Below, one piece after another: positions 1 to 64,000 of a stretch of DNA of 64,000 bases (positions within the stretch are counted from its first letter, which is position 1; every line of letters begins with the position of its first letter). Origin of the DNA: a virus; the IMG/VR virus record IMGVR_UViG_3300010354_000079, positions 1 through 64,000 of that record; one strand, given 5' to 3'. The position numbers were made by a program, and so were the translations under genes. The notes beneath the pieces are model-generated. The model ran no database searches, was not told the DNA's origin, and worked only from the letters and a program-made list of their open reading frames with translations.

Positions 1-211
1 ACCAAGTGCAGCGGACTACGGTGCTTTCTGGTGCCGCAACAATAACACAATTATTATATCGTTCAATTACTGTACCCATTGGAAGTGTTTTTCCAATGGG
101 TGCTGTTTTAATATTGAAAGATTCAGTTGCTTCAAGTTGCTCTTGAAGCTTCCGAAGTTGAGATTGAGTGACCTCAATTTCTTTTTGCAGTTGTTGTTCG
201 GGGTCAATCAT
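1..211 (-). CDS. hypothetical protein, partial (continues beyond window start)
   Basis: minus-strand ORF with ATG at 209-211 (MIDPEQQLQKEIEVTQSQLRKLQEQLEA..., coiled-coil-like); no stop before the window edge; not in ORF track because partial. Confidence 0.3.
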   Translation of the reverse strand, partial: MIDPEQQLQKEIEVTQSQLRKLQEQLEATESFNIKTAPIGKTLPMGTVIERYNNCVIVAAPESTVVRCTW

Positions 212-422
212 TCATCTACTCCAATAAGGTTTGCGCGGTTGTAATTTGGGGCAATAAAGAACGCGAACGTATTTGGTCTGGTCTGGAAGAACAAAGCGAA
301 CCAACTCGCATTCTCTGTAGGTTCCTGCAACTTTTGGGGATTGTGTGTTTTCTTTTACTGGACTCCAAAAGATTCCAGATACTATTACTATAGCCAGGAG
401 TCCGCTAATAAGTGTTAGGGGT

Positions 423-629
423 TCATTGTTCTTTAAATTTCCCTAAGGCGTCGATCACATTTTGGATACAGTCTTTGGGAATGTAAATAGACGTTGTTTT
501 GCCAGTCATTGCTTCTAACCCCTCAGTGCAACAGACTTCCACAGTTCCATATTCATCAGTGCCGAACGTAAAGGCCCAATCATCATCTTCGTGACGGATT
601 TCTATTTGTGTGGAGATTTTGTAAGTCAT
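423..629 (-). CDS. hypothetical small protein (68 aa)
   Basis: ORF track; same strand as neighbours. Confidence 0.4.
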   Translation of the reverse strand: MTYKISTQIEIRHEDDDWAFTFGTDEYGTVEVCCTEGLEAMTGKTTSIYIPKDCIQNVIDALGKFKEQ

Positions 630-950
630 TTTCTCTAAGGAATTTGATTCGAGTTCTTCATCAACGGTAGGGAGTTCTCCATGGAAGAAAATTGCATCTT
701 CAGCATAACCCCCCTAAACAAACTGTCCAGGAGAAACTTCTTCGGTTATTCCGTAGGTGGTGGCGGAAGGGTGCTAGGAATTACTAAAAAGCCGGGTTCA
801 TCGGTCTCGATATAGCCAATCCGGAATGAATCGCGCCACGGAGGGCGTCGCGGGCCAGGAGCCAGCGGCCGAAGGCGATGGCAAGCGGCTTGATGAGTGC
901 CTCGATAACCACCAGGGCGGCGAAGGCGTCGGTGGCCACGTGGAGGTCAT

Positions 951-1157
951 TTATCGATCTAACTTCTTGACAAGTTTCTTTAGGGCTTTGAATTGCCCCC
1001 AAGTCAGCCCAAAGCCTTGCTCTGCACAGCTAACATCAAACCCCTCGCCATTGTTCCACAAAACCACTTCTATGAAGTCGTCGTCTTTGGCAAGACAATC
1101 GAATTCTTTGAGTGCGGAAAATGCAGCGTCAAGCTTGTAGCGGGTTATCTCAGGCAT
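951..1157 (-). CDS. hypothetical protein (68 aa, start trimmed to MPEITRY)
   Basis: internal ATG at 1155-1157 overlaps stop of upstream gene (ATGcCTGA coupling); ORF track entry 951..1205 is over-extended. Confidence 0.45.
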   Translation of the reverse strand: MPEITRYKLDAAFSALKEFDCLAKDDDFIEVVLWNNGEGFDVSCAEQGFGLTWGQFKALKKLVKKLDR

Positions 1158-1395
1158 CGGAATGGCCCTCCAGTTCGGCGGCGATGGCAAGGATTTCTGA
1201 GGCAAGGCAGTAAGGAACGCTTTGCGCCATTGTTACACCAAAGGTTGTCATAACTTTATTCTTTTGTGTATGTTCAACAGCGGCCCGCAGGGCAGCGGCG
1301 ATTGCGTCTCCGCAATCTTCAAACACACCAACACGCTCCATTACCTCGTTGTAGGCAGACCAAACTGCTTCAGATTGGGGAGAGAGGCGATTCAT
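1150..1395 (-). CDS. hypothetical protein (81 aa)
   Basis: ORF track; ATGA overlap with next gene. Confidence 0.45.
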   Translation of the reverse strand: MNRLSPQSEAVWSAYNEVMERVGVFEDCGDAIAAALRAAVEHTQKNKVMTTFGVTMAQSVPYCLASEILAIAAELEGHSDA

Positions 1396-1583
1396 TCGTT
1401 TTCTCCATAGGTAAGGAAGTTGAAAAGTTTCTCAATACGGTTAACCTCGTGATCAAACTCCTCAGCGACTTCAAAAGGCTCTAGGTTTTGTTCAAAAGAA
1501 AAGTCGGTGAGTTCCTGACACGTTACCTCCCTAAGGCGATTAACGATGAAGGCTCTTAAGGCTTTTCTGGTTTTACGATCCAC
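1392..1583 (-). CDS. hypothetical protein (63 aa)
   Basis: ORF track; 4-nt overlap with downstream gene. Confidence 0.4.
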   Translation of the reverse strand: MDRKTRKALRAFIVNRLREVTCQELTDFSFEQNLEPFEVAEEFDHEVNRIEKLFNFLTYGENE

Positions 1584-1615
1584 GGATGTTCTCTAGTTCA
1601 TTGGCAAGGGAAAGA

Positions 1616-1849
1616 CTATCGGGGCAGGAGGGCTAGGGTGGCGACGGGAAGCACCAAGCCCGCGAACCCCAACCCTACCCACCACCATGCGCTTTCGGGC
1701 AGGCCGGGGCGAGCCTGGAGCAGGCCATCGGCGAAGCAGTGATTGATGGCGACCACGGTCAGGGCGAAGTAGAGCGCGACAAAGGCCATGCGGGCAAGCA
1801 TGACCAGGGCGACCATGCGAGCCAGAGCCTCCAAGGGACTAGGAACCAT
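1616..1849 (-). CDS. small hydrophobic membrane protein (78 aa); paralog of 55923..56153
   Basis: internal ATG 1847-1849 one nt after stop of 1851..2309; product MVPSPLEALARMVALVMLARMAFVALYFALTVVAINHCFADGLLQARPGLPESAWWW... aligns with MESLALIVSFIVLGRMAFVSLCVALAIVAIHHHFVDGVLQTRGLPTDPVWW...; ORF track 1616..2074 is over-extended. Confidence 0.5.
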   Translation of the reverse strand: MVPSPLEALARMVALVMLARMAFVALYFALTVVAINHCFADGLLQARPGLPESAWWWVGLGFAGLVLPVATLALLPR

Positions 1850-1850
1850 C

Positions 1851-2309
1851 TCAGTCAGGTTGCCGGGGGAAGGGTTGCGGGGTGGGGCGGCCGAAGCGGG
1901 TAATGGCTCGTTGCAGCAAGTCAAGAAGTTCGTCGTCCTCCGGACTCCTCCACATGGTTGGTGCAATGACAGTGCCCCAGGCTCTGTCTTGACGGAGCCA
2001 ATCCAAGACGTCTTCCTTCGTCGCCTTCGGCTCGATGGTGGGGCGGCCCCAGCGGGCGAGGGCTTCCTGAACAAGTTGAAGAAGTTGAAGACTTCCGCTC
2101 AGGTCACTGAGGCCCAGCTTATCGGCCAGTTGCATGATCTGGCGCCGCGTGGGCTCAGCCCCCAACGCCTCCGGCTGGGCCAGGGCGGCTTTCATTCGTT
2201 CGACAATAGGTCCCGCGTTCTCAGCAAAGTCTTCCGGGTTTGTAGTGCGACTCCAGCAAAAAGTCAGCTCAGCGCACAGAGCGCGGTAGTCGGTGGGGGT
2301 TCTTTCCAT
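1851..2309 (-). CDS. hypothetical protein (152 aa)
   Basis: ATG 6 nt after TATAGT of cassette E1 (gcgcTATAGTtacattATG). Confidence 0.55.
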   Translation of the reverse strand: MERTPTDYRALCAELTFCWSRTTNPEDFAENAGPIVERMKAALAQPEALGAEPTRRQIMQLADKLGLSDLSGSLQLLQLVQEALARWGRPTIEPKATKEDVLDWLRQDRAWGTVIAPTMWRSPEDDELLDLLQRAITRFGRPTPQPFPRQPD

Positions 2310-2390
2310 AATGTAACTATAGCGCTTTCAGCCCCCAGGGTAAAGGGGGGGGGGGTAAACCGCCCTTTAAGGGACGGTTAACCGCCTTGG
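2310..2390 (-). promoter_or_regulatory. cassette E1 (type B: two GGTWAACCGCC repeats + TTTACC -35 + TATAGT -10); contains 11-G tract
   Basis: minus strand: GGCGGTTAACC-N9-GGGCGGTTTACC(C)n-TTTACC-N17-TATAGT-N6-ATG. Confidence 0.55.
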
Positions 2391-3148
2391 GGCAGGTTAA
2401 AGTCCAGAGAGCAGAAGAGGATTTGCCGCCACCGTGAAATGAGCATCTCCGCGTAATCTCTTCGGGAAGGTGGATTGGATTGTGGATCTCGATTTTCATA
2501 GAGGCCGAGGGACCACCCATCATTGATCTCCACTAGCGAATACCCCCGTAAGTCTGACCTCCAACCGATGTCCACAGAGTAAGCACTCGGCCCAACCATT
2601 TCGTGCAAAAGTTTAGAAACTTCTCGAACCAAGAAATGGTCCGGTTCTGGATTATTAAAGTCCGTATCGTCATAGCGAGACCACCCAAGAACTTGAGGAC
2701 CGTTAACAAAGTCGTGTACGTAAAAGCGAAACTCGGACTCAAACCGCACAGGCTCACTGATCCAAACCAAAGTGTTTTCGGCAACAGAATCCGTTGAAGC
2801 CAAATCCTTTTTGATCGCTCCCGTAAATCGTTTGGTGCGCACAGGTTTCACAAACTCTTCATCCCCCGCTTCGGAAAGCATTCCACGCCGAATCTCGCGG
2901 GCCATGTAAGGCTCAAGGAAATCGTAGTGGAGTCCCTCTTCCGGAAGATTAATACCAATATGTTTGGCGTACTCCCGTGTGAACTCTACCGAGCCTACGG
3001 GAACATGCGAGAGCTTAAAGCATTTCGCATCGATTTCCGCAATTTCATCGAATGTTCTCGACACACAGGGATAGGGGGAGCAAACGCAAGCGAACTTTTC
3101 CGTATGCATAATGTCTCCTCTCTGAAGCAGAAAATGGAGTTCTTTCAC
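2378..3148 (-). CDS. ATP-grasp fold enzyme (putative)
   Basis: motifs FVKPVRTKRFTG (Lys in VKP), VWISEP, YSVDIGW...LVEINDGWSLG resemble ATP-grasp K / E-x-N signatures. Confidence 0.45.
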   Translation of the reverse strand: MKELHFLLQRGDIMHTEKFACVCSPYPCVSRTFDEIAEIDAKCFKLSHVPVGSVEFTREYAKHIGINLPEEGLHYDFLEPYMAREIRRGMLSEAGDEEFVKPVRTKRFTGAIKKDLASTDSVAENTLVWISEPVRFESEFRFYVHDFVNGPQVLGWSRYDDTDFNNPEPDHFLVREVSKLLHEMVGPSAYSVDIGWRSDLRGYSLVEINDGWSLGLYENRDPQSNPPSRRDYAEMLISRWRQILFCSLDFNLPQGG

Positions 3149-3149
3149 G

Positions 3150-3746
3150 TCACTCTGAGAGATTATGTTGAAGCATGTTACAGAAAATTACCCCTTGTTC
3201 AAGAGCATCTTGTTCAGCAATGTGGGAGTGCTTGACTTTTGCCGGAAACCAGTGTCTTGGGTAGTTTCTCTTTACCGACTCTCGATAACCCTTCTTTAGA
3301 AGGGCCATTGCATAGGTCTTTCCATCGAGAGCTGAAAAGCTGAATGGAGATTTACCCGTGAATCGAATGAGATACCAGTAAACAAAAAGGAAGTCAAATC
3401 CTGCAGGAAACCCTACGAAAACCGGATTTGCTTTCTTAGTCATTCCCTGGGGAGTGTACCGTGTCAAGACTTTTTCAGCCCACTCTGAAAACTGCTCCAT
3501 AGCTGCAGCTGGGTCAACTGGGTTTCTTCGGCACTGTTCGTAAGCGTCCCGATTCTCTTTTTGAGACCACCATTCCGAGGTTTTAGGATCGGGAGAGGAT
3601 TCGGGAAGAGGTTCTAAATTGACTGAAAAAGTTTCGAGAAGTGCCCCGTTTGATAGAAAGGCGGCACTTCCGAGAGAAAGCATACTGTTGGGACCGGGAA
3701 TGGGACCGTCGGTTTCAACATCCGTGCTAAAGTAGATTTCAGTCAT
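3150..3746 (-). CDS. DEDD-family 3'-5' exonuclease
   Basis: N-terminal [25 protein letters not shown] resembles the DnaQ/oligoribonuclease Exo I motif. Confidence 0.5.
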
Positions 3747-3827
3747 AGTCAGAAAAAGCTCCTAAGATAAACAGGGTTAGACCAAACAAAAGGAAAAACG
3801 CAGCGATCGTAAGCATAGGAAGACGGA

Positions 3828-4457
3828 TTAAACAATGAGAGAGTTAGGAATAAATTTCTGACTCCTCCAGTGCTTACCCGTCTGAACATGTCCCTCTCGA
3901 ACAAACTTCGCAACAGAGGTTCCGAAGTCGTCATAGTGGAAAGACTGGGCGTATCGAACTACATACCCTTCGACTTTTGTTGTGTCCAGGGAATTTGCGA
4001 TTTCCCGAATCTTCTTCTCGTTCCACTCTCCATTGTATAGGACAGGGACAGAGCAGATTCCCAGCATCGAGAAAAAGTCCTGGGTATCTTCCCAGGAAAG
4101 TGCACAGTTCCTTTCATCCCAAACGCTAAACCCGTAAAAATACGACTTCAGGTCTGAGTAGGAAATACTGTGACGAGCCCACAGATTCTCTCCGCAAATA
4201 CGCCAACCGACTGGAATCTCGTGACGAATCTGAGCCCAGAACTGTTTCACCCAGGCCCGGTCCTCTCCGCCTTTGCTATCGAGGCTGCGAGCATGGATGT
4301 GGTCGCTATACAAGGTTGTATTCTCTCCGTCCATTTTCTCGGTTACAACAACCGTGCGACCCACAAAACTTTGAACGCTCGAAAGGACTTTGTCGTCACT
4401 CGTGACTGCCTCCGACCAGGGCAGGTGGAAGGTTCGAGGGTATTTTACGTGAGCCAT
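3828..4457 (-). CDS. ATP-dependent RNA ligase (PF09414-like, small)
   Basis: KYPRTFHLPWS and EKMDGEN (KxDG nucleotidyltransferase motif I); start trimmed to MAHVKY because cassette E2 lies inside the ORF-track N-extension. Confidence 0.6.
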   Translation of the reverse strand: MAHVKYPRTFHLPWSEAVTSDDKVLSSVQSFVGRTVVVTEKMDGENTTLYSDHIHARSLDSKGGEDRAWVKQFWAQIRHEIPVGWRICGENLWARHSISYSDLKSYFYGFSVWDERNCALSWEDTQDFFSMLGICSVPVLYNGEWNEKKIREIANSLDTTKVEGYVVRYAQSFHYDDFGTSVAKFVREGHVQTGKHWRSQKFIPNSLIV

Positions 4458-4479
4458 CTCTCGAGCACCTGAACGTAAC

Positions 4480-4526
4480 CTACTATAGGGCCATCCCCGA
4501 AACGCGTAAAGGGCGGGTTCCCGCCC
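4480..4526 (-). promoter_or_regulatory. cassette E2 (type A palindrome GGGCGGGAACCCGCCC + TTTACG + TATAGT)
   Basis: TATAGT 24 nt upstream of RNA ligase ATG. Confidence 0.5.
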
Positions 4527-4608
4527 TCTCCAGGATCGCTCCAGGGGAGCCATCTGTTTTGGTAACCCATTGGGCCACCCCACCCGAGAGCCCGCCTTTC
4601 CGGACTCC

Positions 4609-6105
4609 CTAGGCCTGGCTGGGGAGGACCTCGAGAAACTCCCAACCGGCTCCCGGTGGGTCCCTAAACAGCTTTACCTCTTTCGTCGTAACGTTTCGAT
4701 ACGGGGAAGAAAGCTTCCAGTTTGAGTTGCTACAGTGCTCTAACCCTTTCCCTCTCTTGAACTCTCTCCACTCTGTTGAGACCCACATTTCCGGCCACAC
4801 ACCGCGCCATTCTTTGTGCCTCTTTCCCTTTTCCGGTAAATTCTCAATCGAGTACCGCATAAACTCCCGTCTACAATCTTCGCACTCAAGCTTTTCCAGA
4901 TATATCATGTTTTCTCGAGAGTAAAACACGAGCGAGATGCGTTCCGCATCCTCTGACATCTTAACCATTTCTGTGTTTCCATGAAGAAGAGTTTGAGTAT
5001 CGCCAGCGATGAAATCCCCATCCCGTAAATCAAAGGCGAGCCTTAACTCGGGAAAGACAAGGTAGTGTCCTTCGTAGTTACCTCTTGTCAAAGCTGTGAG
5101 AACGGCAAGAGCGCCTTTCAGGTTATTCTTGTCAACGTGGTAAGCAGTCCGAAAGTTAAAATTTAGGGTAATGCTTGTGAACGCAGTTCCGAACAAGTTG
5201 TAAGCGGGTTCCGAAACACGGGAAATAACGTCGCGAACGGATTGCCAGGTGAGTGGAAAAGTCTGACGAAAGCCTTCGCAAGCAGCAAAGTATATAGGCT
5301 GGTAAAGGGAGAAGCTATCGTAAAATTTCACGGTCGTCCCACTGAGTCGCCCGTAAGGAAATCTGCACCCTCGGTCTATGGCACCAAGAACATTGCTATA
5401 GCAATGGTTAAAGTTTAGCTGGATACTAATGAAGTTATCCATCGCGTCTTTCGTGGTTTGAACTTTGTTTTCCGATGGCAACCACTCGTTCTCAAGCCAG
5501 GGGTCAAACCATCCCCACAGAATCTTTCGCTTTCGAGAGATAAGATCTTTGCGATCTTCTTCCTGGAGGTCTTTCCTTTTAAGTTCTCGATCTACCTCTT
5601 TCAAAGTTTCTTTCACCTTAGGAAAAGCCTTCACAACTTGTTTCAGCTTTACCGTTTTGGTCGTGAGCTCGTCGGAACTATTTAGAACGTCTCTTGCTTG
5701 TTCCAGGGTTGTGAGTAACCCGGCACAAGACTGAGCAAAGAACGCAACCTGCCCCTTTGTCAGGCGAGCTTCAGGTCTTGTAGTAAACTCTGTTCCTGCG
5801 ACGACACCTCTCTGGGTTCCGTACACTTCACGAGAGGCTTTACGAAAGAACTCCCAAACGTCGGGTTGTTTCTCTCGTCCGTCTTTGAGTAAGGGAAACA
5901 AGGACTTTCGAAATGCCAGAACTTTTTTACCATCGACGAAAACGTCGCAATCCTCGCGAATGACCTCGTCGTAGTCTGACTCAGTGGGAAACTTGCCAAC
6001 ATATTCACTTTTAGAGCACAGTGCGAGTTCTTCTCGTGTTATCTTTCGTGGGTTGGTTCTTGAGCGCAAGTCTCTATCAATTTCTTCCCTAGTCTCTCTG
6101 TTCAT
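4609..6105 (-). CDS. TET/JBP-family 2OG-Fe(II) dioxygenase (nucleic-acid base hydroxylase)
   Basis: AYHVDKNN (HxD), LLHGNTE (distal His) and ERISLVFYSR; RISLVFY matches the 2OG-binding Arg segment I recall from human TET2 (HPTRISLVFYQHK). Confidence 0.6.
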   Translation of the reverse strand: MNRETREEIDRDLRSRTNPRKITREELALCSKSEYVGKFPTESDYDEVIREDCDVFVDGKKVLAFRKSLFPLLKDGREKQPDVWEFFRKASREVYGTQRGVVAGTEFTTRPEARLTKGQVAFFAQSCAGLLTTLEQARDVLNSSDELTTKTVKLKQVVKAFPKVKETLKEVDRELKRKDLQEEDRKDLISRKRKILWGWFDPWLENEWLPSENKVQTTKDAMDNFISIQLNFNHCYSNVLGAIDRGCRFPYGRLSGTTVKFYDSFSLYQPIYFAACEGFRQTFPLTWQSVRDVISRVSEPAYNLFGTAFTSITLNFNFRTAYHVDKNNLKGALAVLTALTRGNYEGHYLVFPELRLAFDLRDGDFIAGDTQTLLHGNTEMVKMSEDAERISLVFYSRENMIYLEKLECEDCRREFMRYSIENLPEKGKRHKEWRGVWPEMWVSTEWREFKRGKGLEHCSNSNWKLSSPYRNVTTKEVKLFRDPPGAGWEFLEVLPSQA

Positions 6106-6213
6106 ACAAGACTCTACAAACGAACGTATTATACAATTCCTGAAGAAAGTAAATCTAAATCTACAAAAAAAAAAGAGGCCGGATAAGCCCCTTTCCTACA
6201 GAATCTTCGAAAA

Positions 6214-6519
6214 CTATCGAACTCGCTTCACATGGTCCCAATGGGGGCTCTTCACAACGGAAGGTTTCACTTCAGGAGTCCGCTGAGCCGCTTTTCGAGC
6301 CCTAAGCATTTCCCACAAGGCTTGTTTCAGTTTCGGATCATCCGTTTTTTCGTACGCTTCCTGAAGCCGGGCAAATGCCTCGTCTCGGCGAGGAATGATA
6401 AGCCCATCCTTTTTTAGGGTAGTTGGAGAAATGTCAAGGGACTCACCTGCTTTCACTTTTGGACGACCAAAGTTTCCAGTGTGAACACCTTTTGTTCGAA
6501 GGCCATGATCATTAGCCAT
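6214..6519 (-). CDS. hypothetical protein (101 aa, basic)
   Basis: ORF track. Confidence 0.4.
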   Translation of the reverse strand: MANDHGLRTKGVHTGNFGRPKVKAGESLDISPTTLKKDGLIIPRRDEAFARLQEAYEKTDDPKLKQALWEMLRARKAAQRTPEVKPSVVKSPHWDHVKRVR

Positions 6520-6522
6520 TTT

Positions 6523-7116
6523 TCACTGCCGGTAGATGAACTTTTTGTCAAAGGCGGCTTTGGCAACCGTCTTCATCTTGAGCGCGATATCCAGATCCGG
6601 AACCAGGGTGATCGGATTATCCAGAAGCTGAGGGAGAATTGAAGGTGCTTTCTCCGTAACTTCTTGATCTTGAAAATGAACCCGGTATTCGGTGCCAATC
6701 TCTTCACAGATGGCGTTGATCGCCATGGCTTTTTCGATAAAGTTGGCGCCGTGGCCCTGAACTCCGTCATCAAGACCCTTGGTGTGAAGGTACTTGTGAA
6801 CCATCTCGTGAAGCAAAACGCTTCGGGTCGCGATCGGGTCGACCGCGATCTTTCGAGAAAGACGAATGGTCTTATCTTTGTAAGAGTAGACGCCGTAAGT
6901 CCTCTTACCAAGCCTTCCATCCCACTTCAGAGTTCCGTAAGAAGTTCGTACCTCACCGTTTTCGTCGGTAAAGGTGTGGGAAGGGAGGATAGGGAGTTCG
7001 CCGTTGAAAAAACGAGCGTTAAACTCTGCATACAGATCACCAAGGTCATACATCACCGTGGAATCCGGGCAGAAAGCTGTGAAAAAGGAATTCGAGAGTT
7101 GAGTTTTGAATTCCAC
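6523..7116 (-). CDS. SprT-like zinc metallopeptidase
   Basis: LLHEMVHKYLH (HExxH) and N-terminal FNARFFNGELP typical of the SprT family; GTG start. Confidence 0.55.
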   Translation of the reverse strand: MEFKTQLSNSFFTAFCPDSTVMYDLGDLYAEFNARFFNGELPILPSHTFTDENGEVRTSYGTLKWDGRLGKRTYGVYSYKDKTIRLSRKIAVDPIATRSVLLHEMVHKYLHTKGLDDGVQGHGANFIEKAMAINAICEEIGTEYRVHFQDQEVTEKAPSILPQLLDNPITLVPDLDIALKMKTVAKAAFDKKFIYRQ

Positions 7117-7151
7117 TTTTTCTAGGGGGGAAGCGGAGGTCGGTCACACCT

Positions 7152-7199
7152 TTACTATAGGTGTTACAGCGGAGTTCTGTAAAGGGCGGGTTCCCGCCC
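7152..7199 (-). promoter_or_regulatory. cassette E3 (type A)
   Basis: GGGCGGGAACCCGCCCTTTAC...TATAGT upstream of SprT-like gene. Confidence 0.5.
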
Positions 7200-7210
7200 T
7201 TCCCAAGAGG

Positions 7211-7393
7211 TCAGCCGAATTCGAAATAGACTTCCTCTACTCGATTCCAGCGAGTGATCGAAGGGCCAGAGTAGACGGTCACAGGCTCACGGAGAACTTC
7301 CGACAGTTCAAGAGCGGTGTCTCGAGCAACGTCCACCTGAGTGAAAGGACCCTCAGCGAAGGAGCATTCAGACGCGGTCCAGTAGAGAGACAT
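7211..7393 (-). CDS. hypothetical protein (60 aa)
   Basis: ATG 24 nt downstream of TATAGT of cassette E4; stop abuts cassette E3. Confidence 0.4.
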   Translation of the reverse strand: MSLYWTASECSFAEGPFTQVDVARDTALELSEVLREPVTVYSGPSITRWNRVEEVYFEFG

Positions 7394-7404
7394 GGCACCC
7401 GTTT

Positions 7405-7474
7405 CGAAGACCCCCTTACTATAGGGCTTATCGGAACGAAAACAAAGGGGGTAAACCGCCCTTTAAAAGTAGGG
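7405..7474 (-). promoter_or_regulatory. cassette E4 (type B)
   Basis: GGGCGGTTAACCC-N-GGGCGGTTTACCCCCTTTG...TATAGT. Confidence 0.5.
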
Positions 7475-8104
7475 TTAACCGCCCTGCTGGAGGGCGTTAA
7501 AGTTTTTCAGAATCTTTTGACACTCTTCTGCTATTTGTTCTTCCCTTTGGCAACCGTCCACTGAAACTCGATAAGAGGGTGCAGTTCGTTCGTACCCGTC
7601 GTATACCCTCTCAAGGAAAAACTTTCCTTCTGCCTCAAAACGGTCATAACTTTGAGATCTACTACGAGTTCTATGAATTGACTCGTCAACTGGAATGTCA
7701 AAAAAGAGCTCCAGGTCCGGGTCGGGAAAACTGAAGGAAGAGAGAAGGTCCCTTACCCGTTCGACTCCAATACCTCGAGCGTAGCCTTGGTAGGCTAAAG
7801 TGCTTGAGATATAACGGTCGCAAAGGACCCAGTATCCCTCACTTAGGAGAGGCTCAATATATTTAGATACGTGCTGTACGCGATCAGCCAAAAGGAGAAG
7901 AAGTTCTGCCTCAGGGTGCAAGGACTCTCTTGTACTCTTCAGAATGTCCCTCACAGTGGGGATAAACCCTGGCTCTCTTGTGCGAATAACTTGGGAGTTT
8001 TTAGAAACCAGCCCGCTCTCTGGGAGCCATTCTTTCAAGCGTTTCAGCTGCGTGCTCTTTCCACTTCCGTCTAAACCTTCGAAAGTGATAAACTTTCCTC
8101 TCAT
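7475..8104 (-). CDS. tmk: thymidylate kinase
   Basis: FITFEGLDGSGKSTQ P-loop and DRY..S lid region; ~209 aa. Confidence 0.85.
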   Translation of the reverse strand: MRGKFITFEGLDGSGKSTQLKRLKEWLPESGLVSKNSQVIRTREPGFIPTVRDILKSTRESLHPEAELLLLLADRVQHVSKYIEPLLSEGYWVLCDRYISSTLAYQGYARGIGVERVRDLLSSFSFPDPDLELFFDIPVDESIHRTRSRSQSYDRFEAEGKFFLERVYDGYERTAPSYRVSVDGCQREEQIAEECQKILKNFNALQQGG

Positions 8105-8223
8105 GGCGGCCTTCTCAGAATGACCGAATACAGTTCAGTATTCTGAAACACCTCTGAAGTTCGAGTTGAATACTTTGAGAATAATCAAAGAGTCCAGCCT
8201 CGTCGGCTCGGGAAATGTCCCTT

Positions 8224-8514
8224 TCAAGCGACATGGTCCGAATTTCTACCAGGTCCCGAATGAGAGACCAATCGGAGAGGCTCAGAAAGTTTTGCATCGT
8301 CGGTAGTTTCAGGTGGTTTAAGGGTAGTCTTTCCTTGAAGTTGTTCAACCATGAAAGATGCTACTCTTTCTTGGTGTTCTGGGCAAACATTTGGAAGGTG
8401 GTAACTCATTTCGGAGAGGATTGCCATTACCTCTTTTCTCTCCTCCCTTTCTCTTTCTTTAGGGGAATCCTCGTCGGGGAAAGGAACCATAATTGTAATG
8501 GGTTTCAGTTTCAT
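8224..8514 (-). CDS. hypothetical protein (96 aa)
   Basis: ATGA overlap with the HAD gene stop; the overlapping ORF 8115..8348 is less likely. Confidence 0.35.
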   Translation of the reverse strand: MKLKPITIMVPFPDEDSPKEREREERKEVMAILSEMSYHLPNVCPEHQERVASFMVEQLQGKTTLKPPETTDDAKLSEPLRLVSHSGPGRNSDHVA

Positions 8515-8900
8515 ACTCTAACACAGTAAATTCCAAAGCTTTGAACCAGCTGGCAATTTTCGGGTTTGTCGTCAAACCACATTAAGGGTTTTCCGTAGTC
8601 AGAACAAATGGTGTTTATATGGTCCAACTTCACTAGCCAATCTGGACGACCATCGTCATTCGGCCGCATATATACTTTCAACGGGTGGATACCCTTTTCT
8701 GCCAACCAAGAAACGGTGTCTTCTCGTAAGTATTCTGGACGAGCAGTGGAGATAATCAACGGGATCCCTGACTTACGAAAGCCGAGGGCCAGATTCACAA
8801 GTTCACGATTTTCTGTTAAGTTGGTAACAAAGTCGTCAACGTACTTCTGAGAAGTTAAGGTGAGGTCTACGTCAAAAACGATCGAAGGAATGGTTCTCAT
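8511..8900 (-). CDS. HAD-superfamily phosphatase (polynucleotide 3'-phosphatase-like or nucleotidase)
   Basis: FDVDLTLT (DxDxT motif I), IISTARPE (motif II), WFDDKPEN (motif IV). Confidence 0.5.
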   Translation of the reverse strand: MRTIPSIVFDVDLTLTSQKYVDDFVTNLTENRELVNLALGFRKSGIPLIISTARPEYLREDTVSWLAEKGIHPLKVYMRPNDDGRPDWLVKLDHINTICSDYGKPLMWFDDKPENCQLVQSFGIYCVRV

Positions 8901-8948
8901 TTTTTAAAGTGTGGGAATAGACCCTTGATACAGAGACCTATTATCGAA

Positions 8949-9131
8949 TCATGACTGGGGCCTTTGAGCCATAACCAACTGTGCTTGGTAGAGTTTCTGC
9001 TCTTTTTCGATGATCTTTCTAACCAAAGAGAGGGGGCTCAGCTTTAGGGCACTGTTACTGTTTGCTTGAGAATTCATGGTATTTTTGCAAAGGATATTTA
9101 TCGCGTTCCTTTGTCGCCTACTTCCGGTCAC
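8949..9131 (-). CDS. hypothetical protein (60 aa)
   Basis: ORF track; ATGA overlap. Confidence 0.3.
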   Translation of the reverse strand: MTGSRRQRNAINILCKNTMNSQANSNSALKLSPLSLVRKIIEKEQKLYQAQLVMAQRPQS

Positions 9132-9373
9132 TTTTCGTAACCTGAACGATTGTTGTGGAGTTTGTTGAGGAGGAGGAAACCTCCGTACTTAGAGAACACC
9201 TCCACAGGTGCCCACTCGCTCCAATACTTTGAGGAAAGAAACCAAAGATCTCCCCTCTTATACACTCTCCCTACATATTCCCCGCTGCGAGAGCAATGGT
9301 AAACAACGAGATTTGGAAAGTTTTGAGAAATTCGAAGTGGGGAGAGGTACGGCACAGGAATCGAGTGGTTCAT
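9128..9373 (-). CDS. hypothetical protein (81 aa)
   Basis: ORF track; ATG overlaps TAA of upstream small gene (TAATG). Confidence 0.4.
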   Translation of the reverse strand: MNHSIPVPYLSPLRISQNFPNLVVYHCSRSGEYVGRVYKRGDLWFLSSKYWSEWAPVEVFSKYGGFLLLNKLHNNRSGYEK

Positions 9374-9540
9374 TATACCCGTTTTTTAAGAAAGTAAACC
9401 CTATTGAGACTTTTTGTGCGAGAGACGAGGCAATCTCTGCGAGCTTTCGCTTGCTGGATAGCTCTCGGTTTGGATTTTCCTTTTTGCTTACGACCCTTCT
9501 CTCGAGGGCCGAGTTTGCAGCGAGTCGAGTCGTTTTCCAT
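9373..9540 (-). CDS. small highly basic protein (55 aa, MENDSTRCKLGPREKGRKQKGKSKPRAIQQAKARRDCLVSRTKSLNRVYFLKKRV)
   Basis: ATG 6 nt after TATGAT of cassette E5; stop overlaps next start by 1 nt; below the 60-aa ORF-track cutoff; replaces spurious 9258..9551. Confidence 0.45.
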   Translation of the reverse strand: MENDSTRCKLGPREKGRKQKGKSKPRAIQQAKARRDCLVSRTKSLNRVYFLKKRV

Positions 9541-9544
9541 GCAC

Positions 9545-9591
9545 CTATCATACCTGGTTACAGCAGGTGGGTAAAGGGCGGGTTACCGCCC
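9545..9591 (-). promoter_or_regulatory. cassette E5 (type A; -10 TATGAT, ATG +6)
   Basis: GGGCGGTAACCCGCCCTTTACccacctgctgtaaccaggTATGATaggtgcATG. Confidence 0.55.
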
Positions 9592-9597
9592 TAGGCT

Positions 9598-9864
9598 TTA
9601 GGGGCACGGACCAGAGAGAAACACACCGGATAGGTTGAGAGAGAAGCCAAGGGCAATCACTAGAACTACGTCCCACTGTTTTTGACGAATAAAGAATGGA
9701 AAGTTCAAAAGACTTCCGAAGAGAAGAATGATTAACCCTAGCTGGCGATTTCCGAACAGAACAAGGTACTGACCAGGAAACATACAAAAGTTTCCCAACA
9801 CACGAGCGTTGCTACTCAGAGTAGACATGTGTCTGAAGAATGACACCAACCTGTTTAAGTTCAT
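9598..9864 (-). CDS. hydrophobic membrane protein
   Basis: ORF track (TTG-ATG start); hydrophobic segments; stop overlaps cassette E5. Confidence 0.4.
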   Translation of the reverse strand: MNLNRLVSFFRHMSTLSSNARVLGNFCMFPGQYLVLFGNRQLGLIILLFGSLLNFPFFIRQKQWDVVLVIALGFSLNLSGVFLSGPCP

Positions 9865-9911
9865 CAAGATGTTTTTTGCCCCAGGGAATGTGGCACCAAA
9901 TTACCTTCTTG

Positions 9912-10829
9912 TCATTGGTTAGCAGTTGCACTGCTACTTTTTTCATGGTCGGATCGAGAGAGAGCCTGTAGAATTTTACCTAGCCTCTTCGGCTTCAGGA
10001 AGGACTTAAACTCGAGACCTTCAAACAAAGCAGTCACAACCTCGGTCTCAGGGTTCGAGGAAGCAAACCACGACAGATCAGGGATGTCGTTCTCGAGTGT
10101 CACTAGACGGTAATTACCCGTGAATGTTTCAGAGTGGTTCGAGACTTTGGAATGAAAAAGGATCCGGTCGTAAAGGGTCATCAGAGGGTCAAAAGTTTTA
10201 GCCTTCGACTCGTTTACAATCTTGGCTGCCGTCTTTGGCCCTATCCCAGGAATACCTTTCACATTGTCAGAAGCGTCTCCTGCCAAAGACTTGATAAAGC
10301 GGATCTCGTCCGGTTCCACTCCGTAATCCTCTCGCACCATGTTTTGGTCAAACAGGACCATTTTCTTAGCGGAGTTAAAGAGTAGAACCTTGACTCGGGG
10401 CGTGACCAACTGTAAGAGGTCTCGATCACATGTGAGTATGTGAACTTCCGTAAATGCCCGAGAATTTCTGGAAATATGCGCGATAATGTCGTCGGCTTCG
10501 AAACCCTCTTTACCAACCGGAGTGAACCCGAGAGCCGGAAGAACGTCCTCAACAAGAAGGCTCATGTCCGCAATATGCTCCATGCTCAGCTTGTTTCGGT
10601 TCGCCTTATACTCTGAGCCTTCCCTTTTACGGAAATTTCCCCCTTTATCGCAGCAAGGGACAATGCAGTCATATTTATACTTATCTGTCACAGAGAAAAG
10701 TGCATTGCAGAAACCATAGGTTCCTGTCACAGGTACTCCAAAACTCGTTGTCATTTCTCCCATAGCTCGTGTGAGGGCGGAGCGAGAGCGGTGAAAAAGA
10801 GCGGAAGTATCGACTAGGAGGAGTTTCAT
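9912..10829 (-). CDS. 5'-3' exonuclease / flap endonuclease (RNase H/FEN family)
   Basis: LLVDTSALFHR (PIN-like), GFEADDIIA, TCDRDLLQLV, SDNVKGIPGIGPKTAAKIV (H3TH). Confidence 0.8.
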   Translation of the reverse strand: MKLLLVDTSALFHRSRSALTRAMGEMTTSFGVPVTGTYGFCNALFSVTDKYKYDCIVPCCDKGGNFRKREGSEYKANRNKLSMEHIADMSLLVEDVLPALGFTPVGKEGFEADDIIAHISRNSRAFTEVHILTCDRDLLQLVTPRVKVLLFNSAKKMVLFDQNMVREDYGVEPDEIRFIKSLAGDASDNVKGIPGIGPKTAAKIVNESKAKTFDPLMTLYDRILFHSKVSNHSETFTGNYRLVTLENDIPDLSWFASSNPETEVVTALFEGLEFKSFLKPKRLGKILQALSRSDHEKSSSATANQ

Positions 10830-11545
10830 GGTTTGTGAAAAAATTGCTTAAAGGTGTTCTGAGTGACGTTGTAGGCTGTTAGGCAGCCGTCCCTTTTACT
10901 GTAAGCTCCGGTATCAATGTTGACCCTATCTTCTTTAACAACTGGCTGCCTCTTCACTCCTCCGTCTTCAAAAAGGGTTGGAGTATGACCATGAACAACT
11001 TTTTTCAAGTTCGGGCTCCACTTATGGAACTCTGGCCCATGCTTCAGGAACGGCTCTCGCATCCATAGAAAAGATTCGGCACGATTTTCATCAATGGTCT
11101 TTTGAGGATCGTGTCCCGGGAAGATCCCCCCGTGAACGAATAGAACATCCCCAATCGTCATATAGATTGGGAGTTCCCGAATCCACTCGGTATGGAGACG
11201 CTTTATTTCCTCCATTTGATCGAAGTTTGCCCCGTTTTGAAGCCACTCCCCCATTCCCCAGTTAGGAGCCGTGACGTAGTCCAAGAACATCCTTTCATGG
11301 TTTCCCATGAGCGCATAAAATGCCTGAAGCCCCCAACCCTCGGAGTCTTCGAGGAGGTTACGAGTTTTCTCTAGGACGTTAAGGTCTTCTCCTCCTCGAT
11401 CTATCATATCCCCCAAAAGAACGACTGTGCAACCAGTGTCCTTCACCCACGCAAGAAACTTATCGTAAAGGGTTGCGGTTGCGTGAATATCCCCGAGGGC
11501 AATCACGTCCCCAGGGATTATGTCGTCATTAAATTTCACAGTCAT
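10826..11545 (-). CDS. calcineurin-like metallophosphatase (lambda PPase/ApaH-like)
   Basis: GDIHA, GDMIDRG, GNHE, VHGHT motifs. Confidence 0.7.
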   Translation of the reverse strand: MTVKFNDDIIPGDVIALGDIHATATLYDKFLAWVKDTGCTVVLLGDMIDRGGEDLNVLEKTRNLLEDSEGWGLQAFYALMGNHERMFLDYVTAPNWGMGEWLQNGANFDQMEEIKRLHTEWIRELPIYMTIGDVLFVHGGIFPGHDPQKTIDENRAESFLWMREPFLKHGPEFHKWSPNLKKVVHGHTPTLFEDGGVKRQPVVKEDRVNIDTGAYSKRDGCLTAYNVTQNTFKQFFHKP

Positions 11546-11548
11546 GTC

Positions 11549-12022
11549 TTAGTGCACAAAGCGAACTTTGGAAAAACCCTCGTTGTAGATGTTCTTTATG
11601 GACGCCTCAAGGCTGGCGTGCATCTTTTCAATCACGTATTCGGGAACAAACCGAGGACGGGATGCGTTCTGATTAAGGCAGACCTTCAAAGGCTTGTAAA
11701 CGACGACTGCCACAACTTCGTCGTAACCATAAGAAAGAAGCATCTGAAGAGCGTCCTTACGGTAACGAGACTTGTAGTGAGTGTTATCCAGAATGATCGT
11801 CTTACCGACGTTGTCCTCCAGGATCTCGATCATACGATCGTGAATTTCGGAGTAGTTGCCCTGGATGTTTGGGTCGCCGTACAGCTCCTCGCGAATCGTG
11901 TCGCCGTTGATGATCACGGATCCCGGGATTTCCTTGTGGAGCTGGTTTGCCCAGGTGGACTTTCCGGAACCAGGGGCACCGACCATCATGTAGGCTTTCA
12001 TTGGAGAGGTTTTCTCGTTCAT
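11549..12022 (-). CDS. P-loop kinase, polynucleotide-kinase-like (possible 5'-OH kinase or hmU-DNA kinase)
   Basis: MMVGAPGSGKSTWA Walker A; start trimmed to MNEKTS, 6 nt after TATAAT of cassette E6. Confidence 0.55.
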   Translation of the reverse strand: MNEKTSPMKAYMMVGAPGSGKSTWANQLHKEIPGSVIINGDTIREELYGDPNIQGNYSEIHDRMIEILEDNVGKTIILDNTHYKSRYRKDALQMLLSYGYDEVVAVVVYKPLKVCLNQNASRPRFVPEYVIEKMHASLEASIKNIYNEGFSKVRFVH

Positions 12023-12026
12023 ACCC

Positions 12027-12094
12027 TTATTATAGCGCCAGCGCCTCCCTGAACAGGGCGGCAAACCGGCCACCCAAAGGGTGGGTTACCGCCC
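12027..12094 (-). promoter_or_regulatory. cassette E6 (type B variant; -10 TATAAT, ATG +6)
   Basis: GGGCGGTAACCCACCC...GGCCGGTTTGCCGCCC...TATAATaagggtATG. Confidence 0.5.
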
Positions 12095-12310
12095 TCAGCT
12101 GTTGCAGAAGAAGTGGTATTCCTCCAACCATTCTTGCAGAGGGTCGTCATTTATGACTTCCCCACTGTTTTCGACGTAGTCGCGAACCACCCACGCTTTC
12201 TCAGAGAACTCTCTCTCACTCCATGGGGGTTGTTGATCACCAATGGATAGACCTGATTTTCCGCGAGTTAAACGGAAAAGTTTTTTCTGAATGCGTAGAG
12301 GGTCTTTCAT
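12095..12310 (-). CDS. hypothetical protein (71 aa)
   Basis: ORF track; stop abuts cassette E6. Confidence 0.4.
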   Translation of the reverse strand: MKDPLRIQKKLFRLTRGKSGLSIGDQQPPWSEREFSEKAWVVRDYVENSGEVINDDPLQEWLEEYHFFCNS

Positions 12311-12316
12311 TTGGGG

Positions 12317-12586
12317 TTAGCCTTTATCCGGAACAGGAAAAAATTCTTCGGGAGTCGTGTACTTCTCGATCAAGTCGGTGTACCCCGCGTTTAGGACCGA
12401 TTGGAGAAGGTCTTGATCCTCTAAGTTTTCCAGAAAGTCTTTCAAATGAAGGGAATATACACGTAGTAGTTCACTAACGGGAGTGTTGTTAATGACTCTG
12501 GAAACTACTTCGTTCTCAAACTCTTTGCGATTTTCCATAGACATGTTCTTAGTTTCAGTTTGGTTCTTAGTTGTTGGGATCAGCAT
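12317..12586 (-). CDS. hypothetical protein (89 aa)
   Basis: ORF track. Confidence 0.4.
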   Translation of the reverse strand: MLIPTTKNQTETKNMSMENRKEFENEVVSRVINNTPVSELLRVYSLHLKDFLENLEDQDLLQSVLNAGYTDLIEKYTTPEEFFPVPDKG

Positions 12587-12604
12587 CTGGGAAGTTACCT
12601 GCTA

Positions 12605-13516
12605 TTACTTCGATTTCTTTCCTTTCTCGCATTTGTTAAACTTAAATCTAGGAAAGAACTTCTTACGTAAGCGATACTTACATTTTCTTCTCAGCAGAAG
12701 AGAGAGAATGTCCCAGCACCAGCGTCTTTTCGTATTCTTTCTGATTACTAAAACTTTTTCTCCTTCGAGGCCAAACTTGGGTGTGGTTCGTCCTTTCCAG
12801 TTCAAGCCGATTCCGGGCTTACTTTCTAGGTGAATGACCGGAACTTCCGGCAAAAGCTCTCTTTTGTCCCTCGGCCACTTTTTAGCGTGAAGGACATCGG
12901 TTCGATCCGCGAAACCGTGTTGATCTGGGTATTCGTAGACCCCTGACCCCTTTGGGTTCCATAGCTGAAAATAACCGATCGGTTCATACCCGCCATGGTA
13001 GTTTTTGTACTCAGCCAACCGCACCCCTACCGGGAAACTATCTAAGTGAATAAATATCCAGGAATCTTGTAACGGAGGAGTAGTGTCCAGAAAGTTCAAC
13101 CACTCTCTGTACCCAGGGCACATTAACCTATCTGCCCCATAGAGTTTTTGCGGGTCTAACGGAAGATTTTCAAGGATGTCTCGAGTTAAAGGGGGCAGGT
13201 ATATATCTGAGTCTAGGTGAAGAACCCACCCATCGAGACTCAATCTTTTCAAACCTTCGTTGATACCTTTTCCTTTGTTAAAGGCATCTCCCCCTTCGTA
13301 GAAAACGTCTGTCTGAACACATTCTACGTTATAAAAATCGCAGCACTTTTTGGTTTCTGCGTCTTTCGTGTCAGTCACTACGACTAACTTGTTGAACTGG
13401 TTTCTTACGCTTGGTAAAGTGTGCCTTAGGAAGTCTGAGTAGTTCACGCACACGATAACGGCTTCAAGCTTCATCTTCAAGGTGAGGGGTCGTTTAACTA
13501 AGTTTACCCTCATCAC
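12605..13516 (-). CDS. GT-A fold glycosyltransferase (putative)
   Basis: N-terminal AVIVCVNYSDFL...LVVVTDTKD and HLDSDIY (DxD-like) resemble family-2-type GTs; basic C-tail. Confidence 0.4.
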   Translation of the reverse strand: MMRVNLVKRPLTLKMKLEAVIVCVNYSDFLRHTLPSVRNQFNKLVVVTDTKDAETKKCCDFYNVECVQTDVFYEGGDAFNKGKGINEGLKRLSLDGWVLHLDSDIYLPPLTRDILENLPLDPQKLYGADRLMCPGYREWLNFLDTTPPLQDSWIFIHLDSFPVGVRLAEYKNYHGGYEPIGYFQLWNPKGSGVYEYPDQHGFADRTDVLHAKKWPRDKRELLPEVPVIHLESKPGIGLNWKGRTTPKFGLEGEKVLVIRKNTKRRWCWDILSLLLRRKCKYRLRKKFFPRFKFNKCEKGKKSK

Positions 13517-13520
13517 TTGT

Positions 13521-13682
13521 TTAGCTTTTTAGACGAAGCCAGCTTCGAAGAGTCGCAAATTGACGAATCTTCTCTCGAACTTCTGCTGAATCTTCCAGCT
13601 CACAAGAATCCTGAAGTTGTTGAAGATAGTTGTCAATGGCTTCAAGGGCCATGTCGTGATCTTGTCGCGAGAGCAGGCTCAT
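13521..13682 (-). CDS. hypothetical small protein (53 aa)
   Basis: ATG overlaps stop of 13679..14974 (ATGA); not in ORF track (<60 aa). Confidence 0.35.
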   Translation of the reverse strand: MSLLSRQDHDMALEAIDNYLQQLQDSCELEDSAEVREKIRQFATLRSWLRLKS

Positions 13683-14974
13683 TGGTAGCCCCTCGGGGTA
13701 TTAAACTTTCTCACTCGAACCTCGTTCAATCCCGCCATCGGCCTCTCTTGGCTTGGAAGTCCTGAAGTGAAGACGTCTGTGATCTGCCAAAGAAAGTGCT
13801 CATCCATCTCCTTCAAAGATTGAGAAACGGGTCGAATCGAAACTCCCTGATTCTTATCAACTTCCTTTAAAAGGTCTGACACAAATTCTTCAAGTGAAGT
13901 GTCGGTTCCGGTTTTAGGGAGCCCTACAATCAAGCTGCGGGAATCTCCTTTTCGCTCTAGAAGTTCTTCCAAGAGGGATTTGGAGCCTCTCTTCAAGTCT
14001 TCAACAGAAACTTTAACTTCAGGCTCGATTCGGGTGGAATAAACTCCTCTGTTGCTAGCTTTTCTTCGGACAAGATCTACGGACCCTCTCACCCCTTTGC
14101 GGAAACTTCGGAAAAGAATCTCTGACTCTGTGAATAGGCTCTTGAAGGGGTTGTAGCCAAGGGACTTACAGAAGTATAAATCGGAAAAAGAGTCCGAGGG
14201 GCTCAAAGTTTGAATTTCCCAAGTCACTTGGGCGAGAATGTTCTTAACCTCGTGAAAGCCTATCGAAGAGAAACCATTTGAAATGGTAAAATCCCATGAG
14301 GCCATCCAGCTTAGAAAGCCGGGGGAGTAGGATCCATCTTCTTTTTGAAGACCGTTATAGGCCCTCAAGTGGCTGTGTTCTCCACTGGCCAGTTCTTGAA
14401 TCGAACTCGGTTTGGTCTCTTTTCCGAAAGCGTCCTTGTAGTAGTAAAGGTCCGCGGTGATTACATCGATTGCTTCCACCTTTTCCCGAAGTTTGTCTTC
14501 GAGAACCTTTCGTTCCTTGGGAAATCGGCCGTAGTTTGTGTAGTCTCGAAGCAAGATAAGCCTGGACTTAAGTTCCTGGGGAGTTAAAGAGTCAACCCAC
14601 CTCCAGAACTGAAGGACTTTTCTCCAGTTGGCACCGAGAACGAGCCAGGGTTCTTTGAGCACTATTCCCGGATTTTCACTTGAAAAGTCATTGAATCTTC
14701 GAAGAAGGATGGCGTGAATGGTACTTGTCCCGAGTGTCTTCGCTGCGAAAGTGTCTAGAGACTCAGGGTAAGCATCCCCCGTTTCAAAAACCCTTCCGGA
14801 GAAGAGCCCTGAAGAAAAAGCCTTAAAGTCGAATTTCCCCATACTCAAAGCGTCCATTACTACGACACTCTGAGCACAGGGATTGCAGTCTCGGTCAAGA
14901 GCGGCGCCCTTTGAAGGTCTTTTCTCAACCGATTCCCACTTTTGGTATAGCTTATTGATTAGCTTTTTGTTCAT
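13679..14974 (-). CDS. hypothetical protein (431 aa)
   Basis: ORF track; contains GLPKTGT P-loop-like segment; no confident family. Confidence 0.45.
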   Translation of the reverse strand: MNKKLINKLYQKWESVEKRPSKGAALDRDCNPCAQSVVVMDALSMGKFDFKAFSSGLFSGRVFETGDAYPESLDTFAAKTLGTSTIHAILLRRFNDFSSENPGIVLKEPWLVLGANWRKVLQFWRWVDSLTPQELKSRLILLRDYTNYGRFPKERKVLEDKLREKVEAIDVITADLYYYKDAFGKETKPSSIQELASGEHSHLRAYNGLQKEDGSYSPGFLSWMASWDFTISNGFSSIGFHEVKNILAQVTWEIQTLSPSDSFSDLYFCKSLGYNPFKSLFTESEILFRSFRKGVRGSVDLVRRKASNRGVYSTRIEPEVKVSVEDLKRGSKSLLEELLERKGDSRSLIVGLPKTGTDTSLEEFVSDLLKEVDKNQGVSIRPVSQSLKEMDEHFLWQITDVFTSGLPSQERPMAGLNEVRVRKFNTPRGYQ

Positions 14975-14992
14975 ACCTTCTTAATTAGTTTA

Positions 14993-15082
14993 TAGGCGCC
15001 TAGGGAATCGAACCCTAACTAGCCGGTAATCTGCCGGAGCGGTCCTTATAGGGGACCCTGTGCTACCTTACACCAGACGCCC
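14993..15082 (-). tRNA. atypical type-II tRNA-like gene (anticodon loop CCUAUAA)
   Basis: 7-bp acceptor stem GGGCGUC/GGCGCCU (2 G-U), D-arm GUGU-AAGGUA-GCAC, anticodon stem GGUCC/GGACC, long variable hairpin CCGG-CAGAUUA-CCGG, T-arm UAGGG-UUCGAUU-CCCUA; two nt between D and anticodon stems and C at position 33 are non-canonical. Confidence 0.45.
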
Positions 15083-15108
15083 AAATCAAAGGGCCAAAAG
15101 GCCCTCAA

Positions 15109-15261
15109 ATATCAACCTTGAATCAAGTCCCAGTCCCTTTTGCAATCTTCGAGAACAGTTAGAATTTCGCTGGCTGTTTCTGCCAGGTCAAGACGGAGGA
15201 AGGCACTCTTACGGAATTCCAGGTGTTCCGCAATTTTCAAGGTTTGCTTTTGAAAAGTCAT
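15109..15261 (-). CDS. hypothetical small protein (50 aa)
   Basis: minus-strand ORF MTFQKQTLKIAEHLEFRKSAFLRLDLAETASEILTVLEDCKRDWDLIQG; antisense to plus-strand track ORF 15060..15302. Confidence 0.25.
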
Positions 15262-15328
15262 TTCGGGTAGTAGTTGGTTTGGTAGTGTTGACCCAGACGT
15301 AGTATAGCCGGGTCTCGTCGTGGTAAAC

Positions 15329-15616
15329 CTAGTTACGCATCGACGTAATAAGGCGAGCGGTCCCTGGAGATCGGTTCTCCATCATTTTTCCTACTTTAGC
15401 TAGCTCATCTTGTTTTAGAACCATTTGGTTAAAGTCTTCGGCGGATCTCCAAAAGTTTGTGATAGTGACTTGACCATTTGCCGTATAGGTTGTGTCCTTC
15501 TTTAGAAATCCCGGCTGCCGTTGAAGCCAGGGATTCCAAACTTCGCTATCCGCTTTCAAATAGTCCTTCGAGAACTCAGGTGGCTGGACCTGAAAAATCA
15601 GTCGTTGAATCAGCAT
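15329..15616 (-). CDS. hypothetical protein (95 aa)
   Basis: ORF track. Confidence 0.35.
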   Translation of the reverse strand: MLIQRLIFQVQPPEFSKDYLKADSEVWNPWLQRQPGFLKKDTTYTANGQVTITNFWRSAEDFNQMVLKQDELAKVGKMMENRSPGTARLITSMRN

Positions 15617-15950
15617 CGGTTTCTCGTTTCCAGATTCCCCACTTTCCGATAGGGCACTCCATGTTTGCTGCGGCAGTCTTCAAGGGCATGAAACATTGGC
15701 AAATGTCGCACTTTTGAGAGTCAGAGATAAACCTATCGCAATTTCTGCAGATTTCTAATCTTTCCGCAGCAGTTTTACGAGGGGCCACTGTAGGATCCGC
15801 CAAAAAACGTGCGGCGGAATCTTTGAGAGAGGCAGCGAAACTTCTTCTACAGCATTCTGTGGGTTGTTCTTGTGTCATATCTGAACCTCCTGGTAGTTTT
15901 ACCCTTCTGAACAAGTCTTCAGTCGTCTCGTTCTTTCGCAAAGACATCAA
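15576..15950 (-). CDS. Cys-rich (zinc-binding?) hypothetical protein
   Basis: CRNCDRF...CDICQC...MECPIGKWG cysteine clusters; real start may be internal MTQEQ. Confidence 0.4.
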   Translation of the reverse strand: MMSLRKNETTEDLFRRVKLPGGSDMTQEQPTECCRRSFAASLKDSAARFLADPTVAPRKTAAERLEICRNCDRFISDSQKCDICQCFMPLKTAAANMECPIGKWGIWKRETDADSTTDFSGPAT

Positions 15951-16125
15951 TGAAGGTGGACAGGTCTATACCTACCAAGTCAGCGAGGTCGGTCATCTCA
16001 GAGTCCGACAGAGTGTCTTCTGGAACAAAAGTTTTGTGAATCAAACGGCAAGTGGAAGCAGGAATCACAGTCCCTGAAGAGTCGATTACCAGCATTTCTT
16101 GAAGGATTTCTTGGGCAGTATTCAT
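15919..16125 (-). CDS. hypothetical protein (68 aa)
   Basis: ORF track. Confidence 0.35.
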   Translation of the reverse strand: MNTAQEILQEMLVIDSSGTVIPASTCRLIHKTFVPEDTLSDSEMTDLADLVGIDLSTFIDVFAKERDD

Positions 16126-16229
16126 GTCTGTGTATGGAAATGGGAGGGGGGACGAAACAACGCCAGCCTCTCTGAGCGATCCGCAAGGGAGCTTGGCGGC
16201 CGAGGCTCAGGGGCCTGGGTCGGGTCGGG

Positions 16230-16640
16230 TCAGCGGTCCTTCTGGGGCTCGCCAAGGACAGGCTGAAGGCCAGGGATACCCAGCTGCCCGTTACCGGATT
16301 CGATACGTGCCAGGCGTATACGGTCCATACGTTTAGGCGTGAGCAAAGTGAGAAACACTTCTGGATGGACCTTAACAGGGACCCCTGTACTTCCAGGGGC
16401 TGGCATTACCAGTCTGACGTAGGGGTTCTTTATTCGAAAGGGAAGATATTCGTCGAGCGGCTCAGGGCGACTTCGAGCCACTATACCTAACGATGTCGCG
16501 TCGTAAAAGTCGGGCTCGACTTGTTCTTCGGCCCACTTTTCTGCAGTGTCTTCGTCCGGCGCCCATACCAAGACTTCCTCCTCAGCAACCCATTCCTCAG
16601 AGAGAGTAACTCGAAATAGGTTTAGGTCTTCGGCGTCCAT
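16230..16640 (-). CDS. hypothetical acidic protein (136 aa)
   Basis: ORF track. Confidence 0.4.
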   Translation of the reverse strand: MDAEDLNLFRVTLSEEWVAEEEVLVWAPDEDTAEKWAEEQVEPDFYDATSLGIVARSRPEPLDEYLPFRIKNPYVRLVMPAPGSTGVPVKVHPEVFLTLLTPKRMDRIRLARIESGNGQLGIPGLQPVLGEPQKDR

Positions 16641-16655
16641 TCTAATTCTCTCTGC

Positions 16656-17327
16656 TTACGAAGGAGGCGTGGCACAGTTTTGCAGAGGCCCAATAAACTT
16701 CTCAAAGATTGGGACAAAGACAGGGTTCGTCACCATTCCTTTCAGCTCTCCGGTTGCGTGGTGAATGCAGCTCAACCCGACATAGCCTGTACTGTTTTGG
16801 GAAGGGGTCATCGAGGTATTAACCGACTGGGGGAGAATACTTGGAGCCTTTTCACGAAGACGATTCACCTTGTTGGAAACATTGGCAGATACTTTCCCTA
16901 CCAATAGGATATCGATATGGTTGAACTCCCTTTCAATATTCTCCCAATCTTCTTCTTGAAGATTATCCAACCTTTTCCAAAAGTCGAGTACGGTCTCATA
17001 GTTTGGGCCGAGGTACTTTTCCGGATTGGTTAGAACGTCGGACGGGGCTCCCTCCGTGGTGTCATTAATTACTCTGAGCAAAACCGAGTGGGATACCGAT
17101 ATGCCGAGAAGCTCTGCGACTTCCTTATCGGCATCGATCTGCTCCATTTGAAGAAGGTCTTCCTCGGAAAGTCCTGCCGCGATATGTAGGACTTGCCCCT
17201 GGGCGCACATGCAAGTTGTTGGCGGCTGGCCTTCTGCAGGGGGCTCACTCGAAATCAGATGCCCCTTGAAAGGGATGTTTCGCGGGTCTTTCCAGAAGGA
17301 AAGAATTTTCTCTGTGGCTGTGTTCAT
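16656..17327 (-). CDS. hypothetical protein (223 aa)
   Basis: ORF track. Confidence 0.45.
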   Translation of the reverse strand: MNTATEKILSFWKDPRNIPFKGHLISSEPPAEGQPPTTCMCAQGQVLHIAAGLSEEDLLQMEQIDADKEVAELLGISVSHSVLLRVINDTTEGAPSDVLTNPEKYLGPNYETVLDFWKRLDNLQEEDWENIEREFNHIDILLVGKVSANVSNKVNRLREKAPSILPQSVNTSMTPSQNSTGYVGLSCIHHATGELKGMVTNPVFVPIFEKFIGPLQNCATPPS

Positions 17328-17337
17328 TTAAATAGAG

Positions 17338-17754
17338 TCAGGAGTTACGGGAAATTACTTCTTGGAGAAAAGTCAGGGCATCTTCGGAGTCGTCGTAGAA
17401 GTGACTGTAAGCCTCCAAACCCAACAAGACTCGGCCAACGCCTGCTGGATAATAGTCGAATGTAAGAGGGCCAGCCATTACTTGGGCGAAACCGGCGATG
17501 CAGTGAACGGTTCCACAATTATGGTAAGTGACGTATGGTACACTAACCGAATGCCACTTTTCCATGTTCAAGTTATGCCGATCCCTTTCTACAATCCAAA
17601 GGGCAACATGGAGAAGATTCTCCTCCTGTTGCTGCGGGCTGAGGTCAGGATTCAACCAGTCGCTAGGAATGTGGGGTAACCTGGGCAACCCCGGAGTCAT
17701 GTCCTGTGAGGCCAGTTCGAGCTTCTGTCGAGTCTGTTGGGTCAGAGTGGTCAT
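17338..17754 (-). CDS. hypothetical protein (139 aa, start trimmed to MTTLTQQ)
   Basis: ATG 2 nt after TATTTA of hairpin-promoter element E7; ORF-track N-extension overlaps E7. Confidence 0.45.
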   Translation of the reverse strand: MTTLTQQTRQKLELASQDMTPGLPRLPHIPSDWLNPDLSPQQQEENLLHVALWIVERDRHNLNMEKWHSVSVPYVTYHNCGTVHCIAGFAQVMAGPLTFDYYPAGVGRVLLGLEAYSHFYDDSEDALTFLQEVISRNS

Positions 17755-17815
17755 TTTAAATAGCGTTGTTTCGATATGGACTATCAAAGGGTGGCGATTA
17801 AGCCACCCCCAGGAT
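17755..17815 (-). promoter_or_regulatory. hairpin + promoter-like element E7
   Basis: GGGTGGC-TTAAT-CGCCACCC hairpin then TTTGAT...TATTTAaaATG. Confidence 0.4.
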
Positions 17816-18643
17816 TCAGACCGCAGCCATTTCGAGAGCCACTTGCATTGCGCGAGTGTTGATTCCCCGACCGGAACCAAAGTTGGCGTAGTTGATACGA
17901 CCAGCCTCGGTCTTCTTGCTCCGATTAGAGCTGAAATCCGTTACGGCATTGAAGGCGTCGTAGAAGGTCCGCCCTTCGTTGCCGGCACCGTTGTAGAACA
18001 GATCGTTGAGCACTTCGATGTTTCGCATCTTCTCAGCGTCCTTTCGGTACGTCGTCTCAAGGAACGAGCGAAACTGCGAGGAAGTGCACGTGGATTTTGC
18101 GATGGTCTCCACACTCTCGGAGTACTTTTTCATCGCCGTATTCACAAAGTCGACCACCGCCGAGCTTTCCAGAATACGCTCGTTCACACCTTCCGAGTGG
18201 CGAAACTTTTCACCGATGTCGCTGTAAGCCATTGCGAATGTGTTACCGCAGATGACGCGAGTTGCGGTAGGACCGATTGCCACGGAAGCGTTTCCAACGT
18301 GTCCGTTGAGCAGAGTGATCATCGCACGATAATCCTCACCAACAACACGGAATTCCTCGTTCAGCGATGCTTGGATGAAAACGCGAGCACCATTCTGAAG
18401 GTACCCTTGATTGGCAATTGAAAGAACACCTTCAGAGACCATCGGTGAGATCAGGTTGTGAAGGCTTTCGTTCTGAACCGTCTCGTAATTGGCCGAAACG
18501 TAACCGAGGCGAGCGTCGGTGTCATCACGGTGCACGGCGACGAGTTTGGGGTCCGGAACCCATTCCCCTTTGAAGTTCATGCTGGCAACAGCTCGATTGC
18601 TGACGGTCCAGTTGAGGTCGTTGGTGATTGCGAAAGCAGGCAT
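17816..18643 (-). CDS. hypothetical protein (276 aa; phage/plasmid-type)
   Basis: start trimmed to MPAFAITNDL because cassette E8 lies inside the ORF-track N-extension. Confidence 0.5.
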   Translation of the reverse strand: MPAFAITNDLNWTVSNRAVASMNFKGEWVPDPKLVAVHRDDTDARLGYVSANYETVQNESLHNLISPMVSEGVLSIANQGYLQNGARVFIQASLNEEFRVVGEDYRAMITLLNGHVGNASVAIGPTATRVICGNTFAMAYSDIGEKFRHSEGVNERILESSAVVDFVNTAMKKYSESVETIAKSTCTSSQFRSFLETTYRKDAEKMRNIEVLNDLFYNGAGNEGRTFYDAFNAVTDFSSNRSKKTEAGRINYANFGSGRGINTRAMQVALEMAAV

Positions 18644-18667
18644 CGGTTTCTTGAGCTTGTTACCTAA

Positions 18668-18735
18668 GTAGTTTAGCGGGAATCGAGGCGAAGGCAAAGG
18701 GGGTAAACCGCCCTCCTGAGGGGCGGCTTTCACCC
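18668..18735 (-). promoter_or_regulatory. cassette E8 (type B; -35 TTTGCC, -10 TAAACT)
   Basis: GGGTGAAAGCCGCCCC-N-GGGCGGTTTACCCCCTTTGCC-N17-TAAACT. Confidence 0.45.
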
Positions 18736-18933
18736 TTGGGCAGCTAGGCAGCTATCGTACACTTCGAGAAGGTGGGCCATTGCATCCTCTGCTTCCTCCA
18801 GTGTGGAGAAGACAGGGGAAATGTTTTCACAAGAGTACGAAAATTCGCCGAGTTTTACGGTTTCCTGCAGAAACCAATTCCCGGAGACCGGATCAAAGCG
18901 AATGGAGACCTGGATTGTGGGATTGACTTTCAT
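18730..18933 (-). CDS. hypothetical protein (67 aa)
   Basis: ATG immediately after TATACTtatagt of element E9. Confidence 0.4.
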   Translation of the reverse strand: MKVNPTIQVSIRFDPVSGNWFLQETVKLGEFSYSCENISPVFSTLEEAEDAMAHLLEVYDSCLAAQG

Positions 18934-19002
18934 ACTATAAGTATAGCCCCATCCCCCGAAAAAGTATAGGACGGGAAACCGTACCCGAGGTACGGGAAAC
19001 CC
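18934..19002 (-). promoter_or_regulatory. cassette E9 (variant repeats GGGTTTCCCGTACC / GTACGGTTTCCCGTCC; TATACT)
   Basis: TATACTtatagtATG. Confidence 0.45.
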
Positions 19003-19005
19003 TAC

Positions 19006-19314
19006 TCAGCCAGCTTGCTCTCTCTTTTTTCTGGCTCGCTCTCGAAGTTCACGCGCGAGTCTTTGAATTGACCTATTATGTTTTCTTCCGCCTGCCATTA
19101 AGCGAGCGGCGTGTTGTTCGTCTTCTGAAGCTTCAGTCTTAAGCTTTGTAGGGTTCACCGGAATGTTCGGGGGAAGGCATTTTCCTGCCGTTCCGAAGCT
19201 GGACCCATCTGGGCGAACGCAGCGTGTGAAATCGTAGTTTTCAGCTTCGCTGAAGTTTTCGGACGCCAAGTGATGGAAAATTTGTAGGCTCTCTTCTGAG
19301 AAAGATCCTTGCAT
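19006..19314 (-). CDS. N-module family protein (short, basic C-terminus)
   Basis: MQGSFSEESLQIF...YDFTRCVRPDGSSFGTAGKC shared with five other loci. Confidence 0.5.
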   Translation of the reverse strand: MQGSFSEESLQIFHHLASENFSEAENYDFTRCVRPDGSSFGTAGKCLPPNIPVNPTKLKTEASEDEQHAARLMAGGRKHNRSIQRLARELRERARKKREQAG

Positions 19315-19352
19315 TTTAAGAGGGTGATCTATTAGATTTTACCCTTTCGCAA

Positions 19353-19544
19353 TCACTCTCGAGCCCACCACTGGGTGCATCTTTGAGAGCACTTTAGCTC
19401 TGAGACGGGATAATCCATACCTTTTCGGAAAGCATTCTTTTGAACTTCCGGCGGGTCGTCCCCGGATATCAACGATCTGGTCTCGGCTTTCGCTGAGCTT
19501 AAAAAGAGAAAAGCTGTAACAAGAATAACGAAGAAAGTCCTCAT
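19353..19544 (-). CDS. small secreted protein (signal peptide)
   Basis: MRTFFVILVTAFLFLSSAKA signal-like N-terminus. Confidence 0.4.
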   Translation of the reverse strand: MRTFFVILVTAFLFLSSAKAETRSLISGDDPPEVQKNAFRKGMDYPVSELKCSQRCTQWWARE

Positions 19545-20110
19545 GACAAACCGAGATTGCGTAAAAAGCTTAGAATCCTTTGAAAAAGATTCTGTGGTTT
19601 CTTCCAGAGGGTTAAGGATTCGAGTTCGTCGACGGAGGCTTCGTCAGCCCAAAGCTGGAAAGATACTGTGTCTAGTGCTAAGATTTCTTCAATCTTGCTT
19701 ATAGGGGGAGTGGGAGCTATTAGAACTGGTTTGGTGGAGGCTAATCGTCCAAAGTCTTTCTTGTTTTCGCCAGCTGAGGAGTGAACTTGCTTCACCTTCC
19801 GAATTGCGTCGAGGCGAATACCATAGTGAGAGATTTTGTTTTCTCGCCTCATTCGGTCTTCTTCTGAGAGCCCCCTCTCGTCAAACTCGGCCCACTCCTT
19901 CCGTATAAAGCTAATAAACTCCACCTCCTCGTCGGTCCAGATTTCACTCTCCCCACTGTAGAAAACAAGAGTAGTGGATTCGGTCCGTGGGTCGTAAAAA
20001 GAGGATTTAACTTTTTTCTTGGCTAGATCCTGAGTTTGTTCGTTGAACCCTCCAGGAACGTTCACAATCCGAGGCACCGGAGATCCTGGAACATCTGTGA
20101 AGTAGTCCAT
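19541..20110 (-). CDS. hypothetical protein (189 aa)
   Basis: ORF track; ATGA overlap. Confidence 0.45.
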   Translation of the reverse strand: MDYFTDVPGSPVPRIVNVPGGFNEQTQDLAKKKVKSSFYDPRTESTTLVFYSGESEIWTDEEVEFISFIRKEWAEFDERGLSEEDRMRRENKISHYGIRLDAIRKVKQVHSSAGENKKDFGRLASTKPVLIAPTPPISKIEEILALDTVSFQLWADEASVDELESLTLWKKPQNLFQRILSFLRNLGLS

Positions 20111-20159
20111 TCTGCAGTCTAGGGCACTGACCTAAGCTTAGGGTTAAGCTGATATGAAC

Positions 20160-20272
20160 GGAACCGGCAGGACTCGAACCTGCAACCTCTCCTTTAACCT
20201 AGGGATTTGTACTGCTGATGTATCTTTGACAAGATAGCTTTATAGCGCTCTATCCAGTTGAGCTACGGTTCC
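20160..20272 (-). ncRNA. elongated tRNA-like gene f (~113 nt)
   Basis: acceptor GGAACCG/CGGUUCC, D-arm GCUC-AACUGGAUA-GAGC, T-arm GCAGG-UUCGAGU-CCUGC, with ~45-nt insert containing hairpin UAUCUU-GUCA-AAGAUA and CAGCAG. Confidence 0.5.
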
Positions 20273-20303
20273 AATTGTGATCTGATCTTTCGCTAAGCGA
20301 AAA

Positions 20304-20430
20304 GTCGAAGGGGCAAGATTCGAACTTGCGTATGGCGGTCCCTTTAGCGTATAGTTAATTGCTGAATCATCACTTAACTCGATGATCTTTTTTGCATTAC
20401 CGCTGCCTAACCACTTGGCTACCCTTCGTC
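20304..20430 (-). ncRNA. elongated tRNA-like gene e (~127 nt); anticodon-stem GCGGU/ACCGC brackets a 59-nt segment beginning AAUGCAA
   Basis: acceptor CGAAGGG/CCCUUCG, D-arm GCC-AAGUGGUUA-GGC, T-arm GCAAG-UUCGAAU-CUUGC; insert contains hairpin GAUCAUC...GAUGAUU and CAGCAA. Confidence 0.5.
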
Positions 20431-20435
20431 GGTTT

Positions 20436-20527
20436 TCAAGATGAGTTTTATGCTGGACTTGAACCAGCTAGCACCGGGTGTTTAACACCCGTGCATTATC
20501 CGTTTGTTGGCGGCTGCCTCATCTTTT
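20436..20527 (-). ncRNA. stem-closed structured RNA module d
   Basis: terminal stem AAGAUGAG/CUCAUCUU enclosing CAGCC, hairpin GCACGGGUG-UUAAA-CACCCGGUGC and T-arm-like GCUGG-UUCAAGU-CCAGC. Confidence 0.4.
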
Positions 20528-20546
20528 TCTTTGTTTTGCAAAGAAC

Positions 20547-20663
20547 GCCAAAATCAGGAATCGAACCTGAGCTACCTCCTGAACATGGATTATTGGAGAT
20601 TGCTGTCCGGACCTTATACAAGGTCACCGATTTTTAAGCGTGCTACCACTACACTATTTTGGC
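20547..20663 (-). ncRNA. elongated tRNA-like gene c (~117 nt)
   Basis: perfect acceptor GCCAAAA/UUUUGGC, U8A9, D-arm GUGU-AGUGGUA-GCAC, T-arm UCAGG-UUCGAUU-CCUGA; insert has hairpin GACCUU-GUAU-AAGGUC then GGUCCGGACAGCAA. Confidence 0.5.
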
Positions 20664-20681
20664 TTTAACTTGAGTTAAACA

Positions 20682-20766
20682 AGATGAGTTTGTTATTTTT
20701 GCAAGCGCAAAAGGTTGGAATCGAACCAACAGTATCCAGTTTAGGATGTTGCTGCCTCATCTTTGA
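20682..20766 (-). ncRNA. stem-closed structured RNA module b
   Basis: terminal stem CAAAGAUGAG/CUCAUCUUG enclosing CAGCAA, AUCC-UAAACU-GGAU hairpin and T-arm-like GUUGG-UUCGAUU-CCAAC. Confidence 0.4.
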
Positions 20767-20789
20767 TGAAATTTCCGTCTAACGGAAAT

Positions 20790-20904
20790 TGGGGAAGAAG
20801 GAATCGAACCTCCATCACGTCCGCATGAATGGAATTTGTGTAATTGCTGTCTGTATCTTACCAAGATAACTGAATTACGTGTGCTACCATTGCACCATTC
20901 CCCG
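20790..20904 (-). ncRNA. elongated tRNA-like gene a (~115 nt; C1-A72 mismatch)
   Basis: acceptor CGGGGAA/UUCCCC(A), U8G9, D-arm GUGC-AAUGGUA-GCAC, T-arm GGAGG-UUCGAUU-CCUUC; insert has hairpin UAUCUU-GGUA-AGAUA then CAGACAGCAA. Confidence 0.45.
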
Positions 20905-20932
20905 TTGTTTCCAGATTTGGCTCTGGAGATGA

Positions 20933-21028
20933 AACTAGATGGGAGGCAGACAGAACTGCCTTCTCTCGCACGCGGGAGTTTGGACCACCAAAAAGGAATC
21001 AAACCTAAACTTGCTGTCCCATCTTATC
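20933..21028 (-). ncRNA. stem-closed structured RNA module g
   Basis: terminal stem AGAUGGGA/UCCCAUCU enclosing CAGCAA and T-arm-like GGCAG-UUCUGUC-UGCC. Confidence 0.35.
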
Positions 21029-21039
21029 ATGGTTTAGCT

Positions 21040-21088
21040 AGATGATTTTGTTTTCTACACCAGAAAATAAGAATTGCTGAATCATCTA
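21040..21088 (-). ncRNA. small stem-closed RNA module h
   Basis: stem UAGAUGAUU/AAUCAUCUA enclosing CAGCAAUUC and hairpin UUUUC-UGGUGUA-GAAAA. Confidence 0.3.
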
Positions 21089-21131
21089 AGGTAATGATAG
21101 TGGGGCCTCTAAAGAGTAAACCCCACTACAA

Positions 21132-22595
21132 TCAGTTTGAGAAGACGGAGCCGATGGCGTCGTAACGCTCGGTGTAAACTGTATCCTTCATAGTATCGAT
21201 CGGTGTAACAACCTTGCCGGTGAGCAGAGACTTCAGGGTAGAAGGGCTGCAACCGGAGACTAGGCAGGTTCCCGTGTCGTGCATCTTCATCGGAACGTTC
21301 TCGTAGGAATTCACATTCCAGAACACAAGCTCAGGCATCGAGTATCCCGCTTGGGCGTACTTGATACGGATAGCTTCGAAGTTCGTAACGGAAGCTCCAG
21401 AGCAGCACCGGTCAAACTGCATGTCAGAGACAATAATCAGCTTGCGAGGCATGTCACTCTCGGGAACACTGTTCTTGACCGCTGTGTTCAGCACAAGGTT
21501 GAATACCGCTTGCAAGTCCGTATTCATCTGCCAAGCGGCCTGCGACAGATTCCGAATGCGAGAAGCAATCGTAGCTCCGGTCACGGTCTGCAACTCAGGG
21601 CAAGACGAGAAGGTCAGAAACTTATCCTTCCAGATTCCTGTGTTTCTCTCAGAGATGTACATCGCCAGAGAGATGGAAACTGCCATCGGCGTTCCCCTCA
21701 TGGAACCTGAAACGTCCGCAACAACCAGTCCATTAAACTCTTGACCATCCATGTAGTTCGGCAGAGCCTCCCACATCAGGTTGAGAGTTTGATCGTTGGT
21801 CTCACGTCCAGTTAAATACTTGTCTACGATTTCATAGGGGTACAACGTTCCTGCGTTAATCTTGGCCTCGCCCTTCTCAACCGAGTTGAGGTAGGCTTGG
21901 TAGCGATCTCCGTCACGTTTGGCGAAAGCCTTACGGTACATGAAGCCAGCCCGTGAAGGAAGCTTGCTGTAATCAATTCTTTCCCACTCACGAGCGCACA
22001 TCGCTTGTTCAACGATGCGAATCCTCGTTCGCAGGGCAGCCAGAGCTTTACGGTACTCCCTCGCATTCCAACCCATGGTTGCGGCAATCTTTCGGCCAAG
22101 CCTCCTGGAGTTCTTGCTGGAAGCGTTCACTGAGGGTAGCCACTTGGCTACCAGAGAAACAGGGTTTTCAACTTCGGTGTTCAAGTCAGCCGTAAGCTGA
22201 GCCTTGATCATGTTCAGAGCCGTGTCCCAAACAAGGGTGTTCTCCAGGGAGAGAAGGTCGTCCCAGCGACCGTATTCGGGAATGAGGGAAACCAGCTTGG
22301 CTCCGATGGTAGCATCGCTGCGGACCAGTTCTTGGAACAATTCTCGGAAGATCTTACGCTCTCCTTGACCACCACGAATGTCACGAGCCCAAAAGAGAAT
22401 GCGCGTTGCCGTTTCGGGATCTTCGGCAAACGCTAAGCTGAACAGCTTCATGGCTTGGGCAACGTCATTGCGGCAAGCGGCAATTTTTCCAAACAAGTCC
22501 AGGCACCGAGAACCGGTGGACTTGTAAGCTTTTGCCCCATTGACAGTTGTGGTAGTATTCAATTCGTTTTCGAGTGCGTTCAAAAAAGTTGTCAT
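21132..22595 (-). CDS. Ro60-like RNA-binding protein (TROVE/DUF2828-like module + vWA with MIDAS)
   Basis: C-terminal GLVVADVSGSMRG (DxSxS MIDAS, cf. my recollection of Ro60 DVSASM); N-module PEYGRWDDLLSLEN resembles Ro60 GWSHKDLLRLSH; start trimmed to MTTFLNALENEL. Confidence 0.55.
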   Translation of the reverse strand: MTTFLNALENELNTTTTVNGAKAYKSTGSRCLDLFGKIAACRNDVAQAMKLFSLAFAEDPETATRILFWARDIRGGQGERKIFRELFQELVRSDATIGAKLVSLIPEYGRWDDLLSLENTLVWDTALNMIKAQLTADLNTEVENPVSLVAKWLPSVNASSKNSRRLGRKIAATMGWNAREYRKALAALRTRIRIVEQAMCAREWERIDYSKLPSRAGFMYRKAFAKRDGDRYQAYLNSVEKGEAKINAGTLYPYEIVDKYLTGRETNDQTLNLMWEALPNYMDGQEFNGLVVADVSGSMRGTPMAVSISLAMYISERNTGIWKDKFLTFSSCPELQTVTGATIASRIRNLSQAAWQMNTDLQAVFNLVLNTAVKNSVPESDMPRKLIIVSDMQFDRCCSGASVTNFEAIRIKYAQAGYSMPELVFWNVNSYENVPMKMHDTGTCLVSGCSPSTLKSLLTGKVVTPIDTMKDTVYTERYDAIGSVFSN

Positions 22596-22762
22596 TTTCT
22601 TTCGTCCAAGTTGATTGTTCTTTTTCAAATACAAGGCTGGATCAACTTTGTATAACGGTAGTTTTGTCGGTACAGTGACGTTTGTATTTGGAGTACAATG
22701 TTCTACTGAACCACCGTTCAAAGACAGCATAGTGCGGCTACCCTGGCAGTAAACTCTGCCTC

Positions 22763-23236
22763 TTACCAAGAGGCCTGGTATACAAAGCCCCAGTTCCAGT
22801 TATCTTTGAAATCCTCGTGCGCAAGAATCTTCTCGAGTTTCGCCGAAGTGTATTCGAGTTGGTAGTAATAGTATTCGTCGTAGTCTGTGGAGCCAAAGAA
22901 AAAGCCGGATTTGGTAGGTAGAATGGCTTCTGGCCCCTCGCCAGGTTTATTTTGGGTTTCAAGCGCTAACCTACAGCGAGTCAGGAGATTCTCCAGATCT
23001 TCTCGAGAAACGTGGATATCCTCGCAGTTGTCCTCACCGTCGCCTAAACTGACAAAGTAATTGTGAATCTGATTGGCTTTGCGCCAGTAAACGATTTCCA
23101 CTCGCGTACGAGCAGTTGGGGCGTTATGATGGATAAGACCCGTAAGGCCGAGGCTTTCAGTGATTTTTTCGAACTCCTCTCTATTATCTGAAAGAGATAG
23201 AAATTTTTCTGCAAAAAGGTAAGAGTCAAGTCCCAT
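22763..23236 (-). CDS. hypothetical protein (157 aa)
   Basis: ORF track. Confidence 0.4.
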   Translation of the reverse strand: MGLDSYLFAEKFLSLSDNREEFEKITESLGLTGLIHHNAPTARTRVEIVYWRKANQIHNYFVSLGDGEDNCEDIHVSREDLENLLTRCRLALETQNKPGEGPEAILPTKSGFFFGSTDYDEYYYYQLEYTSAKLEKILAHEDFKDNWNWGFVYQASW

Positions 23237-23259
23237 GTTTGTTTTAGTTTATTGTGTGA

Positions 23260-23460
23260 TTAGCGGAGGTTTTCCACCCCTGCAATTTCTTCCTGAAGAC
23301 GTTCGACAGCTTGTCGGGCCATACCTTCCCAGAATGACGGGTCGAGGGTCAGATTAATTCCCTTTTCTAGCCAATCTTTAAATTGAGCGTTGTGAATAGC
23401 ATCTCGCCCGACTTTCGTGAAGCGGCCACGGGACTCGTTCCAAATTTGTTCAAAGCTCAT
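23260..23460 (-). CDS. hypothetical protein (66 aa)
   Basis: ORF track. Confidence 0.35.
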   Translation of the reverse strand: MSFEQIWNESRGRFTKVGRDAIHNAQFKDWLEKGINLTLDPSFWEGMARQAVERLQEEIAGVENLR

Positions 23461-23499
23461 AGTTGGTTTGTTGTTCAGTACTCTTTTAAATTGAGCGAG

Positions 23500-23925
23500 T
23501 TAATACGTTCCTGGCGACGGTTTTTCAGTTGTATAGCAGTCGCCCTTCTTGAAGAACAAGAGAGGAATCTGACTCTCTTCATACCGTTTGTACCCGATAA
23601 AGTCTCCATCCCAACAATCGACGTGCGGGGAAATCCATTCGAAAAACGCTTCAATCTCTCCTCCGTAGTTCTTAATGTCCCCTTTACCTAGTAGGGACCA
23701 CTGTTTTGAAATTCTATCCCATTCCAAATACTTGCAATGGGTTCTTGGAGTATAGTAGCTGCAGTTACTAAAGAGCATGAACCACCTGTCCGGGTAGCCT
23801 TTCAGAGCTTCTTCCTCAGCCTCAGGATCGAGTTTTCCACACATTGCCTTAAGAACGTGAATCACCTCCTCAGGTGTTTCCCGTTTCAGGTCTACATTCA
23901 CGTAAATCTCAGTGTACATTCCCAT
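23500..23925 (-). CDS. hypothetical protein (141 aa)
   Basis: ORF track. Confidence 0.4.
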   Translation of the reverse strand: MGMYTEIYVNVDLKRETPEEVIHVLKAMCGKLDPEAEEEALKGYPDRWFMLFSNCSYYTPRTHCKYLEWDRISKQWSLLGKGDIKNYGGEIEAFFEWISPHVDCWDGDFIGYKRYEESQIPLLFFKKGDCYTTEKPSPGTY

Positions 23926-23984
23926 TTTATCATCCTCAAGTGGTTAAGTGGCGCACCACTTGCGTAATGCGCCCGACCCTTAAA

Positions 23985-24839
23985 TCACTTATCCGTCAAA
24001 CCTCCGGGGAGAAAGTCCATCTTGGCACCATTGATGATAACCATCTTTTGAATGGAACCATTCGCAAAGGCAGCTTTGAGAATCTCATTTCGCTGATACT
24101 CAAGCGATTGACTCGTTACAGTAGAAGCAAGAGCTTTATTCTCTTCTGCTTTCAATTGTGCGGTTTCGGTTTTCACTTGTTGCTCTTTGAGAGCGGATTG
24201 TGCGGCAACCACACGATTGACCGAAGCAACAAGGTCGTCTGGGAGGTCGGCCTTTCCGACGATAATGGAGTCTACAGTAATTTTACCTTCGAGTCCATTT
24301 TTCTTGAGGGCTTCACCAAGATTGCTCTTGATCGTGTCCTGAATTTGCTCAAGGCTGCTATTCACAGAAAGAGCGGGAAACTCGTCTACAGACTGATTCA
24401 CTGCGGACGTAATCAGTCGGGAGATATAGCTAGCCATCAACTGAACCTGACCGTTTTCACCGATTCCGTGATTGGTCATGTCGTAGCTGGTGTAGAACTC
24501 GTAGATAGAGTTCGGGTTGATGCTGTATGTGACGGTAACATCCATCTCTTTCATGATGGTGTTATCCTTCGTTTTCGGTCGCAGATCGTTAGCGGTCACG
24601 GTGATCTTACGAGTGTTGAACACCTTGATCGACCCAAAACCGTCGTACTTGATACCGGGAGTCAGAACTTCGTTCTTAACTTGCCCGTCGAAACCGACGT
24701 AGAGACCGTTCTCACCAGTGCTAATGGTTGTAAACTGGCCTGCAGTGAGAGTGATACCGAGGACGATTGCCCCAACGCCAACGGCGACTTTTGTGAGTGA
24801 CATGTTTTTGTTTGTTTTGACTGAAGGTTTAGCTTTCAT
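23985..24839 (-). CDS. SPFH/band-7 (prohibitin/HflC-like) membrane protein
   Basis: N-terminal TM (VAVGVGAIVLGITL) followed by SPFH-like domain and coiled-coil tail. Confidence 0.55.
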   Translation of the reverse strand: MKAKPSVKTNKNMSLTKVAVGVGAIVLGITLTAGQFTTISTGENGLYVGFDGQVKNEVLTPGIKYDGFGSIKVFNTRKITVTANDLRPKTKDNTIMKEMDVTVTYSINPNSIYEFYTSYDMTNHGIGENGQVQLMASYISRLITSAVNQSVDEFPALSVNSSLEQIQDTIKSNLGEALKKNGLEGKITVDSIIVGKADLPDDLVASVNRVVAAQSALKEQQVKTETAQLKAEENKALASTVTSQSLEYQRNEILKAAFANGSIQKMVIINGAKMDFLPGGLTDK

Positions 24840-24848
24840 AATCGTTTC

Positions 24849-25013
24849 GGCTTAGTTTCGGGAGAGGGATGCCATAAGAAAAAGCGTACCGAGCAACAAA
24901 AGAAGGAAAGCCGGAATTAGCTTTAAAAAGAACATCACAGGAAGACCTCTCAAAAGAAGGACTACCAAAACCAGAGCGACCCCGAAGAGTCCTTCGACAA
25001 TTCTTCCCACCAT
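24849..25013 (-). CDS. small membrane protein (54 aa), possible NfeD-like partner of the SPFH protein
   Basis: MVGRIVEGLFGVALVLVVLLLRGLPVMFFLKLIPAFLLLLLGTLFLMASLSRN; TGATG overlap with upstream stop; replaces track ORF 24829..25065 (other frame). Confidence 0.4.
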
Positions 25014-25339
25014 CAGGCCGCCTTCCACTCAATGTTTTCCCGGATTTCGACGCTTTCGAAACCATCGTACTCGGTCACTCGAAAGAGTGACCCTTCGGGA
25101 ATCCACTTCACGCAAAGCTGGTCCGCTGCCCCCGTGTAAGCGTCAGGGTAGACCGATTCTACGTATTGAGGAATTCTTTCGTTCTCATTATGCAAGACCA
25201 TCTCAACGAGAGTAGGGTCAAATAGCATAAAGTGTTCCATTTCATCGCCCGAAATTCCGTTCCAGGTACTCCACCCTGCGCCCCATCCAGGGGCATATAC
25301 GACAGCGACTTTTTCGTCTCGAATTACCTTGTTTTTCAT
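25013..25339 (-). CDS. hypothetical protein (108 aa)
   Basis: ORF track. Confidence 0.4.
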   Translation of the reverse strand: MKNKVIRDEKVAVVYAPGWGAGWSTWNGISGDEMEHFMLFDPTLVEMVLHNENERIPQYVESVYPDAYTGAADQLCVKWIPEGSLFRVTEYDGFESVEIRENIEWKAA

Positions 25340-25539
25340 TAGGCTGTCAGAAGAATGAACATTTCTTTTTGATCGTAAGACTGGGAAAGATGAAGACCCT
25401 CTTTTCGGAGAATTTCGAGGGCTTGAAGGTCACCACGAGCCATTAGTTTCTCGCACTGGTTGGCGATGTCCCAGAGCCGAATTCCAACGGCTTCTTCAAG
25501 GGAGAAGCCTGTCACTCGCTGATACTCATCTTCATTCAT
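25339..25539 (-). CDS. hypothetical protein (66 aa)
   Basis: ORF track. Confidence 0.3.
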   Translation of the reverse strand: MNEDEYQRVTGFSLEEAVGIRLWDIANQCEKLMARGDLQALEILRKEGLHLSQSYDQKEMFILLTA

Positions 25540-26266
25540 GTCTAATCTTCACAAGTGACTTTTCTTCAACATCCCAGAGGCACAGGTGTGCTTCTTCCGG
25601 GTTAGAGTCTTCAAGGCATGAACCGCCCATACCACCGTCCAGGACGAGGCTCTTCTCGCTGACGTGGACGTGATGGTAGTGACCGGCAACGCGAACCCAG
25701 TCTCGGTCGGATTCTTCTTCCCACCAAAATACACGAGTCTCGTCTTGCGGCCAAACCGATCCCGGTCGGCGAGGGCCAAAGAGCATATAGTCGGCAGCTT
25801 TCCGAGTAACTTGCTCTACGTAGTAAACACCTTCGTAAGGGGGGACGAGAAGCCAACGAGGAAACATTGCGTGAGCGCAACGGTATTCGGTTTCCCTGGA
25901 ATCCTGAAAAACAACGCCATAGGGGAACGAGTTGAGCCACTCGCCGACTTCTTCTAAGGGAATTCCAGCCTCCTTAAAGTCGGAAAGAGTCTTGTTAATG
26001 GAGGTATCCAGGTGGACATTGTTTCCGCGAATGTACCTCTCGAGCTTGTTTTGGTGATTGCTACGTAGAATTACTGCTCCCCTTTCTGTAGCTGCGCGGG
26101 CTTCGCGGTAAACTTCTGCGCTGTAGCTTTCCTCGACTCGGGAGTCGAAGAGGTCGCCAAGGAGGAGTGGAACTTTGCCATTTTCCTCACAGTAGGTCAG
26201 AGCCTGCAGGAGGGGCTCGATTTGAGAGTGTATGTCGCCGATGATGGCGAAGTTCGGTCCGTTCAT
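25532..26266 (-). CDS. calcineurin-like metallophosphoesterase (paralog of 33488..34213)
   Basis: GDIHS, GDLFDS, SNHQ motifs; downstream of cassette E10. Confidence 0.6.
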   Translation of the reverse strand: MNGPNFAIIGDIHSQIEPLLQALTYCEENGKVPLLLGDLFDSRVEESYSAEVYREARAATERGAVILRSNHQNKLERYIRGNNVHLDTSINKTLSDFKEAGIPLEEVGEWLNSFPYGVVFQDSRETEYRCAHAMFPRWLLVPPYEGVYYVEQVTRKAADYMLFGPRRPGSVWPQDETRVFWWEEESDRDWVRVAGHYHHVHVSEKSLVLDGGMGGSCLEDSNPEEAHLCLWDVEEKSLVKIRHE

Positions 26267-26270
26267 AAAC

Positions 26271-26316
26271 CTACTATAGCCGCCTGGGCCAAGGAAGTAA
26301 AGGGCGGGTTACCGCC
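26271..26316 (-). promoter_or_regulatory. cassette E10 (type A)
   Basis: GGGCGGTAACCCGCCCTTTAC...TATAGT upstream of phosphoesterase gene. Confidence 0.5.
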
Positions 26317-26317
26317 C

Positions 26318-26632
26318 TCACCCACGGCGTCTCCGTTGGCGCTTCTGGGGAGGTTTTGCCGGCTCGGCGGGGAAGGCCTGCGACTCAGGCTGGAAGGACC
26401 TTGGTGGCTCGTCCAGGACGCTCAGGGACCATCGCAGAGCGGGCAGCAAGAGAGCCCTCAGCGTTTCCAGCAACTGGGTTACAACAGCGGCTGTTAGAAC
26501 CAAAAAGACAGCGGTTGTTGACACCAGATTCACTGTCTGGTCGGCGAGACCTTTTGCGTTAAAGTTTTTCACGTTGGTTTGATCAAGAGTTAATGTTCTG
26601 TTCCACCTCTCGGTTTTTGGTGCGCAGGGCAA
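26318..26632 (-). CDS. hypothetical protein (104 aa)
   Basis: ORF track. Confidence 0.35.
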   Translation of the reverse strand: MPCAPKTERWNRTLTLDQTNVKNFNAKGLADQTVNLVSTTAVFLVLTAAVVTQLLETLRALLLPALRWSLSVLDEPPRSFQPESQAFPAEPAKPPQKRQRRRRG

Positions 26633-26736
26633 GCTGAGCAGCCATTCGAAGCGTACTCTGCTCTCCTTTCAGCGGGAGACCTTCTCCCCGAAGGGTGTTG
26701 ATTCTAGAGGCTGAACATTTTGCTACGTTAAGCCAT

Positions 26737-27123
26737 TCAATTGCTTTCATTCTTCTCCTTAACTTTTGCAAACTTTTTGCTCAACCTTTCAAATTCTTTG
26801 CGGTCCCTCTCCTCTTGACGGAGCTTTTGTTTTTTAGCATATTCCTTATCCCGTTGTCTCTGTTCCTTCCACTTGGTAACCCTGGCGTTAAACTCTTCGT
26901 CTGTCTCGTCTTCGTACTTTGAAGCCCTCCAAACGATTTCATCTAAATAACCCTCGTACCCTCTTACTACAGCCTCGAAGTAAAGGCTTTCGTACCCCTC
27001 CTCTTTCGCTTGTTGCAGAGGAATTAGCAAGTCGTCAATCGGTATAGAAGAACAATCGCTCAGCAAGTGTCCTAGATCTTTTGTTTTGTGCAACTTCTTG
27101 AGTTTTTCCGTGGGTTTTTTCAT
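26737..27123 (-). CDS. hypothetical protein, charged/coiled-coil C-terminus
   Basis: ORF track. Confidence 0.4.
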   Translation of the reverse strand: MKKPTEKLKKLHKTKDLGHLLSDCSSIPIDDLLIPLQQAKEEGYESLYFEAVVRGYEGYLDEIVWRASKYEDETDEEFNARVTKWKEQRQRDKEYAKKQKLRQEERDRKEFERLSKKFAKVKEKNESN

Positions 27124-27173
27124 ACTTTGAGTTTAGCGTCTGAAACTTGAAAGATGGATGTACGAAGTTGTCC

Positions 27174-27539
27174 CTAAGGTTTGTCACCAAAAAGGTCTTT
27201 AAACCTTGAGTTAATAACTTTCCTGAGAGCCTCAGGGTCTACTCGAATTTTTCGCAGGTGATCCCATGCGTGATCATCGTCAAGGAGGGCCTTAACAACC
27301 TCTCTCTCTTTTTCAACCATCAGCTTCCACCTAGAGTCGGCAGTCTTGGAGAGAGACTCTGCGATATCTTTGTTGTGTTTATCTGTTTCAGGGTCTGCCC
27401 CAACTGAAGGAAATCTTACTTCCCCGTCTGCTCTCTCCCACAAGTCCCATGTTTTAAGGTAAGTTGCCACCTTGTCTAGGTTGATTTCACTATCTGGAGC
27501 TAAATTGTCGTTTGTCATTTTCCAGTTTTCAGCAACCAT
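27174..27539 (-). CDS. hypothetical protein (121 aa)
   Basis: ORF track. Confidence 0.4.
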   Translation of the reverse strand: MVAENWKMTNDNLAPDSEINLDKVATYLKTWDLWERADGEVRFPSVGADPETDKHNKDIAESLSKTADSRWKLMVEKEREVVKALLDDDHAWDHLRKIRVDPEALRKVINSRFKDLFGDKP

Positions 27540-28600
27540 TGATTACTAATTGCCTTGAAGGTGAAGTCAGAGTCGCAAGACTTGAAGACTACTCCTTCGC
27601 GCTTCACCTCAGGGTTAAGGGAAGGACCATCTGCGAAAGATAGCAGGCTTTCCACATTGGCAAAGGACTGCCTTAGGCCATAGCAATGCTCAAGGATGGG
27701 AACGTGAGTTACGTCCGCCCCAAGAGGAACCAGTTCATTCTCAAGCAGGTCGAAACGGGGACTCGGCTTCAGGTGGGATTGAGCGTCGATGTCGAAAACA
27801 TCAAACAGAAAGAACCTTTGACCCTTGACCCTTTCCTGGTTTCCCTGGATTCCTTCGCCAATCAACTCACCCTGAAGGGCAATGTTGCGACCCGTTTTTT
27901 CGTAGAAGGTAATCAGAGCGTCAAGAATGCCTTGATCCCGCGCAGCTTTCCAAAAGCTGTTGGTATCGGATTCCTTCAGGTCAAGATTGCGGCTGCAAAC
28001 GCCTACAACCCCATCCTTCACATAGATCGTGCAAGAGGAACCATCCAGCTTGATGGTAATCTCATAGCCTTCATCCACGTGATCCTGGAAGATTTCCTTT
28101 GCCAGATTTTGGCAACGTTCCTGATCCGTCTTCGGAATCCAGCTTGGGAAGTTTCCGCGAACTTGACCTGCCAGACATGCGGGGATCGGGGCCTCCCACT
28201 TTTGGACTCCAAGAAATTCAGTCAGGTCGTCGCCTTCCTGAAGACCCCTCTCAAAAGCGGTAACATGGTAGCTGAAGTCCAGGTTAAGCTTGAGGGAGAT
28301 AGGCAACAGCAAGCCCTGGCTAACTTGGCCGCGAAGCTTGACGGTCTTGAGGCGTTCGCCCTTCACCCCGTTGTACTCGCGCGGCTCCTTGCCCTTACTC
28401 AAAAACGGAGCGAGCTCGTGGGGGACCCAGCTATCAATTTCAAGGTAGAGTGCCAGGTTGCCCACGGTAAATTCACCCTTCTTCACAACCACGGGCCAGC
28501 CACCTCCAACAATAGCGCATTCAATGGCATCAGCGTCCGGAATGGGGCGAATTTCGGTGATTTGCTTGATGGAAGCAAGTTTTCGAGTTGTTTCAGTCAT
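27515..28600 (-). CDS. ATP-dependent RNA ligase (PF09414-like, large form)
   Basis: ITIKLDGSS (KxDG motif I) with downstream nucleotidyltransferase-like motifs; 361 aa. Confidence 0.55.
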   Translation of the reverse strand: MTETTRKLASIKQITEIRPIPDADAIECAIVGGGWPVVVKKGEFTVGNLALYLEIDSWVPHELAPFLSKGKEPREYNGVKGERLKTVKLRGQVSQGLLLPISLKLNLDFSYHVTAFERGLQEGDDLTEFLGVQKWEAPIPACLAGQVRGNFPSWIPKTDQERCQNLAKEIFQDHVDEGYEITIKLDGSSCTIYVKDGVVGVCSRNLDLKESDTNSFWKAARDQGILDALITFYEKTGRNIALQGELIGEGIQGNQERVKGQRFFLFDVFDIDAQSHLKPSPRFDLLENELVPLGADVTHVPILEHCYGLRQSFANVESLLSFADGPSLNPEVKREGVVFKSCDSDFTFKAISNQWLLKTGK

Positions 28601-28644
28601 TTCCCTTATGTGGAGATTTACGGGTCAGATTAACGAGGAAATTA

Positions 28645-28986
28645 TTACGAATCAGTCCACTGGGTCACAGCCTTCGGTTTAACAACCCATTTAGTCGGAT
28701 TACATTCTGAAGAGGCTGCAAAGTCGATATCCAGGGTTTGATTATCCCGGTCAATCCGAGGGACACCAAACTGGATCTCAGTTTCCCCATAGAAAGGGGA
28801 GTAATCATCGCGGACCCATCGCCAAAATTCAGCAAGGTCAATTTTAATGGTTCCTTCAGTGTTGAATGACATTTTGTTGTTTGCTTCAGGGTCAGGAGTA
28901 CCACTTGGGTGAGACTTCGTTATACAAGTCGACCACATCCTGGAAGCCGAGGGCAACGAGCAAATTGCAAAGGGACTCATCGGCAT
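28645..28986 (-). CDS. hypothetical protein (113 aa)
   Basis: ORF track. Confidence 0.35.
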   Translation of the reverse strand: MPMSPFAICSLPSASRMWSTCITKSHPSGTPDPEANNKMSFNTEGTIKIDLAEFWRWVRDDYSPFYGETEIQFGVPRIDRDNQTLDIDFAASSECNPTKWVVKPKAVTQWTDS

Positions 28987-29125
28987 TCATGTGACCGCAC
29001 TCTTCTCCTTTGTTTTGAGCCAGGTCCAGTTTGGTTTCATCCAGGAGGTCCTTTATCCTGGGATCGCTTTCTGCCAGTGTTCGGATCGGAGTCACAGTTG
29101 CAGCCAAGGTGTCAGGTGAGTTCAT
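28892..29125 (-). CDS. hypothetical protein (77 aa)
   Basis: ATG 6 nt after TATAGT of cassette E11. Confidence 0.4.
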   Translation of the reverse strand: MNSPDTLAATVTPIRTLAESDPRIKDLLDETKLDLAQNKGEECGHMNADESLCNLLVALGFQDVVDLYNEVSPKWYS

Positions 29126-29197
29126 AATATAACTATAGCGCTTTCACCATCGAAAGCAAAGGGGGTAAACCGGCCTCGAAGGTGAGGTTAACCGTCC
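29126..29197 (-). promoter_or_regulatory. cassette E11 (type B; TATAGT, ATG +6)
   Basis: GGACGGTTAACC...GGCCGGTTTACCCCCTTTGC...TATAGTtatattATG. Confidence 0.55.
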
Positions 29198-29203
29198 AGC
29201 AAA

Positions 29204-29389
29204 TCAGGTTTTGAAGGTCTTCATCTTACCGCATCTTGAGCATCTTAACACGTACATTGTGCCTTCGGTTTTACTACTTTCCCCTTCACTTTTCCCAACA
29301 CCCGTCCATACACTCACATAGGGATTTTGTTGAGAAACCTCCCATTTATGGAAGCAACCTTCCTTCAGAAATTCAATCAGACGTTCCAT
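29204..29389 (-). CDS. small Cys/His protein (zinc-ribbon-like)
   Basis: C..H...CSRCGK pattern. Confidence 0.35.
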   Translation of the reverse strand: MERLIEFLKEGCFHKWEVSQQNPYVSVWTGVGKSEGESSKTEGTMYVLRCSRCGKMKTFKT

Positions 29390-29488
29390 TTTCGTTCTCT
29401 TTTAAATTAGCTTTTGTCTCAGCAGCTCTCCAGATGGAGAGATTCACAGCCAATGTAGCTGCCACCAGGAGAAAAGAGAGTAGAATTG

Positions 29489-30070
29489 TCATTTTCGTAA
29501 GATAGTTAAAGTTTGTTCCGGACTCTCCAAAAAGTCCCGAAAGAAAAGTTCGATCTCGGGGTCCCCAAGGTTAAGAACAGGGATTCTGAAAGCCCTTGCC
29601 ATCCGAATTGCTTGGGATGTGCCGCCAACATCCTTTCCACCTCTTGTCCAGCAGATTACAACGTGAGTTCGGGTCTTGCAGTCCCTTCCGCTAATCTGCA
29701 TCGCGTTTCTTGCCATCAGCTTGCGTCCCGCGTTAGAGAGCGCGTTTGGCGCCGGGTGAAACGAATCGACGCTGGCTTTCGCTATGGACCACCCTGGGCA
29801 CTGTAGGTAGTCAAAGTAGGACTTCCCATCGTGCCAACGCCCATTGAACCCGTCCCACGGTAAGTAAATCTCCTTCTTCGTCGAAAACTTCTCAAAAGCA
29901 GAGTCAGCACCGTCAGCACCTCCGGAACGTAGCGTGAACCCCAATTTGTCCATTTTACGAGAGATCTGGTGAATCAAATCGACAACGGTTTCTGGAACTG
30001 ATCTGCTTCCAATACCTGTGTAGATTTTCATCGATTTGACGCTTTGCTCTTCCATTTCAGATTTCCCCAC
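29489..30070 (-). CDS. SLOG/DprA-like Rossmann-fold protein
   Basis: YTGIGSR...LRSGGADGADSAFE resembles the DprA/LOG-type glycine-rich nucleotide-binding motif. Confidence 0.35.
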   Translation of the reverse strand: MGKSEMEEQSVKSMKIYTGIGSRSVPETVVDLIHQISRKMDKLGFTLRSGGADGADSAFEKFSTKKEIYLPWDGFNGRWHDGKSYFDYLQCPGWSIAKASVDSFHPAPNALSNAGRKLMARNAMQISGRDCKTRTHVVICWTRGGKDVGGTSQAIRMARAFRIPVLNLGDPEIELFFRDFLESPEQTLTILRK

Positions 30071-30698
30071 GACGAAACAAATCCCTTAGGTCTTCGACCC
30101 ACCCTGTGTCGTTCGGGTTGCCCAAGTCGATGTCGCTTTCAATGTACCCATTTTCTCCGTCCGGGTCAATACTGTGAAACCACCCAACCTTGTGGTTAGC
30201 ATCAATGTCCAGCGAGGGAGAAAACCGTGGAAGAATCCACTCTAGAACCAAGCCGCCTTCGGACTCAGGGAAGATATAAGGGTGGGGGATTCCAGACATA
30301 AGTCCTTCGCTCAATTCAAAGTACCACTCTTCGAACCAATCCATCAACTCTTTCGAAGGAGCGATTCCGTCTCCGTCGAACCACCCGTCTTGAAGAGCCC
30401 GTATCTCAAAGATACGTTTTCGAAAACTTTCATCACTGTGCATTTTGTTTAGTCTTTTTAGGAGGTCTTTTAGTCTTTCCGGGGTGTCAGCCGAGTTCTC
30501 AATCAGAACTTTAACGATACCTGACAGGGATTCGCAGGATGAAAGAGATCTAGCTACACTATCTTCGTAAACTCCAACTAGACCTTTTACAAGCTCGGTT
30601 TCTCTCTCGAGCTTCCTTTTCTCAAAGTATTCGTCAACCGTTGCCATAAAAGCCTTGAACTCTTCTACCTCCGCGGGAGTTTGCCCATAGTATAACAT
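30057..30698 (-). CDS. hypothetical protein (start trimmed to MLYYGQ)
   Basis: ORF track 30057..30863, trimmed to avoid overlap with 30704..31051. Confidence 0.4.
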   Translation of the reverse strand: MLYYGQTPAEVEEFKAFMATVDEYFEKRKLERETELVKGLVGVYEDSVARSLSSCESLSGIVKVLIENSADTPERLKDLLKRLNKMHSDESFRKRIFEIRALQDGWFDGDGIAPSKELMDWFEEWYFELSEGLMSGIPHPYIFPESEGGLVLEWILPRFSPSLDIDANHKVGWFHSIDPDGENGYIESDIDLGNPNDTGWVEDLRDLFRRGEI

Positions 30699-30703
30699 GG
30701 AAC

Positions 30704-31051
30704 CTAAACTTTTACTTCGGAGGCGTCGAGGATGCCGATCAGTGTGTCGGCGAGGCGTTTGCGTTCGATCGTCGTGCATTTCTGTGAGAAAACTTCGAAT
30801 ATTCGACGAATTTCCGCAGCCTGCACGGAGAAGCACTCTCCTTGCGACTCTTCGAGAAACCACCGAACTCGGTCTTCGACTTCTTTGGCCGTTCCCCCCA
30901 TTTCCTCGTACATTCCTCCGCGTTCAATCCACCGAAAGTATTCACGTAGGGAGGACTCTGCCTCTGCCTTGTATGGAGAACCCGGATAGTTTCCTACAAA
31001 CTTCGACAGAGATGCGGCGAGGTTCTCGGCGTGAGTTTCAAGTCTTTTCAT
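30704..31051 (-). CDS. hypothetical protein (start trimmed to MKRLETH)
   Basis: 1-nt overlap with stop of 31051..31281. Confidence 0.4.
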   Translation of the reverse strand: MKRLETHAENLAASLSKFVGNYPGSPYKAEAESSLREYFRWIERGGMYEEMGGTAKEVEDRVRWFLEESQGECFSVQAAEIRRIFEVFSQKCTTIERKRLADTLIGILDASEVKV

Positions 31052-31281
31052 TAGCGAATGGGAAAGTCTTTGAAAAGAAAAATTACGGCGATGATAACCA
31101 GGATAATTATCAGGATTAGAACGGGAATCCACAAAGGGGACAGGACCCACACCCATGGCCAGGTGATGTGACCTGTGAGTTTCAACCCTATGAAGAGAAC
31201 AGTTAGCAACCCAGGAAATCCGATCCCTGATGAAGAGGGTGATGACATGGTTGTTGAATTGCGTCGGGAACGGTAAGACAT
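31051..31281 (-). CDS. small membrane protein
   Basis: two hydrophobic helices (LLTVLFIGL..., LILIIILVIIAVIFLF). Confidence 0.4.
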   Translation of the reverse strand: MSYRSRRNSTTMSSPSSSGIGFPGLLTVLFIGLKLTGHITWPWVWVLSPLWIPVLILIIILVIIAVIFLFKDFPIR

Positions 31282-31321
31282 TTTCGATGAGAAAGTTAAG
31301 GGTCTGACTTTGTGTTATTAT

Positions 31322-31594
31322 TTACCCCGTACCGGGGCTTTTGAGAACTGCTCTCCATTTCTTAGTCTTTAGGATACCCGTTATGTCTAACCTTGAGTAA
31401 CCAGAGGAGTGAAGATAAACTCTGTGGTGCTCCCCTTCATTAACACAATGTAGAGTGGACTCACCGGTCTTGAGCCAGTGAACAGTGTCTTTCCACCATA
31501 CGACGACTCTTAGGGGTCTCTTTCCGAGGTACCCCTCAGTCCAGCTTACCCTAAACAACGATTTGCTAATCTTTTTAAGATCTCTTCTCACCAT
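31322..31594 (-). CDS. hypothetical protein (90 aa)
   Basis: ORF track. Confidence 0.35.
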   Translation of the reverse strand: MVRRDLKKISKSLFRVSWTEGYLGKRPLRVVVWWKDTVHWLKTGESTLHCVNEGEHHRVYLHSSGYSRLDITGILKTKKWRAVLKSPGTG

Positions 31595-31613
31595 TTCTCG
31601 TGCTCTGAGGGCT

Positions 31614-31862
31614 CTATTTAGTTTGTTTTGACAAGACAGAGTTCACTTCAGAAATAAATGCGTCCTTACACTTTTGAGCGTCAGAGATCCTATTGAAGTC
31701 CTGTCTAAGGGTTTGGCCGTTAATCAAAGTGACTTCTACATAGGTGAGGGCCGAATCTGAGATCATTTCTTTCCGAGTCAACCAAGAAGAGGTTACGCGG
31801 CGGTGTGCTACCGAAGCCACTGAGTTTGCGGAGACTGCGTTCCCCCCAAATTTAACTAGCAT
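31614..31862 (-). CDS. hypothetical protein (82 aa)
   Basis: ORF track. Confidence 0.35.
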   Translation of the reverse strand: MLVKFGGNAVSANSVASVAHRRVTSSWLTRKEMISDSALTYVEVTLINGQTLRQDFNRISDAQKCKDAFISEVNSVLSKQTK

Positions 31863-31868
31863 TACTTT

Positions 31869-32240
31869 TCACTCTGCACTTTTAAAGAAAGCCTTGAGAA
31901 CCTCTTGCTCTTCAGTGGTAAACTTTTCTAGAGCGTTCTTTCGAACCTCCTCAAGTCGTCTTTCATTACGTTTTCTGTGACTGAGCCACCACTCAAAGGG
32001 TTCTTTAGGAAGCTTCCAAACGTAAGTCTGCTTGCAAACTTCTTCAACGAAAGTGGTGACCCGTTCCAGCTCTTTAAATGCCTGACATGCGATTTCCATC
32101 AGCCTGCTAGGGAGTTCTTCGTCGGTAGCTTCAACGCCGTAAAGGTTGAGATTGTTCTTCCTTTGCTGAGGGTGGGACACTTGGAATCTATGCTCCCTTG
32201 GCTCGGGTAGGTCATAAGGGAAAGGATCGCGGCAAGGCAT
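31869..32240 (-). CDS. hypothetical protein (123 aa)
   Basis: ORF track. Confidence 0.35.
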   Translation of the reverse strand: MPCRDPFPYDLPEPREHRFQVSHPQQRKNNLNLYGVEATDEELPSRLMEIACQAFKELERVTTFVEEVCKQTYVWKLPKEPFEWWLSHRKRNERRLEEVRKNALEKFTTEEQEVLKAFFKSAE

Positions 32241-32249
32241 TGTTTTCTC

Positions 32250-32567
32250 TTAGTTGGTTTGGCTTTCGATTATTTGACTCACCGCATCTTGGGCGAGTCT
32301 TCGGCAGTTGCTACGGTGATAGAGATGAGTTACGGCCCAATGCGGATAGCCGTATGCCCCACCAGTATAGCTGTTGTCCCCTGTTTGGTAATCCCAAATG
32401 AAGCATCCGTCTTCATCCACCTCAGCCCCAATTGTTACTAACATGCCGGGGAGAGTTTCCTCTTCGTGAGCCCGGCAGTCGCTCTGGATTTTCCCTTTCA
32501 GGGACTTCAAAAGAGTTTCGACCTCCAGTTGAAAGATCTTGGTATATCGTTTTTTCACTTGGTTCAC
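32250..32567 (-). CDS. hypothetical protein (105 aa, GTG start)
   Basis: GTGA overlap with upstream small gene. Confidence 0.35.
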   Translation of the reverse strand: MNQVKKRYTKIFQLEVETLLKSLKGKIQSDCRAHEEETLPGMLVTIGAEVDEDGCFIWDYQTGDNSYTGGAYGYPHWAVTHLYHRSNCRRLAQDAVSQIIESQTN

Positions 32568-32734
32568 CAGCCTCCGTTCATTCGGTCGTGAATCGCTTCC
32601 TGGTATTCCTCCCAGGTTGGGTAGCGATCCTTAGCCCAGGCGGGCACCTCCTTGAGCAGGGTCTGTGGGGAGGGGCCAGGCAGGTTTCGAGCCTTTTCCC
32701 GATAGTAGGCGTGGTAGGGGGAGTCGTTTTTCAT
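32564..32734 (-). CDS. hypothetical small protein (56 aa)
   Basis: ATG 6 nt after TATAAT of cassette E12; below ORF-track cutoff; antisense to spurious plus ORF 32432..32893. Confidence 0.4.
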   Translation of the reverse strand: MKNDSPYHAYYREKARNLPGPSPQTLLKEVPAWAKDRYPTWEEYQEAIHDRMNGGW

Positions 32735-32740
32735 ACCTTT

Positions 32741-32807
32741 ATTATAGGTCCTTTTCCCTCGGGAGCAAAGGGGGGTAAACCGGTCTCGCAGGTAGGGTTA
32801 ACCGCCC
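32741..32807 (-). promoter_or_regulatory. cassette E12 (type B; TATAAT, ATG +6)
   Basis: GGGCGGTTAACCC...CCGGTTTACCCCCCTTTGCT-N17-TATAATaaaggtATG. Confidence 0.55.
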
Positions 32808-32829
32808 ATTGCCTGAAAGGCGTAGCTAG

Positions 32830-33456
32830 TCACTTGGTCTCTTCATTGCGCAGAATGCGAGCGAGTTTCACCAGATACTCGTCGCTCCCGTAAATCTCTC
32901 TCAGCTTACCAAAGTCCCCTTTATCGATAAGTCCTCGCATCATCGTCGAACTTTCGGAACCTTCGGGTCTCGGAATCAACTGCCCACCGATGCCAAGCTT
33001 TTTGGTCAATCCTTCGAGGTGGTTCTTGCGATCTTCACCAAGGGCGAGAAGAACGTTTTTGGCTCCTTGTTCATCAACAACTTTCTTCAGGGCTTCATAC
33101 GTGTTAGAGGCGTGGATGAATCTCACTCGGGAGACATCCACACCTTGCTGTTTCAGCACGCGACGAAACATCAAATTTCGAAGGTTCCAGTCGACATTGG
33201 TCTTCGCCCCGCTCATGATTACGTTAACCACCTGGGATTTTTCCAGTAGATTCTGAATCACACGAGCGTGTCCAGGAGTCGGGATATTGTACTTCCCCCA
33301 GGTCACCCCGACTTTGAACGGCTTCTCTTTCGCCCCAGTCTCAGTCCCTTTTCGGCACTTTCCTTTCGTACCATAGTATGTTCCGTCAGAGCGGACACAG
33401 CGAGTGAAGTCGAAAACCAGATCTGTCACTTCTTTGCGAATAAATCCGGAATACAT
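32830..33456 (-). CDS. NMNAT-like nucleotidyltransferase fused to the N-module
   Basis: GKYNIPTPGHARVIQ ((H/T)xGH motif) and ESSTMMRGLI (ISSTxxR-like) after N-terminal FDFTRCVRSDGTYYGTKGKCRKGTE. Confidence 0.5.
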   Translation of the reverse strand: MYSGFIRKEVTDLVFDFTRCVRSDGTYYGTKGKCRKGTETGAKEKPFKVGVTWGKYNIPTPGHARVIQNLLEKSQVVNVIMSGAKTNVDWNLRNLMFRRVLKQQGVDVSRVRFIHASNTYEALKKVVDEQGAKNVLLALGEDRKNHLEGLTKKLGIGGQLIPRPEGSESSTMMRGLIDKGDFGKLREIYGSDEYLVKLARILRNEETK

Positions 33457-33487
33457 TACGAAAGCACCATCTAACGGATTTTACCCG

Positions 33488-34213
33488 CTAGTCAAACACT
33501 TCAAAGGGGACAACCTCCCTCTGCTCAACATCGTAAAGTAAAAGTTGGGGTAACCGTTTGTCAAACCAAGACCGGGTCTTCCCTCCACATCCGGCGTCGA
33601 GAACGAGGCTGCGGCCATCGTTAACAACCTTGTGGTAATGGCCCGCTACCAAAATCCAGTCTCGAGGTTCCTTTCTGCGCCACCAGAAACGCTTCCAGTC
33701 AGGTAAAGAGTAGTCCGCCCCCCACAAAAGTTTTCGAGCTTCTTCCGGAGTGGGGTCAAAGTACTTCCAGGTCCCTTCGTAGTCCGGAACCCGTATAGAA
33801 GCCGGAATTTCCGCGTGGGCCACTCGGTATTCTACTCCTCTGGAGTCGCGAAAGGCTACTATGTACGGAAAGGTTTCTAGCCAGCTAGCCACTTCTTGAA
33901 TGCAGATACCGGCCCTTCTAAATTCCTCTACAGTGCGGGCGAGGTCCTTCTTCAAAGGGATCTCTTTCTTGTTCGCCAAACACTCAAGCAGGTGCTGGTG
34001 ATTCGAACGGAGAACGATGGACCCTAGCTCCTTTTGTGAGCTACGGACCGCCATGTAAACAGCTGGCGCGTCCGAAATATTGCATTGGGAATCAAAGAGG
34101 TCTCCGAGAAACAAAGGAGACAGCCCTTTCTCCTTACAGTACAAAAGAGCCTTCTCCAAAGGTCTCGGTTGGGAATGAACGTCCCCGATAATTGCGTATC
34201 TACTTTGCGTCAC
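33488..34213 (-). CDS. calcineurin-like metallophosphoesterase (paralog of 25532..26266)
   Basis: GDVHS, GDLFDS, SNHQ motifs. Confidence 0.6.
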   Translation of the reverse strand: MTQSRYAIIGDVHSQPRPLEKALLYCKEKGLSPLFLGDLFDSQCNISDAPAVYMAVRSSQKELGSIVLRSNHQHLLECLANKKEIPLKKDLARTVEEFRRAGICIQEVASWLETFPYIVAFRDSRGVEYRVAHAEIPASIRVPDYEGTWKYFDPTPEEARKLLWGADYSLPDWKRFWWRRKEPRDWILVAGHYHKVVNDGRSLVLDAGCGGKTRSWFDKRLPQLLLYDVEQREVVPFEVFD

Positions 34214-34431
34214 TTCGGGAGTTTACCACAAACTTTGTCCAGGGTTGTTGGGTCAATTTCTTTGCTTGACGCAAAAGATCTGCAGCTCAGAATTTCGGTC
34301 TTAATTCGGACGTGCTTATCAACAACTGCCATTAAAGGGACAGATAGAAGAAAGGCCACCCCTCCAGTTATCACAATTAAAAAAGCGAGATCGGCAGGGT
34401 CAACTTCTTTATCGAAAAACGGGAATTTCAT
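34210..34431 (-). CDS. small membrane protein
   Basis: hydrophobic core LAFLIVITGGVAFLLSVPLMAVV. Confidence 0.4.
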   Translation of the reverse strand: MKFPFFDKEVDPADLAFLIVITGGVAFLLSVPLMAVVDKHVRIKTEILSCRSFASSKEIDPTTLDKVCGKLPK

Positions 34432-34779
34432 TTACAGCCTCTGCTCTAGTAGACGTTTGATTGTGTCACCGTGGCAACGCTTGGGTGCGCAACAGCACAC
34501 CAACTCCAGCGTTTCGCAGTCCGGTTCCTTTGCGATAGCCAGCAACGTATTGAATTGCTTCAGTTGAGAACCTTCCTCCAGGATCTTAGCTCCCAGCCAC
34601 TCTTCGTAAGCGTCACAGACTCGGTTCCTCTCGCTCTGACTCGCATCTTTCATCACAAAAGGGTTTCCCAAAGGAGTCCCCCTCATAATTGTGACGCGGC
34701 GAACTCCTTCTGGAGGTTGCGTTGGTCGGTTGCCAAGATGGTACTTGTTAACGACTCGGATATCAGACATCTTCTTCAA
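34432..34779 (-). CDS. hypothetical protein, DUF4326-like (C..CxCxP..CHGD)
   Basis: VVNKYH...RGTPLGNPF...CCCAPKRCHGD pattern. Confidence 0.3.
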   Translation of the reverse strand: MKKMSDIRVVNKYHLGNRPTQPPEGVRRVTIMRGTPLGNPFVMKDASQSERNRVCDAYEEWLGAKILEEGSQLKQFNTLLAIAKEPDCETLELVCCCAPKRCHGDTIKRLLEQRL

Positions 34780-34984
34780 GATAAAGGGGATCGAGTCCGA
34801 TCGATACTTCCACAGTATTCATTGGACTTTCCGGGCTAGTGTTAATGTTCCATAGAGCCCCCTTCACCATGTACATCTTACCGTTAAGGGACAAAGCGCT
34901 CCCTAGCTGAGGGATGGCTGGCAATCTAACGGGAACCTTCGTGAGAACGACATCCCACTTGTCGACGAATTTGACTGAGATCAT
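34763..34984 (-). CDS. hypothetical protein (73 aa)
   Basis: ORF track. Confidence 0.3.
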   Translation of the reverse strand: MISVKFVDKWDVVLTKVPVRLPAIPQLGSALSLNGKMYMVKGALWNINTSPESPMNTVEVSIGLDPLYLEEDV

Positions 34985-35340
34985 TTTGTTATGCGCTTTT
35001 GAGATTTAGTTGAACTTCGGGGGAGGTGCCCACGGCGAGCCAGTTCTTCTCTCATCGGTTTTAACCGTTTTTCAGCTTCGTTGAGCTGTCTGCGAATGTC
35101 GACACAGCCAGAACAATCGCAGCTCCAAACCCAGTCCTCCAAGTAGAAGTGGGTTCTTTTTCTCTCTGAGCGATACGCAGATAGCAAACGAGGGGTTGGT
35201 AAAGAGAGGATCGTTTCGAGTGAGTTACGGTTGGGGTCCATTTGTTGAGTGGCAGTATTTCGTCGGCAGTTTGAACAGTTAGACGAGGAGGTCAGTCGTT
35301 TTCGTTTAGGGTGTGAAGTTCTCCAAGATTTAGCGGGCAA
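34981..35340 (-). CDS. hypothetical protein (paralog of 35330..35635; LPTPRLL motif)
   Basis: ILSLPTPRLLSAY vs LLKLPTPRLLKVF in the neighbouring gene. Confidence 0.35.
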   Translation of the reverse strand: MPAKSWRTSHPKRKRLTSSSNCSNCRRNTATQQMDPNRNSLETILSLPTPRLLSAYRSERKRTHFYLEDWVWSCDCSGCVDIRRQLNEAEKRLKPMREELARRGHLPRSSTKSQKRITK

Positions 35341-35635
35341 CGTGTTCCCTCTTATCGAGTTCTGCTTTAAGTTTCTCCTTTAGATTCACTAAATCCCTAA
35401 TCTGCAAAGCCTTGTACAATGGGTTAGACTTAGGGCGACCGTGTTCATCTCTGACCCACCTTGAAATGTCAGCATTTTCAGGAAGGCAGTTAAGCTCCTC
35501 TTCTCGAAGTTTGTAATTGTCCCAGTCCCACTCATTTACCACGCTCAACTGGCCCCGCACTTTTTGAAACACCTTAAGCAACCTAGGTGTAGGTAGTTTC
35601 AGTAGGTAGTTCAGATTGTTGTTGTTTGGGTTCAT
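35330..35635 (-). CDS. hypothetical protein (paralog of 34981..35340)
   Basis: shared LPTPRLL segment. Confidence 0.35.
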   Translation of the reverse strand: MNPNNNNLNYLLKLPTPRLLKVFQKVRGQLSVVNEWDWDNYKLREEELNCLPENADISRWVRDEHGRPKSNPLYKALQIRDLVNLKEKLKAELDKREHVAR

Positions 35636-35674
35636 AGTTTCGTTGGGTGCATGGGAAATAAAAGAGGGAAGCCC

Positions 35675-36772
35675 TCAGGCAATCCCCAGGAGGGCATCCA
35701 GCTTCTTCGGAGACAAGCCTTCCAGCCATTCACCAAAGGTGCCAACCTTGCCAGCGCGAAGCGTGAAGCAAGCGTTTGACAACCCCTTGGACTCAGCCAG
35801 AACAGCCTGAGCGAACTCCTTTTGGTTCAGATGGTTGTGGGCTTCCATCATCGAATCCACAGCAGCTTCCATCATATCAATGGAACGCAGGTGGACATCA
35901 AACCGCTCACGGTACTCAGGGAAGTGAAGCAGAAACTCTTCCAGGTCGTCGTTGAGAAACAACTCGGAGAAGTCCGGATCGCCATTACCGCGAACGCGGT
36001 GGAGCTGGCAATATACATCACTCTTGACCTTTGCGCGTCCGCGACCGTCCGACAGAATGAAACCTTCGTGATCAGCGCCACGACCATTCACGGCAGATTC
36101 GACAGCGGCGAGGTCGCCGAAATCGTAAGACCGAGCCAGGTTGAAGTCCGGTGCGAAAAACTCCAGATTCAGCTCTTCGAAGTCGATCTTCCGATCGCGA
36201 ACCGCCAACAGCGGCAGCTGGGGCTCTTCGTACTCCACGACGATTCGGTTGTCCTTGTGGCACAGTTCAAAGACGTAGCACAAGTTTGGATCCAGAACGT
36301 TACGTGAGTAACCAACTTCGTCGAAGACAGCCCAGAACAGATCCGCGAAAGAGCGACCGGTGGTACCTACTTCCGAAGCCCCAGCGACGGAGCCGGAAGT
36401 AGAGACAATCCAATCATTCTTGTAGTGGAATAACTTGATCAAGGACCCGTCGTACTTCTCGTAGACCTTGGTACGCGACCAATCCAACTCGTGGCAGTAA
36501 CCCTCGCCAACGTTGAAAAAACGATCGAACGCATACGCAACCAAGCGGTAGTACGGCGAGTGGTCACCATCGTTATCTACACGCTCGACAACGGCACCAC
36601 GGCAAGCCCGAACCAAGGGGTCGGCCTTGTCAGTCATGACGGATCCGTACTTCAGATTAAACAGATTCGGGTAGCGCTCGTCGCGAGCCACGCGAATGTC
36701 GCGCTCAGCTAAAGCACCAAAGTCATACCGGTCGTTCAACCAGTCGATCAGGTAGTGGCGGAGGTTTTCCAT
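35675..36772 (-). CDS. RNA ligase 2 (Rnl2)-family ATP-dependent RNA ligase
   Basis: VYEKYDGSLIKLF (KxDGS motif I); start trimmed to MENLRHY, 6 nt after TATAGT-like element of cassette E13. Confidence 0.65.
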   Translation of the reverse strand: MENLRHYLIDWLNDRYDFGALAERDIRVARDERYPNLFNLKYGSVMTDKADPLVRACRGAVVERVDNDGDHSPYYRLVAYAFDRFFNVGEGYCHELDWSRTKVYEKYDGSLIKLFHYKNDWIVSTSGSVAGASEVGTTGRSFADLFWAVFDEVGYSRNVLDPNLCYVFELCHKDNRIVVEYEEPQLPLLAVRDRKIDFEELNLEFFAPDFNLARSYDFGDLAAVESAVNGRGADHEGFILSDGRGRAKVKSDVYCQLHRVRGNGDPDFSELFLNDDLEEFLLHFPEYRERFDVHLRSIDMMEAAVDSMMEAHNHLNQKEFAQAVLAESKGLSNACFTLRAGKVGTFGEWLEGLSPKKLDALLGIA

Positions 36773-36846
36773 ATATATAACTATAGCGCTTTCGCGAGCG
36801 GAAGCAAAGGGGGGTAAACCGGCTTTCAAGGTACGGTTAACCGCCC
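36773..36846 (-). promoter_or_regulatory. cassette E13 (type B; TATAGT, ATG +6-7)
   Basis: GGGCGGTTAACCG...CCGGTTTACCCCCCTTTGC...TATAGTtatatatATG. Confidence 0.55.
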
Positions 36847-36863
36847 TCGCCTTCCGGGTCTGC

Positions 36864-37037
36864 TCACCTTGTGAGTAGATGGTATGTGATCATTTGGTCG
36901 AACACATGGTCTACCAATTGCTTAACTGTGGTATCAACGTTTGTGGAACTCAAGCTGTCAAGTTTGAATGAGAGAACTTGAATGGCATCAATGAGTTGTT
37001 GAACTTGTTGTGGGTCGAGAGTTGTATGTGGGTCCAT
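36864..37037 (-). CDS. hypothetical small protein (57 aa)
   Basis: minus ORF MDPHTTLDPQQVQQLIDAIQ...; not in ORF track. Confidence 0.3.
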   Translation of the reverse strand: MDPHTTLDPQQVQQLIDAIQVLSFKLDSLSSTNVDTTVKQLVDHVFDQMITYHLLTR

Positions 37038-37105
37038 TCTCTTTTCGTATCAAGACTGCGAGATTTCTTTCCTTCGGTCAGGAAACCTGTCCCCAGTTTC
37101 TGTCA

Positions 37106-37468
37106 TCACTTGTCGCGGGCTCGTCTTCGAGCGTTATGGAAAGCTGGATCAAGACGGTTCAAAACTTTTCCAAGGAGAGAAGCTTCACGACGCGCAATCT
37201 GCTCTGCAATCGGCCAGCTTACATTTGCGAGTGTGATGCCATTCTTCCCTTCCACTGGCAGACTCAAGGTGTTCCTGTAGCCTTTTTCGTTCAGGACTAT
37301 GTCGAAACTAAAAGGTAAACCAGACCCCCTGATAAAATCCTCACACACGATCTGCTCGGTGAGGACAGCAAGCTGACGACCAGTTTTGGAATCGGTGAAG
37401 AGAGTGCGACGGGTGGTTGTGTCACCGATTCGGTGAAACGATACGTCGCGGTAGGAAACTTTTCTCAT
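37106..37468 (-). CDS. hypothetical protein (120 aa)
   Basis: ORF track. Confidence 0.4.
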   Translation of the reverse strand: MRKVSYRDVSFHRIGDTTTRRTLFTDSKTGRQLAVLTEQIVCEDFIRGSGLPFSFDIVLNEKGYRNTLSLPVEGKNGITLANVSWPIAEQIARREASLLGKVLNRLDPAFHNARRRARDK

Positions 37469-37474
37469 TTTCGC

Positions 37475-37642
37475 TCAGCGGAGAAGACTCAGAGGGCGAG
37501 CTAGCTCGCTATGGAAGAAGTCCAGTCCGAGCAGCCCATCAAGCCACCCACCATAGGCGTAACGAATGTTTCCCTGCTCGGCGAGGCCAAGAAGGGAGTA
37601 AGCGTAGCTGTATAGAGCGTAAACGTAATCGGGGGTGATCAT
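37475..37642 (-). CDS. hypothetical small protein (55 aa, start MITPDY)
   Basis: ATG 22 nt after TATATT of cassette E14 with AAGAAAGGA SD-like sequence. Confidence 0.4.
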   Translation of the reverse strand: MITPDYVYALYSYAYSLLGLAEQGNIRYAYGGWLDGLLGLDFFHSELARPLSLLR

Positions 37643-37662
37643 GGGTCCTTTCTTGTATGTAT

Positions 37663-37732
37663 ACAATATAGCGCCCTTCACCCGACGAGTAAAGGGGGGT
37701 AAACCGCCCTCGAGGGGGGTGGGTAACCGGCC
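37663..37732 (-). promoter_or_regulatory. cassette E14 (type B; TATATT)
   Basis: GGCCGGTTACCCACC...GGGCGGTTTACCCCCCTTTACT...TATATT + 22-nt leader with SD. Confidence 0.5.
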
Positions 37733-37896
37733 ACAAAAAGCTTCGGTAATCCACGGAAAACTTACGCTGCCAGACTACTCCAGGCAGTAATTTAAATAAA
37801 TCACAGGAAACTAAAAAAGTCGCTTTTTCACCGGGCTGAAGCCAAACGGGGTTACTAGCGGGCTCCCTGACTAGGGAAGAAGTTAGAAGCTTGGCG

Positions 37897-38285
37897 TTAA
37901 TTCTTTATTGCCTCCCGAATAGACTTTTTAGGAACGAGATATGTATTTCCAACTCTCTCTTCGGGTTTTCCGACTTTTGCCCTAATTCGACCCGCAACTA
38001 GAATCAAGTTGTTCTGTGTTCCGTCAAACCCTAATCTCTCCATTTCTCGGCGTATCGACACATCGCTTCGAAACTTAGAGTTGACCAAAAGTTGGGCCAA
38101 AGCCTTTTCTTCTTTAGTGAATTTGACAGTGGGCTTCTTTTCTTTCTCTTCTCTTTTTCCCTTAGACTCAACCTTTTATTCTACCCCTTTCTTGCACTTC
38201 CCTCTAGAACCATAAACTGTTCCGTCCTGGCGAACGCAGCGAGCGAAATCGTAGTGAAAATCTTTCAACAGACCGTGAAAAACTT
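37897..38285 (-). pseudogene. N-module fragment in frame with downstream 67-aa ORF across a single TAA (pseudogene or readthrough candidate)
   Basis: ...DFHYDFARCVRQDGTVYGSRGKCKKGVE-TAA-KVESKGKREEKEKKPTVKF...(TTG)AQLLVNSKFRS... all one frame; no ATG for the module-bearing part. Confidence 0.35.
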
Positions 38286-38344
38286 CGAGAGACTTATCTG
38301 AAAAGTTCCGAGCATTTTGATGCTTTTGCTATACGAGTTTACCC

Positions 38345-38548
38345 TTAGGGAAAACTTCTGCGAATCGGGAAGAAGAGAAATGACTCAAGATCATTTGCTC
38401 TCTCGCAAAGATCGAGAGCTTCACTCTCAAGCAGAAACGCCAGATCCCTGTTCCCTTTCTTACGGTGTTTTTCGTATTGATCGGTTAGGTCTGTGAGTCG
38501 CCGGTCAATAAGTTCGTCGAGGTCGTTCATTTTGTTTTCAAGAGCCAA
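38345..38548 (-). CDS. hypothetical protein (67 aa)
   Basis: ORF track. Confidence 0.3.
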   Translation of the reverse strand: MALENKMNDLDELIDRRLTDLTDQYEKHRKKGNRDLAFLLESEALDLCERANDLESFLFFPIRRSFP

Positions 38549-38831
38549 ATTGGTGGTCTATTAATCCAGCCTTTCGCGTGGTTCTCACTGTATTTTCTAG
38601 AGGAGTCTATCGGCAAGGAGTAGTGGTGGGTCATGCAGGACTTTGAGGGCCATACTTTTCGCGCCCATCTTGCTGCTTCTTCCTGCGTGCGACCCCTGCA
38701 GAGAATTATATCCTTTGAGTCGCCAAACGACCAAAGTAGAAACATCCCGTAACTATCCATGAAAACCCTCAACATATCTTAGTAACAATAGTTACCTAAA
38801 GCATACCCGCCGAAGGTTCTCAGAGAGAGAG

Positions 38832-39323
38832 TCACTCTCGAAGAACAAGAGTCACACGGGCCCAACCTTCGACATCTTTCGAAAAAGTTTCGAGCATCGG
38901 AAGAATACGTTCCGGGTCTCCTCCTGCGAGACCGCACCCTATTTTCGGAAAGCCAACTCGAACAACTTCTTGAAGCTGTTCGCTTTGATAAAAAAGAAAT
39001 TGAGAGAGACGATTTAGAAGGGTGTCGAAGAAGTCGTATTCAAAAACATCCTCTTTATTGCTCCATCGATACTGGGTGTATGCGTTCACAACAGTAAAAG
39101 TGGAGCCATCCACCCGTTCAACTTCTGCAGTCGAGAATCTTGAAAGTTTCTTTCGGTCACCATAGGGGGTTCTTAAGTCTGCTAACTTCACTTCGGGGTA
39201 ACGAAAGGCGATTTCTTTCGCTATTCCGTTTCGCATTGCGTGAAAACAGTTGCAGCCATGAACAATGGTATCAAAGTCTCCCTGTTCAGCGAGGTCGATC
39301 AGGTTTCCGAAAATTTGTTTCAT
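38832..39323 (-). CDS. macro domain protein (ADP-ribose binding/processing)
   Basis: GDFDTIVHGCNCFHAMRNGIAKEI resembles the macro-domain Gly-rich ADP-ribose pocket. Confidence 0.45.
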   Translation of the reverse strand: MKQIFGNLIDLAEQGDFDTIVHGCNCFHAMRNGIAKEIAFRYPEVKLADLRTPYGDRKKLSRFSTAEVERVDGSTFTVVNAYTQYRWSNKEDVFEYDFFDTLLNRLSQFLFYQSEQLQEVVRVGFPKIGCGLAGGDPERILPMLETFSKDVEGWARVTLVLRE

Positions 39324-39556
39324 CGAACGTAGAAGTTCAGAGGTTGAAGGTAAGGTTCTTTTTCACTTGTATGGGACGATCTTTTGTTATTCATTGCCAA
39401 CCACTCAGAGTTGAGAAGAAACCAGAAGTTTCCCCAATAGCCCCCTTGGTATGAGAGACCATCCCCCAGATCTGCCTTGTTGAACCACGAAATTGTACCA
39501 TTTGAAAGGAGAACCCAGTATCTCCAAGCTCGCAGAAGTCGAAAAGTTAATCTCAT
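39320..39556 (-). CDS. hypothetical protein (78 aa)
   Basis: ORF track; ATGA overlap. Confidence 0.3.
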   Translation of the reverse strand: MRLTFRLLRAWRYWVLLSNGTISWFNKADLGDGLSYQGGYWGNFWFLLNSEWLAMNNKRSSHTSEKEPYLQPLNFYVR

Positions 39557-39565
39557 AGTGACGGT

Positions 39566-39919
39566 TCAAATGGCTCGCTCGAAGGCGAGTTTAGCGAAGC
39601 GCATCGGGTCATTCTTGTAGTCTACAAGGAGCCTCCCAATTTGATCAAGCTCTTTATCCGTGGAGGTAGCAGATTCCTCTTCTCTTCCCCTCTCCAGTTC
39701 TTCAGCTCTAGCCACCATTTTGAAACCATCGATTATATCCTTGTCAGAACAAAAGAGACTTTCAAGGACATCTTTCTGGTTTAGTTCCAGAAAAGTATCG
39801 ACTGTCCCCGGAGAAAGCGCTGAGGGGACACTTTGAAGGAAGCCGTAAGAACACAGACGCTCTGTAGCGCCAACGATCCAGATTAGCTGTAGAGTCAAAG
39901 TTCTTTCAACGTCTTGCAT
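39566..39919 (-). CDS. hypothetical protein (117 aa)
   Basis: ORF track. Confidence 0.3.
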   Translation of the reverse strand: MQDVERTLTLQLIWIVGATERLCSYGFLQSVPSALSPGTVDTFLELNQKDVLESLFCSDKDIIDGFKMVARAEELERGREEESATSTDKELDQIGRLLVDYKNDPMRFAKLAFERAI

Positions 39920-40094
39920 CTGTCGGTTTCGTTAAAGGGTTTACAATTGTTGGAAAACAATAAGAAGGGATTTGGTCCCTTCCGGTTCTTTGCTCTCGAA
40001 GAGTTTGGCACCACTTTTGTTCCAGGGTAGGCTGTGGCTTGACCTGGATATGCTCGATGGTAAACTTGAGTAGATGGAAAAGTTCAAACATGGT

Positions 40095-40685
40095 TTAGCA
40101 ATAGAGGTAGTTCTTCCACTCTTCTACTTCTGACGTGCTGATTGAAACAGCAATCTTGTTGTAAGGAGCTTTCGGTTTGGAGGACAGTACGGTACCGCGA
40201 GAGTTGATTCGGCTCTCGAGCATTCCAATTTGAAAACTATTCCAGGAGAAGGGCAAGCAAGAAACGTTGGTCGTCTCTTTGTTGAAGACGCGCTTCAGGT
40301 CTTTTGCCCACTCTTCAGGTGTGCGATTGTCCTTACAGTTGTTACACTCAAGGCAGCTCGTGACCAGATTTTGCCATGTGTCCTCTCCACCTCGAGACTT
40401 GGGAATCACGTGGTCGATCGTCAGTTTGGGACCCTTGTATTCGCAGTACTGACAAACGTGCTCATCCCTTTTCAGGATTAGAGCTCGAGTCGGTCTCGTT
40501 ACCGCGCCTGGCCTCACTGGAACCTTTACGTACTTCTTCAGACGAATGGTTCGGCTGGATTCTACGTGGGCCTTTCCCTTCAGAACGAGAATCCGAGCCC
40601 TTTTCCACGTTGTGTGGTTGAGAGGTTCGTACGTGGCATTTAGGACTAGGATGGTCTTTTGGAATGCGATTTTCTTGTAGTCCAT
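40095..40685 (-). CDS. HNH endonuclease
   Basis: HVCQYCEY...LTIDHVIPKSRGGEDTWQNLVTSCLECNNCK. Confidence 0.7.
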   Translation of the reverse strand: MDYKKIAFQKTILVLNATYEPLNHTTWKRARILVLKGKAHVESSRTIRLKKYVKVPVRPGAVTRPTRALILKRDEHVCQYCEYKGPKLTIDHVIPKSRGGEDTWQNLVTSCLECNNCKDNRTPEEWAKDLKRVFNKETTNVSCLPFSWNSFQIGMLESRINSRGTVLSSKPKAPYNKIAVSISTSEVEEWKNYLYC

Positions 40686-40806
40686 TTTGTCTCCATAGAC
40701 CCCTTCTATCGCACAGAAGGTAGTTTTCTGTAAATAAGTCTTACCCTAGTCACTCTTATGAGCAACTATTATGCCCAAAATAGGAATCGTGACGAGGAGA
40801 AAGCAC

Positions 40807-40829
40807 AGAACCCCAAAACTAATGGGGTT
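40807..40829 (-). terminator. intrinsic terminator-like hairpin downstream of nadV
   Basis: minus-strand GAACCCC-AUUAGUUUU-GGGGUUC followed by UGUGCUUUCUCC. Confidence 0.45.
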
Positions 40830-40855
40830 CTCGAGGATAGTTGAAACCAGCTTTG

Positions 40856-42349
40856 TCACTGAAGAATTCGCTTGCGAATCAATGAGACGGTATCGGAGTA
40901 GTGATAAAGAACCACACTATTCATGAAAATAGTACGCAGTTGCCCTCGGCTCTCTTCATTCCTGGTCTGCCGTTCGTAAAGAACAAAGTCTGAACCTTCC
41001 TTCTCAACTCGCAGAAGCCCTTGTGCCGACTTCTTGGTTCCCCGGTCAGTGATAGGGTCCTTCATGACCTCAACCGGTTTCCCGTTGATTTGAGCCCAAG
41101 TTGTCTTGAAAGCGATTCCAAATGTGTCCCGTGTATGGTACTGGTAGGTGTAGGAACCGACTCCGAAGACGACGTTTCCGCTCGCCCAACCATGTCGAGC
41201 CATATTCTCGAGAATCGACAAAGCCCTTGAGAGAGTTATCGAGTCTCCGTAGATCAAGCCAACTCTAGGATTAAGGCAACGGAAACCTTTCTCGTTAATC
41301 GTTCCACCAAACAAATCCCACAGAAGCTGAAGGGACCCTTTGTGGGCAGGGCTCCCAGGCTCAGCCTCAGGGTCTCCGCAGAGGATCTTCTCAGGGTCAC
41401 CGCTATCGGGCCGGAAGACCACCTTGGCGAGGCCCAGGGCGTCCGGCTGGCGATCCAGAATGGCCCCCTTGAGCTGGGCCGCAATGTTGGTCAGGACGTT
41501 CCAGTAATCCCAAGTGTCGCTCACGATACTTACGATTCCGCTAGGGTAAGTCTCGGAAATCAGGCGCCGATAGGTCTCAATTTCCGTGTCTTTTCCGCCT
41601 GTGCACATCACACTGTGTTCAGTGGCTGGAACGCCTCCTGCAATGAATTCTCCTTCAGTGTCGTAGTAGTCGTCAAGGAAGTCGATCGCGGGAATGTTGT
41701 CAGTCCCCTTGAAGCAGAACAAGTGCCCGATTCCGTGGGCAGCCGAGTCATAAACGCCTCCCACACCTCGAAGCGAGAAGTCATGTGCCTGAAAGTCTAC
41801 GAAAGACTTATCAGTTCCCGTAAGTTCTGCGAACTTATCCAACAAGCGTCGGAACTCGTAAGCGATAGTCGCATTGTTAACAACCTTCCAGATCTCCGCA
41901 GAAAGAGCACTCTCGACGTAGTTTGTCACCCAGTAGAAATCTGGATGCGTGTTTTCCAGAGTGAGGAAAGGTACTCGAAGATTTACTCGACTTCCTTCAG
42001 GAAGAGCCTTTAGCCGAATTGGAAGGTAACCAAGGTCGTGAAGAGCGCCAAGATGCTCAAGTCCGACTGCCCCTTCTCCGAGGGCTGTATCCATTCTCCT
42101 CTTGTACTTTGCGAGAACTCTTTCTTTCGGTTTCCGAAAGAACGTCTCGTTCCAGAGATCTCGGAGATACCAAGTTGCTGTCCCAAGAACTCCTGCAACC
42201 ACGATTTTGTGGTCAAAGTCGGGAAGCATTTTAGCAAGGCGGTCAGAACGAGCTGTCGCATTGGTGTAAATGTACTCCGTTCCTTCGGGGTACTGGCGAT
42301 AGTGACCCGTTTTGTAAAAGTCGGTAGTGTCGGGGGCGAAAAGTTTCAT
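40856..42349 (-). CDS. nadV: nicotinamide phosphoribosyltransferase
   Basis: full-length (~497 aa) similarity pattern to NAMPT (YKTGHYRQYP..., GxGSYTYQY...). Confidence 0.8.
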   Translation of the reverse strand: MKLFAPDTTDFYKTGHYRQYPEGTEYIYTNATARSDRLAKMLPDFDHKIVVAGVLGTATWYLRDLWNETFFRKPKERVLAKYKRRMDTALGEGAVGLEHLGALHDLGYLPIRLKALPEGSRVNLRVPFLTLENTHPDFYWVTNYVESALSAEIWKVVNNATIAYEFRRLLDKFAELTGTDKSFVDFQAHDFSLRGVGGVYDSAAHGIGHLFCFKGTDNIPAIDFLDDYYDTEGEFIAGGVPATEHSVMCTGGKDTEIETYRRLISETYPSGIVSIVSDTWDYWNVLTNIAAQLKGAILDRQPDALGLAKVVFRPDSGDPEKILCGDPEAEPGSPAHKGSLQLLWDLFGGTINEKGFRCLNPRVGLIYGDSITLSRALSILENMARHGWASGNVVFGVGSYTYQYHTRDTFGIAFKTTWAQINGKPVEVMKDPITDRGTKKSAQGLLRVEKEGSDFVLYERQTRNEESRGQLRTIFMNSVVLYHYSDTVSLIRKRILQ

Positions 42350-42352
42350 TGT

Positions 42353-43270
42353 CTAAGCGGCACTGCGAAGGTAGGAAACGTTCTGAGGAATGGCGTCGTA
42401 GAATGAATTGTTGGGAAGAAGATTTGCAACGTAGAAGGTGTCGATCAGATTGTCGAAAACCTCAAAACTCTTTGAGAAAATCCCGTGAGTGACATAAAGG
42501 TCGATTCGAGAAGGATTGTGTTTACGAAGAACTTTTGCCAGCTCAACAAAGGTTCTACCACCATCGCAGATATCATCCACAATCAAAAGGGGCTTTCCTG
42601 CGTAGGATACTTCAGTGGGAACATCGGTTCTCAGGATTTGCCCATTCTCAGGGTTTCTGACTTTGGTCGCATAAACCACTGAGCTGAGACCGAGTTCTTT
42701 CTGAGCCAAGGTAGCACGCTCAACGGCACCTTTGTCAGGGGCAATCACGATTGTGTCGGAGGGAAACCTCGCTCCCCCTCGGCAAAAGTCTCGAAGAAGG
42801 GAGTCTGGCTTGACGTTGAACAACGTGCAACCTTCCTCTCGGAAAAGACTGGAAGCGACTGGGCTATGCGCATCCCAAGTTATGACTTTATCGCTTACAC
42901 TGAGGTATGGCGCCAAAGCCTTCACAAAGACAGACAGGGAGAAAGCTTCCCCTTCGACACAAGCTCGGTCTTGCCTACTATACGGGAGATACGGGAGTAT
43001 AAGCTCTATTTCACACGTAATGGGTAGGCGACAGAGGGCGTCAAGGGTGAGCAGAAGTTCGACAAATGATCCGCTATCATGAATGTCTGCGTTGACAATC
43101 ACTTTCTCGAGCTTGGGGATAGTGTTCAATCGGACTTGAGTCTCCCCCGCACTAAAATGAAAAGAGGAATTTTTAAGGATTCCGATTCCGTCAGGGGTAA
43201 TTCCCATGATTTCAATCGGCTTCCTCTTTCGAAGGCTGATCATTTCGTCGCTCTTAATCAAGACTTTCAC
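42353..43270 (-). CDS. prs: ribose-phosphate pyrophosphokinase (PRPP synthetase)
   Basis: LLIVDDICDGGRT PRPP-binding motif; FSAGETQVRL N-domain; directly downstream of nadV; GTG start. Confidence 0.75.
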   Translation of the reverse strand: MKVLIKSDEMISLRKRKPIEIMGITPDGIGILKNSSFHFSAGETQVRLNTIPKLEKVIVNADIHDSGSFVELLLTLDALCRLPITCEIELILPYLPYSRQDRACVEGEAFSLSVFVKALAPYLSVSDKVITWDAHSPVASSLFREEGCTLFNVKPDSLLRDFCRGGARFPSDTIVIAPDKGAVERATLAQKELGLSSVVYATKVRNPENGQILRTDVPTEVSYAGKPLLIVDDICDGGRTFVELAKVLRKHNPSRIDLYVTHGIFSKSFEVFDNLIDTFYVANLLPNNSFYDAIPQNVSYLRSAA

Positions 43271-43299
43271 TTTTCTGCACTCAGCTTAGGTCGTTTTTC

Positions 43300-43350
43300 G
43301 GTGTTCGGATAGCGGGCAAACCGTCCTCCTTGGGGCGGGTTCCCGTCAAC
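43300..43350 (-). promoter_or_regulatory. cassette-like element E15 between small membrane gene and prs
   Basis: GACGGGAACCCGCCCC-AAGGAG-GACGGTTTGCCCGC. Confidence 0.4.
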
Positions 43351-43567
43351 TGTCTTTCTCTTCAGGGGCCGGTGTGACTTTTGCCCCCGCTTTACGAAGA
43401 AAGTTCACAACAAGACCGCGAAGGGGTTCCTTCACCTCTGGAAACTGCGTAACCAGGTAAGCAAGAATGCACAGAAGGGATATTAGAAAACTGGGTGAGA
43501 GGGCGGCGACAATGAAGAGGGAGGAAATCTTGATTTGATTTGTAATTGAGCTTTTGTCTTCGTTCAT
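43346..43567 (-). CDS. small membrane protein
   Basis: hydrophobic SSLFIVAALSPSFLISLLCILAYLV. Confidence 0.4.
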   Translation of the reverse strand: MNEDKSSITNQIKISSLFIVAALSPSFLISLLCILAYLVTQFPEVKEPLRGLVVNFLRKAGAKVTPAPEEKDS

Positions 43568-43629
43568 CGATTGTAATATGGATACAGAAAAGGAGGGTTC
43601 CCCCTCCTCCTTCAGTCAAGTTGAAAGGG

Positions 43630-44478
43630 TCAGAACTTAAAGCCGAGACCGATATTTCCGACCGGACTGTAACCGGTTCCGGAAACACCGTTACTTTGAG
43701 TTGGGAACTTCAGGTCAGCGAAACCTACTAGGGAAGGGGTGAGGGAACGTTCTACACCTGCGACAAACAGAAACTGGGAACCTTGGCCAATGCTGGTCTG
43801 AAAGTTTGCCAATCCGTTGTTAGTGAGTGCCCACTGTCCACCTGCACCAAGGTACAAGTTGGTGCTGCTGACGTAAGCGTCACCGATTTTACGCCCAGCA
43901 AGGGAAACGTCAACCGTCCCGAGAACGCCACCGGCAGAGCCGATTTGGCTATCCGGGCCAGCCGAAAAGTTCACATAGGGGCGAACGGAGACGTTGGCTC
44001 CGAAGGCTTTACCCAAGGGAAGGCGACTTTGAACTGTTGCACCGGCAACAGTGCGATTTGCATCGTAGCCACCACCGTTCACTCCTTGGCGGTTGAGAGT
44101 AACTCCAACGCCGAGGTAGGAACCGACCCCTACAGCGCGAGTTGCAGCTGCGTTTTCCAGACGAGTGATTCGAGCGCTTTCAGTTGCGAGCGCAATGCGA
44201 ACTCGGTCAGCAAGAACTCGATCTTCATTGCTCAAAGTGTTGTAAACTTCGTCAAGGCACGCACTCATAAGCGCAATCGACTCGTAGCGAGTCGCTGAGT
44301 TCTTTCCGCGCAGAGTTCCGTCCGAGTATCCGGCAACGCAACCATATCGTTGAACGAGGTTTTGCAACGCTGGGTAAGCCCAATCGGTCGGAGAAACGTC
44401 AGGGAACTGTGCTCCAGCAAAACCTGGGCTTGCGACAGAGGCTGCGATTGCAGCGACAGCAAGATTACGAATTTTCAT
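43630..44478 (-). CDS. SLH-domain outer-membrane porin-like protein
   Basis: signal peptide, then FPDVSPTDWAYPALQNL...GYSDGTLRG (SLH motif) and Gly/aromatic-rich beta-barrel ending in F. Confidence 0.55.
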   Translation of the reverse strand: MKIRNLAVAAIAASVASPGFAGAQFPDVSPTDWAYPALQNLVQRYGCVAGYSDGTLRGKNSATRYESIALMSACLDEVYNTLSNEDRVLADRVRIALATESARITRLENAAATRAVGVGSYLGVGVTLNRQGVNGGGYDANRTVAGATVQSRLPLGKAFGANVSVRPYVNFSAGPDSQIGSAGGVLGTVDVSLAGRKIGDAYVSSTNLYLGAGGQWALTNNGLANFQTSIGQGSQFLFVAGVERSLTPSLVGFADLKFPTQSNGVSGTGYSPVGNIGLGFKF

Positions 44479-44720
44479 GTATTTTTTCGTGAGAGTGAGT
44501 AAGCAAAGAACAACTGCTTACAAGGTAAGCATACAGGTTTCAGAGGGGAGTAAAGTGGGGCCTCTTAAGAAAGCGGCCTCAATCGTCGTTACCGATCTGA
44601 AAAATTTCAATCCACGCCAATGTAGAAAGAGTGATGATCACACAATCAACGAAAAGCGTTTTGAAGTCAGGAATGATTTCCATTGAAAGAAAAGGGTGAG
44701 ATTTCTCTCACCCGGTAGCC

Positions 44721-45200
44721 TCAAAGGCGGGACACACACACGTTAGCAAGACCGCTTTCGGTAACACCCAGTTGACTGGCGGCTCCGTGGCCGAGGTCAA
44801 TTATTCTACCACCGACATATGGCCCACGGTCGTTGATTCGGACGTCGGCTACACGGCCATTGTCCTTGTTTCGAACTCGAACCCATGTCCCCATGGGAAG
44901 TGTGGGATGCGCTGCGGTCATAGTTCCACGGCGATAGACCTCTCCGTTTGCAGTCAGGTTTCCGTAGAATCCTGGACCGTACCAACTGGCTTGCCCGCAT
45001 TGTGCAGCATTTGCTGGAGTTGCAAGAGGCAAACAAAGAGCGGAAGCAAGGGCCAGTTTGGATAAAATTCGCATTGAAAAAGAAGAACTCAACATTCGTG
45101 TTTGTTGCTTTTGGCAACCACGACTCTCAGCCTGTCTTTCCAGGCATGAAACCATGATAGCTGGTTCGAGAGAGTCTGTAAAGGACGGGAAACCGGCCAT
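44721..45200 (-). CDS. RlpA-like DPBB lipoprotein
   Basis: ASWYGPGFYGNLTANGEVY...AAHPTLPMGTWVRVRN...VRINDRGPY; likely start at internal MRILSKLALASALCLPLA signal peptide. Confidence 0.55.
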   Translation of the reverse strand: MAGFPSFTDSLEPAIMVSCLERQAESRGCQKQQTRMLSSSFSMRILSKLALASALCLPLATPANAAQCGQASWYGPGFYGNLTANGEVYRRGTMTAAHPTLPMGTWVRVRNKDNGRVADVRINDRGPYVGGRIIDLGHGAASQLGVTESGLANVCVSRL

Positions 45201-45874
45201 CAGACCCCCTCACCGAGAAGTTCAGCTAGATTTCGCTCATAGAAGCGGACAAGATCGGAAAACCTTTTCACAGGTTGTCCGTAGTAACTATTTCCAGAAA
45301 GAGTTGGAAAAGATGCCCACTCTGGAGCAAGACGTGCGGCAAGTTCCGGCGTCATTCGCCCGGAATCTGCTAAGGTGAGAGCACCTCTTTTCTCGATCAA
45401 GTAGAGAGCGGCCTGGTCTTGGTTTGCCGGCTCAAAACTTTTGAGGTTTAACTTTGAAGCAGCCTCCCTCCAGGTCCCCGGCATGAACTGGTAAGCTCCA
45501 GCGGCGGCGCTTGCGTAACCACCGGAGTACTGGACACGGTCGGGATGCTCCTCGAGAGAAGAAATTGTTCGTCCACCAAATAGAATTCTGTAGCCAGTTT
45601 CCTGTCCATCGGACCAGGTACCTTCGGCGTAACGAATGGTGTTTAGAAGGGCTCTGCGCTCAGGTGTGAGATTGTAAGTGGGAGCCGGAAAGAATTTTTC
45701 AGAATCGCAGCCTGTGCAAATGGGGCTCGAATCCAAATTGAAGTCTGGAGCAAAATCTCTGATTGCGACTTGTTGAGTAATCGAAGGTTGAAGCGATTTC
45801 TCAGGAAGGGCAATCAAGGGATTCACGGCAGTTCCAACAAGGGAAACGGCCACAAGTGTAGTGAGGTTAAGCAT
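45200..45874 (-). CDS. GH104-type muramidase / lytic transglycosylase (secreted)
   Basis: signal peptide; RALLNTIRYAEGT...YRILFGG...SSLEEHP...SAAAGAYQFMPGTW. Confidence 0.55.
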   Translation of the reverse strand: MLNLTTLVAVSLVGTAVNPLIALPEKSLQPSITQQVAIRDFAPDFNLDSSPICTGCDSEKFFPAPTYNLTPERRALLNTIRYAEGTWSDGQETGYRILFGGRTISSLEEHPDRVQYSGGYASAAAGAYQFMPGTWREAASKLNLKSFEPANQDQAALYLIEKRGALTLADSGRMTPELAARLAPEWASFPTLSGNSYYGQPVKRFSDLVRFYERNLAELLGEGV

Positions 45875-46113
45875 TCATAAGAACAGAAATCAGCATCCGT
45901 ATAGGGAACGGTCACTCGCCTGTTTCAGGGCGCATTTCCCCACGGCACAAGAGATTTAGGAGCACAATATCAGGCTCTGAGTCCCGCTCCACCGTTTTGG
46001 CAGAGAGCCTCCTCATAAAAGGCGACTCTGAAAGTCCCAGGACAAAACCAGTATAGCGCGGACCCTATTAAGTAAACCACATGCTTTACCAACCCCTGTA
46101 AAGGGACCTGCGG

Positions 46114-46308
46114 TCATCTCTCTTTTTTATCCGGTACCACAAAATGCACAGGAGGGTATGTGCGACAGTATTCTCGAAATTCTTCTTTCAACCGCTCCCA
46201 CTCCACTGAGTTTGCCTCTCTATCCATTTGAAGTGCGGCGGTTGGTATATTCCATCGGGCAGAAAATAACATGGAAAAGGCTTTCTGCTCTTTTGATTCT
46301 TCTTCCAT
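46114..46308 (-). CDS. hypothetical protein (64 aa)
   Basis: ORF track. Confidence 0.3.
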   Translation of the reverse strand: MEEESKEQKAFSMLFSARWNIPTAALQMDREANSVEWERLKEEFREYCRTYPPVHFVVPDKKER

Positions 46309-46332
46309 GTTCCTTCTCTGTCTTTAGCTAGC

Positions 46333-46689
46333 TTACCCTCGGCCCCACCGTATTAATCTTGAGAGTGTGCCTTGTTTCGAGGTTCTCCATAAGGGAAACT
46401 CGGAGAGTAGATAGCGATTTTCCTCTCGTAGAAGGCAAGCGATTGCGCTCGGGTCGTACCCAGGGTAATCGGGGTCATGAAACTCCACCACAGTGATTCC
46501 GTGGGACTCTAGGACTGCGGAAATCTGCAGAAGTTCCCATCTATCCTTAGCAGTCAGCCATACAAAAGGAGGATGTTCTTCTGAAAGAGAACTCGGGTAG
46601 ATTCGGGACAGCTCAAGCTGGGCGTGCGCTGCTTGAATAGCTTGTTGATGGATGGGGAGATCCCGTCGGGAAATTGCGTAGAAGTGCAT
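46333..46689 (-). CDS. hypothetical protein (118 aa)
   Basis: ORF track. Confidence 0.35.
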   Translation of the reverse strand: MHFYAISRRDLPIHQQAIQAAHAQLELSRIYPSSLSEEHPPFVWLTAKDRWELLQISAVLESHGITVVEFHDPDYPGYDPSAIACLLREENRYLLSEFPLWRTSKQGTLSRLIRWGRG

Positions 46690-46955
46690 TTGGGTGGTTT
46701 TACTGGTGGTGGCAATTTGCGTATCGCTCGAAAAGTCGCTGCTCAGATTTCATCGAGTTTTCCAGAAATTTTCGATAACTTTTGATCACACTCGTCAGTG
46801 CAGAAATTTCACCGTCTTGTACTGGTTTAGCCCTCGCATAAAGGTTTCCATGTCTGGAGCTTCTTCGGCGTCGGAGCGAAACTGCTCTCGAGACTCAGGA
46901 GCGATTTGTTGTATCATGGCCGCGAGGGTGCGGCATGTTTCCGGATTGTTCAGGT

Positions 46956-48332
46956 TCATTGTAAGTCTTTTGGTAGTTCAGGGTCTTCTGCAACTATGAT
47001 AGCGCCACGGTTGAGAACGACCCAGTAATCTTGCCCGATTTGGGGTATTCTGTAAGCGTGAATACCAAGTGCGGCGGCGGCGGCTCCAGCGTCGATAAAA
47101 ACACGTCCGGTTGTTCTTTCCGCTTTCCCGATGATTTCTCTTTCCCACTGTGGAAAGGTCTTACCGTCTTCGTCAGTCTGTGCCAAGTTTGCGTCGGAAC
47201 GAAAGGCGAATGCCGTTACTCGAGATGCCGCACCTCCTTCTCCTCCGGAGTAAGAGATTGCAGTCTCTTGTGCCCACCTATCATGTTTTGTGTTTCCTTT
47301 TATGGTGGAGGAAGCAGCATAACTTCCGTCCCCGTAAATCCCCTGCCCCGGGAAATGGGCCTCGCCGTTCGGCCCGCCACCTTTGAACTGAAGAGAGTAT
47401 TCCTCAGTTGTGACCCCACGATAGGCAATGATCGGCCTTCCGTCGGGGTTTCTGGCTATGTCGCTTCTTGCTTCTAAATCGGACCTTTTCGCAACAACCT
47501 CTGGTTTTGCATTAAACCCCTGTTTTGCGTAGATCGTTGCGAGACGCGGAGGACTCACTGAGGACAAGTCGCCCTTTTCTGCGTATTGTATATCTAGCTC
47601 AAGCGAAAAAATTCGTCTCTTAATGTACCTAGCGTCAGAGGGGAGAGCCTCACTCAATTCCTTTTTCTGTGCCTCCAGCTCTTCTTTCAACTCCCTTAAA
47701 ACAAGTGCCTTTGTTACTTTAGGGAGCGGCTTGAGACTACCTGGAGTTTGAGTGTATTTCGGGGACTGTTTTAAGAGCTCACTTTCTCCTTGCTTAGAAC
47801 TTGCGGGAACTTTCGACTGCGTCTCGGTCTCAACCTGAGCTTTTTTGGAGTCCAGGTGAGCCTTCATTCTCAATGCTCTTAGAGCTATGAGAGTGTTTAC
47901 TGTGAGCGGTGTCCTAAATCCAGGATTGCTCTTTATAAGTCTGGCCAGTGTCTGGATATTTTTTTCTATGTCCTCGGGCTTAGTGTTCTCGTGTGCTTTC
48001 AGCTCTTTTAAGATCTTAACCCTGCGCTCAGACTTGCTTTCTTTTTTGGGCTCGGGTGCCCCTTCCATGCGACTTGCAGCTGCGGCCATGCGAGCTCTTG
48101 TTTCAGCCTGCCTTGCCTTCTTTTCTGCAGGCGTCAGCTTAACCTTTTTGGAACGGGACTTAGGTGGCGATGCAACCTTGGCTTCTTCGGTACCCTTTCG
48201 ACACTTCCCTGATGTACCGTACACTGTTCCATTGGGCCTCACGCACCGTGTGAAGTCAAAGGAATCTTCCGAGTATCGGTAAATGAGATCAGAGCACAAG
48301 TCTAAAGCTTCTTCGGAAATTCTTCCTTGCAT
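46956..48332 (-). CDS. N-module protein with C-terminal R-S-ExE mono-ADP-ribosyltransferase-like domain
   Basis: N-term SFDFTRCVRPNGTVYGTSGKCRKGTE; C-term IIAYRGV (Arg), SYAASST (STS-like), FPQWEREII (Q/ExE). Confidence 0.45.
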   Translation of the reverse strand: MQGRISEEALDLCSDLIYRYSEDSFDFTRCVRPNGTVYGTSGKCRKGTEEAKVASPPKSRSKKVKLTPAEKKARQAETRARMAAAASRMEGAPEPKKESKSERRVKILKELKAHENTKPEDIEKNIQTLARLIKSNPGFRTPLTVNTLIALRALRMKAHLDSKKAQVETETQSKVPASSKQGESELLKQSPKYTQTPGSLKPLPKVTKALVLRELKEELEAQKKELSEALPSDARYIKRRIFSLELDIQYAEKGDLSSVSPPRLATIYAKQGFNAKPEVVAKRSDLEARSDIARNPDGRPIIAYRGVTTEEYSLQFKGGGPNGEAHFPGQGIYGDGSYAASSTIKGNTKHDRWAQETAISYSGGEGGAASRVTAFAFRSDANLAQTDEDGKTFPQWEREIIGKAERTTGRVFIDAGAAAAALGIHAYRIPQIGQDYWVVLNRGAIIVAEDPELPKDLQ

Positions 48333-48334
48333 CT

Positions 48335-49909
48335 TCAGTCCACTACAGGGGTTTTTCTGAGTCTCTTTATCTCGTCTTGTAAGGATTCGTATCTTTCCTT
48401 CAAAGCCTTGAATCTTAAAACGAGCTCTCGGGCCTGCCTATCTTGTTTTACCCCTTCTGCTCCTAATCTCTCTTTCGCAGACAAGAAGCGCTCTTGTACC
48501 ACTTTCATATCCCCTTTGATATCGTCAAGGTCTTCCTCAAGATTTTTGATTCGACGAGCTTTTCCCTTGGTAGTTAAGCCTCCTTGGGCAATCGCACGAG
48601 CATTCCCTCCTTTCTTTTCCTCGCCTAGCAGCTGCCGAGCTTTAGCTTTTGCGGCGGCGAGAGTCGGAATACGCTGAATCTGATGCCTCTTTCCATCGGG
48701 AGTCCTTAGATCCAGGTCGTAGGAGGCTTGCCCTTTTATTCCTCCTCCCCCTTTTAATGCTCCGGGAGCGGATATTCTACCAACTCGTTCCCCTTTATGG
48801 TCGATGGCGAACAGTCCCGTCTCGAGACGAGTAATTTCAACCTCGACACCTTTGCGGCACTTTCCTGCAGTGCCGTAGGCGGATCCATCCGGTCTGACAC
48901 AACGTGTGAAGTCATAGTACTCTGATTTCCCTTCAAAAAAGTCGGATCTATCTGGGACTTTCGCCTTACCCGAAAGGAAATCCTCACCGGTCAAGATTTG
49001 GAGCCAAACTTTCACTTCTTCGATTTCAGAAGAGTTTTCCGAGAAATACAGGGAAGTGGGATCTTTTTCTTGGTTCAAGAATGTTTCCCTATCCCTCGTG
49101 GGTACCATAGCCCCATCCTTCTTTTGCGAATACATGTTCTCGTCCCTCTCGTCCCTCTTGCTGAACCCAACTCGCATGTACGCTCTTTGTCTCTCCTCCC
49201 CTTTTCCGTCTGCTTCCCATGCCGAAGTTTTAACTATAGTTCCTTCAGGTAGAGATCGAATTAAGGAGTCCCAGCATTTCTTAGCCATAAAGGCAATTTC
49301 GATTTGCTCTCGTCTATCTTTCACCTCCCCCGCCGAAAATCTTCCATTGACTGTAAAGTTGAATCCATCATTGGGAGAGTATGTTATAGTGAGATTGTTT
49401 CCTCCTTTTGACTTTGACAACATAACAACACCAGAGGTGCCGGTAACTCTCAGCTCAACACCCTTTGGCACACTTTTTTCTAAACGGGAAAGGAACTTTC
49501 GGTTATTTTCGGCTTGCTTAAGAGCAATTTTTGCAGAGGCTAAATTGTTCTTTAACGTTTCTTTCTTTTTGTTTTTGGTCTCCAGGGGTAGGTCTTCACT
49601 GTCTAGATCTTTCAGCTTGCCCGGAAGACTTTCCTTCAGTGTTTCATAATCTTCTCTAGCTGATTCCACATCAAACGCAGAGTATTTGATCTGGTTTTGA
49701 TCTATGTTAACTAACCCCCTACCGCTTAATTTTTTAGGTTTATACGCCTCCTCCCCTCCCCGTTCCGGTTTAGCTTGCTCAGTTCCTTTCCTGCACTTTC
49801 CTCGACTCCCGTAAGCCGAGCCGTCCGGTCGAACGCATCTTGCAAAGTCATGAACCAAATCTCTCAAGAACTTGGGATTTTGTCGAGTAGGTCTTGCCAA
49901 AGCCAGCAT
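48335..49909 (-). CDS. N-module family protein carrying two copies of the module
   Basis: HDFARCVRPDGSAYGSRGKCRKGTE near N-terminus and YYDFTRCVRPDGSAYGTAGKCRKGVE at ~aa 330; coiled-coil C-terminus. Confidence 0.5.
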   Translation of the reverse strand: MLALARPTRQNPKFLRDLVHDFARCVRPDGSAYGSRGKCRKGTEQAKPERGGEEAYKPKKLSGRGLVNIDQNQIKYSAFDVESAREDYETLKESLPGKLKDLDSEDLPLETKNKKKETLKNNLASAKIALKQAENNRKFLSRLEKSVPKGVELRVTGTSGVVMLSKSKGGNNLTITYSPNDGFNFTVNGRFSAGEVKDRREQIEIAFMAKKCWDSLIRSLPEGTIVKTSAWEADGKGEERQRAYMRVGFSKRDERDENMYSQKKDGAMVPTRDRETFLNQEKDPTSLYFSENSSEIEEVKVWLQILTGEDFLSGKAKVPDRSDFFEGKSEYYDFTRCVRPDGSAYGTAGKCRKGVEVEITRLETGLFAIDHKGERVGRISAPGALKGGGGIKGQASYDLDLRTPDGKRHQIQRIPTLAAAKAKARQLLGEEKKGGNARAIAQGGLTTKGKARRIKNLEEDLDDIKGDMKVVQERFLSAKERLGAEGVKQDRQARELVLRFKALKERYESLQDEIKRLRKTPVVD

Positions 49910-49941
49910 TCAAATCTCTGAAAGTAGTTTACCCCTTAAAC

Positions 49942-50208
49942 TCAGTCGTAGCAAATCCAAAAGTCCCCTACTTGACCTTCTTCCTCGTAGGACTTAGTCT
50001 CAGCTAAGGTCTTGAAAGTCAAGTCCAACTCCTGAGGAGAGTAGTAAACGTTTCCGTCCCAGTGCCTGAACGGTAACCTTTCGCTCCACCACTGTGATTC
50101 AAAATGCAAAGATGTTGAAAATCTTTTGACCTTCCAAGAGCCGCCCTGAACCGAAGTGGCCGTATATCTTTTGTCATCGGGACCCTGAAGTAGCAGCACT
50201 CTGGTCAT
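49942..50208 (-). CDS. hypothetical protein (88 aa)
   Basis: ORF track. Confidence 0.35.
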   Translation of the reverse strand: MTRVLLLQGPDDKRYTATSVQGGSWKVKRFSTSLHFESQWWSERLPFRHWDGNVYYSPQELDLTFKTLAETKSYEEEGQVGDFWICYD

Positions 50209-50453
50209 TTCTCCTCCCTGGCCAGTGTGAATTTGTCCAGCAATCGGACTTTAGCTTCCTTCAGGTCTGAATAGGTGATCACCCCTCCGAAACCTCCGGC
50301 TCTCTCATTAGCTTCTTTCAGGAGGCCCCCCAGAACAGAGTCTGAGAAGCGAAAAGCATAACGAGCTGTCTTTTCGTTCTCGTAGCAACCAGACATCCAA
50401 ACTTGGTGGCTGCTAAGGGAGTATGTACCGTCTTCGTGCTTATAGAGCGCCAT
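50205..50453 (-). CDS. hypothetical protein (82 aa)
   Basis: ORF track; ATGA overlap. Confidence 0.35.
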   Translation of the reverse strand: MALYKHEDGTYSLSSHQVWMSGCYENEKTARYAFRFSDSVLGGLLKEANERAGGFGGVITYSDLKEAKVRLLDKFTLAREEK

Positions 50454-50467
50454 TCAGGTTCTCCGGT

Positions 50468-50767
50468 TCAGGGTAGATCGTCCTGAACAATAACAGTGGT
50501 GGTCCGAAGCCTACGCTTCTCTTCCCTACACTTGATCCACTCCACCAGAATTCTTACATTATCCGCCATCCGAAGAGAATCTTTTTCATGAGCGAGGTTT
50601 ATAATCATGTTTTCCAAGGCTCGGTTGGTCTCTTCCTGAATAAGTTCACTAAACTCCCTGGATAGCCTCTCGTGAACAGTTCTACTGATCTCTTCTTTGA
50701 CTTGAGCAACGATGGCTTTTTCTGCGACGTCAAGGACGGAAAAAGCGGATTCGAAGTTGATTGACAT
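50468..50767 (-). CDS. hypothetical protein (99 aa)
   Basis: ORF track. Confidence 0.35.
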   Translation of the reverse strand: MSINFESAFSVLDVAEKAIVAQVKEEISRTVHERLSREFSELIQEETNRALENMIINLAHEKDSLRMADNVRILVEWIKCREEKRRLRTTTVIVQDDLP

Positions 50768-50779
50768 TTGTTTTCTACT

Positions 50780-51175
50780 TTAAGCGGAGGATAAGGGGGA
50801 GAAGATTTCCTGTTTCGCAAGCTCGGGGTCAACATTCGGAACAAACCCTTCAGCGCACATTCGAAGGTAAGCGACTCCCCAAGGTACCCCGTCTTTCTTA
50901 GAGAGAAGAGAAGCGTAAAGAATGTATCCAGGGACGAGCAAAGATGCGAACCTTTGACACCACTCGTCACCAGCATATTGCTTCTGCCTTTCCATTGCTA
51001 AGCCCTCTGTAAACTCCCTGTAATCGGAATCGCTCTCGATTACAACATTGTTCAAATCAGGGGAGACTACTCCGTACTTGCTAATCAAGGCTTTTAAATC
51101 TTGTATGCTTGTGCAAGAATCAAGTTCCTTCTTGTAATCAGAGTCCAAATCTGAATCGTACGTGACCCGCAACAT
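50780..51175 (-). CDS. hypothetical protein (131 aa)
   Basis: ORF track; start right after GC hairpin + TTTCAA. Confidence 0.35.
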   Translation of the reverse strand: MLRVTYDSDLDSDYKKELDSCTSIQDLKALISKYGVVSPDLNNVVIESDSDYREFTEGLAMERQKQYAGDEWCQRFASLLVPGYILYASLLSKKDGVPWGVAYLRMCAEGFVPNVDPELAKQEIFSPLSSA

Positions 51176-51195
51176 TTTGTTTTTGAGTGGTTGAA

Positions 51196-51216
51196 AGGGG
51201 GGCCGAAGCCCCCCGA
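51196..51216 (-). terminator. GC hairpin + U tract at the 3' end of the tmRNA coding piece
   Basis: CGGGGGGCUUCGGCCCCCC-UUUC. Confidence 0.45.
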
Positions 51217-51445
51217 GTGAGTCAGAGTGCGTTGCTCAAACGGCAACCGCAGTCCTCTCAAATTTGACGATTTTGTTAGCGTCTATTTTGTGCTTATGCA
51301 AGCGGCTTTCACTTAGGTGACAATTTCGCCCCGTCGAAACCTTTGCAGCCCCGTGAGAGCCCCGAAGGGCGGAGGCAAAAGTGGAACTGAACGGACTCGA
51401 ACCGTTGTCCGAAGCGGCGTCCTCCCAAGCTACACCTAGTTTAGA
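51205..51445 (-). ncRNA. ssrA: two-piece (circularly permuted) tmRNA gene
   Basis: acceptor piece ...CUUCGGACAACGGUUCGAGUCCGUU-CAGUUCC-A (T-arm + 3' acceptor strand) lies upstream of coding piece GGGGCUGCAAAGGUUUCGACGGGG... (5' acceptor strand pairs with CAGUUCC via 2 G-U); resume context AAAAUAGAC-GCU AAC AAA AUC GUC AAA UUU GAG AGG ACU GCG GUU GCC GUU UGA gives tag ANKIVKFERTAVAV; ends with GC hairpin GGGGGGCUUCGGCCCCCC-UUUC. Confidence 0.6.
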
Positions 51446-51467
51446 GTCTTACGGTAGGACTGTAAAA

Positions 51468-51674
51468 TCAGATTGTTTCGAAACTAAGACCACTTGATTC
51501 TGTGGACCAGACACTGACTCTAAGCTTCACGCCTGAAGGAAATTCAAGAAGAACATTTTCTGAAAAGCCGCAAACATCTTTGTAGGAGTAAGAGATAATG
51601 TCTCCGGACTCTACCAGCTTGTCCAGGTCTTCATCAGAGAGGTTTTCCACGTTGTTTGTGAGAGAAGGTGTCAT
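51468..51674 (-). CDS. hypothetical protein (68 aa)
   Basis: ORF track. Confidence 0.3.
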   Translation of the reverse strand: MTPSLTNNVENLSDEDLDKLVESGDIISYSYKDVCGFSENVLLEFPSGVKLRVSVWSTESSGLSFETI

Positions 51675-51688
51675 GACTAAGGGTTGGT

Positions 51689-51937
51689 TCAGGCAACGAG
51701 TGCAGGACGACGAAAGGCAACCCAGCCCCTATCACGAAAGTACTCAAACTCCGCTACCAAAGTGTATGAGCGGTCCAGATTCTGCTCTTCCAGGGCAGCC
51801 CTTTCCAAGAAGATAAAGTCCCCGGATTTCAAAAGATCGAGGGCGTGGGAAACGATGTAGAGGAAAGGCTCAGGGGAGTCGAAACCAACGATCTTGGTTA
51901 CCACGTTGCCTGAGACGGAGAGCCTGTAGTGTTTCAT
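51689..51937 (-). CDS. hypothetical protein (82 aa)
   Basis: ATG 6 nt after TATGAT of cassette E16. Confidence 0.4.
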   Translation of the reverse strand: MKHYRLSVSGNVVTKIVGFDSPEPFLYIVSHALDLLKSGDFIFLERAALEEQNLDRSYTLVAEFEYFRDRGWVAFRRPALVA

Positions 51938-51941
51938 GCCT

Positions 51942-51988
51942 TAATCATAGCCGCTCGCACCACGAGCGTAAAGGGCGGGAAACCGCCC
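51942..51988 (-). promoter_or_regulatory. cassette E16 (type A; TATGAT, ATG +6)
   Basis: GGGCGGTTTCCCGCCCTTTACG-N17-TATGATtaaggcATG. Confidence 0.55.
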
Positions 51989-52267
51989 TCAGAGTCCAAG
52001 GTTTTCGAGTTCCTCTTGGGAGAGCCTTTTGTTTTCAGCCCTCCTTCGCTTCGGGTGAAGAACCTTATCACTATGGCAAACTTTACATCTTGGGTTGCCG
52101 CAGTCTAAGGGGTCACTGGACATTGCCCTACCGAAGCAATACATCTCAATATAGGAGGGACTAAAGTCGAGACTCCCTAAAAGTTTTTTCCAGTTTTTGT
52201 GGAGTCTTTCGGTGTGGTGCCTTCGAATTGCTGCTTTTGCCATATCAGGAAAACTGTCCGGAGTCAA
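51989..52267 (-). CDS. hypothetical Cys-containing protein (92 aa)
   Basis: ORF track. Confidence 0.35.
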   Translation of the reverse strand: MTPDSFPDMAKAAIRRHHTERLHKNWKKLLGSLDFSPSYIEMYCFGRAMSSDPLDCGNPRCKVCHSDKVLHPKRRRAENKRLSQEELENLGL

Positions 52268-53144
52268 CCCACTCAGCTTTAATTAAAGACCACCAGTCGG
52301 AAGTTAGCCCAGAGAGAACGTACTGGTAAGGGAGCCAACCGTAACCACTTTGCCCCCAAGAGGTCCCCCAAGAGTTTCGAATCAGTAATGCCCCGGTAGT
52401 CTGGGTTCCCCCGATGATTGAGTTGGTAATCTTTTTGTTATCGTCGTATCCCATCACAGAAACTGCGTGACCGCCAAGACTAGACTCGTTTCTGGTTGGA
52501 AAAGGGAGGTGTCCCCCATTTGATCCAGCCTGCAAATATGAACTAAAAACTGTAAACCCGAACATTACAGGGAGGCCCTTTGAGAGGTTGGTCTTGATTT
52601 GGGTCAGAAGGACACTGTTGGAAATCCCCGGAGTATCAAGGCGATAGTATGATAGGGTTTGAAAATTTTGAGCAAAAGAGTATAGAAAAGCCGATGGCTC
52701 TTCGTCAAAAAGAGTAATGTCATAGGGGTAGTAGGACTCTGGGGGAACACCAAACAAAGTCAAAGCACCCATTACGCTTCTCAGGTACGCTCCAGTATCC
52801 CCGGTAACCTGCATTAGGTTTCGTGTCGTCTTGTATAGGAATAAACGAGAGCCATCGATGTGTTTTCCGAAAGCCTTTCGCTCAAAGTACTCAAGAATTC
52901 CGATTGCTGCGTGAGCGGTGCAAGAGCCGATTTCCCCTTGGTCTTCTATCGGAGAGCAAAACTGACGCAAGTCTGTTGTTGCCGGTAGGGTAACTCTGGA
53001 TGCTGCCCCTATAGGAGAAACAGCTCCCAATTTCAAAAGCATTGAGTTTATCGATGGTTTCTTAGCCGAAGCTGCTTCAGTGGATACTCCGTAATCACGA
53101 AAGTCGGGGAGATCCCTAACCCACCCGAAACATCTTTTTGTCAT
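52245..53144 (-). CDS. papain-family (C1) cysteine peptidase
   Basis: QGEIGSCTAHA (Q...CxAxx), GGHAVSVMGYDD (His), NSWGTSWGQSGYGW (Asn-Ser-Trp). Confidence 0.65.
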   Translation of the reverse strand: MTKRCFGWVRDLPDFRDYGVSTEAASAKKPSINSMLLKLGAVSPIGAASRVTLPATTDLRQFCSPIEDQGEIGSCTAHAAIGILEYFERKAFGKHIDGSRLFLYKTTRNLMQVTGDTGAYLRSVMGALTLFGVPPESYYPYDITLFDEEPSAFLYSFAQNFQTLSYYRLDTPGISNSVLLTQIKTNLSKGLPVMFGFTVFSSYLQAGSNGGHLPFPTRNESSLGGHAVSVMGYDDNKKITNSIIGGTQTTGALLIRNSWGTSWGQSGYGWLPYQYVLSGLTSDWWSLIKAEWVDSGQFS

Positions 53145-53472
53145 GATAGTGAAACTTCTATAACGGTTTTACCCGCTACCAACTCAGTTAACTACGGCTG
53201 GTAGTGTTCCGGATAAGGCTCAACTTCTCGAGCGTATACCCAAACTTCCGACAGAGTCGAGGAAATGCAAGTTTGGCACTCTAAAGAAGGAAACCAGTAT
53301 CCGGGGGAAGCGTAGCAGACCCACTGATCAACCTCCTTCTCGAGATAGGAGATTCCTGGAAGAGCGAGAATCCTTTCCGCGAGTTTCGGCATAGTTACTT
53401 CTTTACCTGACTATTGCTCTCGTCAGAGGGTTCAAATACTATACCCCAGGAATTTTGGTTTTGTGTTTGGCC

Positions 53473-53940
53473 TTAGGTGAAAGAGGGTTCAAGCAGAAGT
53501 CGAAGCATTTCTTGAATCGTCGCGTAGACCTGGTCGTCTTTCGAGAACGAGAACTTTTCCATTGCTTTTCCGTCAATCCACTCTCGAATTCCCGTTCCGA
53601 ATTCCGTAGAGCGAGCGTACCAGTCACACACCATTTCGGCTACGTATACCTTGGGCATGTCATGGATACTCCCCCAGTACTCGGGGTGGTGGGGATTGAC
53701 GGTCTGATGATGCTTCACTACTTCTGGTAGGAGAGGGTCAGAGTAGAAAAGGTGGTCAAACTCAATCCCCTTGAACTTTGAGTTATCATGAATCTGCCCA
53801 TTGGCAATCAAATTGCGACCCAACTCAATGTCTCCTCGCTTCATTAGTTTGAGACCGAGTTTGTAACAACTTCTTTGAACGTTTTGAATGTGATTGAAGA
53901 CAAGTTCAATCTTGTCTATAGCTTCGGACTCAAGACTCAT
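53473..53940 (-). CDS. hypothetical His-rich protein (start MSLESE)
   Basis: ATG 32 nt after TATAAT of cassette E17. Confidence 0.4.
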   Translation of the reverse strand: MSLESEAIDKIELVFNHIQNVQRSCYKLGLKLMKRGDIELGRNLIANGQIHDNSKFKGIEFDHLFYSDPLLPEVVKHHQTVNPHHPEYWGSIHDMPKVYVAEMVCDWYARSTEFGTGIREWIDGKAMEKFSFSKDDQVYATIQEMLRLLLEPSFT

Positions 53941-53970
53941 GACTGGACCCAAGAGGCGGGACTCAACCCT

Positions 53971-54039
53971 TTATTATACCTCTTTTCTCGGCAAGGGTGG
54001 GTCGGTAAACCGGCTTCTCCTTGGGCGGGTTCCCGCCCT
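53971..54039 (-). promoter_or_regulatory. cassette E17 (type A + GGTTTACC repeat; TATAAT)
   Basis: GGGCGGGAACCCGCCC...CCGGTTTACCGACCCACCCTTGCC...TATAAT. Confidence 0.5.
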
Positions 54040-54041
54040 TC

Positions 54042-54368
54042 TCAGCTCCGTTCCAGCAGCTTGCTTTCCAGTTCAACGTCTACGATCTCGTACCAGTCAC
54101 ATTTCCTTCCGTTTATACTGGTAATTTCACGAGTTTCCTTCACTTGTCCTCTTCGAGGACCCGATTTAAATAGTTCCTCCACGGTTTCAGTATGTATCTG
54201 AGATTTTGCTTCCTGTTGGGTTTCGAAAAAGCCCACCCAATCACCCGTACCTGCTGAGGGGTAGTAAGCATCTCCTGCGATCAATAAATAAGGTTTTTCC
54301 ATTTTCAGGCGGTTAATCATAAAAGTCTCGGGGTTCTTCATAAGGCGCTGAGCACCCTGTGAACGCAT
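54042..54368 (-). CDS. hypothetical protein
   Basis: ORF track; stop overlaps cassette E17. Confidence 0.35.
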   Translation of the reverse strand: MRSQGAQRLMKNPETFMINRLKMEKPYLLIAGDAYYPSAGTGDWVGFFETQQEAKSQIHTETVEELFKSGPRRGQVKETREITSINGRKCDWYEIVDVELESKLLERS

Positions 54369-54656
54369 ATTGTTTGTTGTTCATGCGATACCAGTCATGG
54401 TTGAGAGCGTATCAGAAATTCATCCCCCAGCCGTCGTAGTACACTAGCCCTTCGGTGTGTCCAGACAAACACCATTTTATGGTTGAATCAGGCACAGTCA
54501 TCCAGATCTTCCACAAGTTCAAGATTATGAGGGTTATTCTCATGAGTAGTACTTTTCGATGTAGTCGGGGTCAAAGTCCCTAAGTTCTTCGTAGCTCTAT
54601 TTCGGAGACTTCTCCGCCGAGATTGGCCAGAGCTCCCTCAGGGAGAGCGTAATGGA

Positions 54657-55256
54657 CTAGGCGGAGCCGAGAACGAAACGGACAAAGCGCTTAACAACGA
54701 TGTTTTCACCAACGGTTGCAGCAAAGTTTTTCACATAGGTCTCGACTGAGATTGTCCCGTCTTTGAGGTAAGGGTAGTCCATAAGGCACAACTCTTGAAG
54801 ACGCTTTGCGACGCGACCTTCAACAATCTTGTTTCGAATCTCCGGAGGCTTCCTTTCGAGGTCGCCCCTTCCCATTTCGATGCGAGTTTCGGAAAGAAGA
54901 ATCTCTTCCGGAATTTCTGAAGCGGACACAAACTGGATCAGCGGATAAGCAGCGACTTGCATCGCCAGGTTGTGAACAAGGTCTTGAAACGGTTTTGATT
55001 TTGCTACGAAATCCGTTTCACAGTTGACTTCGATCAAAACGCCCAGCTTTCCGCCAGTGTGGATGTAGCTTGCTACAACCCCCTCAAGCGTCTTTCGACC
55101 TACCTTACCATCCGCAATTGAAATTCCTTTTTGCCGGAGCCATGTGATTGCCCCTGCCTCATCCCCCTCAGAGTGAATAAGAGCTTCTTTGCAGAGCATC
55201 ATTCCTGCCCCGGTCTTCTCTCGCAGAGCCTTGATTTGTGAAAGCGAAATGGTCAT
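54657..55256 (-). CDS. tsf: translation elongation factor Ts (short form)
   Basis: IKALREKTGAGMMLCKEAL...LRQKG...GVLIEVNCETDFVAKS. Confidence 0.8.
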   Translation of the reverse strand: MTISLSQIKALREKTGAGMMLCKEALIHSEGDEAGAITWLRQKGISIADGKVGRKTLEGVVASYIHTGGKLGVLIEVNCETDFVAKSKPFQDLVHNLAMQVAAYPLIQFVSASEIPEEILLSETRIEMGRGDLERKPPEIRNKIVEGRVAKRLQELCLMDYPYLKDGTISVETYVKNFAATVGENIVVKRFVRFVLGSA

Positions 55257-55276
55257 TGTTTGTTGGTTTTGAAGAG

Positions 55277-55597
55277 TTATGCTGGTTCGTAGGAAACTAC
55301 GGTAACTTCTCGCATGGGAAAGAATTTGTACTCATGTTCAACGTCTGAAAAACCCATGGTCTCAGAATAGACTCGAGAGACTTGCGTGATCCCGAGAAGG
55401 CCACCGCAGACGCTGATTACTTCGGTTGAAGTCTCATACCAGCGCCTTTTGTCTGGGTTCAAGTCCGAAGCTAAAGTCTCGTAACCGTCCGAAAAGTACT
55501 CATCCTGGATGTCATCGGGAATGTCGTCTATCCAGGTACTGGATTGTTTTAACTTTAATTCTTGTAACCTTTCTAGGAGATTCTGAAACTTGTCCAC
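55277..55597 (-). CDS. hypothetical acidic protein (106 aa)
   Basis: ORF track. Confidence 0.35.
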   Translation of the reverse strand: MDKFQNLLERLQELKLKQSSTWIDDIPDDIQDEYFSDGYETLASDLNPDKRRWYETSTEVISVCGGLLGITQVSRVYSETMGFSDVEHEYKFFPMREVTVVSYEPA

Positions 55598-55922
55598 TCG
55601 CTTGTTTTCTGCGGCTGCAACAGGATTATAGCACCCTGGCCCGAAAGGAAACCCAGGCTAGCAGCTGGCCAAGATCACAAGTCCGGACAGAGAGAAAGAG
55701 CGGCGGCCTGGGCTTCAAGAATGTCGTATCTCCAGTCTTGTCCGTAAAACTCAAAAGTTTCCGCCTTCCCTATGTAAATAGAAGAAAGCGTGGCTTTTCG
55801 AACGGCTTCGTATTCCCCTTCTCCTGCTCTTCTTAGGGAGCAGTAAGTCTCAGCGTAGACACTGGAGGATATCATTAAGGCCACTAAGGGAATCATAACC
55901 TTTTCACTGAGCACATGGAAAG

Positions 55923-56153
55923 TTACCGAGGAAGGATTCGAAGGACTGACAGGGCTAACAGAATAACTATTACAAAAACGAATCCTATCCACCAAACAGG
56001 ATCCGTAGGAAGACCGCGAGTTTGAAGAACTCCGTCTACAAAGTGATGGTGGATTGCGACGATAGCTAGAGCCACACAAAGTGACACAAAAGCCATACGA
56101 CCGAGAACAATGAACGACACTATGAGAGCTAAGGATTCCATAAAATTACTCAA
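55923..56153 (-). CDS. small membrane protein (paralog of 1616..1849)
   Basis: see 1616..1849. Confidence 0.45.
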   Translation of the reverse strand: MSNFMESLALIVSFIVLGRMAFVSLCVALAIVAIHHHFVDGVLQTRGLPTDPVWWIGFVFVIVILLALSVLRILPR

Positions 56154-58089
56154 AGATTACCCAAGCGGGTGTGTTAGAAGGGGAAAAGTGCAGGGGCCCA
56201 AGTCTAACTCCTCGAAAGACTGCCACCCTTTCAGGAACTCCGCTTTTCCAAGATAAGAAAGTAGTGTTACCAAAAACAGTAGTCTGATAGTTTCCGGGGA
56301 CGAGACGAACCTTGTCTTGAGCGGGATTGAAGTCGGTTATCATTGCGTAATCTGATATACCCGACGTTCTATTGGAGCCATCGTTATAGAAAACGTACGG
56401 GACACCATTTCTCCTCTGACCAAGACGAAATACGTCGTTCCCTGAACCACCCGTAAGGGTGTCAATCTTTCCTTTTCCGAGGGTTAATAGACTTGTTCCC
56501 GTTGCGGGAATCCCTGCAATGTAATCGACTCCACTTGTCCCAGTAATAGAGTCGTTCGAGCTGGTCCCCCATATCACGGATATACCGGGACCGGGATAAT
56601 TGTCCCCGAGTTGGGAAAGCATCGCGGTTATGTTTAGTCTCCCCCTGGAAGAGACTTTTCCGACAAGTGAAGTCGTAGGGGATGAAGTAGATAGGGCCAC
56701 TTGGGAAACCTCTCTTTTTCCAGCGGCAGGGAATGAAGACTTCGCCAAAGCAAGAGCGCCCATCACATGGGGTGTCGCCATCGAAGTTCCACTTAGGCTG
56801 GTGTAGGTATTTCCGGGTGCCGTAGACTGGATTCCCCCTCCGGGAGCTCCAATCTTAACAACAGGGGAGCCAAAGTTGGAGAACCAAGACAGATTCCCGT
56901 TCGGGTCAATCGAGGCCACAGGGAGAACAGCTTCCCAACCCGCGGAGCTCAGGGTGGAATAACTCGCAGGGTAGAACGGAATTGAGACTATATTTGTCGA
57001 GGAATTTCCAGCGGCTGCGACAAAATGGATATTCTTAAGAGCAGCGTTATTGATCGCAGTCTCAAGCATCGAGAGGGCTCCCCCTCCTCCCCAGGAGTTA
57101 TTTGTTCCAAGGTAAGTGGCGGGGGAAGTGGGGGAAAACTCTTTATCGTTCAGGAAAGCAACACCTGTGAAGTAGTCGACAGCGAGTGCCCCATCCGAAC
57201 TCCATCCAGACCCCTCAAAGCTCAGAAATTTTAACGGAACTATCAAAACGTTCCAATTCACCCCTGCTACTCCCACCCCATTACCACCGATTCCACCGAT
57301 CGTCCCGGCAACGTGAGTCCCGTGGTAGTGATCATCCATGGGGTCGTTGTCCCCATTCACCCAGTCCCAACCGATTAGGTCATCGACGTATCCGTTTCCG
57401 TCATTGTCAAGCCCGTCCTCCCATCGAGAATCTGAAAGCAGATCGGCAGCATCAATCCTCCCATTTTCATTGAAGTCCGTGACGTACGTGGAGTTCGCGG
57501 GCTGGTTCAAGTCACGAAAAGTGATAAGACCGTCAGCGTCAGTGTCTGCGAGAGAAGAATAAAAACTCAGTGTCTTGATCTCCCCAGGGTTCAGCCAAAT
57601 GTTTAAGTACAGGTCGGGGTGTGTGTGATCCACTCCTGTGTCGATAACCCCTACAACAACTTTTGTACTCCCAACGTAGCCTTGGGACCAGGCCCGCTCC
57701 GCTTGCGATCCATAAACATTTGTTGTGTTTGGTGGCCCAGAGTTTGGAGAGTCGTTTGAGTACATACCCCAGAGATTTCCCTGGGTGTAAATGGTATCAT
57801 TACTAACTTCCTCTATGGAAACTCTTGAGTCTTGCTCTACATTGAGAATGTTCGGATCTCGCTTCAGGGTCTCGATCGTCTTGTTTAGGTCCGTTCCCGT
57901 TGGCAAAACAAAACGTCGAAAGGTAGAGTTTCCGATACGAAAATCGTTCTTTCCAAGTTTCAAAGGGGAAGAACGAGAAGGGGGTTTTGTTGTGATGATT
58001 ATACGCTTCTCTTCAACAGCCCCAGCCGTTGTCCCAAAAAGAAATACGGACGCGAGAAAAGCTAAGGAGAGGCTGGAAAAACGAGTCAC
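56146..58089 (-). CDS. subtilisin-like (S8) serine peptidase with C-terminal RTX-like Ca-binding repeats; secreted
   Basis: signal peptide; VGVIDTGVDHTHPDL (Asp), HGTHVAGTIGG (His), GTSMATPHVMG (Ser); GGSGNDVF repeats. Confidence 0.75.
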   Translation of the reverse strand: MTRFSSLSLAFLASVFLFGTTAGAVEEKRIIITTKPPSRSSPLKLGKNDFRIGNSTFRRFVLPTGTDLNKTIETLKRDPNILNVEQDSRVSIEEVSNDTIYTQGNLWGMYSNDSPNSGPPNTTNVYGSQAERAWSQGYVGSTKVVVGVIDTGVDHTHPDLYLNIWLNPGEIKTLSFYSSLADTDADGLITFRDLNQPANSTYVTDFNENGRIDAADLLSDSRWEDGLDNDGNGYVDDLIGWDWVNGDNDPMDDHYHGTHVAGTIGGIGGNGVGVAGVNWNVLIVPLKFLSFEGSGWSSDGALAVDYFTGVAFLNDKEFSPTSPATYLGTNNSWGGGGALSMLETAINNAALKNIHFVAAAGNSSTNIVSIPFYPASYSTLSSAGWEAVLPVASIDPNGNLSWFSNFGSPVVKIGAPGGGIQSTAPGNTYTSLSGTSMATPHVMGALALAKSSFPAAGKREVSQVALSTSSPTTSLVGKVSSRGRLNITAMLSQLGDNYPGPGISVIWGTSSNDSITGTSGVDYIAGIPATGTSLLTLGKGKIDTLTGGSGNDVFRLGQRRNGVPYVFYNDGSNRTSGISDYAMITDFNPAQDKVRLVPGNYQTTVFGNTTFLSWKSGVPERVAVFRGVRLGPLHFSPSNTPAWVIFE

Positions 58090-58127
58090 AAAACTAAAGG
58101 TAGCTACGAGACTTTACCCGTTTCGCT

Positions 58128-59219
58128 TTAGGTCATAAAGCCGATTGTTTTTGAGTCTTTTTTCTGAGTGTACGATTGCTTGTTAAACAGCTCAGCTAGA
58201 GAGATACTCTGCTCAGGAAGATCAAGCTGGAATCCGCGCTTCTCAGCCACCACTTCAGCCTGCTTTCGTGAGAGAGGCTTAAAGTCCAGAACGTCGAAGC
58301 AGCGGCCTGGTCGAACCAGAGCTTCATCAATTTTATCAAGGCTCAGATTCGTGGTGAGAATAATCTTCTTTTCTGGCTTTGACACGATTCCGTCCCCAAG
58401 ACTAAGAAACTTGTTAACTACAGTGTTTCCCTCGTCGCGCCTTGTAAGAAACGCGTCCGCATCTTCAAGAATAAAGTAGTCGGAAGTCCCCTGAAGGAAA
58501 CTTACGAAAAAAGAGTCCTCCTTGATCAAATCGGAGTCAAAGGTCATTAGGGCTTTCACGTCTAAGTGAAGAAGCATTCCTCGAATGAACGAAGATTTTC
58601 CCGTTCCGTGAGGGCCACGTAGAAGAAGGAGAGAGGAAGAAGAGTTGTGAAAACGCTCGTAATATTCGTGAAGAGTTTCCCCGTTTAGGAAGGGGTACAT
58701 CTCCGTGAAAGGGCGATTCTCTGGTCGGATCTCTACTGATTGGCCTCGCGCCGTCGCTGTACTCTTGTTATAGAAGTAGAGTTCGAGAGTCTTCTTCGAA
58801 AAGTCATTCTTTTTGATTTTGAAAAACTTGCTTATAACTTCCTCAAGTTTATCAAATAAAGTTTCGTCTCCATAAAGAGTAACAACGCTGCGTGTTATTG
58901 AAAGACTTAAAAAGAGGCGATCGCAATACAGTTGTAGATACCTTCCAAAACAATGTGCTAAAGACTCACAAAGAGTGAGTTTTTGAATTTCTTCCCGCAG
59001 GGTGTCTAAAACTCGATTCAGGTCTATTGTGTAATCATTCTCGAAGTACAGAATACGGCTGTGAATGGCCTCTTTCCTGGAGTCAAAATCGGCAACCAAA
59101 CAGTTGAGGTAATGAACGGAAAAAGTTCTATCGTCGTCTGTCCTGGTGGCTTCTACATAAGTTATTAAAGAACCAAAAGGGCCTACTGGATGTGAGTCTT
59201 GAGTCATCAGTCGTGGCAA
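58128..59219 (-). CDS. AAA+ ATPase (BCS1-like)
   Basis: LLLRGPHGTGKSSF Walker A, ILEDADAF Walker B, RPGR sensor. Confidence 0.65.
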   Translation of the reverse strand: MPRLMTQDSHPVGPFGSLITYVEATRTDDDRTFSVHYLNCLVADFDSRKEAIHSRILYFENDYTIDLNRVLDTLREEIQKLTLCESLAHCFGRYLQLYCDRLFLSLSITRSVVTLYGDETLFDKLEEVISKFFKIKKNDFSKKTLELYFYNKSTATARGQSVEIRPENRPFTEMYPFLNGETLHEYYERFHNSSSSLLLLRGPHGTGKSSFIRGMLLHLDVKALMTFDSDLIKEDSFFVSFLQGTSDYFILEDADAFLTRRDEGNTVVNKFLSLGDGIVSKPEKKIILTTNLSLDKIDEALVRPGRCFDVLDFKPLSRKQAEVVAEKRGFQLDLPEQSISLAELFNKQSYTQKKDSKTIGFMT

Positions 59220-59707
59220 CCTCCAAAATCGTCCACATTGAAACCTTCCCGAGTGGCAATGACTTTGGAGTCTTCGCTGAACATACTCTTAAGCACAGGC
59301 TCGAGAACAAGGGAATGAACTAATCTTGTAAGCGCATTCGTCCATTCTTCACTCACTCCCTCTGGTGCGGGTGACCCCCATTTCCCTCCGAAGTAACAAT
59401 CAGACCAGACTTCCTCATTCTCCCCTTCATACTCACAATGTCGAAAGTCTTCCAGGTCAGGCCCTTTGGCGTTTGTGAACGACATTTCCTGAACAGAAAA
59501 CTCGCAAGGGTCTCCGTCGTTGAAGTAAGGTGCGTACTGAGTCCAGATAACTGCCTCGACTCCAGGATTCTTCTCCCAGAACTTTGCAAAGAACGCCAGA
59601 AACTCCGCTTCCGCGTTTTTCTGAAGCTCGTCATACGCCTGCCTCAGACGTTCGAGCGCGAAAAGTTCGTTGTCTATTTGGTTTGCGAGTTCTTTTTGGT
59701 CAGTCAT
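59207..59707 (-). CDS. hypothetical protein, tandem paralog A (start MTDQKE)
   Basis: QYAPYFNDGDPCEFSVQE...ATREGFNVDDFGGCHD shared with the neighbouring gene. Confidence 0.45.
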   Translation of the reverse strand: MTDQKELANQIDNELFALERLRQAYDELQKNAEAEFLAFFAKFWEKNPGVEAVIWTQYAPYFNDGDPCEFSVQEMSFTNAKGPDLEDFRHCEYEGENEEVWSDCYFGGKWGSPAPEGVSEEWTNALTRLVHSLVLEPVLKSMFSEDSKVIATREGFNVDDFGGCHD

Positions 59708-60218
59708 GGTCGCAAGTCTGGATTGAGAAGCCCTCTCGAGTAGCAACAACAGTGCAATCTTCCCCAAAAAGACTTTTCAAAAGGTTCTCTGTGGGTGGGG
59801 AGGTGATAAAGTTCTCAAGAGCTTTCAAGTTATCCGGGTCAACATACTTTTTGGTTTCAGGGTCATCATAAAGTTCCCACCATGTCCCTTCAATTTCCCC
59901 TCCCTTCCCTTCAGGGTCTCGAACTAGGCCTAGAACCTCGATCTCCCTGTCAGTTAGACGACTGAGAATCGCTTTACGCTCAGAGTCTTTAGGTGTCTCA
60001 GAGGTGATTGTGAAATTTGGCTCATATACGCTAAACGTGCAGGCATCCCCATCGTTAAAGTATGGAGCGTACTGATCCCATTTAACTTCTTTCACTCGGG
60101 GATTCGCTTCCCAGAAGAGCTCAAAAAGGCCTTTGAACCTGGCTCGCATCTCCGTTTGAAACCTGGCTTGTTCGTTTTGAAAGTCCTCAACGAAATTGCT
60201 GAACTGTGTAGTTTCCAT
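59700..60218 (-). CDS. hypothetical protein, tandem paralog B
   Basis: QYAPYFNDGDACTFSVYE...ATREGFSIQTCDHD. Confidence 0.45.
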   Translation of the reverse strand: METTQFSNFVEDFQNEQARFQTEMRARFKGLFELFWEANPRVKEVKWDQYAPYFNDGDACTFSVYEPNFTITSETPKDSERKAILSRLTDREIEVLGLVRDPEGKGGEIEGTWWELYDDPETKKYVDPDNLKALENFITSPPTENLLKSLFGEDCTVVATREGFSIQTCDHD

Positions 60219-60222
60219 TTTG

Positions 60223-60585
60223 TCAATCTGAAAGTGGAATGAATCGAGTTGTTTTTTCGGAACCTCTTTTGGTACCGGACATCCAGGGTTGAGGAGTCAT
60301 GTTGTCGAGATAGCGCTCGACAGTGGGAATGAATCCGAGATCCTGAATAATGTGGTCCTCAGCTACATCTCGCGGGGAGTAAGTGATTCCGGACGAGTTT
60401 TCCCGAGTGCGACCGAAAACGCGCTCGACCAAAAAGCAGCCGAATGAGTTGTGGAGAATTGCACGATGGCGAAAGTCAGGAAAAGCCGACTTGGGACTGT
60501 CAATAAAATCGTCGATGTCGGCATAATCCTCTGGACTCCCGCCGTACTTTTTGGCATGCATGCGGCCATGCAAGAATGGTTTCAT
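60223..60585 (-). CDS. hypothetical protein (120 aa)
   Basis: ORF track. Confidence 0.35.
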   Translation of the reverse strand: MKPFLHGRMHAKKYGGSPEDYADIDDFIDSPKSAFPDFRHRAILHNSFGCFLVERVFGRTRENSSGITYSPRDVAEDHIIQDLGFIPTVERYLDNMTPQPWMSGTKRGSEKTTRFIPLSD

Positions 60586-60784
60586 CGTGGTTTCCGGTGG
60601 GTCAATTCTGGTAAAGAACCTCTGCTTGAACCTGCTTGTAGAGACTTCTACGATTCCGATCAGTCTCTTTCACTTCCGGGAGACTTTCGGGAAGCTCACT
60701 CAACAGGCGGACTTGAAGGTCCTTGGACTTGATCTCGGGAATGCGACTCATTTGGTAGTTCTTCCGAAAAGTTAATGGATCTTC

Positions 60785-61036
60785 TTAAAACTGGAGGGCG
60801 TACTTTCCGATCGCCTTCGTTGAAACGCTTGCGGTAAATGCTAGAGGGAAGTACACTTGGCCGTTTTGAAAGTGGAGACGGAAGTATTCCTTGATCAAAG
60901 TTCTTTCAAAGCCATCTTCCGAAAGGTTCTCGATCTTTCGAAGAAGACTCTGGAAGGTAGAGGAACTTCGGAGAAGTTCGCACTCTCGCTCTAAGCGTTC
61001 AGCGCGATTGTGAAGATCGCCTTTAGATCGTCGCAT
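60785..61036 (-). CDS. hypothetical protein (83 aa)
   Basis: ORF track. Confidence 0.35.
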   Translation of the reverse strand: MRRSKGDLHNRAERLERECELLRSSSTFQSLLRKIENLSEDGFERTLIKEYFRLHFQNGQVYFPLAFTASVSTKAIGKYALQF

Positions 61037-61053
61037 CTTAATTAAGGGAAAAC

Positions 61054-61126
61054 GCCTTGGGCAGGACTAGAACCTGCGACCCTCGCTTTAGGAAAGCGAT
61101 GCTCTATCCTGCTGAGCTACCAAGGC
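61054..61126 (-). tRNA. tRNA-Arg (anticodon CCU)
   Basis: acceptor GCCUUGG/CCAAGGC, D-arm GCUC-AGCAGGAUA-GAGC, anticodon arm UCGCU-UUCCUAA-AGCGA, T-arm GCAGG-UUCUAGU-CCUGC; 73 nt. Confidence 0.75.
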
Positions 61127-61173
61127 TTCAGAAGTTTTGTTCGAGGCTAGTTTACACAGTTTGAAAAATAGAT

Positions 61174-61866
61174 TCACTCACCCCTGCCTCTGGAGAGCTT
61201 TATTAATCTTTCTAGATCTCCTTGGTACTTAGTAATGGTATCCCACATTCTTAAGTTATTTCTATCTTGTGCTTGCTCAAGCAAATCCCCAGTGAATAAC
61301 CTTGCCAAGACATTCCTTCCCCTCTGTCTTTGTTGTAACTGGTCCTTAGCATCTTCTATCGCGACTCTAAATGTCTCTATCGCTTTGTCTCTTTCGTCCT
61401 TAGAAGAGTCTTTCTTCCGTTCAACGATACTCCGGGCTTTATCGAAAGACTCCTTCATTTTTCGTTCGGACTTAGCGGGGGCTGAAGCAACCACATTTCT
61501 AACTTTGGATCTCTTGGGGGCTCTTATTCGCATTTCGGATATAGCATTTTTGAGCCTTCCATACCTTTCGATCTCTTTGTCGGTGGGAGTGTATTCTGGA
61601 TTATTAATACTCTTCTCCATAATCCTTAATGCGTTTTCAGCCTTCTCCAAGGGAGTGTACCCCCTTCCAAGGGGGTTCTTTAAGTCGTGTAAAGGAACTT
61701 CTGTACCTTTCCTACAATTTCCGGAAGTTCCGTAAAATGTACCATTCGGCCTCACGCAGCGTGTGAAGTCATAAGAACCCTTTGTTTCGTTAAAATTTGA
61801 CTGCATGATTTCTGATGCCAGTTGGTTAAACTTTATAAGGGACTCTTCGGAGAATGAACCAGTCAT
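61174..61866 (-). CDS. N-module family protein (230 aa, coiled-coil C-terminus)
   Basis: MTGSFSEESLIKF...YDFTRCVRPNGTFYGTSGNCRKGTE. Confidence 0.5.
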   Translation of the reverse strand: MTGSFSEESLIKFNQLASEIMQSNFNETKGSYDFTRCVRPNGTFYGTSGNCRKGTEVPLHDLKNPLGRGYTPLEKAENALRIMEKSINNPEYTPTDKEIERYGRLKNAISEMRIRAPKRSKVRNVVASAPAKSERKMKESFDKARSIVERKKDSSKDERDKAIETFRVAIEDAKDQLQQRQRGRNVLARLFTGDLLEQAQDRNNLRMWDTITKYQGDLERLIKLSRGRGE

Positions 61867-62130
61867 AACATTGAGTTAGTTACCTAATAGTTTACCCTAT
61901 ATAGTCCTCAGGGTCGTCATTCGTTGGCCATCTCAAGCCATCCGAAGTTCAGCTCGTGCCAGAAGATTGATAGTAAGTCGGAAGGAGAGTTTTCTTAGAC
62001 TTAATAGAAATTTCTAATTCGGTCATCGACGAGACCGAAAATCACCCAGGCCCAAAAAACAGTGGGGCTGTGAATAGCTTGCAGAGGCTTCTTCATTTTT
62101 CGCTTTCTGGCAGGGTTTCTGTAGACGCAG

Positions 62131-62520
62131 TCATAGGAGGGGCTCTATCTCGTCGAGCCTATCGAGCTCTTTTCGAAGATTTTCCGGAATTTCGATATTA
62201 TCGAGAGACTCTCGAAGACTCATCAGCCGAAGAAGCTTATCTCGAAATACATCCTCAAGAGACAATTCAGACACTTCGGGCTGAGCATTCCCAAAGGTGA
62301 GAGTATTGAGAAACCACTCTCGGGATATATTTCGAAAGTTTTCCTGAGAAGGATTCGCGTTGTTGGAAGAACACCATTTCAGATAGTCTTTGGGGGAGAA
62401 GACCACCGTATGTGTAACTTTAACAGGGTTTAGGTCGGTCATTAAAGGGTTCAAGAGATTTAAACTAGCGGGGTCACTGCAGGTTAACGGGGTGAAACCC
62501 ATGTTTGCTCCGGCTTTCAT
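62131..62520 (-). CDS. hypothetical protein (129 aa)
   Basis: ORF track. Confidence 0.35.
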   Translation of the reverse strand: MKAGANMGFTPLTCSDPASLNLLNPLMTDLNPVKVTHTVVFSPKDYLKWCSSNNANPSQENFRNISREWFLNTLTFGNAQPEVSELSLEDVFRDKLLRLMSLRESLDNIEIPENLRKELDRLDEIEPLL

Positions 62521-62630
62521 AGCCCCCAGGACACCAGGACGAGGGAAAAGATCCGACTAGGGTGACGATCGAAATGCTGGCTAGCGTAAGGGAAAAGTTG
62601 GTCATTTTGATGTAGTTTTAACCTGACCCT

Positions 62631-62858
62631 TCAAAATTCCTTTATTGAGCCCTTGGAGGGTTCTTCTCTTCGGGAACAAAGACTCGGGAGCTCTACACAA
62701 GTTTTGTACGTGTTCCAGATCGCCTTTCTCACCTCCGCATCCCTCCGAATGTCGGAAAAGTGAGATGAGATAATTGCCCCTGTTGTACCCGCCACCAAAA
62801 GACCAAGAAGGTAAGTGGGATAGGAAACATCGGGGAGTTTCAGGGTTGGTTTGGTCAT
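62631..62858 (-). CDS. hypothetical small membrane protein
   Basis: ORF track; hydrophobic stretch. Confidence 0.35.
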   Translation of the reverse strand: MTKPTLKLPDVSYPTYLLGLLVAGTTGAIISSHFSDIRRDAEVRKAIWNTYKTCVELPSLCSRREEPSKGSIKEF

Positions 62859-62871
62859 TCTCAGGTGGGTT

Positions 62872-63177
62872 TCAGTAAACGTAGACGCTTTTACGTTCCC
62901 TCTCGCGAAGGTAGCTGGAATACCAAGTGTGAGCGCTCCCCGAACTTACTTCGCTCACCATGTTTCGGAGAATCCACTCCCGTTTCGAGGGCTCCGAGGA
63001 ATTTCGAAACTGAACGTAACAGAAGCCAGCCCAATAATCCAGAAAGGTGGAATCCTCACTAGGAAAAAGGGATTGAAGTAAGGACCCAAGCTCGGTTCTT
63101 GCCTCGTATCCCGCCCTCACTCTTAAAACGGCTTTTTGGACAAGGCTCTCTTGGTTTTGAGACAGACAGGTTTCCAT
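62872..63177 (-). CDS. hypothetical protein (101 aa)
   Basis: ATG 6 nt after CATAAT of cassette E18. Confidence 0.4.
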   Translation of the reverse strand: METCLSQNQESLVQKAVLRVRAGYEARTELGSLLQSLFPSEDSTFLDYWAGFCYVQFRNSSEPSKREWILRNMVSEVSSGSAHTWYSSYLRERERKSVYVY

Positions 63178-63181
63178 ATCC

Positions 63182-63228
63182 CTATTATGGGGCTAAGGGG
63201 CGTAAAAGTAAAGGGCGGATAACCGCTC
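63182..63228 (-). promoter_or_regulatory. cassette E18 (type A variant; CATAAT, ATG +6)
   Basis: GAGCGGTTATCCGCCCTTTACT-N17-CATAATagggatATG. Confidence 0.5.
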
Positions 63229-63473
63229 TATCCAAACTCGCAAATGTTTGGAGGCGCTCCCTCCTTGTGGAGGCGAATTAGTTCAGCTTCTAGCTCTGGA
63301 GTCCAGCGAGACTGTGAGCGAAGATACCAAACGTCGGTCGCACAGCCTTTTGAGCAATCCAGCTCTTTCGCCAAGTCATCAAAGTATGAATTCATACTTT
63401 CGTAATACTCATTATAAGTTTTATCCTCCTCTGGGTCAGGAACACGAGTCTGGGACAGGGAAGATAGACCCAT
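63228..63473 (-). CDS. hypothetical protein (81 aa)
   Basis: ORF track. Confidence 0.35.
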   Translation of the reverse strand: MGLSSLSQTRVPDPEEDKTYNEYYESMNSYFDDLAKELDCSKGCATDVWYLRSQSRWTPELEAELIRLHKEGAPPNICEFG

Positions 63474-63498
63474 AGTCTTTGTTTCAGAAAGATGAAAA

Positions 63499-63588
63499 CG
63501 GAAAGTCAGGGATTCGAACCCTGGGGGCCGCTTACGCGACCCAACGGTTTAGCAAACCGTCGCCTTAAACCACTCGGCCAACTTTCCA
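63499..63588 (-). tRNA. tRNA-Ser (anticodon GCU), type II
   Basis: acceptor GGAAAGU/ACUUUCC, anticodon arm ACGGU-UUGCUAA-ACCGU, long variable arm, T-arm CAGGG-UUCGAAU-CCCUG. Confidence 0.7.
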
Positions 63589-63595
63589 AGTTAAA

Positions 63596-63678
63596 CGGAA
63601 GGCACAGGGATCGAACCCGTGAGGCTTTTACACCCGACTGTTTTCAAGACAGCTCCCTCGACCAACCGGACGCCTTCC
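63596..63678 (-). tRNA. tRNA-Ser (anticodon UGA), type II
   Basis: acceptor GGAAGGC/GCCUUCC, anticodon arm GCUGU-CUUGAAA-ACAGU, 16-nt variable arm, T-arm ACGGG-UUCGAUC-CCUGU. Confidence 0.65.
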
Positions 63679-63712
63679 AATCGTTCGATGAAAGTTTACC
63701 CCCCGAAAGGGG

Positions 63713-63904
63713 TTAATTCACCTCCACTTCTTTCATCACGTACGAATCGTATTTCAACACATCACCGTCATCATCCACGTATTCACCCTTAACTAACGAC
63801 TCTCCGTACTTAATTCCGTCTTCATAGTTGAAGAACACTTTACCCGAGAATTCCACGTAATCTCCTTCGTAATCCATCGATCCCACAACCATCCACACTT
63901 TCAT
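63713..63904 (-). CDS. hypothetical protein (63 aa)
   Basis: AAGGAAGG SD 4 nt upstream; preceded by 6-codon leaderless mini-ORF from cassette E19. Confidence 0.45.
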   Translation of the reverse strand: MKVWMVVGSMDYEGDYVEFSGKVFFNYEDGIKYGESLVKGEYVDDDGDVLKYDSYVMKEVEVN

Positions 63905-63921
63905 TTTCCTTCCTTTTCCAT

Positions 63922-63995
63922 GCTATAACTATAGCGCTTTTCGCGACTGAGGTAAAGGGGGTAAACCGCCCCTGGAGGTAGGGTTAACCGCCCCT
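63922..63995 (-). promoter_or_regulatory. cassette E19 (type B; TATAGT, leaderless mini-ORF)
   Basis: GGGGCGGTTAACCC...GGGGCGGTTTACCCCCTTTACC...TATAGTtatagcATG. Confidence 0.55.
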
Positions 63996-64000
63996 TGCTA

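Follow-up and report, generated by a model that had tools for sequence, protein, structure and literature searches.

The 64,000-nucleotide window analyzed here (positions 1 to 64,000 of IMG/VR record IMGVR_UViG_3300010354_000079) derives from a large cyanophage and encodes a TET/JBP-family enzyme together with the following features.

1..211, minus strand: 5' part of an ORF cut off at the contig end, where an exact overlap joins the window to IMGVR_UViG_3300010354_000047
2378..3148, minus strand: R2K-clade ATP-grasp enzyme, putative role only (Pfam R2K_2 79 bits, R2K_3 73 bits)
3150..3746, minus strand: DEDD-type exonuclease-like protein between the TET and R2K genes (weak Rv2179c-like PF16473 match, 23 bits, below cutoff)
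3828..4583, minus strand: RNA ligase (PF09414, 116 bits), directly downstream of the TET gene
4609..6105, minus strand: TET/JBP-family Fe(II)/2-oxoglutarate dioxygenase (5-methylpyrimidine dioxygenase) of the long-form phage subfamily "clade I"
6523..7116, minus strand: SprT-like metalloprotease, upstream of the TET gene (Pfam 48.8 bits, synteny)
7475..8104, minus strand: ordinary thymidylate kinase, tmk (Pfam Thymidylate_kin 134.6 bits)
10826..11545, minus strand: metallophosphoesterase, rejected as a pathway member (Pfam Metallophos 53.9 bits; PHROG_246 138 bits)
11549..12073 (called as 11549..12001, 150 aa), minus strand: Pnkp-type polynucleotide 5'-kinase, rejected as a pathway member (AAA_33 74 bits)
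12605..13516, minus strand: GT-A/GT2-like glycosyltransferase, without support as a TET partner (marginal Glycos_transf_2 match, 24.8 bits against a cutoff of 23.3)

Altogether, the window contains three RNA ligases, the Pnkp-type kinase, phosphoesterases, tRNAs, and a tmRNA.

The ORF at 4609..6105, which starts with ATG and encodes 498 aa, does specify a DNA dioxygenase of the TET/JBP type. Pfam Tet_JBP (PF12851) matches aa 280–398 with 67.6 bits (cutoff 34.9), and the motifs from which the preliminary description had proposed this assignment are all located in the ORF, namely AYHVDKNN (H323/D325), LLHGNTE (H375), and ERISLVFYSR (R389, S391, R397). The catalytic residues are H323, D325, H375, R389/S391, and R397; the first three are unchanged in 41/41 aligned homologues and in all 91 sequences of a wider alignment, 78 of which have the complete H-D-H-R-S-R pattern. 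The RISLVFY segment is indeed shared with human TET2, as the preliminary description states: the family profile, which finds human TET2 in the PDB (E=4e-6), pairs the HxD regions and places "aeRislVfYsre" opposite TET2 "TRISLVFYQH". The nearest solved structures are the 5mC dioxygenases TET2, NgTET1, and CcTet. Since Tet_JBP is the sole Pfam domain detected in the enzyme and its homologues, the label "SNF2 DNA repair protein" carried by the homologues in S-CBWM1, DLP6, and Cr30 is misleading. The window enzyme has 90 homologues in the metagenomic database. Its subfamily is a phage-specific long form (approximately 440–510 aa) and has PF12851 and the HxD...H...RxS signature in common with the characterized phage T-dioxygenases (5mYOX C1/C2, O'Toole et al. 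PNAS 2026, PMC13229309; TET89, Burke et al. 2021, PMC8256090).

Gene neighborhoods across the subfamily bear on the substrate. AADT is present at 46 of the 88 loci, the hmU-kinase-type P-loop kinase Ploopntkinase3 at 43, GATase at 39, and the JGT-like TET-associated glycosyltransferase TAGT at 24, with approximately 12 loci lacking both AADT and TAGT within 10 kb; a heuristic motif scan for C5-cytosine methyltransferases (C5-MT) returned 0/88. At 29 dereplicated loci, a Pfam scan of 278 neighbor proteins detected AADT (16), GATase_6 (13), Ploopntkinase3 (11), and TAGT (4), DNA methylases did not appear in its top lists, and DNA replication genes are also found among the family-wide neighbors. 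Orthologues 57%–65% identical to the window enzyme share a gene string with AADT cassettes, as does the second TET of locus L007 (60% identical). Within the window, no DNA methyltransferase was matched among ORFs of at least 200 aa and the C5-MT motif scan was negative, in agreement with the preliminary description; the recommended search farther afield found no C5-MT in the 10.9 kb beyond the window or within 10 kb on either side of the TAGT cassette described below. The substrate of both AADT and 5-HMUDK is 5hmU in DNA, and TET_JBP clusters lacking a dUMP hydroxymethylase have been interpreted as converting T to 5hmU (PMC8989533). Phage 5mYOX enzymes that lack an adjacent C5-MT and are linked to GATase/P-loop kinase/AADT are T-dioxygenases by experiment, while some ParB-less clade C1 members are inactive on T and 5mC in E. 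coli assays (PMC13229309). The window TET family resembles these enzymes in lacking an adjacent C5-MT and in its linkage to GATase/P-loop kinase/AADT, as in clade C1, or to glycosyltransferases, as in clade C2 (PMC13229309), and post-replicative conversion of T to 5hmU would be the corresponding chemistry. Because the neighbors are thymidine-hypermodification genes or TAGT and no C5-MT was found, T to 5hmU is the best-supported reaction, and the window TET is most likely active on thymine, the substrate also favored in the preliminary description, rather than on 5mC.

The window ends at a contig end, and its likely continuation is the 136-kb IMG/VR contig IMGVR_UViG_3300010354_000047. The exact overlap covers 123 nt of the window and 141 nt of the ENA contig end, the junction ORF after joining is 155 aa long and collinear with a tandem 163-aa paralog (51% identity), the GC content matches, and the gene order is that of L008; the join nevertheless depends on a 141-nt overlap between contigs of different assemblies (ENA and IMG/VR), with the assembly break inside a tandem-paralog pair. 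A TAGT scan matched this continuation contig. Here, past the window end, approximately 25–26 kb downstream of the window TET and on the same strand, locus L187 encodes in order a second TET paralog (TET-2), TAGT, a HAD phosphatase, an NTP_transf_3 sugar nucleotidyltransferase, and an APH-like kinase. TAGT (PF20691, 50 bits) carries PTYGR, DDD, and NED motifs. TET-2 is divergent (Tet_JBP 59 bits), and its 2OG-anchoring Arg is replaced by Asn, whereas the window TET retains every catalytic residue. Hypermodification-type AADT, kinase, and GATase genes were found neither in the window or the 10.9 kb beyond it nor by a pattern scan of the 136-kb contig, and the proposed search for aGPT-Pplase (AADT) homologues past the window was accordingly negative. 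The candidate partners of the window TET are the TAGT cassette and the second TET paralog, both outside the window.

The preliminary description had sought these partners inside the window, such that the TET product would be processed by the glycosyltransferase at 12605..13516, the R2K enzyme, tmk, and the protein at 11549..12073 in the role of a 5hmU DNA kinase. All of these ORFs exist, on the same strand as the TET gene and no more than 8 kb from it, but we consider such a pathway very unlikely. Among PDB entries, Clostridium thermocellum Pnkp (kinase domain, E 5e-13) ranks first for the kinase, ahead of Pnkp1 and T4 PNK; the kinase also matches the PHROG "polynucleotide kinase" family, it has no match to Ploopntkinase3, RNA ligases lie nearby, and in relatives it always occurs together with the adjacent metallophosphoesterase. 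Relatives running the 5hmU-kinase pathway encode a separate Ploopntkinase3 besides the Pnkp-type kinase. A role as 5hmU DNA kinase was rejected on the basis of the Pnkp/PNK match and the metallophosphoesterase pairing, which identify a Pnkp-type end-healing pair. The glycosyltransferase does contain a DxD motif (HLDSDI), and its C-terminal tail is very basic, but it shows no similarity to TAGT, has no match in PHROG or PDB, and is present at 0/88 TET loci; its homologues number more than 1100 against 90 for TET in the same database, none were found in the cultured phages searched (S-CBWM1 included), and one lies in a 430-kb contig without a TET among the genes within 8 kb. Its proposed role in adding a sugar is thus unsupported. 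The standard thymidylate kinase is consistent with, though not diagnostic of, canonical dTTP supply. In close relatives (L002, L007, L008, L014, L015, and L036), R2K always has the TET gene(s) on one side and the decorating cassette on the other, but it is found at only 10/88 loci, is missing from S-CBWM1, DLP6, and Cr30, and has homologues in cultured phages without a match to the window TET family, making it a syntenic neighbor in close relatives only. Of the pathway originally envisaged, the TET/JBP enzyme, the thymine substrate, and probable glycosylation stand, while the named partner genes do not. In close relatives the SprT-like gene is conserved upstream of the TET gene(s), and both L008 and L036 have an orthologue of the exonuclease-like protein (67%–68% identity) in the corresponding place. 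With an RNA ligase and this exoribonuclease-like protein as immediate neighbors, in a window otherwise rich in RNA repair genes, the enzyme might instead act on RNA (e.g., m5U/m5C in tRNA). We regard this as extremely unlikely, since none of L002, L007, L008, L014, and L036 has an RNA ligase at that position, the family-wide neighbors are AADT, 5-HMUDK-type kinase, TAGT, and DNA replication genes, and the characterized phage members all act on DNA.

Two further readings accept a DNA substrate. A host or unlinked phage methyltransferase could supply 5mC, which the window TET would convert to 5hmC for glycosylation by TAGT. The nearest structures fit such a reaction, characterized phage T-dioxygenases oxidize 5mC in vitro as well, and characterized phage pathways include glycosylation of 5hmC by JGT-like GT-A enzymes (bioRxiv 10.1101/2023.12.21.572611), so the TAGT link alone does not separate T from 5mC; in addition, the inspected part amounts to approximately 96 kb of a genome of approximately 227 kb or more, which leaves room for a distant C5-MT. 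We nevertheless find this quite unlikely, because the characterized phage 5mC dioxygenases adjoin their C5-MT (PMC8256090; PMC13229309), the scans described above were negative for this gene, and orthologues are linked to AADT/5-HMUDK-type cassettes that require 5hmU. It is also conceivable that the window TET works alone, leaving 5hmU (or 5fU/5caU) as the final mark at specific contexts, or that it is a redundant or decaying duplicate. The cassette adjoins the second paralog rather than the window enzyme, and TAGT may therefore serve only TET-2; approximately 25 kb separates the window TET from any decorating cassette, the family includes the loci without AADT or TAGT, and phage T-dioxygenases are sequence-selective and capable of iterative oxidation (PMC13229309). 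However, the window copy is the one that retains all catalytic residues, one gene string in L036 holds both a 64%-identical orthologue and, no more than approximately 2 kb away, the TAGT cassette, and 5hmU in DNA would be reachable by a TAGT in the same cell wherever the hydroxylase gene sits. On balance, solitary action is unlikely.

The predicted glycosylation of 5hmU by TAGT can be compared with known systems. In the cultured cyanomyovirus Synechococcus phage S-CBWM1 (139 kb), gp8 shares 46% identity with the window TET across 92% of its length (TMq 0.87), and gp9–gp12 encode TAGT, HAD, nucleotidyltransferase, and APH-like kinase, with 41%–57% identity to their counterparts on the continuation contig. 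S-CBWM1 differs in having one TET directly beside its cassette, whereas here two paralogs lie approximately 25 kb apart with the cassette by the divergent one; our literature search found no reports of base modification for S-CBWM1. Sister phages with 57%–65% identical TET orthologues carry clusters of the AADT (aGPT-Pplase)/5-HMUDK kind (compare Lee et al., NAR 2021, PMC8989533), in which AADT, Ploopntkinase3, GATase, and a conserved, approximately 318-aa protein lie just downstream of TET, while the present phage has the TAGT cassette in place of AADT/kinase/GATase. The pairing of two TET/JBP hydroxylases (cf. JBP1/JBP2) with a JGT-like GT-A TAGT (R...DDD...ED) recalls trypanosomatid base J, and the predicted phage product is likewise a glycosyl-5hmU. 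In contrast to that system, the phage TET has neither a JBP1-type J-binding domain nor a JBP2-type SNF2 domain, and the phage encodes its own sugar-activation genes.

We consider it reasonably probable that the window TET generates 5hmU, which TAGT converts to a base-J-like glycosyl-5hmU in phage DNA. The predicted active enzyme would hydroxylate the C5-methyl of thymine after replication, and the resulting 5hmU would then probably be glycosylated by TAGT as the candidate enzyme, using an NDP-sugar that the phage-encoded APH-like sugar kinase, nucleotidyltransferase, and HAD phosphatase may supply. The analysis itself establishes the family, fold, and catalytic residues of the window TET, the family-wide cassette linkage without a C5-MT, and the TAGT cassette on the overlapping contig, while the preference for T over 5mC, the action of TAGT on the product of the window TET, the identity of the sugar, and the biological role are what we infer. 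The end product would shield the phage DNA against host nucleases, and its role would be anti-restriction rather than the transcription control associated with base J.

The open reading frame at 4609..6105 (-) was confirmed and encodes a protein of 498 aa starting with ATG (the window TET), in which the motifs AYHVDKNN, LLHGNTE, and ERISLVFYSR are all present. The protein matches Pfam Tet_JBP (PF12851) over aa 280-398 at 67.6 bits (gathering cutoff 34.9), and the domain was detected in all but one fragment of the 90 homologues found by database search, nearly all of which are 440-530 aa long. H323, D325, and H375, the HxD...H triad for Fe(II), are invariant in both alignments (41/41 and 91/91 sequences), R397 is almost invariant among the 41 homologues, and the H-D-H-R-S-R pattern is retained in 78 of the 91 sequences of the wider alignment, the window protein among them. 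R389 and S391 (2OG-binding Arg, RxS after the distal His) pair with TET2 'TRISLVFYQH'. The single sequence gave no significant match in the PDB (phmmer), and a family profile was needed to reach human TET2 (E 4e-6); the HxD region was aligned, and 'aeRislVfYsre' was set against 'TRISLVFYQH', so the preliminary description was correct in assigning RISLVFY to TET2 as well. An AlphaFold2 model built from the alignment (pLDDT 94.2, pTM 0.88) has a double-stranded beta-helix fold, with TETs as the nearest solved structures. The TET/JBP call that had been made from the motifs is thus upheld by the Pfam score and the invariant triad.

Beyond the TET core, the window protein is read as carrying a subfamily-specific insertion at approximately aa 130-230, which is predicted to be helical, and a C-terminal extension of approximately 100 aa. 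Over 500 long-form relatives are found in IMG/VR. Homologues in the cultured phages S-CBWM1 (gp8), DLP6 (AAY80_030), and Cr30 (AGS81014) are labelled 'SNF2 DNA repair protein'. No SNF2 domain was detected by Pfam in the window protein or its homologues, in which Tet_JBP is the sole Pfam domain, and the label is taken to have been carried over from JBP2. Megablast of window positions 2000..14000 against 50,697 phage records returned no match.

Thymine is the best-supported substrate of the window TET because its family is linked to AADT (amino acid:DNA transferase, PF18724) and 5-HMUDK, because no C5-cytosine methyltransferase (C5-MT) was found in the loci scanned, and because characterised 5mYOX enzymes provide precedents. 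Across 88 loci carrying the long form, AADT is encoded in 46, Ploopntkinase3 in 43, GATase in 39, and TAGT, a JGT-like TET-associated glycosyltransferase (PF20691), in 24; the top Pfam families among 278 proteins neighbouring the TET in 29 dereplicated loci are AADT (16), GATase_6 (13), and Ploopntkinase3 (11). Readings in which the substrate is RNA, or in which 5hmU is a stand-alone mark, were also considered. The substrate of AADT and 5-HMUDK is 5hmU in DNA, and TET_JBP-linked clusters without a dUMP hydroxymethylase have earlier been interpreted as converting T to 5hmU (PMC8989533). As for 5mC as the rival substrate, phage 5mC dioxygenases (5mYOX clades A/B) adjoin their C5-MT (PMC8256090), whereas the window TET has no adjacent cognate enzyme. 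The C5-MT motif was found in 0/88 TET loci, and no DNA methylase was found among window ORFs of at least 200 aa, among the ORFs scanned around the junction and the cassette of the continuation contig (IMGVR_UViG_3300010354_000047), or among the families listed for the 278 neighbouring proteins. The preliminary description had likewise seen no DNA methyltransferase in the window and had taken this to favour thymine hydroxylation or reliance on host methylation; its enzyme call and its likely class of substrate hold up. Among phage 5mYOX enzymes, those that lack a neighbouring C5-MT are demonstrated T-dioxygenases (PMC13229309), and the window TET resembles this group (clades C1/C2) both in having no neighbouring C5-MT and in the linkage of its family to AADT, P-loop kinase, and GATase or a glycosyltransferase. 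It differs from the ParB-dependent subclass of T-dioxygenases in having no ParB-like activator gene nearby: ParB gave no match in the window ORFs scanned and is not among the top neighbour families of the 29 loci, and no ParB-like fold was found. If the window TET is a T-dioxygenase, it is of the ParB-independent kind.

A pathway encoded within the window had been proposed, in which the TET was joined by a GT-A glycosyltransferase (12605..13516), a PNK-like kinase (11549..12073), tmk, and an R2K ATP-grasp enzyme, and none of these genes retained that role. The kinase was rejected as a 5-hmU DNA kinase; it matches AAA_33, Zeta_toxin, and the PHROG 'polynucleotide kinase' family, with the kinase domain of C. 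thermocellum Pnkp as its best match (E 5e-13) and Pnkp1 and T4 PNK next. It gave no match to Ploopntkinase/5-HMUDK profiles and has no AADT alongside it in the phage. The metallophosphoesterase at 10826..11545 always follows it, and the pair is present in every close relative regardless of the modification cassette, while relatives with the 5hmU-kinase pathway have a Ploopntkinase3 gene in addition. Judged by these matches, 11549..12073 is a predicted Pnkp-type polynucleotide kinase, and the kinase, phosphoesterase, RNA ligases, and HAD_PNKP make up an end-healing and sealing set rather than a step in base modification. The window is unusually rich in RNA end-repair genes (3828-4583, 27515-28600, 35675-36829, 8511-8900, 10826-12073, 25532-26266, and 33488-34213), which include three different RNA ligases (PF09414; PHA02142-OB plus RNA_ligase; T4 Rnl1-like), the Pnkp-type kinase, three metallophosphoesterases, and a HAD_PNKP phosphatase.

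The glycosyltransferase scores barely above the GT2 cutoff (24.8 vs 23.3) and was rejected as a relative of TAGT, with a BLASTP E of 5.2, no PHROG or PDB relative, and no agreement with the TAGT profile and motifs. It occurs in 0/88 TET loci and has no match in 50,697 cultured phage records, S-CBWM1 included. More than 1100 metagenomic homologues share 56-80% identity with it, one of which lies on a 430-kb contig where its neighbours within 8 kb include no TET gene. As such, we see no link between this gene and the TET. The C-terminal tail of its product (12605-13516, -) is strongly basic (RRKCKYRLRKKFFPRFKFNKCEKGKKSK). According to Pfam, tmk is an ordinary thymidylate kinase. The R2K ATP-grasp gene and an exonuclease-like gene are syntenic with TET in close relatives and missing from distant TET-bearing phages, and R2K also occurs in phages giving no match to the long-form TET family; with its synteny confined to close relatives, R2K was rejected as a family-wide TET partner.

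Close relatives share a common string of Pnkp-kinase, Metallophos, FEN, HAD, (Tmk), SprT, TET in one or two copies, exonuclease-like gene, and R2K, followed by a variable cassette. One type of cassette comprises GATase_6, a 318-aa protein, AADT, sometimes GT4, and Ploopntkinase3. The other comprises TAGT, HAD, a nucleotidyltransferase, and an APH-like kinase, and is found in L008 and L036, two related loci, and in the cultured cyanophage S-CBWM1, which resembles the present phage in its TET-TAGT cassette. The orthologue in L036 (64% identity to the window TET) stands in one unbroken string with the TAGT cassette. AADT, GATase, Ploopntkinase3, the 318-aa protein, and TAGT were not found by tblastn in the window or the next 10.9 kb, and the continuation contig was not among the matches of an AADT pattern scan of IMG/VR. 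The search for aGPT-Pplase (AADT) homologues suggested in the preliminary description thus came back empty for the window, the next 10.9 kb, and, by pattern scan, the continuation contig.

The ENA contig that contains the window is 90.6 kb long and ends 18 nt from window position 1; its final 141 nt recur without a mismatch as the opening 141 nt of the 136-kb continuation contig. The ORF across the junction is unbroken and collinear with a tandem paralog (51% identity), GC is equal on both sides of the join (0.48-0.49), and the gene order past the junction is the same as in L008, with synteny to L036 as well. Overlap, intact ORF, GC, and synteny suggest that the window TET and TAGT may belong to one genome, but the two contigs are from different assemblies and meet at an assembly break. 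The tandem small paralogs (window 1-211 plus L013 45-875; 155 and 163 aa, 51% identical) have a coiled N-terminus and a conserved ...CRQRFSS..YWSST...RAFRRIVF C-terminus, and are located exactly at the break common to the two independent assemblies. The continuation contig has no modification cassette over its first 10.9 kb. A second TET paralog (TET-2) and a TAGT cassette are found at 20.4-24.6 kb, approximately 26 kb from the window TET on the joined contig, in the part designated L187:

L187 8469-9968: TET-2, 36% identity to the window TET, Tet_JBP 59 bits
L187 9965-10831: TAGT, directly after TET-2, PF20691 50.4 bits, with the GT-A R...DDD...ED motifs as PTYGR, LSLDDDV, and NEDME

The order directly after TET-2 is TAGT, HAD, NTP_transf_3, and APH-like kinase, and the TAGT cassette lies outside the window, with none inside. 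A practical lesson is that the candidate partner genes were cut off from the window by an assembly break.

TET-2 carries 'DAENLVLVFYSRD', in which the 2OG-anchoring Arg is replaced by Asn. It belongs to an Arg-less sub-clade (with L015 14741-16183 and P0043-P0083) in which this Arg is changed to Asn, Ser, or Cys and HxD...H is kept; in the contigs examined, Arg-less TETs are second paralogs alongside a canonical copy. A 171-aa protein encoded upstream of TET-2 was rejected as a partner specific to Arg-less paralogs, since L008 carries a homologue yet has just one TET, of the canonical type.

We propose that the window TET, possibly with the second paralog, would hydroxylate thymine in replicated phage DNA, after which TAGT would glycosylate 5hmU with an NDP-sugar made by three enzymes of the cassette, the kinase, the nucleotidyltransferase, and the phosphatase, and the end product would be a base-J-like residue. 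The analysis shows the family, fold, and catalytic residues of the window TET, the linkage at family level, and a cassette on the overlapping contig. We infer thymine as the substrate, the coupling of the window TET to TAGT, the identity of the sugar, and a protective role of the modification. A more elaborate possibility, which we regard as improbable, is that the canonical window TET and the Arg-less paralog, operon-fused with TAGT, form a two-hydroxylase system cooperating toward base-J-like glycosylated thymine in a psbA-carrying jumbo cyanophage. The two enzymes may in that case cooperate as a heteromer or divide their tasks by sequence context or oxidation state, and the long helical insertion may stand in for ParB, the activator of other phage T-dioxygenases. 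If true, base-J-type DNA would be documented in cyanophages for the first time, together with a new TET/JBP regulatory architecture.

Two features, a psbA/psbD-type gene near the cassette and a permuted tmRNA, point to a cyanobacterial host and therefore to a cyanophage; they are given here with the tRNA genes of the window:

L187 71-1069 (IMG/VR contig 12017-13015): psbA/psbD-type reaction-centre gene, Photo_RC 302 bits
51198-51462 (-): cyanobacterial-type permuted tmRNA, Rfam cyano_tmRNA 76 bits, tmRNA_permuted 82 bits
14992-15083: tRNA-Ile(tat), 92 nt
61053-61126: tRNA-Arg(cct)
63498-63588: tRNA-Ser(gct)

The tmRNA tag peptide predicted by ARAGORN is ANKIVKFERTAVAV*. Three consecutive, unusually long tRNA-like Rfam matches (114-118 nt) at 20159-20904 (-), none of which was called by ARAGORN, may be intron-containing tRNAs. 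The window also encodes a NAMPT-like nicotinamide phosphoribosyltransferase adjoining a PRPP synthetase (40856-43270, -), an NAD+ salvage pair of a type linked to countering NAD-depleting defences. Other genes encode an SLH-domain protein adjoining a DPBB lytic transglycosylase (43630-45200, -), a papain-like peptidase (52245-53144), an elongation factor Ts homologue (54657-55256, -; EF_TS 101 bits), and a 647-aa subtilase followed by an AAA ATPase (56146-59219).

Oxidation of thymine after replication has been shown for phage TET/JBP enzymes only recently, between 2021 and 2026, and to our knowledge those characterised to date are short forms found in metaviromes. Phage TET/JBP T-dioxygenases and the TAGT and AADT cassettes are already described. 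The literature examined does not describe the architecture of the long form, the frequent occurrence of two paralogs (Arg-less second copies included), or cassette swapping on one backbone in cyanophage-like jumbo phages, and a literature search on DNA modification in S-CBWM1 found nothing relevant. As S-CBWM1 carries the same TET-TAGT cassette, the prediction is directly testable.

The locus assigns the long-form subfamily to large cyanophages from freshwater or estuaries, in which closely related phages combine one hydroxylase backbone with interchangeable cassettes, for amino-acid transfer in some and glycosylation in others. Confirmation would mean that base-J-like or amino-acid-modified thymines occur in cyanophage DNA, with an effect on restriction and CRISPR evasion in cyanobacteria, and such modified thymines may bias the sequencing of environmental viromes.

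What the first reader, a model, noticed from the sequence alone, without database searches (positions are those of the whole stretch)
19006..61866. Novel conserved N-terminal module (~50 aa; core DF(T/A)RCVRPDG..YG..GKCRKGTE) heading six different proteins, including an ADP-ribosyltransferase and an NMNAT-like enzyme
The same N-terminal segment (MxGSFSEESLxxF ... YDFTRCVRP(D/N)G(S/T)xYGT(A/S)GKCRKGTE) opens 19006..19314, 46956..48332 (C-terminal R/STS/ExE ART-like domain) and 61174..61866. It also opens 32830..33456 (HxGH/SxTxxR nucleotidyltransferase) and occurs twice in 48335..49909. A truncated copy sits at 38200-38285. Only the first ~50 residues are shared; the C-termini are unrelated. 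By analogy with N-terminal capsid-targeting sequences of T4 internal proteins and Alt (an injected ART), this could be a virion-packaging/injection tag marking a set of host-directed effectors. Alternatively it could be a previously undescribed 2-Cys nucleic-acid- or NAD-binding domain.
Basis: seen in the sequence. Interest (0 to 1): 0.8.

Follow-up and report, generated by a model that had tools for sequence, protein, structure and literature searches.

The report
Shared leader tag on phage effectors
A short, previously undescribed N-terminal tag found only in phages heads six otherwise unrelated, strongly basic proteins in this phage fragment (an ADP-ribosyltransferase-fold protein, an NAD-synthesis enzyme and others), and indirect evidence suggests it directs them into the virus head for delivery into the host.

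Summary
Seven copies of one module lie in six ORFs. The module is an acidic helix (MxGSFSEEAL…(D/N)F(S/A)EG) followed by a basic 2-Cys hairpin (YDFTRCVRPDGxxYGTxGKCRKGTE). The parts after the module are unrelated. The "truncated copy" is a pseudogene. The module matches nothing in Pfam, PHROGs, NCBIfam, PDB or BFVD except its S-CBWM1 homologue. It defines a phage-restricted family of 989 cluster representatives. Family members are fused to ADP-ribosyltransferases, kinases, an NMNAT-like enzyme and many basic coiled-coil proteins. The carrier phages share the head genes of Synechococcus phage S-CBWM1.

Four indirect lines favour a capsid-targeting leader:
- The module's (D/N)F(S/A)EGE(T/S) motif recurs, conserved, about 70 residues from the C-terminus of these phages' head maturation protease.
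- All five module transcription units carry a GGGTAAAMT motif that also precedes structural genes in relatives.
- Cargo proteins are overwhelmingly basic (median pI 9.8 against 6.5).
- The best structural match of the ART-fold domain is a cyanophage virion ejection protein.

No virion proteomics are available, so packaging is inferred. A non-packaged nucleic-acid-binding or hub-docking domain remains a serious rival.

The parts
19006..19314 (-). 102-aa module protein; module about 19168-19314. The core ends CLPPN instead of CRKG. Basic C-terminal tail.
   Evidence: E 3.6e-23. About 90 metagenomic homologues of 50-120 aa.
19336..19344 (-). GGGTAAAAT promoter-like motif, 30 nt from motif start to the ATG
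32830..33456 (-). 208-aa NMNAT-like nucleotidyltransferase. Short module at 33340-33456, then the enzyme domain with TPGH and SSTMMR motifs.
   Evidence: The S-CBWM1 homologue with the same architecture is annotated NMNAT.
33478..33486 (-). GGGTAAAAT promoter-like motif
37897..38315 (-). Module pseudogene: ATG at 38315, 1-nt frameshift, module 38179-38315, in-frame stop 38176-38178, then about 92 further open codons
   Evidence: HMM E 4.8e-18
38336..38344 (-). GGGTAAACT promoter-like motif retained upstream of the pseudogene (29 nt to the ATG)
46956..48332 (-). 458-aa protein: module 48186-48332, K/A/E-rich helical linker, ART-fold domain 46959-47597. Starts directly after the stop of the upstream 524-aa gene and has no motif of its own.
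48335..49909 (-). 524-aa protein: hairpin copy 1 at 49778-49909, unknown conserved domain at 49010-49549, module copy 2 at 48839-48952, coiled-coil tail
49926..49934 (-). GGGTAAACT promoter-like motif, probably serving the 524-aa and 458-aa gene pair
61174..61866 (-). 230-aa module protein (module 61699-61866) with a basic helical C-terminal part
   Evidence: (E 4.8e-25)
61889..61897 (-). GGGTAAACT promoter-like motif

Best explanation
The module is a phage-specific N-terminal leader. It marks a class of basic, otherwise unrelated proteins for incorporation into the procapsid of S-CBWM1-like large phages, so that they are packed with the DNA and enter the host with it. This is analogous to, but not homologous with, the capsid targeting sequence of T4 internal proteins and Alt.

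Proposed steps, all inferred:
1. Module genes are transcribed from the same GGGTAAA-type promoter as head and tail genes.
2. The leader docks the protein to the assembling head core. It consists of an acidic helix, the (D/N)F(S/A)EGE(T/S) motif and a basic 2-Cys hairpin.
3. The head maturation protease carries the same motif about 70 residues from its own C-terminus. It either uses the same docking site or cleaves after F-(S/A)-E. Cleavage would remove the acidic helix and cut multi-module proteins into pieces that each begin with the hairpin.
4. The basic cargo rides with the DNA and is ejected.

Shown directly: the module family, its restriction to phages, its near-exclusive N-terminal position, the diversity and basicity of the cargo, the shared motifs, and the shared head genes.
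For: Architecture. The family has 989 cluster representatives, and the module almost always occupies residues 1-56. There are 125 distinct module proteins in 75 viral loci. 47 of 76 loci with a module hit (E < 1e-5) have two or more copies, and one has nine.

Cargo. Partners include canonical R-S-ExE ARTs, one hit to an Alt-like ART PHROG, kinases, an NMNAT-like enzyme and many charged coiled-coil proteins.

Basicity. The non-module parts have median pI 9.8, and 88% are at pI 9 or above. Neighbouring ORFs have median 6.5 and 27% (p = 4e-62). In the window all five intact proteins have pI of at least 9.1, against a window median of 6.0.

Phage restriction. In 185,579 species genomes, true modules occur on only four MAG contigs.

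Shared head genes. An S-CBWM1-type portal (59-67% identity) is found on at least nine of the module-bearing contigs. These include the 201-kb and 277-kb contigs closest to the window.

Protease motif. 46 of 60 distinct protease C-terminal tails contain F[SA]E, against 0.075 expected per tail. 47 of these motifs lie 60-79 residues from the end, within CEGLEFGTLEF(S/A)EGE(T/S)P. The module consensus just before the hairpin is D-F-S-E-G-E-T-Y. The 858-aa protease-scaffold protein of the closest relative has four F[SA]E motifs. Its gp171-like neighbour has NFSE, and its gp172-like neighbour has a conserved RYAET at residues 14-18. In the unknown domain of the 524-aa protein family, an F-x-E about 40 residues after the core is invariant within variable sequence.

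Precedent. The SPN3US prohead protease removes its own 64-residue C-terminal propeptide at its cleavage motif (PMC10052503). T4 internal proteins share only a CTS (PMC3012670).

Promoter-like motif. GGGTAAAMT occurs seven times in the window against 0.93 expected. Five sites lie 29-30 nt before the five module transcription units. 40 of 90 module genes elsewhere have GGGTAAA[ACT], mostly 28-37 nt from the ATG. The motif precedes the portal, protease, sheath, tape measure and tail fibre genes in S-CBWM1. It or a one-mismatch variant precedes the sheath, portal, protease and gp172-like genes in the 201-kb relative.

Gene context. In related contigs a module gene lies within adaptor-TerL-PhoH-module-'virion structural protein'-tail fibre.

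Against: No virion proteome was available. S-CBWM1 gp165 and its NMNAT are not annotated as structural, while gp174 and gp176 are.

The NMNAT-module fusion is conserved across the group. A metabolic enzyme is an odd capsid cargo.

The match to the protease is only a short motif. An HMM of the N-terminal helix hits the proteases weakly (E 0.03-0.1) and does not hit the S-CBWM1 protease at all.

Outside the modules, F[SA]E is not clearly enriched in module proteins (24 observed, 16.8 expected). It is about 1.9-fold enriched in all neighbouring ORFs.

The GGGTAAA motif also precedes non-structural genes such as PhoH, a RIO-like kinase and a GT2 gene. Its timing is unknown.

In the window the module genes lie among auxiliary genes, not head genes. 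If cleavage occurs before the hairpin, the role of the conserved hairpin stays unexplained.
Confidence: 0.5

Rival explanations
1. The module is a small functional domain that acts in the infected cell and is not packaged. The basic 2-Cys hairpin might bind metal as a dimer or form a disulfide. It would tether diverse enzymes and basic coiled-coil proteins to nucleic acid or to one common hub protein, while the acidic helix masks or regulates it.
For: The core is basic and two Cys are invariant. AF2 predicts a helix plus a three-stranded sheet with pLDDT 80-88 in the sheet. Cargo proteins are basic and often carry K/A/P-rich, histone-like linkers. The NMNAT fusion is conserved. A second Cys-rich module (KxCxKGKSCGAxCIxxxxxC) heads other proteins in the same phages. 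Internal copies exist, as expected of a domain.
Against: This does not explain the near-exclusive N-terminal position. It does not explain the conserved MxGSFSEE start. It does not explain the motif shared with the head maturation protease. It does not explain the promoter-like motif shared with structural genes. No known nucleic-acid-binding or zinc fold matches.
Confidence: 0.25
2. The module is a pro-sequence or recognition tag for cytoplasmic phage proteases or unfoldases. The window encodes a subtilase, an AAA ATPase and a papain-like peptidase. These would time the activation or removal of toxic effectors.
For: The window has S8 subtilase (56146-58089), AAA (58128-59219) and C1 peptidase (52245-53144) genes near module genes. 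F-(S/A)-E looks like a processing site.
Against: None of these three genes was found in the 75 module loci, although those loci span only about 10 kb each side. S-CBWM1 has modules but no such genes in its annotation. The motif is shared with the head protease, not with these enzymes.
Confidence: 0.07
3. The module binds NAD or a nucleotide and is shared because the ART and NMNAT both use NAD.
For: It co-occurs with an ART-fold protein, an NMNAT-like enzyme, NAMPT and PRPP synthetase in the window.
Against: Most of the family is fused to kinases, coiled coils or unknown domains. The roughly 25-residue hairpin has no resemblance to known nucleotide-binding folds. NAMPT and PRPP synthetase lack it.
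Confidence: 0.02

Closest known systems
T4 capsid targeting sequence (CTS) of internal proteins IPI-III and Alt
   Same: A short N-terminal sequence is the only thing shared by diverse, mostly basic, host-directed proteins, including an ART. The proposed processing is after a Glu in a hydrophobic-x-E motif by the head protease (PMC3012670).
   Different: I saw no sequence similarity by eye. The module is about 50 residues with a folded 2-Cys hairpin, against about 10 residues in T4. The head genes are S-CBWM1-type, not T4-type. Copies also occur inside proteins. Packaging is unproven.
MuF / SPP1 gp7 'minor head protein' polyvalent toxins
   Same: A constant N-terminal head-association part is joined to variable C-terminal effectors such as ARTs. 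The window's ART-fold domain is homologous to the C-terminal part of the cyanophage PSS2 'minor head protein' and to phrog_16619.
   Different: No MuF domain or any Pfam domain is found in the 458-aa protein. The constant part here is a small new module present on many separate genes per genome.
Propeptide-bearing ejection and inner-body proteins of giant phages (phiKZ, SPN3US)
   Same: Many head-internal proteins are cut by the prohead protease at an x-x-E motif, and the protease removes its own C-terminal propeptide of about 64 residues (PMC10052503). Here the shared motif lies 60-79 residues from the protease C-terminus.
   Different: Those propeptides are not one conserved module, and the motif there is A-x-E. 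No homology was detected.
Zinc ribbon / zinc knuckle mini-domains
   Same: A small beta hairpin with conserved Cys and Gly in a basic context.
   Different: Only two invariant Cys and no conserved His. No structural match in PDB or BFVD. No Pfam match.

Membership tests
T4-type capsid targeting sequence system | The same N-terminal sequence on otherwise unrelated proteins of one phage | tested here: met
T4-type capsid targeting sequence system | Proteins present in the virion and N-terminally processed by the prohead protease | not testable with these tools
   Only indirect evidence: an F-(S/A)-E-G-E-T motif shared with the head protease.
T4-type capsid targeting sequence system | Sequence relatedness to the T4 CTS (MKTYQEFIAE) and T4-type head genes | tested here: not met
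   No PHROG or Pfam hit for the module. The carrier phages have S-CBWM1-type portal and protease genes. Similarity to the T4 CTS was judged by eye only.
MuF/SPP1 gp7 polyvalent minor head proteins | N-terminal MuF (Phage_Mu_F) domain | tested here: not met
   Pfam scan of the 458-aa protein found no family at E <= 1.
MuF/SPP1 gp7 polyvalent minor head proteins | Variable C-terminal effector or toxin domain | tested here: met
   ART fold. phrog_16619 'minor head protein', profile positions 1121-1320. PSS2 match.
Zinc ribbon | Four Cys/His ligands in two knuckles and a fold match to known ribbons | tested here: not met
ADP-ribosyltransferase (458-aa protein) | ART fold | tested here: met
ADP-ribosyltransferase (458-aa protein) | Catalytic R-S-E or H-Y-E triad | tested here: inconclusive
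   The G-x-Y of GSYAA is invariant and the R-G of YRG is nearly invariant (at least 90%), but no Glu is invariant. By eye, DYWVVLNRG sits where iota-type toxins have ExE-(V/I)LLN. No Pfam or PDB sequence hit.
NMNAT / cytidylyltransferase-like nucleotidyltransferase (208-aa protein) | (H/T)xGH and SxTxxR motifs and a profile match | tested here: inconclusive
   TPGH and SSTMMR are present. Pfam CTP_transf_like E 0.024, TIGR00125 E 0.007 and PHROG cytidyltransferase E 4e-4 are all below the curated cut-offs. The S-CBWM1 homologue is annotated NMNAT.

The most novel reading that the evidence does not exclude
The module is the address label of a whole 'injectome'. A widespread clade of S-CBWM1-like large phages would load its heads with dozens of interchangeable, leader-tagged effectors, processed by the head protease at F-(S/A)-E. 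The effectors include ARTs, protein kinases, DNA-coating basic proteins and even an NAD-regenerating enzyme. They would be delivered with the DNA to disarm the host, including NAD-depletion immunity, before any phage gene is expressed.
Probability: 0.35. Interest if true: 0.8.

Novelty: new variant of a known kind. Interest (0 to 1): 0.66.

Why it matters
If the leader is a capsid-targeting and ejection tag, a simple sequence search would list the injected effectors of a large, mostly uncultured phage clade. The family has about 1000 protein clusters, and most have no known function. That would point directly to new anti-defence and host-takeover proteins.

It would also be a second, independent example of the T4 CTS principle, in a different head lineage. 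It could provide a tool for loading foreign proteins into cyanophage heads.

S-CBWM1 is a cultured member with two module proteins, so the idea can be tested directly.

Even if the packaging idea is wrong, this is an undescribed, strongly conserved, phage-only module that links ARTs, kinases and NAD metabolism.

Tried and rejected
1. Plus-strand reading of the coordinates gives only stops.
2. Near-identity DNA search of the window against isolated phages found nothing.
3. Pfam, PHROGs and NCBIfam on the module proteins gave no family for the module.
5. Sequence and profile searches of PDB with the ART-fold domain, the NMNAT-like protein and the unknown domain of the 524-aa protein gave nothing meaningful. 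Pfam on the ART-fold and unknown-domain alignments also gave nothing.
6. The S-CBWM1 paper with virion data is not held. Papers that cite it say nothing about its proteome.
7. I tested whether the N-terminal helix is homologous to the protease C-terminus. It is not significant, so only the short motif is claimed.
8. I tested for general F[SA]E enrichment in cargo outside the modules. It is not convincing.
9. Two of the top 140 family members hit phrog_595 'head maturation protease'. I could not identify which; the ten I rescanned were not them.
10. Walking beyond the window: the contig is 90.6 kb, and the extra 8.5 kb seen holds only small ORFs without Pfam hits. Two look-ups failed.
11. The window's subtilase, AAA and C1 peptidase do not co-occur with the module in related loci.
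12. Recent duplication or recombination as the cause of the repeat is rejected by codon divergence.


Full report
**The observation**

Plus-strand translation gives only stops, and minus-strand translation gives the proteins described.

A six-frame regex scan and an HMM built from family members both find exactly seven copies in six ORFs:
- 19006-19314, 102 aa
- 32830-33456, 208 aa
- 38179-38328, a fragment
- 46956-48332, 458 aa
- 48335-49909, 524 aa, with copies at residues 10-45 and 320-357
- 61174-61866, 230 aa

The module has two parts:
- an acidic N-terminal helix: MxGSFSEE(A/S)L…(D/N)F(S/A)EG
- a basic hairpin with two invariant Cys: (Y/F)DF(T/A)RCVRP(D/N)G(S/T)xYG(T/S)xGKCRKGTE

In the core, protein identity averages 71% and DNA identity 66%. 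59% of identical residues use different codons. The copies are therefore old paralogues kept by selection on the protein, not recent repeats.

The parts after the module are unrelated to each other.

The 'truncated copy' is a pseudogene. It keeps its upstream motif and its ATG (38315). It has a 1-nt frameshift right after ATGCTCGG and an in-frame stop after KKGVE. About 92 further codons remain open, down to 37897.

**What the window is**

109 of 120 ORFs lie on one strand and GC is 48%. Identified genes include:
- NAMPT and PRPP synthetase
- two RNA ligases
- a TROVE/Ro60-like protein
- a Tet/JBP dioxygenase
- EF-Ts
- a subtilase, an AAA ATPase and a papain-like peptidase

No structural genes are present. 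The window is the reverse complement of about 64 kb of a 90.6-kb metagenomic contig. It has no close DNA match among isolated phages.

Its nearest relatives are a 201-kb and a 277-kb IMG/VR contig, with NAMPT at 82% and 68% identity.

**The family**

An exhaustive HMM search of 1.84 billion cluster representatives finds 989 proteins at E <= 1e-3, of which 520 are at E <= 1e-10. The module is almost always at residues 1-56, and some proteins have two or three copies.

IMG/VR holds 75 loci with 125 distinct module proteins of up to 746 aa. 47 of 76 loci with a module hit have two or more copies, and one 13-kb locus has nine.

In one genome per species for 185,579 species, true modules occur on only four MAG contigs. 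One is a 50-kb contig with five tandem module genes. The remaining pattern matches are chance hits. The module is therefore phage-restricted.

The only isolated phage that has it is Synechococcus phage S-CBWM1. Its gp165 is annotated hypothetical, and its annotated NMNAT also carries the module.

**What the module is fused to**

Among the top 140 family members Pfam finds:
- ADPrib_exo_Tox in five and ART in four
- protein kinase, ABC1 and APH domains
- DUF6496
- a cytidylyltransferase-like domain

PHROGs adds an Alt-like ART, 'minor head protein' and two hits to 'head maturation protease'. I could not trace those two protease hits to particular members.

Several members carry canonical R-S-ExE ART motifs, for example FYRG … SSYS … EQEALLPRG. 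Most of the family has no known domain and consists of K/A/P-rich linkers and charged coiled coils.

Whatever the partner, the non-module part is basic. Its median pI is 9.8, and 88% are at pI 9 or above. Neighbouring ORFs have median 6.5 and 27% (Mann-Whitney p = 4e-62). All five intact window proteins have pI of at least 9.1, against a window median of 6.0.

**The two enzymes named in the finding**

The fold claim therefore holds. The catalytic claim does not. G-x-Y in GSYAA is invariant and R-G in YRG is nearly invariant, but no Glu is invariant. By my own reading, DYWVVLNRG occupies the place of the ExE strand. The protein may be a divergent or inactive ART.

Among isolated phages, its only homologue is the 'minor head protein' of cyanophage PSS2.

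The 208-aa protein has TPGH and SSTMMR motifs and weak nucleotidyltransferase profile hits, all below the curated thresholds. Its architecture, module plus enzyme, is conserved across the group. Together with NAMPT and PRPP synthetase in the window, this suggests NAD salvage. That reading rests on established knowledge of phage NAD-reconstitution pathways, not on a test made here.

**Evidence bearing on mechanism**

*(a) Shared head genes.* S-CBWM1-type portals (59-67% identity) occur on at least nine of the module-bearing contigs, including the 201-kb and 277-kb relatives of the window.

*(b) A motif shared with the head maturation protease.* In the module, the residues just before the hairpin have the consensus D-F-S-E-G-E-T-Y. 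F and E of this motif are at least 90% conserved.

The S-CBWM1 protease has LEFSEGET and MEFSEM near its C-terminus. [DEN]F[SA]E occurs only six times in that phage's proteome: twice in the protease, and once each in gp165, the tape measure protein, gp2 and gp9.

Across 60 distinct protease C-terminal tails from portal-linked loci, 46 contain F[SA]E, against 0.075 expected per tail. 47 of the motifs lie 60-79 residues from the C-terminus, inside the conserved block CEGLEFGT(L/M)(E/D)F(S/A)EGE(T/S)P.

In the 201-kb relative the 858-aa protease-scaffold protein has four F[SA]E motifs plus a YSE. The next gene product has NFSE. The gp172-like protein has a conserved RYAET at residues 14-18.

In the unknown domain of the 524-aa protein family, an F-x-E about 40 residues after the conserved core is invariant within otherwise variable sequence. 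Internal module copies are each preceded by (N/D)F(S/A)E.

This is the pattern of a short linear motif: either a protease site (P3 aromatic, P2 Ser/Ala, P1 Glu) or a common docking peptide.

As precedent, the SPN3US prohead protease removes its own 64-residue C-terminal propeptide at its own motif. T4 internal proteins share only a CTS that is removed at an x-E site.

*(c) A promoter-like motif.* GGGTAAAMT occurs seven times in the window against 0.93 expected. Five sites lie 29-30 nt upstream of the start codons of all five module transcription units. The 458-aa gene follows the 524-aa gene directly and has no motif of its own.

In related loci, 40 of 90 module genes have GGGTAAA[ACT], mostly 28-37 nt from the ATG, and many others have one-base variants.

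In S-CBWM1 the motif is strongly strand-biased. It precedes the portal, protease, sheath, tape measure and tail fibre genes. In the 201-kb relative the motif or one-mismatch variants precede the sheath, portal, protease and gp172-like genes.

Other genes in the window use a different, sigma-70-like element.

*(d) Gene context.* In several relatives a module gene lies within adaptor-TerL-PhoH-module-gp174-like gene-kinases-tail fibre. S-CBWM1 gp174 is annotated 'virion structural protein'. It begins with a second, 4-Cys motif (KxCxKGKSCGAxCIxxxxxC) that also heads several unrelated proteins. In one case this motif is preceded by SFAEG.

**Weighing the evidence**

Together these points make a capsid-targeting leader the best single explanation, at about 0.5. 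Every step beyond the sequence patterns is inferred.

Points against:
- No virion proteome was available, and S-CBWM1's two module proteins are not annotated as structural.
- The conserved NMNAT fusion is hard to square with packaging, unless early NAD regeneration is the point.
- The similarity to the protease is a 7-residue motif, not a significant alignment.
- F[SA]E is not enriched in cargo outside the modules and is mildly enriched in all neighbouring ORFs.
- The GGGTAAA motif also precedes PhoH, a RIO-like kinase and a GT2 gene.
- Cleavage before the hairpin would leave the most conserved part unexplained.

The main rival, at about 0.25, is a small nucleic-acid-binding or hub-binding domain that works in the cell. 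A tag for the window's own subtilase, papain-like peptidase and AAA proteins is unlikely (about 0.07), because S-CBWM1 has modules and appears to lack those genes. NAD binding is essentially excluded by the domain census.

**Comparison with known systems**

Functionally the closest analogues are three:
- the T4 CTS system
- MuF-type polyvalent minor head proteins
- the propeptide-bearing ejection proteins of giant phages

Membership in any of these fails on sequence. There is no MuF domain, no T4-type head genes and no similarity to the T4 CTS. The module is also not a zinc ribbon.

I therefore rate it a new variant of a known kind. It is a new, phage-only sequence module whose most likely role repeats a known principle in a different head lineage.

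**Verdict**

- Observation: confirmed.
- Interpretation: partly supported.
- Interest: 0.66.

Noticed in passing
window, minus-strand sense; plus-strand 9-mer GGGTAAACC starts at 2353, 7449, 18701, 29163, 32773, 36812, 37697, 63959: Eight copies of a long conserved intergenic element: GGCGGTTAACC-N~12-GGCGGTTTACCCCC(C)TTTGC-N~17-TATAGT-N~5-ATG. It looks like a sigma-70-type promoter (-35 TTTGCT, -10 TATAGT) with an upstream direct repeat. The start codon is so close that transcripts may be leaderless. It is a different class from the GGGTAAAMT motif of the module genes and is not conserved in S-CBWM1.
   Followed up: partly
window 40856-43270 (-) and 32830-33456 (-): NAMPT (497 aa) and PRPP synthetase (305 aa) lie next to each other, with the NMNAT-like protein 7 kb away. 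Together they would form an NAD salvage or reconstitution set, in a phage that also encodes an ART-fold protein.
   Followed up: partly
window 54657-55256 (-): A phage-encoded elongation factor Ts homologue (Pfam EF_TS, E 8e-29). It is 72% identical in the 201-kb and 277-kb relatives.
   Followed up: partly
window 52245-53144, 56146-58089, 58128-59219 (-): A papain-family C1 peptidase, an S8 subtilase (647 aa) and an AAA ATPase lie close together. This is unusual in a phage and the role is unknown. None was found near module genes in related loci.
   Followed up: partly
window 21132-22769, 27515-28600, 35675-36829, 4609-6105 (-): A TROVE/Ro60-like protein (DUF2828/DUF7788), an Rnl2-type and an Rnl1-type RNA ligase, and a Tet/JBP 2OG-Fe dioxygenase. 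These form an RNA-repair and DNA-modification toolkit.
   Followed up: no
L001 42376-43962 (S-CBWM1 gp174) and ORFs in L004, L005, L007, L042, L052, L068, L075: A second short N-terminal module with four Cys, K(R/K)CxKGKSC(G/S)AxCIxxxxxC, heads a 'virion structural protein' of S-CBWM1 and several unrelated proteins, including kinase-like ones, next to module genes. It is sometimes preceded by FAEG. It is absent from the window.
   Followed up: partly
window 49010-49549 (-), residues 121-300 of the 524-aa protein: An unknown conserved domain (…NG.YD.G.V.DR.EQ…RSLP.G…TSAWD.DG.G..R..AY.R.GFS…). It recurs in at least 14 module proteins and twice in some. It has no Pfam or PDB match and always ends with an invariant F-x-E.
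   Followed up: partly
window 13501-13509 (-) and 63693-63701 (-): These are the two GGGTAAACT sites not linked to module genes. One lies 35 nt before an internal ATG of a family-2 glycosyltransferase ORF (12605-13513), suggesting the true start is near 13470. The other has no obvious gene behind it.
   Followed up: partly
L099 (MAG 'Microbacteriaceae' contig CALGUV010000039.1): Five consecutive genes carry a variant module with an insertion (…DGSFYPIPDGKKCRKG…). This is probably a phage contig binned into an actinobacterial MAG, and it hints at hosts beyond cyanobacteria.
   Followed up: no
L004 5547-7307 and 7329-8723: Two adjacent large-terminase homologues in the 201-kb relative of the window's phage.
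   Followed up: no
L127 10543-13119: The head maturation protease of the 201-kb relative is 858 aa, against 480 aa in S-CBWM1. The difference is a very long acidic, repetitive insert between the protease domain and the conserved C-terminal block.
   Followed up: no
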